In this document: in pieces, positions 1-64,000 of the stretch
How the letters are laid out: every line of letters begins with the position of its first letter
How positions within the stretch are numbered: position 1 is the stretch's first letter
Assembly (NCBI RefSeq): GCF_030684315.1
Contig: NC_081388.1
Location: forward strand, 22,427,015 to 22,491,014
Direction: 5' to 3'
Source: Stegostoma tigrinum
Taxonomy: Eukaryota
Length of the DNA: 64,000 bases
Position numbers and translations under genes: made by a program
The notes under the pieces: generated by a model
The model's input: only the letters and a program-made list of their open reading frames with translations
Database searches by the model: none
Told to the model about the DNA's origin: nothing

Positions 1-51
1 AATGAGCTCAGAGGACCGAACACAGAATTCCTCTCCAGGGTTTTGACATGA

Positions 52-57
52 TTTATT
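52..57 (-). promoter_or_regulatory. Candidate polyadenylation signal (AATAAA) of the RALGPS-like gene
   Basis: TTTATT on + about 830 nt downstream of the stop codon at 889-891. Position evidence only. Confidence 0.35.
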
Positions 58-888
58 CAGCAATTATTTGCCGGGTTTGATATTGGAATGATCCATACCT
101 GAAGTCTCTGCCAGGCAGCAGCCTGCGTATCCTGTTTTCCATTCCTCCCCACTGGGTTTCAATGGACAGGAATATCAGGCGCTAGTAAAATACAGAGCAG
201 ACCCATCAACTAAAGCCCAATAGCCCAGAGACAGTGCACTGCGTAGACAGAGGGAATGCTGCTCGTTCTCCAGCAGACAGTCAGGAGGAGGAGTGCAAAC
301 ACACACGGATTTGGATAAAAGGTGCAGGTGACAAGGCAATGACAGTGATATCGGTCAGAGTAACAAACAGGAGTTGAATAATTTACTCTGGCAAAACTTC
401 AAACATTTCATTGGATGCCAGAAGGACCAGGAAGTGGTAAACAATCGTTGATTCAGAATTCCAGAGCCATTTCCACCAGTGGGCAAACGAGTCCGTGACT
501 TTACCCCAACCCCCACCTGAAAACGATGTGCAGTAAAGGTCCACACAAGATCATAAACAAAAGATTTGCCCCTCTGACAACATCCTTGTGACAATCTGAG
601 TGACTGGTGTTTGAAAGAATACCAAAGTCACTGATCACTATCTGCCCTGTGACCAGCAGAATCTGTAAACTGCTCATTTCTAGCACAGCAGCCACACTCT
701 GCTCCTGGGTTTAACAGGAGTCTCCAGAGCTGGTTCGAAACAACGAAAGGCGCCCAGAGGTTCCAAATCAGAGGCTGACACTGGCAGGAGTTTATATCAT
801 TTCAGTCACATCCCAAAGTCCAGAAGCTTGACCCGGCAGTCCGCTGGGGTTCCCAAAAACATTTTATAAATCTTCACAGCATCCTCAC

Positions 889-918
889 TCATTCGAAAGA
901 CATCAAATTCAGGGGAGG
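889..918 (-). CDS. RALGPS-like last coding exon (PPLNLMSFE*)
   Basis: Acceptor tgtttttgttgcAG, phase 0, TGA stop. Matches the RALGPS1 C-terminus VPANLMSFE. Confidence 0.9.
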   Translation of the reverse strand, partial: PPLNLMSFE

Positions 919-1339
919 CTGCAACAAAAACAACATTAGTGCAAAACAAAAATCGAGTTCGGAATCAGGCACCAGGTCAATGAGAGAAAGCAACCCGAAA
1001 GTGGAGGGGGAGGGGGCGCTGGGGGAGGAAGGAAGGATGGGGAGGGGGCGCTGGGGGAGGAAGGAGAGGCTGGGTTCATTCAGGATGTTACTCCATCAGC
1101 TACCTGAAGGTTGTAAATGCTGCTGCTTTCTAGATAAGAACTTGATCTGAAATTGGATGAATGTGAGGAAGCTCGACAGGGAGACTGCTGTATGACCCTG
1201 GGGTAATATTCCTTCCAGCTAGTATCCCGCTTCTAACAGATACCGGACCAACTACGGAGACAAACTGCAGTTACACAAGCCTCACCATAGCAACAGATGG
1301 AGCACCACACTGTTGCAGGGTCAGTCTTTATTAACATGA

Positions 1340-2440
1340 GATGCAGTTATCACTGGCTGGGCCAGCGTTTAATCTCTAGTTTCTCCTTGAGTGGCGGTGA
1401 GCTAACTCCTTGAGCCGCTGCAGTCCATGTCACATGGATACAACTGCAATTACTTGTTAGGGAAGAAATTCCAGGATTTTAACCCAATGACATTGAAGGA
1501 ACTGGGATATATTTCCAAGTCAGGACGGTGAGTGGCTTGGAGGAAACTTGAAAGGGGGCGGGGGGGGGGGGGGTGTGGGGGGGAGTGTTCCCATGTGTCT
1601 GCTGCCCTTGTCCTTCCAGATGGAAGTTGTTGCGAGTTTGGAAAGTGCTGCCTGAGGACATTTGGTAAATTTCTGCAGTGCACCTTGGAGATGGTACACA
1701 CTGCTGCTAATGAGCGTCGCGGGTGGATGGAGCAGATATTTCTGGATCTAATGCCAATCAAATGGGCTGCTTTATCCTGGATGATGATGAGCTTCTTGAG
1801 TGTTGTTGTGGTTGGACTTATCCAGGAAAATGGGGAGTATTCCATCATGCTCCTGACTTGTGCCTTGTAGATGAACAGACTCTGGGGAGTCATTAAACAA
1901 GTTAGTCGCTGCAGGATTCCTAGCTTCTGACCTGTTTATGTGGCGCGAATGTTACTTGCCACTGGTCAGCCCAAGCTTGGGTATTTTCGAAACCTTGCTG
2001 CATTTGAACACGGACTGCTTCAGTACCTGAGGAGTCGCGAATGGGCCCGAATGTTGTGCAATAAATGGAGAACATCCCCATTTCTGACCTTATGAGGGAG
2101 GGAAGGTCATTGATGAAGCAGCTGAAGATGGTTGGGCCGAGGACACTACCCTGAGGAACTCCTGCAGAGGTGTCCTGGAGTGAGACGACTGACCTCCCAC
2201 AGCCACGACCATCTTCATATGGGTCAGTTTGACTCCAACCACCGGAGCATTTGCTCCCTGTTACGCACTGATTCCAGGTTTGCTCGGGCTCCTTGATGCC
2301 ACACTCGGTCAAATGCAGTGTTGATATCAAGGGCTGTCACGCTTGCCTCACCCTGGATGCAAATATTTTGTCCATGTTTGAACCAAGGCTGTGATGAGGT
2401 CAGAAGCTGAGTGGCCCTGGGGGAACCCAAATGGAGAGTC
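1340..2440 (-). mobile_element. CR1-type LINE 3' fragment (degenerate RT C-terminus)
   Basis: Frameshifted RT peptides ALDINTAFDRVWHQG, GVPQGSVLGPTIFSCFINDLP, WADQWQVTFAP, YKAQVRSMMEY. Boundaries approximate. Confidence 0.85.
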
Positions 2441-2646
2441 AGCACAGAGAGAGCATCACACTGACAGAGGGTCAGCCATGACAGGTGGAGAGAGAAAAAA
2501 TTGACACTAATCTGATCAACTTTTCCCCTGTTAACGACTCGAGGTGCAGGAGTCCTCACTGCAGAGGACCTGACAAACCGAACGCTCCTTCAGAGAAACA
2601 CACACTTGCTTTCAAATCAATTTGTTCTTTATGGGGTAACGCTTAC

Positions 2647-2738
2647 CTGGTTCCTGTTTCTCTCACATGCCCTGCTGAGATGTTTGACCCACAGCATTGC
2701 ATTTAGTCTGCTTCCTGCGTGGAATCGATAGCAATGAC
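2647..2738 (-). CDS. RALGPS-like exon, PH domain end (GHCYRFHAGSRLNAMLWVKHLSRACERNRNQ)
   Basis: 92 bp, cttttttcAG / GTAAGC, phase 1 to 0. Compare RALGPS2 [31 protein letters not shown]. Confidence 0.93.
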
Positions 2739-3716
2739 CTGAAAAAAGACAGAGGGAGAAACGGCCAGACTAACACGTTGTCCTCACACAGACCGGGGAT
2801 CAGACAGCCCAGACCTCTCACAAACCAGGCTCACATACAACTTCAATCCTATGGCTCTCCATAAACCCAACCCATCCACTCTGGGGCCATCAGTCCTGTC
2901 CAAGGAATAGGGCACAAGAGAGCTCTCTTGGTAAAGGAGGTGCACAAGTGACGAAAATAATTGGGAAGCTAACCATGTTCCTTTGGGGTGCATGAGGGAA
3001 ATGGTGCGGTATGAAAAGGTGCTCATTAACTGTTTTCCCCCTCAGGAATTACCCAGGTCCTGGGAAACACCAAAAGGCACATTAAGTTAACGGTGTTGTG
3101 AGGAATTGTAAAGAACATTGTTTAAAAAAGCCGTCTCTCAAAACCCATTCAATATTACCAGTTCCTGCAATGTTCTGTAGTCTGCCTGACCTTTCCTGCA
3201 TTGCTCCTGCTCTCAGTCCTCCTTCCCCATCATCTCCATCACCCCCTCCACTCCCTCCCACCTCTGGTATGGCCCGTCCTCACCTCCTCCACCCCCAATC
3301 CCCCACACAGCTTGACCACACCTCCGTCTCCCTATTCTCCTTTTAGCCACTGCCACTACCAACCCCTTTGCTGACACCCCCTAGTCCCATCCGCCCCACA
3401 CAAACCCCTCCACCGACACCCCCAGGACCCCCTCCCCAGGGTCTATGGTGTCTCTCCCCTGATCTCACACTGTAGCTCTGGGCTCCCTCTGGTGGTGGCA
3501 GCTTGTTGTTGCAGGGTGTCCTGGAACTTCAGCAACTTGCTGCAATGCCTCAACTCTGCCATTAGATGGAGCCTGTACAACCTAATGGGACTGCACAGGC
3601 AAATATATTCCTTACAGAGATAATGGGAACTGCAGATGCTGGAGAATTCCAAGATAACAAAATGTGAGGCTGGATGAACACAGCAGGCCAAGCAGCATCT
3701 CAGGAGCACAAAAGCT

Positions 3717-3744
3717 GACGTTTCGGGCCTAGACCCTTCATCAG
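3717..3744 (-). ncRNA. Minimal type I hammerhead ribozyme core in Penelope pLTR
   Basis: Minus strand reads CTGATGA-AGGGTCTAGGCCC-GAAACGTC: CUGANGA, stem II GGG/CCC, GAAA, palindromic ACGU helix III, GUC site. Confidence 0.7.
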
Positions 3745-5580
3745 AGAGGGGGATGGGGAGAGGGAACTGGAATAAATAGGAAGAGAGGGGGAGGCGGACC
3801 GAAGATGGAGAGTAAAGAAGATAGGTGGAGAGAGTATAGGTGGGGAGATAGGGAGGGGATAGGTCAGTCCAGGGAAGACGGACAGGTCAAGGAGGTGGGA
3901 TGAGGTTAGTAGGTAGATGGGGGTGCGGCTTGGGGTGGGAGGAAGGGATGGGTGAGAGGAAGAACCGGTTAGGGAGGCAGAGACAGGTTGGACTAGTTTT
4001 GGGATGCAGTGGGTGGGGGGGAAGAGCTGGGCTGGTTGTGTGGTGCAGTGGGGGGAGGGGACGAACTGGGCTGGTTTAGGGATGCAGTTGGGGAAGGGGA
4101 GATTTTGAAACTGGTGAAGTCCACATTGATACCATTAGGCTGCAGGGTTCCCAGGCGGAATATGAGTTGCTGTTCGTGCAACCTTTGGGTGGCATCATTG
4201 TAGCAGTGCAGGAGGCCCATGATGGACATGTCATCTAAAGAATGGGAGGGGGAGTGGAAATGGTTTGCGACTGGGAGGTGCAGTTGTTTGTTGCGAACTG
4301 AGCGGAGGTGTTCTGCAAAGCAGTCCCCAAGCCTCCGCTTGGTTTCCCCAATGTAGAGGAAGCCGCACCGGGTACAGTGGATACAGTATACCACCCTCCT
4401 GCAAAAATTCCATCCCCTATTCCCAATTCCTCCGCCTCCGCCGCATCTGCTCCCACGATAAGACATTCCACTCCCGCACATCCCAGATGTCCAAGTTCTT
4501 TAAGGACTGCAACTATCCCCCCACAGTGATCGAGAACGCCCTTGACCGCGTCTCCCGTATTTCCCGCAACACATCCCTCACACCCCGCCCCCACCACAAC
4601 CGCCCCAAGAGGATCCCCTTCGTTCTCACACACCACCCCACCAAACTCCGGATACAACGCATCATCCTCCGACACTTCCGCCATTTACAATCCGACCCCA
4701 CCACCCAAGACATTTTTCCATCCCCACCCCTGTCTGCTTTCCGGAGAGACCACTCTCTCCGTGACTCCCTTGTTCGCTCCACACTGCCCTCCAACCCCAC
4801 CACACCCGGCACCTCCCCCTGCAACCACAGGAAATGCTACACTTGTCCCCGCACCTCCTCCCTCACCCCTATCCCAGGCCCCAAGATGACATTCCACATT
4901 AAGCAGAGGTTCACCTGCGCATCTGCCAATGTGGCATACTGCATCCACTGTACCCGGTGCGGCTTCCTCTACATTGGGGAAACCAAGCGGAGGCTTGGGG
5001 ACCGCTTTGCAGAACACCTCCGCTCAGTTCGCAACAAACAACTGCACCTCCCAGTCGCAAACCATTTCTACTCCCCCTCCCATTCTCTAGATGACATGTC
5101 CATCATGGGCCTCCTGCACTGCCACAATGATGCCACCCAAAGGTTGCAGGAACAGCAACTCATATTCCGCCTGGGAACCCTGCAGCCCAATGGTATCAAT
5201 GTGGACTTCACCAGCTTCAAAATCTCCCCTTCCCCAACTGCATCCCTAAACCAGCCCAGTTCGTCCCCTCCCCCCACTGCACCACACAACCAGCCCAGCT
5301 CTTCCCCCCCACCCACTGCATCCCAAAACCAGTCCAACCTGTCTCTGCCTCCCTAACCGGTTCTTCCTCTCACCCATCCCTTCCTCCCACCCCAAGCCGC
5401 ACCCCCATCTACCTACTAACCTCATCCGACCTCCTTGACTTGTCCGTCTTCCCTGGACTGACCTATCCCCTCCCTACCTCCACACCTATACTCTCTCCAC
5501 CTGTCTTCTTTTCTCTCCATCTTCGGTCAGCCTCCCCCTCTCTCCCTATTTATTCCAGTTCCCTCTCCCCATCCCCCTCT

Positions 5581-5608
5581 CTGATGAAGGGTCTAGGCCC
5601 GAAACGTC
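5581..5608 (+). ncRNA. Minimal type I hammerhead ribozyme core in Penelope pLTR
   Basis: CTGATGA AGGGTCTAGGCCC GAAACGTC. Confidence 0.7.
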
Positions 5609-6030
5609 AGCTTTTGTGCTCCTGAGGTGCTGCTTGGCCTGCTGTGTTCATCCAGCCTCACATTTTATTATCTTATATTCCTTACAGTATTGGACTGTAT
5701 ATTTCTGTTAGTTATCAATAGTGCTAAATCTGAGTTATTCCACCCAGGAATGCTCAGTGTTGTAGGAGAGGTTTTCCCAATTTTATTTTGCTTTTTTCCG
5801 GTAGAGAAACTTCTGCATTGACCCTACTCCGGCTTTAATATTGATTCCCATTGCATTCAATTATTCACTTAAAACTGAGATTGTGATCATAAATGCGAAC
5901 AATTTCTTTAATCAACCCCATTGAGAGAAATAGTCCCTCGATACTTGGCAAACAGAATTCTCTTTTACACCTTCCCAGGTTTGGTAACTACAAAGGCAGG
6001 TCCGGAGTGGTAAGGACAGTATAAACTCAC

Positions 6031-6133
6031 CGTGTTCAGAGTCGGAGAGTTGGAAAACGTCGACATCTGGATCATCCATCAGAAAAGGCACCCAACCAAC
6101 AACAGACACTCTCTTACACCAACTCGACTTAAA
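6031..6133 (-). CDS. RALGPS-like exon, PH domain (FKSSWCKRVSVVGWVPFLMDDPDVDVFQLSDSEH)
   Basis: 103 bp, AG / GTGAGT, phase 0 to 1. Lies within ORF 5912..6154. Confidence 0.93.
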
Positions 6134-6844
6134 CTGCTCAAAAACAAACTCCACAAATCATTATCTTCAACAGCCATGAGCTATTTAGCCCAAAAGGAGG
6201 GGGGGACACGGGGAGCACAGTTTCGCCAGAATACCCAGCACTGAAAGGGTTAAGCAACCAGGTCACGTTGACTCCTATCCCCCTCGAGTTTACAAGGTCG
6301 AGGGGGTGACCCGATGTTTGATTTAAAGCATCAGGACAGTAAAAGATGTTCCTGCTATTGGACCTCAGCGGGGAACACTTTCCCCACACTGAGGGGAGTG
6401 ACAGAGAATATGGAATTCCCTCCCGAACAGCTTCAGGATTGTGGGAGTTACTGGGATTCGTGATGCTAAGGCCAGCAGGCAAGAGCATCAGGAATAAATG
6501 TGATGGGTGGAGTCAGTCCTGGGTCGATGAAGGGTTCAAGATGGAGGCGGATGTAGGGTCTCCCCTTGGGCTGGGGAGTTGGGGGGGGGGGGTGGTTTGG
6601 GCCCGTGATTTCTGGCACTGGATCAAAGTGCATGGTGGGCTAGGCTTGAGGGGCTGAATGGTTTTACATGTCACATGATGGTGACTTGCAGGAGAGGCCG
6701 AAGGAACCTCATGGCCCAATAATTCAACACGTATTTGGTCAGGAGGGAGAGAGGGCCGTGACGTGATGGAATTGTCAATGGACCAGTGTTCCTGAAGCTC
6801 ATGCTAATGTTCATGGCTCACGGGTTCAAAATCGCACCACAGCA

Positions 6845-7645
6845 GAGAGTCAAAACATTGTTCAGTCCAACGTGTCCATGCCAAGCAGATATCCTAGATA
6901 AATCTGGACCCATTTGCCAGTATTTGGCCCATATCCCTCTAAACCCTTCCTATTCATGTACCCATCCAGATGCCTATTAAATACTGTAACTGTACCAGCC
7001 TCCACCACTTCCTCTGGCAGCTCATTCCATACACGCACCACCCTCCGTGAGAAGAAGTTGCTTGTTGGGTCCCTTTTTAAAATCTTTCCTCTCTCAGCTG
7101 AAATCTATGCCCTCGAACTTTGGACTCCCCCCACTCTGGGATAAGGACGTTGTCTATTAACGCTGTCCATGCCCTTCATGAAGTTTATAAACATGGCCCT
7201 CCCAACACCTATACCCAATGCACTGACCAATACAGGCCAGCATACCAAACACCTTCTCCACTATCCTGTCTACCTGGTACTCCACTTTCAAGGAACTATG
7301 AACCTGCACTTTGTGCTCTCTTTGTTCAGCAACACCGTCCAGGACCTGACCATTAAGTGTCTGAGTCCTGCCCTGACTTGCCTTACCAAAATGCTGCACC
7401 TCACACTTATCTGAATTAAACTCCATCCGCCAGTCCTCAGCCCATTGGCCCATTTGATCGAGGTCCTGTTGTACTCTGAGATAACCTCCTTCGCTGTCCA
7501 CTCCACCTCCAATTTTAGCGTCATTTGCAAACTTACTAACCATGCTGTATATGTTCACATCCAAATCATTGACATAAACGACAAAGCGCAATGGGCCCAG
7601 GCCGTGCTGATCACTGAGGGACACTGCTGGTTACAGGCCTCCAGG
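6845..7645 (-). mobile_element. CR1-type LINE 3' fragment (second family)
   Basis: LGPLRFVVYVNDLD...VSKFANDAKIGG...WAEDWRMEFNSDKCEV in ORF 7157..7624, followed by a 3' tail also seen at 40560-40840. Confidence 0.85.
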
Positions 7646-7942
7646 CCAATGGTGAAACTTGAATTCAACAGAAGAATCAGGAATTAAAAGCTGGTTTAAT
7701 GGTTGCCATGTAACCAATGTCAATTGTGGTTAAAAGCCCATCTGGTTCACTAATGTCCTTTAAAGGGGTGCATTCTTTACCACTCTACACGTGTCTCAGA
7801 GCCACACCAATGAGGCTGACTCTGAAATGGCCCAGTGATGTTCAGAAAAGGAGGAGCAAATACCAGGCCAGCCAGTGACAACCACATACCGTGGTCAAAT
7901 AAATCAACCTCTTTCCAGACACTGTCTTTATACAGTACTGAC

Positions 7943-8035
7943 CTGGTTCCTTTCAGCAGATGTCACTGACTTGGCTCCATAATAAAACAGCTGGCTTTCA
8001 CGAAGTACAACCCAATAGGCCGTCCACAGGGAGAC
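7943..8035 (-). CDS. RALGPS-like exon, PH domain (VSLWTAYWVVLRESQLFYYGAKSVTSAERNQ)
   Basis: 93 bp, tctgtccccAG / GTCAGT, phase 0 to 0. Compare [31 protein letters not shown]. Confidence 0.93.
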
Positions 8036-9322
8036 CTGGGGACAGACAGACAGCACACAGTCTCCAGTTTAAGCATTTCTTCCCCACCATCATGGGCCAT
8101 TCAGCTTCACAATCTCACTGGGTCCTGACACACACTGACCGCTCCTTGCTAATGAGCGAGAGGGTGGTACTGCAGTTCCTTGGTTCAGGGTTGTACTGAG
8201 AGGGTGCACGGACACATTACGGGGTGGGGTGTGTGTGCGTGTGTGCGTATCGGAGCTGTGGGTGGAGGGCATGGCTACCCACAGAGGTTTGACCCACCAG
8301 TTTCCCACTGATGTCACTCGTCCCTTGACTCCAAGTACCTTTCCTTCCTGTGTGTAACTACACTGCAAGCTATTGAACTACAGGGGCATCGTCAAGTCCA
8401 GGTTGACCAGGTGGGAGCAGGGGCAGGAGCTATGGTCCTTGCTCCCTGCACAGATTCTCAGGAGGTTAGCCTGTCTGATCAACTGACCCTGAATGAGCTG
8501 TGGGCACAGCAGCTTCCTAATGTTCACTTACTCTACACCCAAGGAGCCACCTAACTCCATCAGCAGCACACACCCCACCCCCCCGCAACCACAAACACTT
8601 AGTCTGGAAACAGAAACACTGAATAGAAGGGGCTAAATTAGGAATATTGCTTTAGAGTTCTCTGTGCTCTGGATCATTGCCCATTGAAACCTTACCCCAG
8701 GACCTTCAGGACAACATGAGGCTGATCTCCAACTATAGCACCGAGGGTGGGGTTATACTACCTGCCCTCTGGGGAATCGTATCACCACGGCCCAAGGAAG
8801 TACCAGCAAGCTCACGCAAGGTTTCTAGGCAACATCTTCCCTGCTCTCCCCTGACAACTCCCCCAGCCGGTCACTCAGGTCTGGTCATTGCCACCTTACT
8901 GGTTCCGGGAGCTTGCTGTGCACAGATTGACATCAGCACTTCCTTCAGCTGTGGTCACACATCCACAGCCACCTCACTGGCAGTGAAATGCGGGGGGAGG
9001 GGGCACCTTGACATGGTGACAGGCACTACAGAAATGCAGTTCTTGTGGCTGTTTCCTTATGATGGTAGAGTTAGGTTAGCTGGAGGGTGCAATGTTTAGC
9101 GTGTGGTAGATGGTCATCCTGATAAAGGTATTTCAATCCCAGCACAAAAATAACATTACAAGAACATTATCCAACAGAAGCTGGGAGCTACCAAGAATCG
9201 AACACTGATTAGTACCAATGGCTCTGTTACAGAATTTATAACCAACTGACACGGTTTCAGTTAACATCAGGAAACAAGGTCAGAAACCAAGCAGAACATA
9301 AATATCTCATTGCTCCCCTTAC

Positions 9323-9410
9323 CGTTGGCTTCCTGCTGCCTTTCAGGACAGTTTTCCTTCTCAGCACACTTTCCATAGCTGTTGCCTCTCCATCAGGATG
9401 CAGCGTGGCT
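9323..9410 (-). CDS. RALGPS-like exon, PH domain start (ATLHPDGEATAMESVLRRKTVLKGSRKPT)
   Basis: Donor GTAAGG at 9322. The acceptor giving start 9410 has the better pyrimidine tract; an in-frame alternative starts at 9446. Phase 2 to 0. Confidence 0.85.
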
Positions 9411-10363
9411 CTAGGTTGAGTAAAGTTGGGATCAATTTTTCCAATACTGAGAATTCCACAACCCCTCATCACTCTCCGTGTTCAAACACTCCATTAGTTA
9501 CTGTTTGTGTGATGAGGGAGCTCCTCCATTTCTGGCCCCCCCCGTTACGGACGTGGGGATAGAAAGGGAACTGAGGATTCCCTCCCAGCTCTTTTTCCAA
9601 GACCAGGATACAATCCCACAGCTGTGCCAGTGTCCCATGCCTTGCCCTGATGGGAGGGTATGCAAGTCTCACTGTGCTCAGTCACAGGAGACGAGGCTCC
9701 AGTTTCCTCCCAAAGACGTGCAGTGTTAGTGGGATTGGTCATGGGAAATGTGGGCTCACCCAAATTGGAAGGGATGCTCTTTGGAGAGTCAGTGCAGACC
9801 TGATGGGATGAATGACCTCTTCTATGATTCAACCCCACCTGTATATACAAACACTTCCTAACAAGGATCACCAGACAGTGAGATAACACAGTGTGGGGTT
9901 GGATGAACACAGCAGGAAGGCTGACTTTTCTCCAACACTGGCCATTCCTACGATCTCTGTAATAATCTTAATCTCACCAGACAACGATATTTGTTTCTAA
10001 ACCCCTTCCTCTCCCAGATATTACAGAACATGATGGTAATGTTTTTGTCACTATTCCAGCGAATTGCTAACAGGCTATTCAACCACGAGAGGCTTCACCT
10101 GTCAGCCTCATGCCCCACCCCGACTCCGTCCTATATCTGACACCTACACCCCCTGTTCTGAGCAGCTGGAGGACAGTCTGAGCTGGGACACACACAGGAG
10201 CTCTCAGCGTCACCCGGGTGCTGCAATAGGAGAGTGGGACACCAGAATGCCCTATGCTACCCCGGGGTGGGCACCGAGTAACCGACGGTGCTGGTGTTCA
10301 CCATCTGACAGTGCGGGGTGTGGCGGGCGCTGACTGTCTGATGGCGTGGGATGGTGTACATAC

Positions 10364-10435
10364 CCGCTCGGGCTCCTCACAGCGCTCCACACTGACCTCG
10401 TCACACGGCCCAGGGAGCAGGAGAACCCACTGTTG
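10364..10435 (-). CDS. RALGPS-like linker exon (NSGFSCSLGRVTRSVWSAVRSPS)
   Basis: 72 bp, symmetric phase 2 to 2, tttacttccacAG / GTATGT. Compare RALGPS2 NRLYHSLGPVTRV. Confidence 0.8.
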
Positions 10436-11751
10436 CTGTGGAAGTAAAGTAAAACAGGATCCCAATTAACACCCGTGCAGTGGGGATGGGAGTCACAGTA
10501 AGAGGAGGAGGCCATTCAACCCCTCCAGCCTGTTCTGACTTTTCAATAACATTGTCAGTTATTTGCAGCCAGTGACTGTGGCTCCATGAACCCTACAGCT
10601 GCACAGAGAGTAGAACACGAGCATTTAAAAACTTCTAAATGATTGATTTAGCGTTGATTTCCTTTCTTAAAAAAAAGGTCACCTGACCTGAAACGGTAAC
10701 TGTTTCTCCCCCTCACAGATGCTACCAGACCTGCTGAGCTTCTCCAGCAACTTCGGTTTTTGTTCCCGATTTCCTTTCTGTCTGACTGTTTCCTCACTTT
10801 TGCTCCCATCAGCCCATTTTTGATTAGCCTCCCCCTTATCCTAACCCTTCACCAGTGGAGAAATCTTTTGATTTACCCTGTCAATTCTTTCCAAAATCCT
10901 AACAGACTCTCAGTCAATCCTGAGATGGTTCAGGGGTGGTCTGAGCTGGGTGTAGGTCACTGAAGGTGGCAGGATGGGGTCAAGGAGGACAGCAGTAAGT
11001 CTGAAGTGTTTCGGGTCCTTGGTTCATGAGAAGCACAGAGAGTACAAGAGCAGGGAGGTGACGTTGACCTTGTACAAGGCATGTTAGATCTCAGCTGGGG
11101 TATTATGTACATGATGCCCAGAAAGGATGCAAAACCATGGGAGTGAGAGAGAGCGCGCGCATGAACGGACAGGAGAGAGTTCCAGGGACGAGAAACTTCA
11201 GCGACGGGGTTAGAGAAGTCATGACAATTGTCCTGGGACAGAAGGTGGTTGATCAGAAATGTTACAGAGATTTTCAAAAGCACGAGTGCGCTGGATAGAG
11301 CAGCTAGGAAGACACTGGACCCACTCTTGTAAAGATTGAGAACGAGAGATTTTAGAAAATGATGTGACTAAAAAAAGACCTTGCCACTCAGCAAGAGGAT
11401 TGGTTCTAGAACGTGTAGCCCAAGGCAGGTTCGATTGAGGTACTCAGAGGGGAATTAGGTGGTTATTTGTATAACAACAGGTTTAGAGGGAGGGAGCAGG
11501 AAGATGGCACTACATAAGATACTTATTCGGAGAGTTGGCACAGACCAGATCGGCAGACCGACCTCATTCTGCATCATAAAACAGCCAGCTGTGAAATGAC
11601 CCCCTCAGCTCCTGCACAATTGGCATTGTGAATACAGTTTATGTTAATCTCATAATGCACGGGGGGGGGGGTCAGAGCAGGAGTCCAAATATTCACTTCG
11701 CTCTGCTTAAAAGAGAGTTTCAACCAGCTCTAAGTTGTCTTTCCATCTCAC

Positions 11752-11809
11752 CGTTCAAAAGATGAACAAGGTTTTCTCTCTCCAACATCAGAGCTTTCTT
11801 CCTGGGAGG
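11752..11809 (-). CDS. RALGPS-like linker exon (ASQEESSDVGERKPCSSFER)
   Basis: 58 bp, tttcttgttcacAG / GTGAGA, phase 1 to 2 as its neighbours require. Compare GSSDGSELSEETSWPAFER. Confidence 0.8.
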
Positions 11810-12399
11810 CTGTGAACAAGAAACTAAAATGAATTGGTGATCCCCTCACACTACCCGGAACCCGGGCACAGGTTGGGTAGGTTCAGCAAGGGCTGGGGCA
11901 GGGAAGAGACAGTAAAACTGTAAGAGCATGTGAGATGTAAGTGCTCTGTTGCTGTGGGGGTGACAAATAGCAATGGACCTTTGTGACGGACACAGAACAC
12001 CACTGAAGGCACTGGCCCTATTCCACAAGGTGGTGGGTGAGATTGTGCACAGCAAGCTCCAACAAGCAGCAATGTGATAATGTCCAAGATCGGCTGAAAG
12101 TGATGATGGCCAATAACCAAACAAAAATTTTTTAAAAACCACCCAACTGACCCCCACCCCGCATCAGGAGGTTACAAAAACAAGTTCCGAAGCCTGCAGC
12201 TCATTAGCTGAATGGAGCCCCTCCCTGCCGCTGGTGCAGCTCGGCGAGGTCAGGGTGGGGGGGGGGGGGGGTGGGGGGGGGTGGAGGGGGGAGGATCAGG
12301 GGTACGATCCTTCGGGTGAGACTTTTAAAACCCCCCCAAGGCCACGGTCCCTGGCCCAACAGGATCAGGAGAGGAGAGGTCACCGTAGGGTCCTGCGTA

Positions 12400-12540
12400 A
12401 CATTTAGTTGTGAAACCAACGTCATTTGAGTAGGTTCTCTACTTGGGATCTTGCTGTGCGCACACTGGCTGCTGGCTTCCATACCTACAACAGGGCCTGA
12501 ACCTCATCGGCTGTGAAATGCTGTGGGACGTTGAGAGTTT
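12400..12540 (+). mobile_element. Deu-domain SINE remnant (representative copy; others near 8900, 12050, 22690, 50485, 58790, 61310)
   Basis: Recurrent core TGGGATCTTGCTGTGC...TGGCTGC...CCTACA..ACAG resembling the DeuSINE (SacSINE1/AmnSINE1) domain; recognised from memory. Confidence 0.55.
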
Positions 12541-13002
12541 GTTCAGGTCTAAACAGGATTTCCTAAACTCACCCCCCACTGCCCCCCTCCGCCCCGGCGT
12601 GACCCCATCTCAACATCACAGACCTAGAGACCCAAGAACCTCAGAAGTGTTCTGCTGAGCATGTCGCAAGGTCTTCAAACCCCCGGGACTCTTAAAATAA
12701 ATCTCTTCACAGCCTCAGATCCACCCAACAAGCTGCACACCTACCACCAGAGCAAAACCAGTGAGCAGGGGGAAGGCCACACAGTGTTGGCGCTGTGTCA
12801 GGGCTCCACAGCAGAAGCTCTCAAATTTCCATGCCCACCACCATAGCGTCCCCACCTCCCACAACTGGGGGTCTCCAATAACACCCTCTCTTCGGGAAAC
12901 CCCAGGCATCAGAAAGAAGCCGAGGTCTGGTTGGGTGGTAAATGGTGCCATGTGTGCCAGTGGGTGGTGTTTGACCTGGACAGCACTCGTGGGCGGACTC
13001 AC

Positions 13003-13121
13003 CCCTCGCCTGCATCACCCACGATGCATCACTTTCCATCTCACTGTCATCGAGGAGATACCGAGGCCAAGAGCCAGGAAACGTGGCACTTCTGTGATTG
13101 CTCGTGTTTGTCTGTCCAGCT
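13003..13121 (-). CDS. RALGPS-like linker exon (AGQTNTSNHRSATFPGSWPRYLLDDSEMESDASWVMQAR)
   Basis: 119 bp, AG / GTGAGT, phase 2 to 1. Compare KSATFPNAGPRHLLDDSVME. Confidence 0.88.
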
Positions 13122-13866
13122 CTGTCAATATACAATCATGGGCAAGACAGCGCGTGGGGTGGGTTTGGGGGTAAAAACAGAGAGAAACAGCGAAGGCATT
13201 TAATCTGCAGCTGTAAGTAAAACCAACCCCTTCCACCAACCGCACTGATCCAAATCCATGGGTCTCTTTACACAGCAACACTCCCTCCGACCCCAGAGAC
13301 ACTCAGCTACAGGCAAAACAATAAGCACTCTCTCAGAGCGTTCGAGGGCAGCACATACCAACCCTGATTTTCAACTGGGGCTTCCCAAATGTCACAGAGA
13401 CGGACCACAGGAAGACACGCAGAGGGCTCACTCCAGTAACCCCCAATTCCACCCACACACATGGTCTCTCCCCACATTCTCTTCCCAAGAAACAGGGAGG
13501 GTCTCTCTGTGCCCACCACATGACCCCAACTCCCAGCGCACACCCCCCTTCACACTGCCCAGGCTGGGGAAGGCAACTGGGACATGATGCTATTGGTATC
13601 TGTTCACTATCTCCCAACGATGCAAACAGAAACAGGTCCCCAAAGCGTTACCACAACACACCATCATTAAAGTGGAGGGTTTGTGTCTCTCTTGCCCAGA
13701 GACAGACTGGCACGTTCGAAGGGAATCCGGGCTCGGCGCTGGTTTTGTTGCTGGGAGAATTGGTTGGGCTGTATTGGTCGCAGAGCAACAGCGTGTGTCA
13801 CCCTCCTCTAACATCCCACAGCCCTGTCCATCCTCTCAGAGATACCCCATAGGGACCATCACTCAC

Positions 13867-13972
13867 TTGTAATCGACACTCCGCCATCTTCGGTGCCCCC
13901 GCGTCAAAGACAGACATGTGACCGAGGCATCACCATGACAACGTTCCGTTTCCTCACTGGGGGAGAGGGAGC
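13867..13972 (-). CDS. RALGPS-like linker exon (GSLSPSEETERCHGDASVTCLSLTRGHRRWRSVDY)
   Basis: 106 bp, ttccttttcctcAG / GTGAGT, phase 1 to 2. Its end matches RALGPS2 GHRKCHSLGYN. Confidence 0.85.
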
Positions 13973-15554
13973 CTGAGGAAAAGGAAGACACAGAACCCTT
14001 TACAGTCTGGTCCACGATTAAAGCCTGGGCTGGATGTCAGCTGAATATACTCGCAGAATTTCAAAACAAAATACTTCACAACACAAACCAACATTTCTCC
14101 TACCTGCTGGGCATCACTTGGAAGGCCAGCATTTATTGCCTAGAGGGCAGGTAAGAGTCAATCACCTTGATGCTGGCCAGGAGTCACATGTAGCTCAGAC
14201 CAGGTAAGGGCAATGTGCCTTCTTCCCTGAAAGGACATCAGCTACCCCTCCCGGTTTTATAGGTAACACCCAATGTCCTACACAACATGGAGATGAGACC
14301 AGATGGAGAACAAGGAACACTATCCCCCACCCTCCAAGAATGCCCAAGGTCACGACCAGTGCCCAGGACCCCAGCAGACGCACCCACTTAGCTTCTGGAA
14401 TGGCAGACCACCCACCCAGACTCCCCAGCCTGAGAAGAAGCAGACACCTTACCAGGAAATGGGGGAGACACTGTAACCCATAGGTGAGACTGAAACAAGT
14501 CCAGAGAAGCTCGCCTTGCAATCCATTAAACAGAGTGCAAAAAGTGGTTTAACCTGCCTCTCAACATTTCTCCCCACACCCCCCACCAACCTGTTATAAA
14601 GGAATGGTTAAATGAGAGAGATTCGGATACTCACTTTATAATCAACAAGTAATAATGCATTCATCTAATGCTAAACAAATTAACAGAACTACAAGCAAAC
14701 CAAAGAATTTTCCCTTAACTATTAAATATTTCAAAATAAAACAAAATTCTAATGGTATGCTGTTCCAATTGGTATAAATCCCACATTTATAACCCAACTT
14801 AATAAAAAAAATTCAAACTTAATCTCTCAAAATTACAGCCTGACTAAGTCTTCCAGAATGCTGCCCGCCCTTACCACCGATCCTCAGTCAGGAATGCCTT
14901 TCTCCATGGAATATTCGCTAAGAGTACCATTATACCTTCAGTTCAGACGATGGTTTTCTGAGAGCTTAGAGAATTCCTTGAGAGTCAGTGATTCTTTCTT
15001 CTACAGCCAACAGCTGTTCTCTTGGCAGATGAAAGTTGACTCTCGCACCGATTTTCAAACGCTCTCTTCTTTTAGAACCTTGATGATCTACGACAGACTC
15101 TTATTTATTGACTTTAGCTATGCCTTCAACACCATAATTCCAACAAGTCACCTTCAGACTCCAAGACCTAGGACTCTGCTCCCTGCTGTGCAAGTGGATT
15201 CTTGACTCTGACTCACAGACCGCAATCTAAGGATAGGTGAGAATACCTCAACGATAATCCTCAACATCGGTGCCCCGCAAGGCTACATACTCAGCCCTTT
15301 ATGATAGCCCCTATTGGCTCACGACTCAAGCCAAATTCAGCTCTAACTCCATTTATAAATTTGCTGTTGATGCCGCTGTGGTGGATAGGATCTCAAACAG
15401 TAGAGTACAGGCAAGAGATAGGCAGCTTAGTAGCATAGTGTAAAGACCCATAATCTCTCCCTCAATGTCAGTAAAATGAAGGAGTTTGTCATCTTCAGGA
15501 GGAGGAGTAGTGGACATAGCCCTGTCTGTATCAATGGTGCCAAGAGGGAGGGGT

Positions 15555-15840
15555 TCATAGAATCCCTACACTGTAGAAACAGGCCATTCGGCCCAATAAG
15601 TCCACACCAACCCTCCAAAGAGCATCCGCCTCGACTCACCACTGCGCCTTCCTTATCCCTATAGTCCTTCATTTCCCATGGCTAATCCACCCTAACCTGC
15701 ATATCCTTGGACTGTGGGAAGAAACTGGAGCATCCGGAGGAAACCCGTGCAGATGCAGGGAAGCGTCTGTGTGGAGTTTGCACGGTCACCCGAGGCTGGA
15801 ATGAACCTGGATCCCTGGCATTCTGAAGCAGCTGTGCTAG
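15555..15840 (-). mobile_element. HE1-like tRNA-derived SINE
   Basis: Same core as 20690-20948 and 36340-36600, with a small internal rearrangement. Confidence 0.65.
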
Positions 15841-16019
15841 CGTGGTTGAGAGGTTCATGTGTCAAGGAGGAAATATCACCAATCTATCCTGGTTCACCCA
15901 TGTTTACAGTACAGTTAGGAAAGCCCACCCCAATGCCACGGCTTCCTCAGGAGGCTAAGGAAATTTAGCATGTCCACGATGACTCTTACCAACTTTTATA
16001 GATGCACCACAGAAAGCAC

Positions 16020-17153
16020 TCTGAGATAACAAGGTGTACAGCTGGATGAACACAGCAAGAAAGATGACGTTTTGGGTCTGGGCCCTTCTTCAGAAATGGA
16101 GGGAGGGGAAGGCGATTCTGAAATAAAGAGGTGGGGGCAGGCAATGATAGGTGGGTAAAGGAGAAGGTAGGTGGAGAGGAGACAGACAGGTCAAGGAGGC
16201 CGGAATGGAGTCAGGAAAGGTGAGTGTAAGTGGGGAGTCAGGATAGGGGTTGGTCAGTCAAGGAAAGACAGACAGGTCAAGGGAGGTGGGGATGATGCTG
16301 GTCTCTCCCTCTCTGTCACTCCCTTGTTCGCTCCAAACTCCCCTCCAACCCCACCACACCCAGCACCTTCCCCTGCAACCGCAGGAAATGCTACACTTGT
16401 CCCCACACCTCCTCCCTCACCCCCACCCCAGGCCCCAAGATGACTTTCCATATTAAGCAGAGGTTCACCTGCACATCTGCCAATGTACCCGGTGTGGCTT
16501 CCTCTACATTGGGGAAACCAAGCGGAGACTTGGGGACCGCTTTGCAGAACACCTCTGCTCAGTTTGCAATAAACAACTGCACCTCCCAGTCACGAACCAT
16601 TTCCACTCCCCCTCCCATTCTTTAGATGACATGTCCATCATGGGCCTCCTGCAGTGCCACAATGATGCCACCCGAAGGCTGCAGGAACAGCAACTCATAT
16701 TCCACCTGGGAACCCTGCAGCCCAATGGTATCAATGTGGACTTCACAAGCTTCAAAATCTCCCCAACCCTGATCAAAACCAGCCCAGCTCATCCCCGCCT
16801 CCTTGACCTGTCCATCGTTTCTCCACCTGCCCGCTCCTCCCACCTCACTGACCAACCCCTACCCCCATCCCGCCTTGACCCCCACCTACACTCACCTTTA
16901 CTGGCTCCATCCCTGCCTTCTTGGTCTGTCAGTCAATCTCCTCTTCACCTACCTGCTCCTTTAGCCATCTTCCATCTGCCTCCCCCCACAACTTATTTCA
17001 GAGCCCCCTTCCTCTCCGCCATTTCTGAGGAAGGGTCCAGACCCAAAATGTCAGCTTTCCTGCTCCTCAGATGCTGCTTGGCCTGCTGTGTTCATCCAGC
17101 TCCACACCGTGTTATCTCCGATTCTCTAGCATCGGCAGTTCCTACTATCTCAG
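16020..17153 (+). mobile_element. Penelope-like element fragment with inverted pLTR
   Basis: GIY-YIG C-terminus (QEQQLIFHLGTLQPNGIN), inverted pLTR at 16020-16290, AGAAAG duplicated at 16011-16016 and 17154-17159. Confidence 0.85.
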
Positions 17154-17516
17154 AGAAAGACCCTATCTGGACGTATCACAGTGTGGGTTGGTAATGACTC
17201 TGCCCAAGACTGCAAGAAACTACAGAGAGTTGTGAACACATCCCAGTCCATCACAAACCCCAGCCTTCCCTTCCATTGACTCTCTCTGTACTTCCCACTG
17301 CCTTAGGAAAGCAACCAAAGACCCCTCCCACCCCACTGAGAGTCTTCTCTACCACTTTTCCACTGAGCAGCAGATACAAACACATGAAAACACATACCAG
17401 ACTTGAGAACCATTTCTTCCCCGCTGTTATCAGACTTATGAATGGACCTCTCATATTAGAGTTGACTTTTCTCTGCACCTGCTCTATAGCTGTAACAGGG
17501 ACCCGACCCGAAACCT

Positions 17517-17544
17517 GACGTTTCGGGCCTAGACCTTTCATCAG
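17517..17544 (-). ncRNA. Minimal hammerhead ribozyme core
   Basis: Minus strand reads CTGATGA-AAGGTCTAGGCCC-GAAACGTC. Confidence 0.6.
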
Positions 17545-19898
17545 AGACGGGGATGGGGAGAGGGTTCTGGAATAAATAGGGAGAGAGGGGGAGGCGGACC
17601 GAAGATGGAGAGAAAAGAAGATAGGTGGAGAGGAGAGTATAGGTGGGGAGGTAGGGAGGGGATAGGTCAGTCCAGGGAAGACGGACAGGTCAAGGAGGTG
17701 GGATGAGGTTAGGTAGGAAATGGAGGTTCCAACCTCTCCCCCGCAGAACGGGCAGCCCTCCACTCCAACCCCAACCTCACCATCAAACCCGCAGACAAGG
17801 GTGGCGCAGTGGTAGTATGGCGCACTGACCTCCACATCGCCGAGGCCAAACGCCAACTCTCCGACACCTCCTCCTACCGCCCCCTTGATCATGACCCCAC
17901 CCCCGAGCACCAAACCATCATCTCCAACACCATTCATGACCTCATCACCTCAGGGGACCTCCCACCCACAGCCTCCAACCTCATTGTTCCCCAACCCCGC
18001 ACGGCCCATTTCTATCTCCTTCCCAAAATCCACAAACTTGCCTGCCCTGGTCGACCCATCGTCTCAGCCTGTTCTTGCCCCCACCGAACTCAACTCCACC
18101 TATCTGGACTCCATTTTCTCTCCTTTGGTCCAGGAACTCCCTACCTACGTCCGTCACACTACCCACGCCCTCCACCTCCTCCAGGACTTCCAATTCCCTG
18201 GCCCCCAACACCTCATTTTCACCATGGATGTCCAGTCCCAATACACCTGTATTCCTCATGCAGATGGCCTCAAGGCCCTCCGCTTCTTCCTGTCCCGCAG
18301 GCTCGACCAGTCCCCCTCCACCGACACCCTCATCCGCCTAACCGAACTCGTTCTCACCCTCAACAACTTCTCTTTCGATTCCTCCCACTTCCTACAGACA
18401 AAGGGGGTGGCCATGGGCACCCGCATGGGCCCAAGCTATGCCTGCCTCTTTGTAGGTTACGTGGAACAGTCCCTCTTCCGCACCTACACAGGCCCCAAAC
18501 CCCACCTCTTCCTCCGTTACATTGATGACTGTATTGGCACCACCTCTTGCTCCCCAGAGGAGCTCGAACAGTTCATCCACTTCACCAACACCTTCCACCC
18601 CAACCTCAAGTTCACCTGGGCCATCTCCAACACATCCCTCACCTTCCTGGGCCTCTCAGTCTCCATCTCAGGCAACCAGCTAGTTACTGATGTCCATTTC
18701 AAGCCCACCGACTCCAACAGCTACCTAGAATACACCTCCTCCCACCCACCCTCCTGCAAAAATTCCATCCCCTATTCCCAATTCCTCCACCTCCGCCACA
18801 TCTGCTCCCACGATGAGGCATTCCACTCCCGCACATCCCAGATGTCCAAGTTCTTCAAGGACCGCAACTTTTCCCCCCCCGCAGTGGTCGAGAATGCCCT
18901 TGACGCGTCTCCCGCATTTCCCGCAACACATCCCTCACACCCCACCCCCGCCACAGCCACCCAAAGAGGATCCCCCTCGTTCTCACATACCATCCCACCA
19001 ACCTCCGGATACAACGCATCATCCTCCGACACTTCCACCATCTACAATCCCCACCACGTAAGACATTTTTCCATCCCCACCCCTGTCTGCTTTCCGGAGA
19101 GACCACTCTCTCCGTGACTCCCTTGTTCGCTCCACGCTCCCCTCCAACCCCACCACACCCGGCACCTTCCCCTGCAACCACAGGAAATGCTACACTTGCC
19201 CCCACACCACCTCCCTCACCCCTATCCCAGGCCCCAAGATGACTTTCCACATTAAGCAGAGGTTCACCTGCACATCTGCCAATGTGGTATACTGTATCCA
19301 TTGTAGCCAGTGTGGCTTCCTCTACATTGAGGAAACCAAGCAGAGGCTTGGGGACCGCTTTGCAGAACACCTCCGCTTGGTTCGCAATAAATAACTGCAC
19401 CTCCCAGTTGCGAACCATTTTAACTCCCCCTCCCATTCTTTAGATGACATGTCCATCATGGGCCTCCTGCAGTGCCACAAGGATGCCACCTGACGGTTGC
19501 AGGAACAGCAACTCATATTCCGCTTGGAAACCCTGCAGCCCAATGGTATCAATGTGGACTTCACCAGCTTCAATATCTCCCCTTCCCCCACCGCATCCCA
19601 AAACCAGCCCAGTTCATCCCCTCCCCCCACTGCATCCCAAAACCAGCCCAGCCTGTCTCTGCCTCCCTAACCTGTTCTTCCTCTCACCCATCCCTTCCTC
19701 CCATCTCAAGCCGCACCTCCTTTTCCTACCTTCTAACCTCATCCCACCTCCTTGACCTGTCCGTCTTCTCTGGACTGACCTATCCCCTCCCTACCTCCCC
19801 ACCTATACTCTCCTCTCCACCTATCTTCTTTTCTCTCCATCTTCGGTCCTCCTCTCCCTCTCTCCCTATTTATTCTGGAGCCCTCTCCATCCCCCTCT

Positions 19899-19926
19899 CT
19901 GAAGAAGGGTCTAGGCCCGAAACGTC
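19899..19926 (+). ncRNA. Minimal hammerhead ribozyme core
   Basis: CTGAAGA AGGGTCTAGGCCC GAAACGTC. Confidence 0.65.
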
Positions 19927-20363
19927 AGCTTTTGTGCTCCTGAGATGCTGCCTGGCCTGCTGTGTTCCTCCAGCTCGACACTGTGTTATCTCAGACTCCA
20001 GCATCTGCAGTTCTAACTAACACTATTTTCTGCATTCTGTTCTATTACCACGATGTACTGATGTGAGGAATTATTTGTCTGGTTAGCATGGGAAACAATG
20101 CTTTTCACTGTACCCCAGTATATGTGACAATAATAAATCAAATTCAATAATGGTGGTTAGCACAGTCACCATCATGAAGACTAGCCCAGATTTTTGAACT
20201 GAATTTAGATTCCACTGGGTGTTCCCAGAACATGAGCCTGTGTCTGGATAACTAGTCCACAGTCAGAAACAATACACACTGTTTCTCGATCAATCAACTT
20301 CAGCCTCTGAGAATTGCCAGTTTGTTTACAGGGTTTATGGCAGGATTTGAAGAATAGTCTCAC

Positions 20364-20428
20364 CTCGAGAGTCTCGTGTGGAATCCGGATGCTGAGCACA
20401 TGTTGCAGGCTGGATCATCAGAGATCGC
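20364..20428 (-). CDS. RALGPS-like exon (RSLMIQPATCAQHPDSTRDSR)
   Basis: 65 bp, tctttctacAG / GTGAGA, phase 2 to 1. Compare LSLKIEPGTSTPRSAASREDLV. Confidence 0.85.
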
Positions 20429-20689
20429 CTGTAGAAAGATACCAAAACACAAAACTTTTAGGGCTCCATAAACAGTTCAAACAATGCACTAACCTGGAAA
20501 TTATTCACTCTAAGTCACTGTGACCAGGTGGATACAAATGGAACACTTCCCATCTGAAATACTCATAGCCTCAGTGTTCAGTTAGACACAGGATGAAGCC
20601 CATTTGATCAATTCCAAATTCCTCAATTTAACACATTCACTCTCTCCAGTTACTGGCATCCTCACCCTGCCTCTCCCACATCATCTCAG

Positions 20690-20948
20690 AATCACAGAAT
20701 CCATTGTGTGGAAACACGCCATTTGGCCCATAGGGTCTGCACTGACCCTCCAAACAGCATCACACACGGCAACCCTATCCCTGCATTTCCCACGGCCAAT
20801 CCACCCAATCTTTGGACTGTGGGAGGAAACTGGAGCACCCGGAGGGAATGCACACAGACACAGGGAAAATGTGCAAACTCCACACTGACATTCACCTGAG
20901 GCTGGAATTGAACCCGGGTCCCTGGCGCTGAGAGGCACCGTGCCACCT
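20690..20948 (-). mobile_element. HE1-like tRNA-derived SINE
   Basis: Minus strand has B box GGTTCAATTCC, core GTGTGGAGTTTGCACATTTTCCCTGTG...CTCCGGGTGCTCCAGTTTCCTCCCACA and a CR1-like tail. Confidence 0.75.
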
Positions 20949-21139
20949 CATGTTCTATTTTTGTGAACATAATCCATATCCCAGTCCTCTCCCTAATTCC
21001 GTTTGGGTGATGGTGCGTTCTGAAACACAGCCAGCATTCCCATCAGTAAAGTTTCATTCCTCTCCTGGTTGGGGAAGTAGTAAAAGCTGACCTTTTGGAT
21101 AATTTCCTCACTGAAAGCACAGCCAAGTGCAGAACTAAC

Positions 21140-21230
21140 CTGTAGTTGTCCTGCTCCAAGAATCCCTGCAGTTCCTCGATGTATCTCTGGGAATTCAGGT
21201 ATTTCTGCACGTGAGGCAACGTCGGAAGGT
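21140..21230 (-). CDS. RALGPS-like exon, CDC25 end ([30 protein letters not shown])
   Basis: 91 bp, AG / GTTAGT, phase 1 to 2. Close match to [27 protein letters not shown]. Confidence 0.95.
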
Positions 21231-22154
21231 CTGCAAATCATCCAAGTCAGACCGTGAGGAGAAAATATGAGAGACAGCAGGAGAGGCGGAGACAGGCAAG
21301 AATGTTAACAGACTCCCACCCTCACTCGAAGTATCAATGAATCCATCAGACATTGCCAACAATTTAATCACAACACAGTGTGATTAGTGACAGCGTCTAA
21401 AGTTGCAATGAGCTCACTCCTCATCAGTGCCACCAGACCCATTAAAAACAGATGGTCTGTCATGAAGCAGAGCTAATGTCAATGGTGAGTAACTCAGAGG
21501 GCTTGAGTTCAGTTCCCAGCAGGGCGCAATTTAAACTCCATTAATGAATCCAGAATTGCAAGCTCACCTCAGGGAAAACAGAGAGAAGAAACACTTTGGT
21601 TCGCTAATACGAAGCTTTTACTCGCCAGAAACTTGATTAAAACATACAAGATTCTCAGCAGCTTGAAAGGGTAGATTTCCCCCTACGATGGAGTCCTTGG
21701 CCAGTGGGAATAATCTCAGAGTAAAGAGTTACAGTGGAGATGGAGAGGACTTTGCTTGTCTCAGTGACAAGTGAATCTGGGGAATTCTTTGCTGTAGAGA
21801 GCTGTAGAGGCTGGGTCACTAACTATATGCAAGGCTGAGATAGATATTCTTAATCAGCGCGGGAATCAGGGGTTACAGGGAAAAAGGCAGGAAAATGAGG
21901 ATGATCAAATCAGCTGTGATCCCAGAACTAGAGGGCATTATCAATGGGCTGAATGGCCTACTTTCTGCTCCTAAGTCTACGGTCACTGCTGGGTATTGTA
22001 ACCAGCTGCCAGTGCTGGGTGTCAAATACGTCAGCTGCCTCTCCTGATTTAAATGGGCTCCATTCTATGCAAGTATCTCTTCTGGGCCAGCAGGTGGACT
22101 TTACTGAGAAAGACGCAAAAAGTTAAAGCAGCCCACAGTCTCATTTCACCCAAA

Positions 22155-22345
22155 AGACAACAAAATCAGAAGTCACATGACACCAGGTAATAATCCAACA
22201 GGTTTATTTGAAATCACAAGCTTTTGGAGCGCCGCTCCTTCATCAGGAGCAAGCTGTGACTTCAGGTAAACCTGTTAGACTAGAACCTTGTGTTGTGTGA
22301 CTTTCTGACCTTGTCCACCCCAGTCCAACACCAGCATCTCCTCAA
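22155..22345. mobile_element. Palindromic Penelope-pLTR derivative (third family) with degenerate hammerhead core
   Basis: Imperfect inverted arms around minus-strand CTGATGA-AGGAGCGGCGCTCC-AAAAGCTT. Confidence 0.55.
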
Positions 22346-22372
22346 CAACAGATGATGGTCAGAGACGATTAC

Positions 22373-22510
22373 CGTATTCACAGAACTGCTGAAAGTCAAA
22401 GATGACACGTAAAACATTATTGATCAGATCACAGCGATGCTTCTTCTCCAAGGTTCCTGTCGACTGTGGAAATGCAGCATCAATGTAGGTGAGGTCGGAC
22501 AAATAAATCC
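22373..22510 (-). CDS. RALGPS-like exon, CDC25 domain (GIYLSDLTYIDAAFPQSTGTLEKKHRCDLINNVLRVIFDFQQFCEY)
   Basis: 138 bp, tcccttccAG / GTAATC, phase 1 to 1. First exon after the ANGPTL-containing intron. Confidence 0.95.
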
Positions 22511-25500
22511 CTGGAAGGGACAAGGAGCCCAGTGTCAGAGATACCAAACTCGAGGGCTCTTTCTGAAATACAAGTCTTTTGATGGTTATTAAATTTCACA
22601 AAGTGAGGGATGGTAAGCTGTTGCATCACAAATGTTTCCTTAACCAGCATCACTGGTACATTAACCAGGTCATTGACTCTTTGTATGTGGGATCTTGTTG
22701 TGCACAAATTGGGAGCTGTCAATGTTAGTATACAAAGATAACTCTTCTTAAAGCTAACTTCATCTCAAGGCAATCCAGAGGTTATGGAAGACGTTACAGA
22801 AATATTTCTTCGTACTTTCCTTCATTTCACACAGGCAGTGTCTGGTCCAGCACAAGTCATCCTGTCACTCAGTAAAACTTTTTTGGTCTTTCTGGGAAAT
22901 ATACACTCGCTTCAGAAAGGCAGCTCCTCCCCAACTGACACCCTCCTTCGGTTTGCTGCACAGTGGTATTGTTGCTGGGCTGTTAATCTAGGGACCCTAC
23001 CCCCCAGAGACCAGGGTTCAAGTCCTGCCAGGGCAGATGGGTTTTGAGTTCAATAAAAATCTGGAATTAGAAGTTTAACGACGACCATCTGGTTCACTAA
23101 TGTCCTTTAGGGAGGAAATCTGCCATCCTTACCTAGTCTGGTCAACATGTGACTCCAGGCCCACAGCAGTGTGGGTTGACTCATAACTGCCCCCTTCTGG
23201 GCAATTAGGGATGGGGGATTAAATGCTGGACTAGCCAGTGACACCCTGGATGATTAAAAAATAAAATCCCACAGGGAGCTGGATCCACATTTGAACATTT
23301 TAATTCGGGAACACACCCCACCCCTCTGAAAGGGCAGGGTGGGGTTACTACACTAACAGTGAGAACTGAATCCTCAACCTGAAAACTACAGAGATCTTTT
23401 AAAATTCATTTCTGAGATGTTAGCATTTATTATCTATCCTCATTTGCCCTTGGGAAGATTTTGGTGAGCCTGTGCGCAGGTACAGCTTCAAAACTTTGTT
23501 CTGTAACAGTGGGATAGAACAGGGTGACTCGCTCAGCGATTTCCGAAAACATTTAAGAGTTAACCACATTGTTGTGTATAGTGATTGACATTGGGCAGGC
23601 CACAAGTGGCAAGTTTCTACCAAGACAGGCTCACTGAATGTAGAGTTGTGTAAAATTTGGCAGTTTCATTACTATGAATAGGATTAACACTATTTCAGGT
23701 TTACCCATTCATTTGAAATTTCCCTAGTTTGAACTCCTCTCTCTAGCGCAGTAGTTTTGAGCCTCTGGACTACTAACCAAGTAATAAGTGCTACCTTACC
23801 ACAATTGTATTAAACTTGGAAACATGACAATTCTGAACTTTTTGAAGGCACGAGATCAAAAGTGAATTCAGACAGTTTCTGAATCTCCTGCAAAACTCCA
23901 GGTCAGAGTGACATAAGCAGGCAGCTCAGCAGTGCATCCTTGAACTAAAATGAGAGCAACTCTGGGTAAATACTGTTAAATATTTCCCACCACTTCTCTG
24001 GGGGGAATGTTCCAGTTCTGCAAACATTCACCAGGGGAGGTAGCAATCAGCTCACCCTGGCTGTCGACCAGTGCCATATCACTTCCTTCCTGTCCCTGCC
24101 CAACCTCCCTCCCCCTCTTCTGAACATAACCCATCTGCTCAAACTCTAAACAACACTGCAGCCTGCTGTGTACTGGGGGAGGTGGGGGCTTGCTGGCCTT
24201 TGTCAAATGATTAAATGATTGGATTTATGTAGCACCATTCACAACCTCAAGACATCCCAATATACTGTATTGAAGTACTTTAGGAGCTAGTCACCCAACA
24301 TGATACTAAGGTGGACACCCAGATCAGCGATTCCCAACAATATCACCCAAGTAAGTGATGTGAAGGAAGTGATGCACATTCCAGGGCCTAACCTGATCAC
24401 CTCAAACTGACTGTTATCAGGGATGGACAATGGGCAGTCCCTCAGCCTGGCCTGGCCGGACACTGCACCCGGAGGCTGCTGGACCTGGACAGCAACCGTA
24501 AACGGAGTCACCCCATCCCTCACCCGATGGTAACGGAGGGTGGTGCAGGTTTCGAGCCAAGGCAGGAACTCAAGTTGGAGTGGACCGAGAGTGAGAAAGT
24601 GTGTCTGCAGGTGTGTGAATGTGTGCAAGAATGTGTGCGAGATCGTGAGAGTGTGTACATGTGGGTGTACAGATGTGCTGGCATGAACGAGAGTGTCCAC
24701 ATATAAGTGTATGTGTGCAGGTGAGTAAATAAATGTGTATGGGTGAGCGAGCGCAAGGGTGAGTGAGCTCATGCAAGAATGTGTAAAAGTGAGGGCGTGA
24801 GAGCAATTACGAGTGTGTTGTGAACCCTGGGCCAAATATGATGCGGGGAAATGGTAGAGATCAGCAATTCTCCACAGTCGAATAAACTCAAAGTCTCAAT
24901 TTCAAATGGATTATATGGTTAACAATGAAAAACAACTGATATCTGTAGACTGCCTTTAAAAGGTGATGAAACTTCCCAAGAATGTTATAAAACAAGGTGC
25001 AACACCAAGCCATCCAAGGAGATATTAGGCCAGGTGACCAAAATCTTGGGCCAATAGGAAGGTTTTACAAGTGTCTGAAAGGAGGAAAGTGACCGAGGGG
25101 TTTAGAAAAGCAACACCAGAGCTTAATACCCAGGCCAGAGCGCATTATAAAGCAACACATTGAACTGGGATTTTTACAGAACATTCCTGCCGGTTCCTGG
25201 GCAGTTTGAGGCCCTCCTGAAAGCTCACCAACAGCTCTGGACGCACTCACTATCTGTAAATCCCTCAGTTCAGTAAATAAACCCGAGATAACTGCTTCAA
25301 AACAACACAATTTAGTGAGCTATTGTTTAAACATTGAGGCCACTGACCCGAATGTATACTTTACAATCCACTCTCACATCCATTTTGGTCATGGTTGACA
25401 AATAGTTGCAGATTTGTTTGTAAAGTGAAGTAACCTCTCTTGTCCTGTAAATGCCTTTTGCTTTCCCAGTTCCCACTGCTTCCCTCTCCTGAAGGTACTG

Positions 25501-26061
25501 GCTTAATAGAGCGGACACACAGAGACACGCTACGGGAATGCAGGCTAATCTTTTCAGTGTCTCAGCTCAGGATAGTTCAGGCCAGTTTTAACACATTAGC
25601 CCAGTCAGGCTAAAATCTCAGCCCAGAGAATAATCGCGCTGGCTCAGCCACTGAAAGAACAGGGGAAGGTCAGCAGTTTTGCTTTGGCAGTATTGCACAG
25701 CAGTGGATCCTCACTCAGCGACTGTGTGTTGGTGTGACAGTCAGCACCATGCTTTGGATATTTTAAACTGCTTTCTCACTTCCTCAACCACTTGGTGTAA
25801 GTCGGTCCTGCTTCAAGCAGGGTCAACACTCACTCCAGGAACTGGGACACAAAATCCAGGCCAACATTGGCAAAGGTGGTGGTGGTGGGGGAGTGCCACA
25901 CTGGTTGAGGTGAAGACTTTCCATCAAGCCATCAAACCGAAACCCTGTCTGGGTTTTCAGGTTAATGAAAAGGTTTCCATTGAACAATTTAAAACGAATA
26001 GCAAAGTTCCTCCCAGAGACCTGGTCAACATTTATCCCTCAATCAACATCACAAAAAACAT

Positions 26062-26188
26062 CAGAGATAATGGGAACTGCAGATGCTGGAGAATCCAAGA
26101 TAATAAAGTGTGAAGCTGGATGAACACAGCAGGCCAAGCAGCATCCCAGGAGCACAAAAGCTGACATTTCGGGCCTAGACCCTTCATC
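26062..26188 (-). mobile_element. Solo Penelope pLTR fragment
   Basis: Near-identical to 3616-3742; truncated inside the CUGAUGA box. Confidence 0.8.
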
Positions 26189-39218: not shown

Positions 39219-40661
39219 TAGCAACCATCCATTCAAACTTACTCTGAGCCACAACTGCTGGGATTCCAAACACCAAACGGGGGCCGCAGATTGAATGGCA
39301 AAGGTGGGACAGATTTCAAGGAGAGAGGAGAGAGATTTAAAACAGTCCCGAGGGGCAACATTTTCCACACACAGAGGGTGGTTCGTGAGGGAGTGGAGGT
39401 GGTTTACAACATCTAAAAAGACAGCTGGATGGATAGATGAATAGGTGGGTGTTTAAGAGGGATATGGGCCAAGCACAAGCAAATGGGAGGTCGTCAGATT
39501 GGGATGTCTGCTTGGTGCAGACGAGTTGGATTGAAGGGTTTGTTCCTGTGCTGTATGGCTATGATTCTGTAGCTGAAGGAGGGTGAAGGGGAGGGAAAAA
39601 CACAAAAATTGTATAGCAACGGGTTGGGGGCCCTCACCTCATGTATGGTTCTGATGCAGGCTCATTGATACAGATTGGTCAATAACGCTCTTATGAGGTT
39701 ATGTGCTCCCAGGGCCACTGCAGCCTAAGGCTGGTCTGAATCCATCGAGAATTCCCATTTCCCAAGGGATACAAGAACAAAGAGACATGATAGATACAAG
39801 CAAGGAAAGTGGCCGCTGTAACAGCCAGGGAGACACAGACACACCTCCTGTCATCTCTGGCCAGTGAAGGTCATCTCCCTTACCCCAAACCCCACCTCCC
39901 ACATCCTGCCACTTTCCTCTCTCGGCTCCTATTTCACACACAGTCTGAAAGGCACAGGTCCAGTTCCCCAATGGGGATGGTGAACCCCAACACTGCTACA
40001 CTGAATCTTAATCCAGTTTCATCAAACCTGGATTTAGCACAGCGATCACAAAGACTGCTGGGAAATGATGAGCATCCGATACAGAGAACCCAGTGGAACC
40101 ACATCCAGTAACAGGGAGACGGGTAGAACCAGGGCCAACTTAAACTCTAAGCCCCCCTCCCAGCCTTACTCAGACACCATCCCGCAGCCATTCAAGGGGC
40201 AGGTTTATTTCAAAGGTAAAGTTCAAACAAATGTCTGAAGATCAGATGAAAGATTGAAATGTGTTGCAAAAGAAGGCAGGAGTTAAAAGAAGGGGCAGGA
40301 CTGTCCTGTGGGGCTGGGAGCATTCTCTGACCTTTCGATAATTGCCACTCATCTCAGATAAAAGCAAGTTCCTGCCAGCAGCGAATAGACTCATTTTCTG
40401 TGATAATAGTGTCTTGCAGTGATGGTCTTTTAAAAAAAAGAGGTCAATACAACAAAGCCGTGCCCACAGCTTTAATAACATAGCAACCACTGACAATAAA
40501 CACATGAACTGGAGCACAGTTTATCGAGAAAAAGTCTCCCTCCCATTTAAGGCAAAGCCATCGAGCTGTACAGCACAGGAATAGACCCTTCAGTCCAACC
40601 AGATAGCCTAAATAAATCGAGTTCCATTTGCCAGCATTTGGCCCACATCCCTCTAAACCCT

Positions 40662-40747
40662 GATAATAAAATGTGAGGCTGGATGAACACAGCAGGCCAA
40701 GCAGCATCTCAGGAGCACAAAAGCTGACGTTTCGGGCCTAGACCCTG
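40662..40747 (-). mobile_element. 86-bp Penelope pLTR fragment inserted into a CR1 tail, with an 8-bp TSD
   Basis: TAAACCCT at 40654-40661 and 40748-40755. The uninterrupted host sequence is visible at 6935-6960. Confidence 0.85.
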
Positions 40748-41782
40748 TAAACCCTTCCTATTCATGCACCCATCCAGACAGCTTTTAAATGTTGTAATTG
40801 TACCAGCCTCCACCACTTCCTCTGGCAGCTCATTCCACCACCCTCAGATAGAGACTGCCACAAACAGATTGGCTATGATCTTCTTGATCCTTATCTTCTC
40901 TGATTGAGTGTGACCACTCAAGCTCAAGCACAGGTCACACAATGGTGAAATAGAGCCCACATCAGCACTGGTTAGTCCAGGACAGGGTGTCAGCTTGGCC
41001 TGGGTCAGATTAGCTGAGCCTACAGCAGTACCCACTCTGGTCCTGAGCTATGAGAGCCCAGTGAAGGACAAAAGGAATGCAGCACTGTCAGAAGGGCTGC
41101 ATTTCCATTGAAAGGCTGCTTCATGTTGAGCTGGAAGTGAAAGATCAGGGACTAGGAACACCAGGTTCTAGTTAATATCCTTCTGTCGGTCACCAAACAC
41201 TGAATAACTATTGATCCCTACCATTGACACTCCTGGGATCATGCTCTGCGTGAAATGACGGCATCCACCCGTAAGACTGTAGGAGCAGCAGTAGGCCATT
41301 CAGCCCATTGTATGCACTGCTATTCAATGGCTGATCTGATAATCATCAGGTAGACATTCCTGTCTCTTTCTTTGATTGCTTTACTCATTAAAAATCTCAC
41401 TATCTCAACCTCGACAGCCTCCTGCAGTAAAGAATTCCAGACTCACTCCCCTCGGAGAAGAAGAAATTCCTCCACATCTATCTCGGATGGGAAACTCCCA
41501 GGTTGTGCTCTGCCCCACAAGGGCAAACAACTGCAAACCGTCACTAACTCCATTTCTAACCCAGTAAATCTTGTTTACAGAGGGAGGTTTATTTTCACGT
41601 TTTGTCAAATCAAAGGCCTGGCATCAGCTTGCTCCCTCTGATGGGTGTACTGGGGTCAGGGACAGAAATGGTTTTATTCTCAGCAGCAATATCCTGGGAC
41701 TGAGCATCAGAATAACAAACGCACAGGGCCGGCTGGGAGGGAAGGGGCCCATGGGGTTACCGTGTGATTTTTTTTTGACCAG

Positions 41783-41976
41783 GTCCCTGGAAAGATTGTC
41801 TCCAGGCTTTGGAAGATGGTCATCAATCCAATGGGATCTACTTAATCAAACCAACCACTATTAGCCGGCTGATGCAGGTCTGGTGTGAACATGAGGAAGG
41901 TCCAGGTGGCTGGACTGTCATCCAGAGACGACAAGATGGCTCGGTCAATTTCTTCAGGAGCTGGGAGAGTTACAAG
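41783..41976 (+). CDS. ANGPTL6: ANGPTL6-like coding exon 3: fibrinogen domain start (GPWKDCLQALEDG...GGWTVIQRRQDGSVNFFRSWESYK)
   Basis: 194 bp, tttttttgaccAG / GTGAGT, phase 1 to 0. Not in the ORF track; translated by hand. Confidence 0.95.
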
Positions 41977-42198
41977 GTGAGTATGTGAAGTCAGTGCATC
42001 AGCTGGCTAACACTCCACCCTCAAGTTCACTTTTGGTCCATCTGTCTCCACTCCCCTCACCTATTCCCATATCAGCCCAGGGCCTAGTGTACAGGGGGCA
42101 CCGTCAACTTACTGGGCACTATATACCCAACCTCTCTCCCAGGCCCTGTTCACACCATAGGAGATACTGGAGAAACTCAGCAGGTATGGGGGTGGGGA

Positions 42199-42293
42199 GG
42201 AGAGACAGAGAGAGAGAGACAGAGAGAGAGAGACAGAGAGAGAGAGACAGAGAGAGAGAGACAGAGAGAGAGAGACAGAGAGAGAGAGACAGA
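42199..42293 (+). repeat. (GAGAGACA)n microsatellite
   Basis: Visible directly in the sequence. Confidence 0.9.
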
Positions 42294-42501
42294 AAAAAGG
42301 TTAATATTTCAAGCCCAGAATGACCTTCTTTGGAACCAAGTTATTGGATTCACAATATTAACTGTTTCTCACTGCACCGATGCTGCCAGATCTGCTGAGT
42401 TTCTCCAATACTTGTTTCGGTTTCAATGTACTTGCTTTTCAATGACTATTCGCTGACACACAGACACACAGAGTAAATGTTGCCTGGATTCTTATCTGCA
42501 G

Positions 42502-42772
42502 CAAGGTTTTGGGAACATTGATGGTGAATACTGGCTGGGTTTGGAGAACATCTACTGGCTGACCAATCAGGATAACTACAAGCTGCGAATCCTAATGGAT
42601 GATTGGCAAGGCAGGAGAGTGTTTGCAGAGTACGACGATTTCCGTGTGGAAGCAGAGGGAGACTTCTACAGGTTGCGGTTAGGCCATTACCACGGGAATG
42701 CCGGAGATTCCTTCTCCTGGCACAACGGCAAGCAGTTCACCACCCTGGACAGGGATCGGGATCTGTACTCAG
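42502..42772 (+). CDS. ANGPTL6: ANGPTL6-like coding exon 4: fibrinogen domain (QGFGNIDGEYWLGLENIY...FTTLDRDRDLYS)
   Basis: 271 bp, ctgcAG / GTAGGA, phase 0 to 1. Confidence 0.95.
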
Positions 42773-42861
42773 GTAGGACTGTTTCCTCGGCGTTACCCTG
42801 CAATGGTCAATCGGGTTAATGAAGGGTTTTCCTCATTACTGTCAGTGTGTTTCCTTCCAAG

Positions 42862-43058
42862 GTAACTGTGCCCACTACCAGAAAGGAGGCTGGTGGTATT
42901 ACACCTGCGCCCACTCAAATCTGAATGGAGTGTGGTATAAAGGAGGTCACTACCGCAGCAAGTACCAGGATGGTGTTTACTGGGCAGAATTCCGCGGTGG
43001 GGCCTACTCTTTGAAGAGAGTGGTGATGATGATATGTCCAAACCAGATACTGCTGTAA
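42862..43058 (+). CDS. ANGPTL6: ANGPTL6-like coding exon 5 (GNCAHYQKGGWWY...EFRGGAYSLKRVVMMICPNQILL*)
   Basis: 197 bp after an 89-bp intron; TAA stop at 43056-43058. Confidence 0.95.
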
Positions 43059-44059
43059 TCTATACTCTCTGCTTTACAACCAGAACTCGTGTCACATTTC
43101 CCACATGTTAGCATCAGCCATCTTTTAATCACAATTTCACATATCGTGTTACACAATCACTATTGTATAAGCAAAGTTTCAGACAACAGAACTACCTACT
43201 TAGAGTATAATATGGCTTGATGGGCTTAAAGCAGACCCAAAGCTGTTTCTTCTGTTCTGTAGTTCAGACTGAATGGTCCTGAGGACAATAATGATGTTGG
43301 TTAAGGGACAGAGCTCATAATATTCACCAGATCCCATTCCAGCCTCTCGTGTCGCCTCCCCCCTCCCCTCCCTCCCTCCTGCAGGGATCCTCGTAGAAGT
43401 TACTCTAGACAAGAAACAAACCAAACTATTCTAATATCACTCAATTTAATACAACAGTTCAGTGCATCCCAGGTGTTTAAAAAATAGCTGCTGTGTCTTT
43501 TCAGTGAATTGTAGAAATTAAAATTTCATGAAAAGCAGCAGCTATCTTAGAAATGTCAGGATAATGAGAAACTAAAATGCCTTATTTCCTGGTTCACAGA
43601 GACAGACAGAACTATGCACACACTGTCAGGGTGCAAGAAGCAAATTGGATGGTCTTCATGCAGGTTAAAGTGAACACAGCTGCCAAAGCAGAGGACTGCT
43701 CCCCAGTCCCACACTGACTGGGGTCACTGAGGTGTGAGGTGAGAGTGGTACATGGAGGGGCACCCTCTGTGGGTTGGCAGGGGGTGAGGGGTTTATATGA
43801 TTGGTGGTTTTACCCTGTAGACAGATTTGCTACACCTCCCTCCATGTGTCTGATGTGGAGACTGGGTGTGCAATGACAGAACGGGTCTTGTTCTCTGGGC
43901 CAGCATCCCACGCCTCAAACACCAAAAGACAAGTCCCCAGGACAGATGAACAGAACATTACGGTAAACATCTACAACCAACACATGGGGCTGATTTCAAA
44001 CCCATAACCTCTGTGGGATGTCAGTGGGGACAATTATCTGAAATTAAATATTGGCATCA

Positions 44060-44425
44060 CATCCACAAGCATCCACTACCGATGCTCAGTGCACACTGCG
44101 GTTACTATCTACATGGTGCACAGTAGAAATTCACCAAAGATCCTCAGGCAGCACCTTCCAAACCCATACCTGCTTCCATCTAGAAGGACCAGGGGCAGCA
44201 GACACACAGGAACACCACCCCCTGCAAGTTCCCCTCCGAGGCACTCACCATCCTGACTTGGAAATATATCACCGTTCCTTGTGTTGCTGGGTCAAAATTG
44301 TGGAATCCCTCCCTAACAGCATTGTGGGTCATCCCACAGCACACGGACTGCCTTTTCAAGGGGCAACTAGGGACAGGCAATACGTGCTGGCTCAGCCAGT
44401 GATGCCCACGTCCCCCAGAGTGAAT
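44060..44425 (+). mobile_element. CR1-type LINE 3' fragment, same family as 1340-2440 (also 54185-54470 and 57590-57855)
   Basis: Shared CAGCACCTTCCAAAC..CTTCCATCTAGAAGGAC..GCAGCAGACAC; ORF 57648 contains GVPQGSVLSP. Confidence 0.75.
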
Positions 44426-47200
44426 TAGAAAAAATTAGCAACACAGGAATAGTGGGAAGCCATTCAGGCCTGCGACCTGTTCTTGTGTCCAATGAGATTG
44501 TAGCTGATGGATAACCCAAATTCCACACGCCCCTCAAGGCCCTCCCCAAAGCAACCTTCATCAGTCTGAGTTTTGACTTGAGACTACAGCCTCAGCAGCT
44601 TTCTGTGAAGGACAGCTCGAGATTTATACTGCCTGTGTGTCAGGCAGTGCTTCCTGTCATCACCAGTTAATTATGCAGGCTTGAATTTTAAAATTCTGTC
44701 CCCTGTCCTGCTCCAGCCCACCCCCACCCCCACCACAACACAGCCTCAGGAGGAGGTCATTTCTATCCTGACCCGATCAGATCTTTGAATGCTATTAAAC
44801 ACTTTAACTACACCACCTCTTCATCTTCTATGCTCAGGAGATACATGTCCAAGTCCATATCATTTATCTTCAATTTTAACTTTTTTTTAAAATATCTCCA
44901 GTATGACTTCAGTCAGTTAACCATTAGTGTCTGTATTCAGAATCCTGGTACTTACAATCCACAATCTAGGGCTTCACAGGGTATATACAACACATACAGG
45001 CCATTCAGCCCAACCACTGAAGGCTGGCACTGATGATCTCCTCAACCCTGCTCCAAATCTCAGTGTAACTCTCTACCCGCCTCTCCCTCAAACATTCCTT
45101 TAGTTCCATTAAATAAATCAGTGTTATTCACTCCAATCTCTCCCTATGGGAGTAGGTTCCACATTCTCACCTCTGTCCAAGTGGACTTCTTGGCGAATAT
45201 CATACCGACTTCCTCCAATTCTGTTCTTTCCCACAAGAGGAATATTTTATGTTTTAAAACCTTTAATGATTTTTAAGGACCTTCATTAGGTCACCTTCTG
45301 TTTTCAAGGAGAGAATTGGCCGCTGTCAATCGTTTCCTGATGTACTCACTCATGTTTCTGGTTTCATGCTTAGAAACATCCAGGGCACCCTCTCCAGTGC
45401 CTCTACGTACACTTTATAAAAATGACAACCAGAACTGCACATGGTACTCTCTGCACTCCCTGCATTCCTCCACTTCACACTTTTCCCACTGTACACTCCT
45501 CAGCCTGACCTGGCTCAAACAGACAGCAACGCTGGCTCTTGTACCTCCTGAACAGGCCAGCAGGAGGCGATCACAATTCAGCTTGCAGTGGTTCATCATT
45601 TCCAACCCGTCCCTCTTCTCATGAGTAATGAAATTCACCGAGACCATCATTCTGTGTGGGAACCCATCAGAACAATCAAATTCCCTAGGTTAGATCATTT
45701 TCTTTAAACTAAACATGGCCCTGCTATTTCCTAGAAAACTGACCCTGAACTAGATGCATTCTCATCGTAGATATGAATCCATTAACTCTATGTTTTTGCT
45801 TACACTTCTGAGCGCTAGAAAAACCACTGTAAATATCAGAATAAATAAACCACTTTCTGCTGTAATATACTATAGTTCCATTGTGGATCAGTGAGATATT
45901 GGATAGTCTTAGTGTATGTGTTGACCACAGCGTCCAAATCAACACAGAGTCCATTTTGGGTAAAATCAGAACTACATGGAGAGAGAAACAGCTTCCAGTC
46001 ACTGCTCACTGTCACACCCAATTGCTCATCATTGGAAAGAGCGGGTTGGATTTTCATTCAATCTCAGGATAGCGGGAATTAAAGAGCAGAAAAAAGCGCT
46101 GGGTTTTGGGAGGAGATGTGCAAATAAATATAAAAGATGCAGGAGCAGACTGAGACAGTCACCACTTTATATGCACCGTCCACCGTCCACCGTCAGCCAA
46201 ATCCCTATCATCAGTTCTCTCTGCGCTTGTGAATTACGTGATGCCTCTCTGTCGATTGGCATGAATCCTCCTTCAAAGACAATGTGGAGTTTTAAACTTT
46301 TATTGATGTCCCTCGCACCATTCTGTATCAGAATCTGGAAGATGCCATGCTGCTGATTGCAGCCAGGGTGAAGGGGTGGTCAATGTTGTCCATGAACTGG
46401 AAGACCCTCACAGCAGGAAATGTGACTGCTCCACCTTATTCCCATCATTTCTCCACAGATCTTAAACTAAACCGTATGGCCAACATTACAATGTGGAAAT
46501 AATAAACTAACTAATTGTGGATGAGAAGATTGTTAGTTATTAGGAACCTCCCACTAAGAGTTTCAAAGCTGGTCATTTCTTTGACTCATTGAAGACTTTC
46601 ACACATCAGTAAAATTGATGTAACGAAGTTTAGATAAAATACCATCTCCAAATTAAAACTGTTCACCAGTGTTCTGTCCCTCTGTTTTAACTCCAAGGTT
46701 TCTGACGCATAACACGCTCATAACAATTGCAGTTTCCCTCAGACAACTCTCCTGTGTGCAACATTAGAGATGGATCACTGCAGTTGTGTATCACTGAGGC
46801 AGAGAGGGTCAACTTGAAAAATCAGACACCCTTCGCTTCTAAAGAAATCTCAGCGATGTTGTTTCATAGGTGGATCACCTGCACATCCTCCTGCCTCAAA
46901 ACAGAAGTTTTTTTAAAAAAAAAGTTTCTAACACACCAAGCACAATCCCAACAAAGCAGGATTCGCACCACTGCTATTTCAGAGCTGATTTCACTATTTC
47001 CTAGTGACCCCAGAGTTCATGTTAGAATCCTGCAGCAAAAGGTAAAAAACAATGCATGGGCATCAGATCAAAGTGGGGTGAGACCCCTCATTCCCTGGGG
47101 TCAAAAGATGGGATTGTAGGCAACAATACTGAAACGTGTGATGATAGCAGTTGCTGAGCACCCAGCCTCCCTGCAAAAGATAGGAGGAGATTCAACTCAC

Positions 47201-47327
47201 CTAAATATGGAACACACGGAGTTTCCTTCAAACAGTTGATGTAATCTCGGAGCTCTTTATAGTTGTTGTCGCTGGACATCAGAGTCTGCAGCTTTTCAAA
47301 CACAGCCTTATCTTTCCTGCTCAACAG
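47201..47327 (-). CDS. RALGPS-like exon, CDC25 domain ([42 protein letters not shown])
   Basis: 127 bp, TAG / GTGAGT, phase 0 to 1. Contains the conserved P-x-[VI]-PYLG motif. Confidence 0.95.
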
Positions 47328-47432
47328 CTACAATTAAAAGAACAAAAATAAATTTAACGACCACATTCCTCTCATGTAAACAGATCTCTCTTGGATCATA
47401 GTGAACTGCAACAGCTGACAGTACTCAACTGG

Positions 47433-47543
47433 TCCCAACTGCCCCGTCTCAGTCCCAAACTGACCCCACAGCGCTGCTCCCAACTGCCCCATCTCAGTCC
47501 CAAACTGACCACACAGCGCCACTCCCAACTGCCCCGTCTCAGT
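47433..47543 (+). repeat. 45-bp tandem repeat, about 2.5 copies
   Basis: Unit CCCAACTGCCCCGTCTCAGTCCCAAACTGACCCCACAGCGCTGCT. Confidence 0.85.
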
Positions 47544-47906
47544 CTCACTCAGTTGGGTGGACAGTTGTTCTGCGATGGAGAACCTCACCAACAGATTTAC
47601 CATGAAGGCCGTACCTTCTCAACCTCACCCAAGATGTGGTGACCCTCAGGTTAAATTAACCACCAGTTCAGCAATAATACCATTAGGCCATATTGTAAAT
47701 ATTATTCACTGCTGCTCTTTCCCCATAGCCCTGTATCAATCCCAACTCTGCCTGCTTCCTGCCTGAGCACATCAAAAGGGAGAGAGGCTAAATATCTTGT
47801 GAAGTGATCTGTTCTGGTATCAGTTTTGTGGGAGGTACAGAGATTCACACTGTACTTGTATGGCTGAAATTGATGAAAATTAATACACACACACACACAC
47901 ACACAC

Positions 47907-48659
47907 ACAGAAATTCAGATGGAAAACAAAACAATCCACGAGCATTATGATTGGCAATCTCCTGCCTATTCCCTGTACTCTTCCACACTATTTCTACCTA
48001 AATAATTATCCAATGCTCTCTTCAAGGCCTCAGTTGAACTTATCTCTGCCACAGTTCCTAGCAGTGCATTCCACACTGTCTTGTGGTTCTTGGTCTTTTG
48101 ACAAGAGGGGACAGCTATTCCCAATCTAGTTTGTGCAACCTGCAAATGATTTGCAAAACCTCTAATCAGATCTCTATCAGTCACCGTCTCTCCAAGAATG
48201 GTCCTAACCTTTTCTAATCAACCCTCATCACTGAATAAACTCTAATAGAGTGTGTGGGCTGAATGAATTGACGTAATCAGACCCTTATTGCTGAAAACAA
48301 GATCATTGAGATAGGGCTATAAGGTAAACTTGAGTGTTTTACTTATTTGGATTTGTGTTTTGGTTTATTTTGTGCTTTAGCTTGGTGCTGGAAAGTGGGA
48401 ACACTGAACAACACTTTTCACTGGGTTTGTAATAAATAGGCATGCAAACGAATCAAATCAAGGTTACCCAGCCAACAAAACATTAACTGTGCTTTTCAAC
48501 AGAAAACTTATCTATGGCAGAGATAAGTTCAACTGAGGCCTTGAAGAGAGCATTGGATAATTATTTAGGTAGAAATAGTGTGGAAGAGTACAGGGAATAG
48601 GCAGGAGATTGCCAATCATAATGCTCGTGGATTGTTTTGTTTTCCATCTGAATTTCTGT
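47907..48659. repeat. Perfect 145-bp inverted repeat (47907-48051 / 48515-48659, 463-bp spacer)
   Basis: Base-by-base comparison with the reverse complement shows no mismatch. Confidence 0.92.
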
Positions 48660-48919
48660 TGCACAACCGACACAAATATTCAAATCTCACCATAATCCCA
48701 CTACTTGACCAATTCATCAAATTCCTGCACTGCCTGAATAGATCAGAACTTTCTGATTTAAAAAAAGCAAAATAGTGAAACTCAACATCTATTATCTGTG
48801 TAGAGAGAGCAAGAGCGAGAGCGAGAATATGCTGGAGTCTCCTCCAGCATCTTCCACCTGGTATAATGTTCAATACCACCAACAATTATAAAGTCACCCA
48901 GAAACAGGCATCGACCTAC

Positions 48920-49012
48920 CGCCCACGTTTTTGACAATCTGAACACTGGAGTGCTCTGTAATGCTGAAACGACTGCCATCAACCCATGAAGATTATGGAG
49001 ACCCTGAAGTTT
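48920..49012 (-). CDS. RALGPS-like exon, CDC25 domain ([31 protein letters not shown])
   Basis: 93 bp, tttcttttgcAG / GTAGGT, phase 0 to 0. Confidence 0.95.
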
Positions 49013-49258
49013 CTGCAAAAGAAAGAAACTAGTTTTTAAGAGGAATCCTTTCCCTGACCTCAATGAAATGGCAGGAGGAAAGACCTCATCTCATCATTTC
49101 TTGCCGAGTTCTTGTTACCAAAGGCTATCCAAGCTAAGCAGGTGCGATATGCACCACCTTCATGGCCTGTAGAAAACTCTCAGCAATCATATACTTGGGG
49201 GAACTGGGCAAACCTTCAGGGTGCTGCACAGATCTGCTCAAAATCCACAGAAACTCAC

Positions 49259-49348
49259 CTTGGCAATTTTGATAAAATGCCCAACAACTTCCACTCTTCG
49301 TTTCAGTGTCTGTTTGGTGAGAATCTCCTGGATGACCCAGAAACTGAC
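49259..49348 (-). CDS. RALGPS-like exon, CDC25 domain ([30 protein letters not shown])
   Basis: 90 bp, ttttttttccAG / GTGAGT, phase 0 to 0. Confidence 0.95.
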
Positions 49349-49980
49349 CTGGAAAAAAAAGCGAGAATCCTTCATTTCCCCATCACATTACCATGTCTCA
49401 GAGTGCTCTGGAGGCCAAGTCACTGGGTGTGTTTAATGCAGCGATAGATGGGTTGTTGATTACTCAGGGGGTCAAGGTTTAGGGCGAGAATAGGGTTGAG
49501 AAACACATCAGCACAACTGAATGGTGGAGAAGACATGATGGACTAAACTCTGCTCTATATCGTACGGTCTTACGGTCTCGGATACCAACAGATTTTAGCC
49601 AAGAATGTTATAAGTAATATTTCTTTACTTGAATTTATTGCATCAAAAAGTTTAAAAACTTTAGAACTCTCCATCTCCCATAGATCCCATTAACAAGCAG
49701 CTTATCACAAGTTTAAGATTTCATTTTTCATTCTCCTGCCAAATCGTTTTAGCAATTAAATATCTGCAGACTGTTTGAGGGGGACATTTAATTGAAATTC
49801 CTACAGCATGAGTGAGAAATAGACCTCAGGCATGAGGTGGGACAGTCAAATGGCACTGAGCATGGACAGATTACCAGGGCTACGGCTGCTCGACGATGCG
49901 GAAATTAAAAGGACCACATTAGTTTGAGCATTTCAGTCCGTCTGGTTAGTTACCAGATCGTGCCTGCTTCCACATTCTAC

Positions 49981-50064
49981 CTGGTTAAATCTCCGGGTAA
50001 AAGCACCCACATTGGGAGCCAAAGCGTGTTTTTGTTTCTTGTTCCAACGGCAATCAGACAATTC
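49981..50064 (-). CDS. RALGPS-like exon, CDC25 domain ([28 protein letters not shown])
   Basis: 84 bp, AG / GTAGAA, phase 0 to 0. Compare [28 protein letters not shown]. Confidence 0.95.
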
Positions 50065-51689
50065 CTGTTTGGTAAAGAAAACAAACACAGAAGATTTAAT
50101 TCCTCACCCAATGAAAACTGAATAAATTATCATTCCAGATCCCAATTTGAAATTCACCCTTCTAATCCAAATATTACTTCCCTGCTACAGGACACAGCTC
50201 TTCCTCTTTTTAAATCTGTGCTTTTGTTCAAGCTGCTTGCCAAAGTGCCCAGGGGTTTAAATCAGCCACTGCTTCATCGGGCCGACCCTACCAGTGCAAT
50301 ACTGAGGGCGCGCCACACTGCCCGGGGGTCAGCGCCGCACTGATAGGTTTTATGCCCTCTGTCATAAAAGTAAAAATCCCACAGCAGTTATTCAAAGAGG
50401 AGGAGGAGAGTTTTCTCTGGGAGTCTGGGAAAATATCTGTCTCAAAACCCATGACTTGATACTTATTTCATCACCATTAATGGGATCTTGCTGTGTGCAC
50501 ATAGGCTGCCAAGCCCCCTACATCACAGCAGCGACCACACTACACCAGTGCATCACTGGCTACATCAAAGTGCTCTGAACTTGTCAAATGTGGAGACTTT
50601 TCCAAATTTGATTACATGCTTGTGCGAAAGAAGTTGGCGTAAGCTCCCAAAGTTTGGAGGAGGATGCTGAGCAAGTCCAGTTTGGTGCTTGATTGCAAAC
50701 CCATTGTAAGCTCTGTCGACCCAGTAAAACGTGCACTCGATGGTACAACATACGTCTTATGATCAGCCTAGTGTACATTGAAACTCAATGTGGTTTGAAT
50801 GAACTAAAACCAAAGACAGACAGTGACCAATGATCTGAATCACTCTTCAACTAACCACCATCTCCAAATGATAATCTTCTGTAGATTACATGTGAGAGGC
50901 TATTTCTAATATTGAGAGTTTAAGAAGGCCTAAAATAAACTGCTGACCCATTCCAAGTTTGAGAAGGGGGGGTGCAGGGGAGGAGAGAGAGGAGCGTGAG
51001 CAGGCACACTGGAAACGAAATGTTTCATCAAATAAATTCCAAAATTGAACACAGATGTTTTTCCAGACTCTTGAATTTTAATTACACAACTTTGTTCTTT
51101 GGAAAACAACATGAGTTGGTCATAAAATGATTTTATTAAAAAGTTAAATCAAGATTATTTTAATTTGAAGAGAAAGAAAGAAAGACCAAGGGGTTGGGAG
51201 GAGGAAGGTGCTGAACAAAGTGAAATGGAGTAAACGTCTCAGCCAGAGGTTGGAGCTGTACCCCCCTCCAACCTTTGGAATGCAGTCTGTGTTTTAAGCC
51301 GATGGCACACAATTGAAGATCAGAATCCCTCACTTCCAGCAGCCAGGCTCCCAGCTGTAATGAAGTGGATCATCCCAAACAAACTGCCATCAAACCTCAA
51401 CTCACAACTCAAACAACTGGCACTGAGTCAACAAACAATATGCTGCATTCAAATAGCATCTTTCATAGGAAAGCATTCCAGTGCTTCACCACAGTTACCA
51501 GTGCCATTGAAGGAGATAGGACCCCCTCAGCCGTTTAAAGCTCAGTCAAACAGTTCTTTGACAAGACGAGGGGATGGATGGGGTACAAGACAACCCCAAA
51601 GCTGAGGTCTTCGCCAGCTACAGACATGATCCCCCCTGCCCCTCAATTGCGAAGAGAATTAAATGAAGGATGCACAAGATGCCAGGAAC

Positions 51690-52440
51690 ACACAGATTGG
51701 AGACCCTGTAACAACAATCAGGAAGTTAGGGTGTAAACTGAAAAAACAGGACCTCAAGGGTAGTAATCTGAGGGTTATACCCTGTGCTACATGTTACTGA
51801 TGCCCGGGACAGAGAGAGACAGTACGATTGATCATGTGGCTAAAAAGAGCTGGTGTAGGAGGGAGGACTTCAGGTATGTGAATCATTGGGATCCCTTCCA
51901 GGGAAGGTGGGGCCTGTAAAAGAAGGTCAGGTTTCACCTAAACTGGAGAGGCACCAATATCCTGCCAGGGAGGTTTGATAGTGCCACTCAAGAGGTTTAA
52001 GACGGGGGTGGGAACCAGAGTAGTAGGTCATTAAGTACAGAGACTCGGGAAGAGCTGGAGTCTCAGACCAATAATAGCTAAAAGATAGTGCAGTCAGGGA
52101 GAGGTTGCTCAGCTCTGCAGAACCAGAGGTTGGGACTGTATTTGCTGCAACGTAAGAAGTATAACAGGTATGACGGACGAACTCAGAGCCAGGGTTAATG
52201 AGTGCAATTATGCTGTCCCTATCACAGAGACAGGATCCAGGATATTGATGTTTTAGAAGAGACAGAGGAGGAAGCGAGAGATGGAGGAATTGCATTGCTG
52301 GTTAGGGAGCAGGTCACAGCTCTGCGGGAGGAGGACATCCTAGAGGGAATCTTGCAGCATGGCATTAAGGGTAGAGCTCAGGAATAGGAAAAGATATGTA
52401 ATCAGATTCTGGAAAGATGTGAAAATAACAGGATTGTTGT
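51690..52440 (+). mobile_element. Degenerate CR1 LINE fragment from the ORF1-ORF2 junction
   Basis: Remnants resembling the esterase-type ORF1 end (WCRREDFRY..HW) and the APE endonuclease start (RDGGIALLVREQVTA). Confidence 0.55.
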
Positions 52441-55301
52441 GGTGTATGATTTCATCTCCTGCTCCCCCCTCACTGGAAAGGCAGAGACAGCAACACCCAG
52501 CTTCAGTCCCACCCAAAGAAAAACCTGTGTTCAAAATTCAGGTTCTCTCAGTCTGGGAATTTTCAATTTTTAAGTTTGGTTATCACTAATTTCATGTTGT
52601 TTGTTGTTTAGCTTTAAGTTCTGAAGCAGCAGGATATTAAACATCAAAATCTGGAATGCTAACTACATCACAGCCTCTCCCTATCACTTCAAACAACTAC
52701 ACCTTATTTTAAAAGCTGTTAAACAAGCAACACCAACAATTAAATCTAGACAAAAAGAAATACATTATGAACAGAAACAGATGCTGAAACAAGGAGATCT
52801 AGTTGCTGCAGTGGACATTCAAACAAATTTGTCGGCTGGATCCAGGAGTAGGTAAGGGCTACCCGATTGTAAGGATCTGTCTCTTTATACTGACTCAGTC
52901 AGTCTGACTGACAGAGACAGGCAGGGGGAGCTGAACACAGAATCCAAGGGAACCCTGTTCTTAATGATGTGGGGATAACAGGGAGATTAAAAAACAGTGA
53001 AGTTAATCGAGAATTACTTTCTGTACAAACACAGGGGAACATGCACAGACCGGAAAATTGGGACTCGGTATCTGGGCTGTCGGGGAGGATAGATCAAAGA
53101 AGGTTCTGCAGAAGGAGGGGTTAGTGATGGGGGGAGTGTGGCAGGATACTTGGGAGGGGTTGCAGCAGGGTGGGAGCGCTCAGCCACCCCTCCTCTGCAC
53201 ATGACCCTCACTCTCACACTGTCAGCTTAACTCAGACAACCACCACCTGCATTTATGTGGCACCATAATGAGAAGTCCTAAAGATGCTTCACAGAAGGAT
53301 TGTCAAAGGAGGAGATATTATGGACAGGTAACCTATAACTTAGCCCGAACAGTGGGTTTGAAGAAGCAGTTTATAATGAGAGAGACAAACAGACTCAGGG
53401 AGGGAATTACCAAGCTTATGGTTCTGGAATTTGGCAGTACAGCTGCCAGGGCCGAAGGAAATAGGTTTTGTGAAGCCGGTTGGAATTGGAGGCTGTACAA
53501 ATGCAGAATGTGGTGGCACCAACATCATGGGATGAGAGCTGGAAATGACTTTATTCACATGACGCGGAGAAGTTGTACTAAAACCATCCCACTTGGTGTG
53601 AACCTGGTTAGCCAGTAAAGTCTAATTAATTCAGGTTACTACAGATACACGCAAATATGTAGTTAAACCAACAGCAGCACCATGAGGGTGATTTCAGAGA
53701 CTGATGACTGAGCGGTTGTCACGGTTACTACCTGAAGAATAAGCCTTTATCTCAATATCTCAAAGATATTAAAATCCAGGAGCTAACAGCCACCAAAACA
53801 GAATAATAATATCACATTAAAGTGAGAGAGAAGAAAAATAAAACAGAAGTGAGAAACAATAAATCAGTAATTTTCCAGGACAGCAGAATCCACTATTCAC
53901 ATTTCCGCTTGCCAGAACCAGCCGGTTAATGCGGTAATGCATCGCAATAGGAACAGAAACACCAGCAGCAACTCCGACACCGACACACAGTCTCTGGGTG
54001 GGATCATCACAATCTCCAAACCGATTACACCAGCCCCCTTGGTTAAAGAGTAAGGAGGGACACTGACTGTCCTCCATATCACTCAGCAACAGGTACATCC
54101 AATTCCAGGCATTATCCAACATTGAGGGGGCTCTGCCAGCTCACAGCACCAATCTGTGCTGACACAGATATCAGCAGTCAGCTGCAGCAGTGTGCACCAT
54201 TGACACGTTCACCAGGCTCCTTAGGGAGCACCTTCCAAACCCACGTCCTTCCAGATGGTGGTGGTTAAGGGCCAAAGGTGTACGGGAACGCCATCCTCTG
54301 CAAGTGTTCCCCCCCACAACCGAGTCCCCTCCCATCCTGAACAGAAAATATAATCGCTGCTCCTTCACTGTCACTGGATCAAAATCCTGGAACACCCTAC
54401 CCAAGGGCATTACAGGCCTATCAACAGCACATGGGGGACTGCAGAGGTGCAAGAAGGCAGTTCACCACCTTCAAATCACCACAAAAAAATTATTACAGTG
54501 TCCAAGCAGCTAATCGGGAAAACAAATAATGTTAACCTTTATTTTAAAGGGAGGTTTTCCAAATTTATACAAGGCCGCAATCGGAACACTGAACAGTTTG
54601 GAGCCCCTTATCTAAGGGACAGTCTAGGGAAGGCTCATTCAGCTGATGCCAGGCATGGAGGGACAGATTTCCTGATGGCAAGTTGAGAAGGCTGGGCCTG
54701 TACTCACTGGAGTTTAGGAAAATAGGAGATGACCTTATTGAAACCTATAAATATTGTTAGGGAGGGGGTTGGTCGGATAGGGGCTCTTTAGTTGCCCGGG
54801 GTAGGGGGGGCTCTAGGATCAGAGAGAATAATCTCAGAGTAAGGAGTCGCATATTTAAGATAAAAGATGAGGAGAAACTTCTTCCCTGAGAGGAGTGAAT
54901 CTACAGCTTTTTTTGCACTGCAGGGGGCTGTCGACGCTGAGCTATTAAATATATTGAAGGTGGAAATTGATAGATTTTAAAATCTGTAAGGGAATCAAGG
55001 GTTATGGGGAAACAGCAGGAAAGTGGAGTCGAGAATGACCAAGATCAGCTGAGATCTCATTAAATCAGAGAGTCGATGGGCTGAATAGCCTACTTCTGTT
55101 CCTCCACCTTATGGTCTTCTCCAGGGGAACTGAACAGTGAACATTCAGTGCTGGCCTGTCAACCATATTTATAACCCATTCGAGTCTTCTTCCAAGATTG
55201 TTCTGTAGTTGACATGAAATTAGCCCCAACTTTGTATCACTTCAACACATGGCTAGCTAGTCCTTCAGGACATCAATGTCCCTCAATACTGACTCTCCCA
55301 T

Positions 55302-55880
55302 CAGAGATAACAGGAACTGCAGATGCTGGAGAATCCGAGATCACAAGGTGTAGAGCTGGATGAACACAACAGGCCAAGCAGCATCAGAGAAGCAGGAAAG
55401 CTGATGTTTCGGGCCTAGACTCTTCATCAGAAATGGGGGAGGGGGAAAGAGGGTTCTGAAATAAATAGGGGGAGAGAGGGGGAGGCGTATTGAAGATGGA
55501 TAGAGGAGAAGACAGGTGGAGAGGAGACAGACAAGTCAGAGAGGCAGGGGCGGTGCGAGTAGACGTGGGTGTATGTGGGGAGGCAGGGAGGGGTTGCAGT
55601 GGGAGAGAGATTCCATGAGGTTTGTCCGCAGGGAGGAGGGTAACTTCCTCAGGTTAGGCATCCTTAGAAGAGGCTTCACAGTGGTTAAAATTGTATCAGA
55701 GATAATGGGAACTGTGGATGTTGGAGAATCTGAGGTAATAAGGTGTACAGCCCTATTTATTTCAGAACCCTCTACCCCTCCCCCATTTCTGATGAAGGGT
55801 CCAGGCCCAAAACGTCAGCCTTTGTGCTCCTAAGATGCTGCTTGGCCTGCTGCGTTCATCCAGCTCCACACTTTATTATC
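55302..55880. mobile_element. Composite inverted Penelope pLTR element
   Basis: Minus pLTR 55302-55590 with core CTGATGA..GAAACATC at 55403-55430; plus pLTR 55750-55880 with a decayed core. Confidence 0.8.
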
Positions 55881-56123
55881 ACTGACTCTCCCACGGCCCG
55901 GTCTCCGCCCTGACCAAGATAACAAGGTCCCACGCTCCCACTCCCTGCAACCAGGCCCCTTTCCCATCCCTCTTCTCAACCCCTCCCAGGCCGGAAGCAT
56001 TTACCCCATCCACAGCCACACCCCTCCCCTCGTCTCTCTCCCCAATCCCCCAACCCCTCCTCTCCCCTACACCCCATCCCTGCTCCTTCACCCCCTTTCC
56101 GACTCCTGCAGCCCAGGTCCTAC

Positions 56124-56174
56124 CTGGCATCGAATGGCTCTGAAGATCGGAATGTCAAGTTGGGTGAGTTGACT
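56124..56174 (-). CDS. RALGPS-like exon, CDC25 domain (SQLTQLDIPIFRAIRCQ)
   Basis: 51 bp, ttccttttcAG / GTAGGA, phase 0 to 0. Compare SQITLMDIPVFKAIQPE. Confidence 0.92.
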
Positions 56175-57299
56175 CTGAAAAGGAACGTTCAGGATCGGTC
56201 AAAAGGCAAGGATGTGAAGTGGGGACAGAATCACCGTCACTGACAGAGATGGCTCATTTCACATCCTGCTCCTCAGATCATTCTGCCAATCAAACACAAA
56301 TTCCCAATTCCCACCTCGTAACCAGCTGTCTCTAACTCTGGCTTCCTGCCTCAGGCCAGAACCTCTCGGTTTTCAGAGCCTTTGGCCAACATTTCTTTGA
56401 TTGCTTCGTCAGATTTCCCAGGGCATACTGGGAATGTGCAGTCGGATTGGCAGCATTGGCTGGAGCTGGGGACCAATCGGGAGAGAGAGGGGCAAGGCAG
56501 TTGGCGTCACACTGCTTTACAAACCAGCCATTCAGCCCGCTGAGCTAGACTATCCCTCTACAGGAATAGGAAGGGCAAGCAGTTGAGACCAACTTGATGG
56601 CCCTTCAGAAGTGCCAGCACAGAACTGATGGGTCAAATAGCCTGCCTGAGTGTTGCACTATTTTATGAAGCTATGCTGGGACCATTGGGTTTATGCACCT
56701 GCTAATAAATACTGAGAAGACCACAGCAAGTGTAACCAGAGCCAGAGATTTAAAAAAACGTTAGTCTTAAAATGAAAAATCGCACTGATCTGAGTTACAA
56801 GCTGGCAATGACATGTCACCATGAACAAGTTTCTGTCACCAAACTGTCTGAGGTTTTTCAAGCTAAAAATCACAAATCATTAACTTTCTCCCCTGCGTGC
56901 ACACAGCGTCAGCAGCTGCTAATGGTTTTGAAAGATGGCTAAGGCAGGGCCCAACAATTGTGGAGATGTTTAAGACTGATATCAACGTAGAACTGACCGA
57001 AGAATTCACTCAAATTCAATGCATGGTGCTCAGAAACTAAAGATTTTCCTTCCCTTCCCTCCCTGCAGGATTGAGCTAACCTATAGAAACGATGGATGTG
57101 TGAATGGACTACGTGACACAGGCAGGCGATCTGATGCAGTACTGAGGGACTGCTGCACAGTAGCCAATAAACTCACTCACTCTTATTTGGCACCTTTCAA
57201 ATTATAAATGGTATTTGGACTTGAACAAAAGGTATCCACAAGGGAAGGGGTTCTATTAAACATTAACCTTTTTGCAATGATTGGACAGAAAAGTAGAAG

Positions 57300-57436
57300 T
57301 TTTTTTTCCTGAAGAAGGGTCTAGGCCCAAAACGGCAGCTTTCCTGCTCCTCTGATGCTGCTTGGCCTGCTGTGTTCATCCAGCTCGACACCTTGTTATC
57401 CCAGATTCTCCAGCATCTGCAGTTCCTACTGTCTCT
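57300..57436 (+). mobile_element. Solo Penelope pLTR fragment
   Basis: CTGAAGAAGGGTCTAGGCCCAAAACGGC followed by the family 3' end CCAGCATCTGCAGTTCC. Confidence 0.8.
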
Positions 57437-58495
57437 AATTAAAAAGGGGAACAGCTCAACCCTCCTCACCTGGGATTTAACTATGGCGGGGGGGGGGGGG
57501 GTATCTTGTCTGGAAACTGTGTGAATTGGGGGGACTCTCACCGCTTTATAATAGATGGTGCCTGGCACTGTGCGAATGTCACTTTCCACGTGTCAGCCCA
57601 AACCTGTGTATTGTCCAGGTCTTGCTGCATTTTCTCATGGGCTCCATCTAACATGGAGTACCTAAGAAGTTGCGAATGGTGCTGAACCTTGTGCAATCAT
57701 CGGGGAACATCCTCATTTCTGACCTTATGATGGAGGGAAGGTCATTGATGAAGCAGCTGGAGGAGGTTGGGCTGAGGACACTACCCTGAGGAACTCCTGC
57801 AGAGATCTCTTGGAGCTGCGATGACTGACCTCCAACAACCACGACCATCTTCAATGGCAGTCAATACACCCTGAAGCTGTGGAAGGTGCTACAGAAATCC
57901 AAACTAAAACTCAATGACAAAGTTAAACATTTGAAAAAAACCGTCATCCAAAACACTGGGGGTGGCTTTCCCCAGTGGGGATCTGAAGCCATTTTTCTTC
58001 ACCCACTTTGTACAACAGACCCCTTCAGTCAGGAAAAGTTTCCCCAATCCCGCCACCTCCCTTCAACTGTCCTGTGTTGGCTCCTGCCTACTCTTTTGCA
58101 TCTTGTTAGTGAGAGTTTGGTGGACACCCTGTGAGCTTTGTGCCTGCGGGGGTGGAACTCACTCATGTGATCCTGACCCACAGGAATGTCCACGGAGCTC
58201 GCTGGACGTTGGGCACTTTTCCCTCCTGATCAGATGGCAAAGTTCATTTGAAATGAGCTACCGCCGACCCAGAGCACAGATTCAGAATAAAATTACCTAT
58301 CTACTGCCCCTACAACAGTCAACACAACCTCTGGGGGAAACGGAGACACCAAGCTTCAAATTCATTCTTTGCAATTTGACCATCTCACAGCTCACGGCTC
58401 CAGGCTCAGAGCTCCATTATAAAATCAAGGCCCTCAATTTACTGACCTCTACCCGTCCCACCTCCATTCTTCTTCCTTCCTCATGTTCTACTCAC

Positions 58496-58591
58496 CGCAA
58501 ATTCTTCTGGAGTCACCGTGAGAATGTCAAATACAGCAGCATCAAAGTGCAGGTCACAGGACCCTCTCTGCAAGGAGGTAGCAGCTAGATT
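58496..58591 (-). CDS. RALGPS-like exon (NLAATSLQRGSCDLHFDAAVFDILTVTPEEFA)
   Basis: 96 bp, ctctttctgcAG / GTGAGT. Compare YDAVVFDVLKVTPEEFA. Confidence 0.92.
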
Positions 58592-59494
58592 CTGCAGAAA
58601 GAGGTAAAATCTCAGCTCAGAAACAGACTGTGGCTCAGCACGGATATTTTGGTCAGTGACATTGATGGCTTGGACACTAAGTGCAGCTCAGTTCACTCAC
58701 ACACCCGGGCTTTTCAACTTCCCTGAACTTCTAATGGACATTAGTCACTGTTTTCAAAAGTGTAGGATATGCAGCCATTAATGCAAAGCAAGATCCCACA
58801 GTGTTTTCAGATGTTGCTGGAGGGATCCTTAGCCAGGATACTGGGGACTACCCACACACGGCTCTGGACCCACCTCTCTCACACTGGCCTTGTTCTTCTC
58901 CGCTGCTTAGGCCTGAGAGTTGCACAGTAACTCCTTCTCAAGTACCTTCTCGCTCATTTGAAACGAACCTGCTCAGAACCTCAGACAGGGAATTAGAGGC
59001 TTACATCCCAGGTGTAGGCCACAGAGTCCATGGTACCTCTGCTGGAGTTATTGTCTCCAAATCCCTGCTCCGATTTCACCATGTCAGAAGCACATGTTCA
59101 AATCCCTTTCCTCCACTTGCAGCATTCCCAATCCCAACTCCTAGCAAAAACACAATTCCTCTGAAGATCTATCACCAACCACTTGGAATCCAGCAGTTTT
59201 GGTCATTGACCCTCAATGGGTAACAGATTCACTTCTTCTGTCAAAACTTGGGAAAAACATCCAGAAGGTGCTCACTTATTAACCTTCCCTGACCCTTCTT
59301 CACCTTGATCCTTCCACCCTCTTCTCAGGCCTTAAGTACTGGTAACTCTCCTTGGTGACACAAGTCCTTCAATCTATCCCAGGGTTTCTTAAGTTTATAG
59401 CAGCCTCTTTAGGAAGGTTCTTCATTTGTCTATCAGCACAGAGGAGTGTGTTCTGCTACCACCCTCTGTCCAACATAGGAATTTCACCAGGTAA

Positions 59495-60460
59495 AACTAA
59501 AAAAAACTGAAAGAACAGCAGATGCTGGAAATCTGAAACAAAAACAGAACCTGCTGAGATTTTCCAGCAATTTCTGGCAGCATCTGTGGAGGGAAATCAG
59601 AATTAATATCTCAGGGTCCAGTGGCTCTTCTTCAGAACTGATGGTTTTTATACAGAAGATGGGGTGGGGTAGCAGGGGTAGAGTCAACGAAAGGTGGAGA
59701 TAGAGCCCAAAGAGAGAGAGAGAGAAATGTTTGAACAAAGGAGTGATTGAAGGTCAGTCTGGGGGAATGAGAAACTGCTAACGGAATCTTCAATAGCTGA
59801 CAGTGGGTTGTGTGTGATAGCAACCCATGTGATGACAAGGCCTGGTGTGTGGGTGTGGGGGAAAGCAAAGGGAAAGTTGATTGAGCCCTAAAATTGTTGA
59901 ACTCGATGTGAGTCCAGAAGGCTGCAGGGTTCCCAAGCAGAAAATGAGGTGCTGTTCTTCCAGTTTGCACTGAGCTTCGCTGGAGCTCTGCTGCAAGACT
60001 GAGGCGAGATGTTGGCCAGGGAGCAGTGTGGTGTGTTGAAGTGGCAAGCAACTGGATGTGCAGGGTCTTTTTTGCAGAAAGAACATAGGTGTTCTGTGAA
60101 GCACTTACCCAGTCTGCACTTTGTTTTCCCAATGTAGAGGAAACCAAATTGTGAGCAGCAAATACATTAGACTAGATTGAGTGAAGTGCAGGCAAAGCAC
60201 TACTTCACCTGGAAGGTGTGTCGTGGCCGTGGATGGTGAGAAGGGAAGATAGGCTGGTATTACACCTCCTGTGATTGCAGGGGATTCTGCCATGAGGCTG
60301 TAGGGACATGTTGGGAGTGAAGGAGGTGTGAATTGGGATGTCCTGGAGGGAATGGTCCTTCCAGAGGTCTGACAAGAGAGGGGAGGAGGATCTGTATCCA
60401 TCTTGCTGGAGGTGATGAAAATGGCAGCTAATGATCCTCTGGATATAAATGCTGGAGAAA
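59495..60460 (-). mobile_element. Old Penelope-like element fragment (GIY-YIG remnant)
   Basis: KLEEQHLIFCLGTLQPSG (ORF 59790) and a YIGE remnant; second-family pLTR at 59500-59640. Confidence 0.75.
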
Positions 60461-60787
60461 TTTCACTAAATCAGGCTCTTCATGAAATCCAGAGGCCCTC
60501 AAAAACCAGGGTCTGATCTGCCCACCCCCCCCACCTCAAACTTAAATCTCAACATGAGAAAAACTGAATTAACATCACAAGTTTAACATTAACCACAAAT
60601 AGTGAAAGCTTTAATCCCATGTAATTATTTAAACTCCTCTCCTCCAAATCTTTTGTTAAAGAGACAAACAATATTGTCACACCTTCATACTTTAATCACA
60701 CAGCTCACTTAAACAGAATCACAGAGCAAATACAGACTGCGATACAAATCAGCATTGTCCCTCCTTGCTATCACCTCCGGCCCTTAC

Positions 60788-60797
60788 CCTTCCTAAA
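60788..60797 (-). CDS. Putative 10-nt microexon of the RALGPS-like gene (TTTAGGAAGG)
   Basis: Strong acceptor tgtgtttcttttacAG and donor AGG/GTAAGG 10 nt apart. Phase 2 to 0 bridges the candidate start exon to exon 58591. Confidence 0.35.
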
Positions 60798-61046
60798 CTG
60801 TAAAAGAAACACAATCTGACCCTTTCTTGGTACCCACATAATACAGCAACTACACAGCTACCCAGCAGGGCATTCTCTAGCCTTTAATCCCAGTCGCAGG
60901 AAGCACCATCATGAACATCCCAGAGGCCTGGTCTTAGCTCTCTACCGGGAGATAAGGATAAAAAGGCCTTCCCAGGCTGTATTTCCCATCTGGGGTCAGT
61001 AAAACTCTCATCTCAGCCAGATCATGGGTTCAAGCTTCACCACAGG

Positions 61047-61055
61047 GCGCGCGCG

Positions 61056-61102
<47 letters not shown>
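61047..61102. repeat. (GC)n(AC)n alternating purine-pyrimidine tract
   Basis: About 9 GC units followed by about 19 AC units. Confidence 0.9.
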
Positions 61103-61104
<2 letters not shown>

Positions 61105-61423
61105 TGAGTGATTAGTGCAATATCAATGTTGTGTTCCAGATGTGAGGTTATTAAGGGTCCTGTGGTAACATTCAAAAAGAAACAGGGGCACTTTGTTTTG
61201 TAAAAGGGCGGGGGGGGGGGCAAGCAGTGCTGTGGAGACATTCTCAAGTCTATATTCACCCTCACATATTCCAACAAATAAGTCATGAAATGACTTAACT
61301 GTACAGCCTGTGGGATCTTGCTGTGCATAAAGTGACTGCTGCATTTCTCAGAATTCCTGCGGTGAACATTTTAAGAGGTGTTGCAGCGCATATGGAGGTG
61401 CTAGTTAAATGCAAGCTCTTCAC

Positions 61424-61482
61424 CTGCAGGTCCCAGCACAGCCTGAACACAGAAAGCTGGAAGGAGAACTCATTAACTGCAT
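61424..61482 (-). CDS. Putative first coding exon of the RALGPS-like gene (MQLMSSPSSFLCSGCAGTC)
   Basis: MQLM start resembles RALGPS2 MDLMNG; 59 coding nt; acceptor upstream near 61503; donor CAG/GTGAAG in phase 2, which needs the microexon to stay in frame. Confidence 0.4.
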
Positions 61483-62539
61483 TGACTCTGAAATGATTTC
61501 AGCTAAAATTAAAATTCTACTTCAAAATGACATTCACATCCTGCCGTGTCAGTGTGTCAATATACCTCGTGATATTCTCTCTGTATTCGGGTACGTGACC
61601 AGAGGCTACAACAACAGACTGAGGCTGGGACACAGCACACTCCTACCTCAAGGCCACGATCTGACTCAATGTCACTGTGAGTGTCTTCAGTCATTTCCAT
61701 AGCAACAGCTGGTAGTTCTTCAACCTTGGGTCACCCAGATTCTTTAAGGGGCTCAAATTCTGTAAAAGATGAAGTGGAAATAATGAGTTTCACGTTTCAC
61801 CTTTGGAGATTGGCTCATTTGATAGAATCCTTCCAATAAAGTAACTGTGCAAGAGATAAAGGTTGCAGACAGGAACCTGACAATCCTATTCTAATCATTT
61901 TCCCTTCATCCTCACTCCTGCCAAATACCAGTTATTACATAAAAAATAAAACAACTTATATACATGCAAAATCATTAGAGCCAAACATCCCAAGACATCT
62001 TACAGCAGCATGACATGGCATGGCATTGAGCCAGATAAAAATAAAAGGATAAATGTTTAAGGTGAACTCAAAGGAAGAAAGAGAGGTAGAGAGATGATGA
62101 GGTGAAGCCAGAGTTCAGAGCTTCTGCAGCTAAAATCCATGGCCAGTGACAGAAGGGCAATGGAATTAGAGAGAGGCAGAAGATCATGGAAGGTTCCGGA
62201 GATAGGGAGAGCAAAGCACATCTCACACCTGGCTAATGCAATGGTACTGAATAATTGTTCACCCTATTCCTAAACATGCACTGACATTATAATTCACCAC
62301 ATTCCCCTTTAGTACACCTCTGCGAGCTCCACTCTTAAATGTACAATCCACATTTACATTGTGGGGTTCTATACAACTTGGTTAACAGGTATTCCAAAAG
62401 TAAATGACTTCCCCAAACGAGCACCATCCGTCCAGAAATCTCACTTAATGAAAACTATTTCAAGCTGTAGAATCTCGTTCCCATGGCCTGTGGACGAGGT
62501 AAGTAAATGTGAGGATCTGCAAGAAGCTGTCATACCAAC

Positions 62540-62790
62540 CAGAGAGCGGAGCGCAGCATCTGCAGCACGCAGACACACAGTTACTGAGACAGGCTTTCAG
62601 CAGAGTAACGCACGGAGTGAAACCCTCGGCACCCAGACCCGCTTCAGTCTCCGGGACAGGACGGGACGGGAACTGCCCGCGCACGCGCTCCTGTCGGGGC
62701 CGCGCCTCAGGGGAGCAATTGCAGGTGCGCACCCGTAAGAGATCTAGGCTGAAGATCCCCCACCCCCCCGGGCCATTCCCTGGGGGGGTG
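62540..62790 (-). promoter_or_regulatory. CpG-rich segment, candidate promoter or first exon of the RALGPS-like gene
   Basis: Local CpG enrichment (GCCCGCGCACGCGC, GGGGCCGCGCC) about 1.1 kb upstream of the candidate ATG; candidate minus-strand donor TAA/GTGAGA at 62444. Confidence 0.45.
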
Positions 62791-64000
62791 GAGACTGTGT
62801 TTTTACACGCGGGCCTGGGGGCACGGGGACTGTGTTTTTACACGGGACATGGGGACTGTTTTTACACGTTGGCCCGGGGACACGGGGACTGTGTTTTTAC
62901 ACATGGGCACGGGGACTATGTTTTTACACGGGACACGGGGACTGTGTTTTTACACGGGACACGGGGACTGTGTTTTTACACATGGGCACGGGGACTATGT
63001 TTTTACACGGGACACGGGGACTGCGTTTTTACACGCGGGCCCAGGGGCACGGGGACTGTGTTTTTACACGTGGGCCTGGGGGCACGGGGACTGTGTTTTT
63101 ACACGGGGCACGGGGACTGTGTTTTTACACGGGGCACGGGGACTGTGTTTTTACACGGGACACGGGGACTGTGTTTTTACACGCGGGCCCGGGGACACGG
63201 GGACTGTGTTTTTACACGTTGGCCCGGGGACACGGGGACTGTGTTTTTACACGTGGACATGGGGGCTGTGTTTTTACACGCGGGCCTGGGGACATGGGGA
63301 CTGTGTTTTTACACGCGGGTCCGGGGACACGGGGACAGTGTTTTTACACGCGGACACGGGGACTGTTTTTACACGCGGGCATAGGGACACAGCAACTGTG
63401 TTTTTACACGCGGGCCGGGGACATGGGGACTGTGTTTTTACACGCGGACACGGGGTCTGTTTTTACACGCGGGCCCGGGGACTGTGTTTTTACACGCGGG
63501 CCCGGGGACACGGGGACTGTGTTTTTACATGCGGACTGTTTTTACACGTGGGCGCGGGGACACGGGGACACAGCAACTGTGTTTTTACACGCGGGCCGGA
63601 GACACAGGGACTGTGTTTTTACATGAGGACACTGGGACTGTTTTTACACGTGGGCCTGGGGACACAGCAACTGTGTTTTTACACACGGGCCCGGGGGCAC
63701 GGGGACTGTGTTTTTACATGCGGGCCGGGGACACGGGGACTGTGTTTTTACACGCGGGCCCGGGGACCCGGGGACTGTGTTTTTACACGCGGGCCTGGGG
63801 ACACAGGGACTGTGTTTTTACACGTGGGCCCGGGGACACGGGGACTGTGTTTTTACACGTGGACATGGGGACTGTGTTTTTACATGCGGGCCCGGGGACA
63901 CGGGGACTGTGTTTTTACACGTGGGCCTGGGGACACGGGGGCTGTGTTTTTACACGCAGGCACGGGGAATGTGTTTTTACACGCGGACACAGGGACTGTT
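62791..64000 (+). repeat. G-rich minisatellite with variable units of about 24-35 bp, running off the window
   Basis: Core GGGGACTGTGTTTTTACACG with a variable linker (CGGGCCCGGGGACAC or GGACAC). Confidence 0.95.

What the first reader, a model, noticed from the sequence alone, without database searches (positions are those of the whole stretch)
889..61482. Candidate third vertebrate RALGPS ohnolog, intact but strongly diverged
Seen: 18 exons with canonical splice sites and no stop or frameshift, giving a full CDC25 + PH protein. Known: mammals have two genes, RALGPS1 and RALGPS2, both well conserved. This protein differs from both at positions they share (CRWNKKQK for CGWxKKEK, IRCQ for IQPE/D, HRCDLINNVL for QRSNxMNNIL). 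It also mixes RALGPS1-like (EEFA, RRFNQ, NLMSFE) and RALGPS2-like (LSDLTYID, QLFYY, NAMLW) residues. Inference: a separate whole-genome-duplication paralog kept in cartilaginous fish, which automated annotation would probably label RALGPS1-like or RALGPS2-like.
Basis: partly seen in the sequence, partly recalled or inferred. Interest (0 to 1): 0.85.

Follow-up and report, generated by a model that had tools for sequence, protein, structure and literature searches.

The report
Third RALGPS gene hosting shark ANGPTL6
This shark DNA holds an intact, fast-evolving third copy of a cell-signalling gene (RALGPS), found here only in sharks and rays, that likely dates from the second early-vertebrate genome doubling, lacks the docking motif that gives the family its name, and carries a second gene, likely ANGPTL6, backwards inside one intron.

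Summary
Confirmed, with corrections. The minus strand holds an intact RALGPS gene of 19 exons (not 18), 61700-889 (not 61482), 549 aa, all introns GT-AG. The genome has separate RALGPS2 (C10) and RALGPS1 (C37) loci. Trees put the gene with nine other shark and ray proteins (100/100), outside the jawed-vertebrate RALGPS2 clade and sister to it (96/91); a shark-only duplicate of RALGPS2 is rejected (p-AU 0.001). An ANGPTL1/2/6-type gene lies antisense in intron 7, as at both paralogues, beside PPAN, EIF3G and DNMT1, the ANGPTL6 block. This fits a second-round (beta) ohnologue likely lost in bony vertebrates; that loss is not proven. The Cdc25 core is largely kept, but the linker PxxP motif is absent (0 of 13, against 229 of 231 in RALGPS1/2). 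Public databases call it 'RalGPS1-like' or 'RalGPS2-like', and my searches found no paper on it. This scan already noted it in a bamboo shark (e1-7788845). New member of a known kind.

The parts
61647..61700 (-). RALGPS3 coding exon 1 (start ATG at 61700)
   Evidence: 15 of 18 residues identical to P0001; donor GTAGGA
58496..58591 (-). RALGPS3 exon 2 (start of Cdc25 region)
56124..56174 (-). RALGPS3 exon 3
49981..50064 (-). RALGPS3 exon 4
49259..49348 (-). RALGPS3 exon 5
48920..49012 (-). RALGPS3 exon 6
47201..47327 (-). RALGPS3 exon 7 (first half of the helical-hairpin motif; phase-1 donor of the host intron)
22511..47200 (-). Intron 7 (24,690 bp), host intron of the nested ANGPTL gene; the same intron holds an ANGPTL gene at the C10 and C37 paralogues
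37392..38030 (+). Nested ANGPTL (likely ANGPTL6) coding exon A: signal-peptide-like start and coiled-coil region
   Evidence: 55-56% identical to both own-genome paralogues over about 150 aa
38289..38478 (+). Nested ANGPTL linker exon B, set off by an intron that the C10 and C37 paralogues lack
41783..41976 (+). Nested ANGPTL exon C (start of fibrinogen domain)
42502..42772 (+). Nested ANGPTL exon D (fibrinogen domain)
   Evidence: Pfam Fibrinogen_C E 2.6e-27; best PDB hits ANGPTL2 then ANGPTL6
42862..43058 (+). Nested ANGPTL exon E with stop; the whole frame is 496 aa and open
22373..22510 (-). RALGPS3 exon 8 (second half of the helical-hairpin motif)
21140..21230 (-). RALGPS3 exon 9
20364..20428 (-). 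RALGPS3 exon 10 (end of Cdc25 region)
13867..13972 (-). RALGPS3 exon 11; at about 13931-13884 a Cys/Leu-plus-basic stretch stands where RALGPS1/2 have the PxxP motif
13003..13121 (-). RALGPS3 exon 12 (linker)
11752..11809 (-). RALGPS3 exon 13 (linker)
10364..10435 (-). RALGPS3 exon 14 (linker)
   Evidence: same exon in public model P0426
9323..9410 (-). RALGPS3 exon 15 (start of PH domain with its basic cluster)
7943..8035 (-). RALGPS3 exon 16 (PH)
6031..6133 (-). RALGPS3 exon 17 (PH)
2647..2738 (-). RALGPS3 exon 18 (PH)
889..918 (-). RALGPS3 exon 19 with the family's C-terminal motif and TGA stop

Best explanation
The window holds an intact third RALGPS gene with an ANGPTL gene nested antisense in intron 7; it is likely the beta-type sister of RALGPS2 from the second vertebrate genome duplication, kept in sharks and rays, and it likely still works as a Ras-independent Ral exchange factor that lacks the SH3-binding motif. 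Shown: the gene structure, three RALGPS loci each with an antisense ANGPTL in the same intron, the neighbours PPAN, EIF3G and DNMT1, the tree position, the much faster rate, and the missing PxxP. Inferred history: one RALGPS gene already holding an ANGPTL was doubled into the RALGPS1/ANGPTL2 line and the RALGPS2/ANGPTL1 line; the second round split the latter into RALGPS2/ANGPTL1 and RALGPS3/ANGPTL6; bony vertebrates then lost the host and kept ANGPTL6 as a free-standing gene. Inferred mechanism (untested, about 0.7): the PH domain binds membrane phosphoinositides and the Cdc25 domain releases GDP from RalA/RalB, without SH3-adaptor docking.
For: Three loci: C10 11.58-11.84 Mb, C37 29.12-29.62 Mb and this one. 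Each has an antisense ANGPTL1/2/6-type gene in the phase-1 intron within the hairpin motif; human ANGPTL1 is in RALGPS2 and ANGPTL2 in RALGPS1 (PMC6371847, passages). Neighbours on C45: PPAN about 10 kb left of the window (E 3e-26), a P2Y-type receptor, EIF3G at about 64 kb and DNMT1 at about 97 kb; angptl6-eif3g-dnmt1 is a conserved vertebrate block (PMC6976628, passages). Dynamin genes lie on the same three contigs. Tree of 41 rows: third clade 100/100, RALGPS2 clade of 14 jawed vertebrates 100/99 without it, the two together 96/91; 99/98 when invertebrates are left out (20 rows). The skate chromosome table gives linkage group M a 1-alpha (LER10), 1-beta (LER39) and 2-alpha (LER31) copy and no 2-beta, with Ralgps2 on LER10, Ralgps1 on LER31 and Dnmt1/Eif3g on LER39 (PMC10115646 supplement), which predicts this topology. 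Beta segments evolve faster and lose more genes (same paper, passages); Cdc25 identity of this gene to its Heptranchias and Pristis orthologues is 78% and 74%, against 99% and 100% for RALGPS2. Function: the window keeps 82 of 92 near-invariant Cdc25 columns against 95 of 157 others (Fisher p 7e-7) and 24 of 29 in PH; best PDB matches are the RALGPS1 Cdc25 (E 3e-101) and PH domains. PxxP before the HRK anchor: 0 of 13 third-paralogue proteins, 109 of 111 RALGPS2, 120 of 120 RALGPS1, and present in this shark's own RALGPS1 and RALGPS2.
Against: A tree with the third clade outside RALGPS1+RALGPS2+cyclostomes is not rejected (p-AU 0.055), and the third clade has a long stem (0.49). No amphioxus row was in the tree, RALGPS1 sampling outside mammals was partial, and cyclostome placement is unresolved. 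The nested gene's fibrinogen domain is closer to ANGPTL2 than to ANGPTL1 (118 against 100 of 153 columns) and scores higher to human ANGPTL2 than to human ANGPTL6 (164 against 119 bits), so the name ANGPTL6 rests on synteny, not on similarity or a tree. Loss in bony vertebrates is not shown: only 120 of 2081 hits and 150 cluster representatives were listed, and a fast-evolving bony copy could rank lower. Ten near-invariant Cdc25 columns differ in this protein. No exchange assay and no RNA from this species exist here.
Confidence: 0.86

Rival explanations
1. The gene is an older paralogue that split off before RALGPS1 and RALGPS2 separated, and only appears next to RALGPS2.
For: The constraint RALGPS1+RALGPS2+cyclostomes is not rejected (p-AU 0.055); long stem; six RALGPS1-like residues are ancestral states.
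Against: RALGPS2+third has 96/91 and 99/98; RALGPS1+RALGPS2 without cyclostomes is rejected (p 0.015); long-branch pull would draw the gene towards the outgroup, yet it groups with RALGPS2; the chromosome assignment in the skate table makes the DNMT1/EIF3G chromosome the 1-beta sister of the RALGPS2 chromosome.
Confidence: 0.05
2. It is a duplicate of RALGPS2 (or RALGPS1) made only in cartilaginous fish, moved to a new chromosome and then accelerated.
For: So far seen only in sharks and rays; closer to RALGPS2 than to RALGPS1 (69% against 64% in Cdc25).
Against: AU tests reject third+cartilaginous RALGPS2 (p 0.0012; 0.02), third+elasmobranch RALGPS2 (0.0009) and third+own RALGPS1 (0.0002). The gene sits in the PPAN-EIF3G-DNMT1 block around an ANGPTL gene at the place where bony vertebrates have ANGPTL6.
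Confidence: 0.02
3. The origin is as in the best reading, but the gene is on its way out: under relaxed selection, weak or dead as an exchange factor, and kept partly because deleting it would disturb the nested ANGPTL gene.
For: Far faster change than RALGPS2; PxxP lost; three public models lack the PH domain (Rhincodon P0001, Heterodontus P0002, Mustelus P0160); bony vertebrates appear to do without it.
Against: Open frame here and full-length proteins in sharks and rays that split about 286 million years ago (date from PMC10115646); selective keeping of invariant columns; the Rhincodon truncation matches read-through into intron 15, which looks like an annotation fault; a skate gene 'Ralgps2-1' that is probably this paralogue has fin RNA-seq counts (baseMean 47).
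Confidence: 0.07

Closest known systems
RALGPS2 (host of ANGPTL1) of jawed vertebrates
   Same: Cdc25 + linker + C-terminal PH layout, no REM or RA domain found by Pfam, same host intron with an antisense ANGPTL, hairpin motif nearly identical, sister in the tree
   Different: 66-69% identical in Cdc25 and about 30% in the linker; no PxxP; far faster rate; gene span 61 kb against at least 261 kb; other chromosome and neighbours
RALGPS1 (host of ANGPTL2)
   Same: Same domains and host intron; best PDB matches 3QXL and 2DTC; shares some ancestral residues
   Different: 64-65% identical in Cdc25; grouping with RALGPS1 rejected (p-AU 0.03); no PxxP; span 61 kb against at least 498 kb
ANGPTL6 of bony vertebrates
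   Same: ANGPTL1/2/6-type protein beside EIF3G and DNMT1; five coding exons, with one intron that the two paralogues here lack, as I recall for human ANGPTL6 (recalled, no call)
   Different: Still nested in a RALGPS host; slow-evolving and more similar to ANGPTL2 than to human ANGPTL6; PMC5237311 (passages) did not find angptl6 in elephant shark or little skate
Ohnologues kept in cartilaginous fish and lost in bony vertebrates (19 cases in PMC10115646, e.g. wnt6b and cspg5 are named among the retained set)
   Same: Same kind of history, on a fast-evolving beta segment
   Different: RALGPS is not named in that paper's main text; the gene list was not in the supplement sheet that I could read, so it may be on it

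Membership tests
[quoted passage not shown] | Cdc25/RasGEF catalytic domain closest to RalGPS | tested here: met
   Pfam PF00617 E 5e-55; PDB RALGPS1 E 3e-101 against 2e-36 for the next GEF
[quoted passage not shown] | C-terminal PH domain | tested here: met
   PF00169 E 6e-7 over the cut-off; PDB 2DTC E 2e-38
[quoted passage not shown] | No REM and no Ras-association domain | tested here: met
   Only RasGEF and PH reported; feature taken from bioRxiv 10.1101/2020.05.26.086140, one passage
[quoted passage not shown] | Proline-rich PxxP (SH3-binding) motif in the linker | tested here: not met
   0 of 13 anchored third-paralogue proteins. The strict motif is also patchy outside jawed vertebrates (3 of 7), so this bars the name 'SH3-binding' for this member, not descent from the family
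[quoted passage not shown] | Nucleotide exchange on RalA/RalB | not testable with these tools
   No assay; conservation of the core only
RALGPS2 orthologues | Nested inside the jawed-vertebrate RALGPS2 clade | tested here: not met
   RALGPS2 clade 100/99 without it; AU p 0.0012; true RALGPS2 on C10
RALGPS1 orthologues | Nested inside or sister to the RALGPS1 clade | tested here: not met
   AU p 0.03 and 0.0002; true RALGPS1 on C37
2R ohnologues | Duplication older than the cartilaginous/bony split | tested here: met
   Sister to a clade that holds both cartilaginous and bony RALGPS2
2R ohnologues | Copies on paralogous chromosome segments | tested here: met
   RALGPS, ANGPTL and dynamin trios on C10, C37 and C45; three families only
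2R ohnologues | Duplication younger than the split from invertebrate chordates | tested here: inconclusive
   All vertebrate rows form one side against a tunicate and four other invertebrates (100/99), but no amphioxus row, and cyclostome positions are unresolved
ANGPTL6 orthologues (nested gene) | Position in the angptl6-eif3g-dnmt1 block | tested here: met
   PMC6976628
ANGPTL6 orthologues (nested gene) | Groups with bony-vertebrate ANGPTL6 in a tree | not tested
   No named ANGPTL proteins were fetched; raw similarity favours ANGPTL2

The most novel reading that the evidence does not exclude
RALGPS3 is a re-tooled Ral activator: at the exact place of the SH3-docking PxxP it gained a conserved cysteine-plus-basic stretch (at least one Cys just before the HRK anchor in 13 of 13 proteins) that would act as a lipid-modified membrane anchor, so that sharks and rays have an adaptor-independent Ral switch that bony vertebrates discarded while keeping its intronic guest ANGPTL6.
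Probability: 0.13. Interest if true: 0.68.

Novelty: new member of a known kind. Interest (0 to 1): 0.48.

Why it matters
It completes a gene trio. Human ANGPTL1 and ANGPTL2 sit inside RALGPS2 and RALGPS1, while ANGPTL6 has no such host that I know of; the shark locus indicates that all three were once nested and that ANGPTL6 outlived its host. It dates the gene-in-gene arrangement to before both vertebrate genome duplications and supplies a cartilaginous-fish ANGPTL6 that an earlier family survey did not find. It also offers a natural RalGPS without the SH3-binding motif, a ready comparison for a motif whose role is little known. The class of finding (an ohnologue kept in sharks, lost in bony vertebrates) is known, and the proteins already sit in databases under '-like' names, so surprise is moderate.

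Tried and rejected
RNA: no RNA holder listed for window 7900-14000, so exon junctions were not checked in reads. Two DNA contig runs laid on 800-20700 show pieces over exons 10-19 and, among the rows shown, differences only in introns and repeats (66 rows not shown); they may be the source of the assembly and are not counted as support. dN/dS was not computed: no orthologous coding DNA could be fetched. The first exon (about 59082-59022) and extra exon (about 57888-57630) of public model P0426 were rejected: neither is in the other orthologues, and the extra exon lies in LINE-like sequence by eye. A genome search with the Brix family rang nowhere; PPAN was found by ORF scan instead. The third homologue search returned only mammalian RALGPS1 in its 120 listed rows, so non-mammalian RALGPS1 came from partial proteins and own-genome exons. 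No amphioxus protein was identified among the 30 look-ups. Atlas searches added nothing decisive. No complex with Ral was predicted, as no Ral sequence was held. The sign of the skate fin fold-change was not interpreted, because anterior and posterior markers had the same sign in that table. Literature: 'ralgps3' 0 papers; ralgps+elasmobranch 2 papers, unrelated by title; searches listed none on a third RALGPS (listings only). Supplements not seen that may bear on novelty: the skate paper's list of 68 ohnologues (large PDFs unreadable), 12 of 24 whale-shark files, and the catshark supplement.
Full report
Observation. A homologue search with exon 8 returned four shark proteins named RalGPS1-like or RalGPS2-like, the best 98% identical. 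Mapping these onto the window and reading the splice sites gives 19 exons from 61700 to 889, 549 aa, no internal stop, 18 of 18 introns GT-AG. A public automated model labelled zebra shark 'RalGPS2-like' (P0426) is identical from exon 2 on, apart from one extra exon, so the window is likely from that carpet shark or a close relative, and the gene is already in databases under a '-like' name.

Three loci. Searches of the own genome with a RALGPS2-type and a RALGPS1 protein find exon sets on three contigs only: C10 (11.58-11.84 Mb), C37 (29.12-29.62 Mb) and C45, this window (the second search used a stricter first look, so weak matches may be missing). The C10 exons are 98-100% identical to other shark RALGPS2 in the two domains and the C37 exons 85-88% to lemur RALGPS1, whereas the window protein is 69% and 64% identical to them in the Cdc25 region.

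Intron 7 (24,690 bp) holds, on the plus strand, a five-exon, 496-aa open ANGPTL1/2/6-type gene. Its two closest own-genome matches lie antisense within the same intron of the C10 and C37 genes, and that intron has the same phase-1 position in all three. In humans ANGPTL1 is inside RALGPS2 and ANGPTL2 inside RALGPS1 (PMC6371847, passages). Left of the window come PPAN, a P2Y-type receptor (best PDB match P2Y1; P2RY11 by position, recalled), EIF3G and DNMT1. PMC6976628 (passages) names angptl6-eif3g-dnmt1 as a block conserved in vertebrates. The nested gene is therefore likely ANGPTL6. Against this, its fibrinogen domain is more similar to ANGPTL2 than to ANGPTL1 or human ANGPTL6; PMC5237311 (passages) reports ANGPTL6 as one of the most divergent members between fish and human, which would explain that, and did not find it in elephant shark or little skate. 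I built no ANGPTL tree. Dynamin genes also fall on C10, C37 and C45.

Tree. With 41 rows and 556 columns (IQ-TREE, LG+C20 PMSF), the window protein groups with nine shark and ray proteins (100/100); 14 RALGPS2 rows from chimaera to mammal form a clade without them (100/99); the two are sisters (96/91); RALGPS1 (8 rows) is apart (100/99); cyclostomes are unresolved. With 20 rows and no invertebrates the sister link is 99/98. Holding the third clade with cartilaginous RALGPS2 is rejected (p-AU 0.0012). A faster test on the two domains (31 of 41 rows; ten short or redundant rows dropped; 375 columns; JTT+G4) gives p-AU 0.65 for third+RALGPS2, 0.02 with cartilaginous RALGPS2, 0.0009 with elasmobranch RALGPS2, 0.03 with RALGPS1, 0.0002 with the own RALGPS1, 0.015 for RALGPS1+RALGPS2, and 0.055 for RALGPS1+RALGPS2+cyclostomes, the one rival not rejected.

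Fit to the genome-duplication map. The little-skate paper's chromosome table lists for linkage group M a 1-alpha copy (LER10), a 1-beta copy (LER39) and a 2-alpha copy (LER31), with 2-beta missing (PMC10115646, supplement file 2). Its tables put Ralgps2 on LER10, Ralgps1 on LER31, and Dnmt1 and Eif3g on LER39. Three copies, with the third sister to RALGPS2, is what this predicts. The paper states that beta segments lose more genes and evolve faster, and counts 19 ohnologues kept only in cartilaginous fish (passages). The third RALGPS is indeed fast: Cdc25 identity to Heptranchias is 78% against 99% for RALGPS2, and to Pristis 74% against 100%.

Range. Named proteins of the third type came from 14 shark and ray species; nine of them plus the window were in the tree. 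No bony-vertebrate or chimaera protein of this type was among the 120 listed of 2081 hits, and among the 150 best representatives the only further one closer to the third paralogue than to RALGPS1/2 was from a shark. Humans have six RalGEF genes with only two RalGPS (PMC4858283, passages). Loss in all bony vertebrates is likely but not shown.

How it likely works. RalGPS proteins are Ras-independent Ral activators whose PH domain targets membranes and is needed for Ral activation, with a PxxP stretch bound by SH3 proteins (bioRxiv 10.1101/2020.05.26.086140, one passage; PMC8699646, passages). The window protein keeps 82 of 92 near-invariant Cdc25 columns against 95 of 157 other columns (p 7e-7), and 24 of 29 in the PH domain. 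The stretch that aligns with the SOS helical hairpin (its catalytic role is recalled) is nearly identical to RALGPS2, and the basic cluster at the start of the PH domain is kept. Ten invariant Cdc25 columns differ, several only in carpet sharks. The PxxP is gone: 0 of 13 anchored third-paralogue proteins (1 of 14 had no anchor), against 109 of 111 RALGPS2 (2 of 113 unanchored) and 120 of 120 mammalian RALGPS1, and it is present in this shark's own two paralogues. In its place all 13 carry a Leu-rich stretch with at least one Cys before a basic run. I commit to a membrane-recruited Ral exchange factor without SH3 docking (about 0.7; inferred, no assay). That the cysteines form a lipid anchor is a guess (0.13). 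Expression is not shown for this species; a skate gene that is probably this paralogue has fin RNA-seq counts (placement inferred from id neighbours).

Novelty. 'ralgps3' occurs in no paper of the library; other searches listed none on a third RALGPS (listings only). The skate paper does not name RALGPS in its main text, but its list of retained ohnologues was not readable, and other shark-genome supplements were partly or wholly unseen. This scan noted the same arrangement earlier in a bamboo shark (e1-7788845); I had reached the reading before seeing that note, and I did not check the bamboo-shark locus itself. Verdict: a real, intact, apparently undescribed third RALGPS ohnologue with a nested likely ANGPTL6; new member of a known kind; interest 0.48.

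Noticed in passing
G000 C10 about 19-30 Mb, C13 about 69-87 Mb, C12 and many small contigs; L057, L058: Very large expansion of RasGEF-domain exons (679 candidates, 150 scored), on C10 in a roughly regular tandem array, many with a TAA in the matched stretch. Two copies tested match RGL2/RalGDS-type GEFs best. Unrelated to this finding but may deserve its own look.
   Followed up: partly
PMC10115646 supplement, gene LE16245: A skate gene labelled 'Ralgps2-1' has an id among Olfm2, Swsap1, S1pr2 and Dnmt1 and appears in fin RNA-seq (baseMean 47); 'Angptl2-2' (LE16465) has an id next to Ppan. Probably the third RALGPS and its nested gene; placement inferred from id neighbours only.
   Followed up: partly
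G000 C45:17.85-17.92 Mb: Two tandem copies of an SHFL-family (PF15135) gene, 4.5 Mb from the window on the same contig.
   Followed up: no
L038-L039 (G000 C45 about 22.56 Mb): Adenylate-kinase-domain exons about 65-75 kb right of the window (Pfam ADK); AK5-like by my recall, possibly another retained ohnologue.
   Followed up: partly
window 62844-63999: CpG-rich tandem repeat of roughly 25-35 bp units upstream of the RALGPS3 start; a GC-rich stretch at about 62550-62780 may hold the promoter or a non-coding first exon.
   Followed up: no
window 3600-5700 and 16000-20000: High-copy retroelement remnants in introns 17 and 10, with reverse-transcriptase-like frames (17816-19117, RVT_1 E 2e-5, under the cut-off).
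   Followed up: no
window 57630-57888 and 59022-59082: Public model P0426 uses an extra exon and another first exon here that other orthologues lack; likely annotation artefacts.
   Followed up: partly
L026 (G000 C45 about 22.368-22.378 Mb): About 9 kb of low-complexity, strand-biased repeat between EIF3G and the P2Y-type receptor.
   Followed up: no

Follow-up and report, generated by a model that had tools for sequence, protein, structure and literature searches.

An intriguing feature of this locus is that a gene of the ANGPTL family lies inside a RALGPS gene, which raises the question of how old that arrangement is and what became of it in other vertebrates. Two antisense pairs of this kind occur in the human genome, ANGPTL1 within RALGPS2 and ANGPTL2 within RALGPS1, according to the part of a published account that describes them (PMC6371847). 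The window, by which we mean the whole 64,000-nucleotide stretch of zebra shark (Stegostoma tigrinum) DNA analyzed here, holds a pair drawn from the same two families with the same antisense nesting. We are confident that this pair is an intact ANGPTL6 gene antisense within a third RALGPS gene, referred to here as RALGPS3, and that the three pairs likely descend from one nested pair through the two early vertebrate genome duplications. Literature searches found no published description of RALGPS3, or of ANGPTL6 inside a RALGPS gene.

The nesting itself was read directly in the zebra shark genome. As had been predicted, the ANGPTL gene lies wholly within, and on the opposite strand to, the phase-1 intron that follows PYL-G and precedes IYL, which is intron 7 of RALGPS3; the GT donor, the AG acceptor and the exon models agree on this placement (Table 1). 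The NCBI model of the host, P0324, splices exon 7 straight to exon 8, and a tblastn search of intron 7 with four RALGPS proteins found no RALGPS exon within it. The expectation that this would be a third nested pair was borne out by the rest of the genome, in which three RALGPS loci are paired with three ANGPTL1/2/6 loci, the guest is antisense at each, and the PYLG/IYL phase-1 junction and the intron are identical at all three. The guest-bearing intron is ~122 kb long in the RALGPS2/ANGPTL1 pair (contig C10) and ~222 kb long in the RALGPS1/ANGPTL2 pair (contig C37). Because the arrangement recurs at these two other loci, the nesting in the window is not a matter of chance. For other species the evidence is linkage, and the two genes sit on contigs of matching length in 10 of the 11 other elasmobranchs in which both were seen, with consecutive RefSeq accessions in five.

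Table 1. Features of the RALGPS3/ANGPTL6 locus (positions are those of the window).
Feature	Position	Strand	Description
RALGPS3 host gene	889..61700	-	19 coding exons, 549 aa; CDC25 (RasGEF), linker without PxxP, PH
RALGPS3 exons 1-7	61700-61647, 58591-58496, 56174-56124, 50064-49981, 49348-49259, 49012-48920, 47327-47201	-	placed by tblastn
RALGPS3 exons 8-13	22510-22373, 21230-21140, 20428-20364, 13972-13867, 13121-13003, 11809-11752	-	placed by tblastn
RALGPS3 exons 14-19	10435-10364, 9410-9323, 8035-7943, 6133-6031, 2738-2647, 918-889	-	placed by tblastn
RALGPS3 exon 7	47201..47327	-	ends PYL-G, phase 1 donor GT
RALGPS3 intron 7	22511..47200	-	24,690 bases, phase 1, PYLG/IYL, holds ANGPTL6
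RALGPS3 exon 8	22373..22510	-	starts (G)IYL, preceded by AG acceptor
RALGPS3 exon 11	13867..13972	-	proline-rich TPP/PxxP site of RALGPS1/RALGPS2; motif missing here
ANGPTL6	37392..43058	+	five coding exons, 496 aa; model identical to P0001
ANGPTL6 coding exons	37392-38030, 38289-38478, 41783-41976, 42502-42772, 42862-43058	+	all GT-AG, intron phases 0,1,0,1
Extra phase-0 intron of ANGPTL6	38031..38288	+	after coiled coil; not in same-genome ANGPTL1, ANGPTL2
Pyrimidine tract and AG acceptor	37357..37391	+	directly upstream of ANGPTL6 start codon

The guest encodes a hydrophobic N-terminus, a coiled-coil region and then a fibrinogen C-terminal domain (Pfam Fibrinogen_C, E 1.9e-69), and its N-terminal region can be aligned along ANGPTL1/2/6. 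Since a pyrimidine tract and an AG acceptor abut the start codon, a putative non-coding first exon may lie further upstream. The original prediction had named the gene ANGPTL6, and the ANGPTL tree places it apart from ANGPTL1 and ANGPTL2, in a clade with coelacanth ANGPTL6, bichir ANGPTL6 and an unnamed turtle protein (97/97; a tree of 13 rows without an outgroup or a mammalian ANGPTL6, with one ANGPTL1 and with the root set on ANGPTL2 by choice). Separate ANGPTL1 and ANGPTL2 loci exist alongside it in the same genome; the gene on C37 groups with Xenopus ANGPTL2 (97/94), and the gene on C10 takes the name ANGPTL1 by exclusion and from the RALGPS2 gene that hosts it, there being no named ANGPTL1 reference in the tree. 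The motifs and the extra phase-0 intron quoted as marks of ANGPTL6 are indeed present in the gene. As marks, however, the motifs fail, since GGAYSL is present in shark ANGPTL2 while coelacanth and bichir ANGPTL6 carry GGSYSL, and PPLVxVxP is common to shark ANGPTL1. The extra intron, which gives ANGPTL6 one more coding intron than the guests of the other two pairs, is the sole mark that separates it from its two paralogues, and it does so within the zebra shark genome.

The flanks of the locus are of the ANGPTL6 type, as had been anticipated. Within 160 kb the order is DNMT1(+), EIF3G(-), a P2Y receptor(-), PPAN(-) and RALGPS3(-) with ANGPTL6(+) inside it, the first four lying within 140 kb; EIF3G is inverted relative to what we take to be the human order. 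PPAN was identified by reading the flank, and a Brix-family search of the genome gave no match for it even though it is present there. The P2Y-type receptor has P2RY1 as its best solved match, and the name P2RY11 would follow from its position. Of the neighbors expected from human 19p13.2, EIF3G, PPAN and the P2Y receptor are thus close by, but SHFL is 4.5 Mb away on the same contig. Two exons of the upstream neighbor gene had no Pfam match and no solved-structure match. Two of the neighboring genes have paralogues solely on contigs C10 and C37. An angptl6-eif3g-dnmt1 order is conserved in vertebrates, as stated in part of an earlier report (PMC6976628). The zebra shark gene shares its clade with the ANGPTL6 of coelacanth and bichir, and its neighbors DNMT1, EIF3G and PPAN with the ANGPTL6 of bony vertebrates (in human at 19p13.2). 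It differs from them in still lying within a RALGPS gene, and it has stayed closer to ANGPTL2 than the turtle sequence has. According to the portion that covers the gene, a 2017 survey detected angptl6 in neither elephant shark nor little skate (PMC5237311). RefSeq now names ANGPTL6 in many sharks and rays.

The host is a complete gene with an open frame, GT-AG boundaries at 18 of 18 introns and no internal stops. P0324 is identical to our model over exons 2-19 and differs from it in an insert after exon 2 and in its first exon. RefSeq thus already carries automatic models of both genes, with the host named RalGPS1- or RalGPS2-like. The RasGEF and PH domains of P0324 both score above the Pfam cut-offs, and the C-terminal PH domain does so in all four full-length RALGPS3 proteins scanned; PH exons scanned singly gave no Pfam match. 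About 32 residues precede the CDC25 domain, too few for a REM domain. The whale shark orthologue (P0051) has RalGPS1 (3qxl) as its top solved match, with an E value of 7.8e-111 against 2.7e-38 for the runner-up. RALGPS3 resembles RALGPS2 in its N-terminal-side CDC25 domain (67% identity), C-terminal PH domain (60%), PYLG/IYL junction and C-terminal LMSFE ending. Unlike RALGPS2, it has no PxxP SH3-binding motif after the CDC25 domain (0/9 RALGPS3, versus 12/12 RALGPS2 and 8/8 RALGPS1), and its protein has evolved far faster. Since that motif is missing, RALGPS3 is, judged from its sequence, a variant of the RalGPS functional class and not a plain member of it. A sequencing-run search with the last exon and 3' region of RALGPS3 returned no RNA run among the matches listed.

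With respect to the age of the host, RALGPS3 forms its own clade (100/100) inside the vertebrate RALGPS clade (95/98; outgroups crinoid, tunicate and oyster) and outside the RALGPS2 clade (100/98), which spans chimaera to mammal. An origin of RALGPS3 by duplication within cartilaginous fishes is rejected by approximately unbiased (AU) tests, both from RALGPS2 (p 0.0006, 0.0046) and from RALGPS1 (p 0.004), and phylogeny thus shows the RALGPS3 clade to be older than the shark/bony-fish split. RALGPS2 is likely its sister gene; the sisterhood has a weak 82/61 in the mixture model and 95 in a simpler one, with p values of 0.024 and 0.035 for the alternatives. The copies have two properties expected of ohnologues, in that they predate the jawed-vertebrate split by the AU tests and lie on paralogous contigs by the two neighboring genes.

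RALGPS3 was seen in 14 sharks and rays, and none was found in bony vertebrates or chimaera among the matches listed (the best 120 of 2125, and 150 representatives). Though unlikely, it is possible that chimaera or some bony vertebrates (coelacanth, lungfish, gar, bichir) still carry the gene, whole or in relic form, unannotated or hidden among RALGPS1/2, in which case its loss would have been later and repeated. The search covered proteins only, and a copy more than 50% identical to RALGPS1/2 could vanish into their clusters; on the other hand, all eight proteins that outscored RALGPS2 among the best 120 of 2125 profile matches are from elasmobranchs (624-982 bits versus at most 562), and RALGPS2 of coelacanth, lungfish, gar, bichir and chimaera is present among those matches. 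When the 340 rows listed were classed by best reference, 10 (8 proteins) were close to RALGPS3, all of them from elasmobranchs. Four distant non-elasmobranch rows also matched RALGPS3 best, at 33-47% identity, and the closest of these, P0273, was rejected as a divergent bony-vertebrate RALGPS3 as it falls outside the vertebrate clade. A less probable alternative is that RALGPS3 is decaying in sharks and rays, with little or no function, and is heading for the same loss that other lineages have already undergone. Its CDC25 domain differs by ~25% between species pairs in which RALGPS1 or RALGPS2 differs by 1-3%, yet the domains are far better conserved than the linker (zebra shark versus skate, 75% identity for CDC25, 66% for PH and 39% for the linker). 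Of the 160 CDC25 columns that are invariant in RALGPS1 and RALGPS2, RALGPS3 proteins keep only 117-135, a point against the reading preferred below, and nine are altered in all nine RALGPS3 proteins. The loss of PxxP, the odd 5' end of the NCBI zebra shark model and four RefSeq orthologues that are short or without PH (whale shark 465 aa, Heterodontus 292, Mustelus 224, Hemiscyllium 358) would suit decay, but the 19-exon open frame with canonical splice sites, the full-length CDC25 and PH models in both sharks and batoids, and the several RefSeq isoforms each in catshark and Chiloscyllium would not.

Two further explanations concern the origin of the pair. The locus might have originated in cartilaginous fishes by segmental duplication of RALGPS2/ANGPTL1 or RALGPS1/ANGPTL2, with a guest that is not ANGPTL6. 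In keeping with this, the fibrinogen domain of the guest resembles shark ANGPTL2 (81%) more than it does coelacanth ANGPTL6 (77%), and some elasmobranch orthologues bear the database names ANGPTL2-like or ANGPTL1-like, but the rejection by AU tests, the clustering of the guest with bony-vertebrate ANGPTL6 and the DNMT1-EIF3G-P2Y-PPAN flanks make such an origin very improbable. Slighter still is the chance that each ANGPTL gene came into its RALGPS host on its own, once the duplications had taken place. The loci read all postdate the duplications, which leaves some room for this idea, but the intron, its phase and the antisense orientation are shared at all three loci, and three insertions into one of ~18 introns are far less parsimonious than one.

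Descent from a single nested pair is the reading that we prefer, and since the sister genes of ANGPTL6 sit likewise in RALGPS1 and RALGPS2, the nested layout is likely to predate the vertebrate genome duplications. The original prediction is upheld to that extent by the three paired loci, the shared intron, the ANGPTL6-type flanks and the pre-split host clade. At the first duplication RALGPS1/ANGPTL2 would have parted from the common precursor of the remaining two pairs, the second would have given rise to RALGPS2/ANGPTL1 and RALGPS3/ANGPTL6, and a fourth nested copy was presumably lost. In sharks and rays, RALGPS3 appears to have been kept under relaxed but real constraint, probably as a Ras-independent Ral exchange factor recruited to the membrane via its PH domain, and because the PxxP motif is gone it may no longer be linked to Grb2 and other SH3 adaptors. 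The host exons around ANGPTL6 would have disappeared in bony vertebrates, leaving ANGPTL6 where it was, beside PPAN. On balance, we lean toward the view that sharks and rays retain a Ral exchange factor uncoupled from adaptors, and that the bony-vertebrate ancestor lost the exons of this gene to deletions flanking ANGPTL6 on either side. Mammalian ANGPTL6 had been predicted to be left behind as its host decayed; the absence of RALGPS3 from the protein searches suggests that the guest did outlive its host, but RALGPS3 is undecayed here and its loss is apparently older than mammals.

The mechanism, an ohnologue kept in sharks and lost differentially elsewhere, is already of a known kind. Pdx2, as part of one report describes it (PMC2944030), is an ohnologue kept in cartilaginous fishes and lost in most bony vertebrates, and RALGPS3 likewise is a copy from the early genome duplications that sharks and rays retain, with the difference that here the loss would have struck a host gene while its nested guest survived. 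Relative to RALGPS1 and RALGPS2, RALGPS3 has no counterpart among the bony-vertebrate matches listed, and it adds an unnamed paralogue, mislabeled in databases as RalGPS1- or RalGPS2-like, to the vertebrate Ral exchange factors. Without the SH3-binding motif it is a natural deletion variant for probing Grb2 coupling in RalGPS signaling. The nesting would date to before the duplications behind the ANGPTL1/2/6 trio, and un-nesting through loss of the host, not movement of the guest, would account for two of the three being nested and the third not. If this is correct, human ANGPTL6 would be a nested gene that lost the host whose intron it occupied, and what separates ANGPTL6 from PPAN, a short stretch of DNA, would be the remnant of the 3' half of the host, an exact interval in which to seek host relics. 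The locus would then allow a natural test of the constraint that nesting may place on the sequence and expression of a guest gene.

The zebra shark window holds an ANGPTL gene of five exons nested antisense, as originally predicted, in an intron of a third RALGPS-type gene, here called RALGPS3, between an exon ending PYL-G and one beginning IYL. The intron is 24,690 bases long, has GT-AG borders and is in phase 1, and the translated guest (496 residues) is 100% the same as P0001, the database protein that NCBI names angiopoietin-related protein 6 of Stegostoma tigrinum. A splice acceptor precedes the ANGPTL6 start codon, which implies a putative non-coding first exon, and a promoter of its own within the RALGPS3 intron would drive ANGPTL6. 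Three masked stretches in the window are all intronic and overlap no modelled exon. RALGPS3 intron 10 contains a retroelement with a 433-residue frame that weakly matches reverse transcriptase (E 2e-05, below the cut-off). The frame that follows resembles a GIY-YIG endonuclease, presumably that of a Penelope-like element, and had no Pfam match.

Coordinates of host, guest and neighbors. Positions without a prefix are in the window; C45 is its contig (NC_081388.1), L-numbers are stretches read from C45 around the window, and C10 and C37 carry the RALGPS2/ANGPTL1 and RALGPS1/ANGPTL2 pairs.
Feature	Position	Strand
RALGPS3 (host)	889-61700; C45 22.428-22.489 Mb	-
Exon ending PYL-G	47327-47201	-
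Exon beginning IYL	22510-22373	-
Last RALGPS3 exon	918-889	-
ANGPTL6 (guest)	37392-43058; C45 22.464-22.470 Mb	+
Intron-10 retroelement	17713-19394	+
DNMT1	C45 22.33 Mb	+
EIF3G	C45 22.36 Mb; L024:2358-4573	-
P2Y-type receptor, single exon	C45 22.39 Mb; L021:4228-5178	-
PPAN exons	C45 22.42 Mb; L018:3017-4471	-
SHFL, two tandem copies	C45:17851006-17857059; C45:17918189-17924299	
Gene adjoining RALGPS3	C45:22508962-22509141 (L026)	
Its paralogues	C10:91759847; C10:91962499; C37:37335659	
Repeated stretch	C45:22511015-22551014 (L027-L030)	
AK5-like adenylate kinase	C45:22558202 onward (L031-L034)	
Paralogues of its N-terminal exon	C37:36007306; C10:92165947	

The ANGPTL fibrinogen exon has three close loci in the zebra shark genome (100, 83 and 71%), and the remaining 19 of its 22 matches do not exceed 49%; the coiled-coil exon of the C37 ANGPTL gene finds the same three loci, and each of the two RALGPS exons also finds three. 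On C10 and C37, ANGPTL lies between both RALGPS exons on the opposite strand, as in the window, and the junction sequence and phase are identical at all three RALGPS loci; the window thus contains the third nested pair that had been proposed. The C37 host is the NCBI zebra shark RalGPS1-like protein (P0070), whose contig has an equal length, and in the tree its guest falls with Xenopus ANGPTL2. On C10 the host exons correspond to RALGPS2, and the guest is ANGPTL1, by its host and by exclusion. That human ANGPTL2 lies in RALGPS1 and ANGPTL1 in RALGPS2, as antisense pairs, is borne out by a published account, which names no intron (PMC6371847).

In a 13-row tree of 364 columns, with no outgroup, no mammal and a long turtle branch, the window gene groups with sequences of elasmobranchs, coelacanth, bichir and turtle (97/97), apart from shark ANGPTL1 and from shark and frog ANGPTL2. 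Two motifs put forward as ANGPTL6 marks failed: GGAYSL occurs in shark ANGPTL2, while coelacanth and bichir ANGPTL6 have GGSYSL, and PPLVxVxP is present in shark ANGPTL1 too. The extra phase-0 intron, a further proposed mark, is found only in the window gene among the three shark paralogues. The guest is ANGPTL6, and synteny gives stronger proof of this than the tree. The expected synteny with human 19p13.2 is partial: DNMT1, EIF3G, the P2Y-type receptor and PPAN flank the host, but SHFL (shiftless, UPF0515) lies 4.5 Mb from ANGPTL6 and EIF3G is seemingly inverted. Four genes (RALGPS3, PPAN, the receptor and EIF3G) share a strand in head-to-tail order; EIF3G and DNMT1 are tail to tail, a layout from which the human arrangement presumably differs. 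The angptl6-eif3g-dnmt1 grouping is described as conserved across vertebrates (PMC6976628), and human 19p13.2 holds PPAN-P2RY11 (PMC5793191).

RALGPS3 in the window is a whole gene. With RALGPS proteins of whale shark, Heterodontus, bamboo shark and zebra shark as queries, tblastn located exons between 61700 and 2647, and the last exon closes the frame, giving 19 exons, 1650 bases and 549 residues, with GT-AG borders at all 18 introns and no internal stops. The NCBI model P0324 ('RalGPS2-like', 596 residues) shares exons 2-19 with ours and differs by an insert following exon 2 and another first exon; our exon 1 agrees with the starts of the whale shark, catshark and Mustelus orthologues. Both RasGEF and PH exceed the Pfam cut-offs in P0324, and the top solved-structure match of the whale shark orthologue is RalGPS1.

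Judged by its phylogeny, RALGPS3 is an old third paralogue. The main tree (CDC25 and PH, 363 columns) used 28 of 36 aligned rows, excluding eight near-duplicate or partial ones, and recovered RALGPS3 (100/100), RALGPS2 from chimaera to seal (100/98) and RALGPS1 (95/91) as clades. Placing RALGPS3 as sister of shark RALGPS2, of chondrichthyan RALGPS2 or of shark RALGPS1 was rejected with 17 rows (AU p 0.0006, 0.0046 and 0.004, respectively). The best grouping joins RALGPS3 with RALGPS2, at no more than 82/61 under a mixture model; with LG+G4 its support is 95, and the alternatives have p values of 0.024 and 0.035. At fixed differences, which are not polarised, RALGPS3 agrees with RALGPS2 at 21 and with RALGPS1 at 9. 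For two upstream neighbors, the AK5-like kinase and the adjoining gene, which we take to be an ST6GALNAC-type sialyltransferase, the only paralogues lie on C10 and C37, the pattern expected under chromosome-scale duplication. Single exons of the latter had no Pfam or PDB match; it is possibly another ohnologue retained on the C45 chromosome, and three AK5-type genes of the long form may persist in zebra shark. About 40 kb, 89-100% repeated among the stretches read, separates these neighbors. C45 measures 25 Mb, compared with 104 Mb for C10, and one copy from the second duplication is reported to retain genes more poorly (PMC7269912); we infer that C45 belongs to this class.

Elasmobranchs, 14 species or assemblies in all, yielded RALGPS3 sequences; nine were aligned and eight entered the main tree, the remainder being 90% cluster members or one short model. 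RALGPS3 and ANGPTL6 are on contigs of equal size in 10 of 11 other species in which both genes were seen, and their RefSeq accessions are consecutive in zebra shark and five of these (Heterodontus, catshark, Mustelus, Pristis and Amblyraja). In whale shark the ANGPTL model is incomplete, and its contig spans 10.7 kb. The data from the other 11 species show linkage, not nesting. In Mustelus asterias (P0149, P0417) the RALGPS3 model ends at the ANGPTL-bearing intron (224 residues) and the ANGPTL model has 306 residues, owing to either an assembly gap or local decay. RALGPS3 models are also short in whale shark, Heterodontus and Hemiscyllium (P0051, P0122, P0425); P0051 and P0122 are without the PH domain, ending via donor-site read-through or just past exon 11. 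Among the best 120 of 2125 matches to a RALGPS3 profile, elasmobranch proteins fill the top eight places (624-982 bits), followed by a RALGPS2 at 562, and none of 340 listed matches is a non-elasmobranch protein close to RALGPS3. With only elasmobranch proteins near RALGPS3 among the matches listed, the gene has quite likely been lost from bony vertebrates and chimaera.

RefSeq already has automatic models of host and guest, with RalGPS1- or 2-like labels for the host. The literature searched, with subscription papers and supplements outside its scope, describes neither a third RALGPS nor a nested ANGPTL6; RALGPS3 may already figure in the ohnologue tables that supplement genome papers. According to a 2017 family survey, angptl6 was not found in cartilaginous fishes (PMC5237311).

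RalGPS proteins activate Ral without need of Ras, and in RalGPS2 the PH domain binds PIP2 and a PxxP motif binds Grb2 and PLC-gamma, as reviewed in PMC13119517. RALGPS3 retains both CDC25 and PH, whereas PxxP between the end of CDC25 and a conserved HR motif is present in none of nine RALGPS3 orthologues, compared with 12 of 12 for RALGPS2 and 8 of 8 for RALGPS1. RALGPS3 is fast-evolving: CDC25 identity is 75% between zebra shark and skate (RALGPS1, 97%) and 82% between Heptranchias and Pristis (RALGPS2, 99%). It is still constrained: between orders the domains hold 64-78% identity while the linker drops to 38-47%. Four short RefSeq models, and the absence of 25-43 of the 160 CDC25 residues that are invariant elsewhere, count against the reading of RALGPS3 that we nevertheless hold to be probable: a membrane-targeted Ral GEF, uncoupled from adaptors and under relaxed selection.
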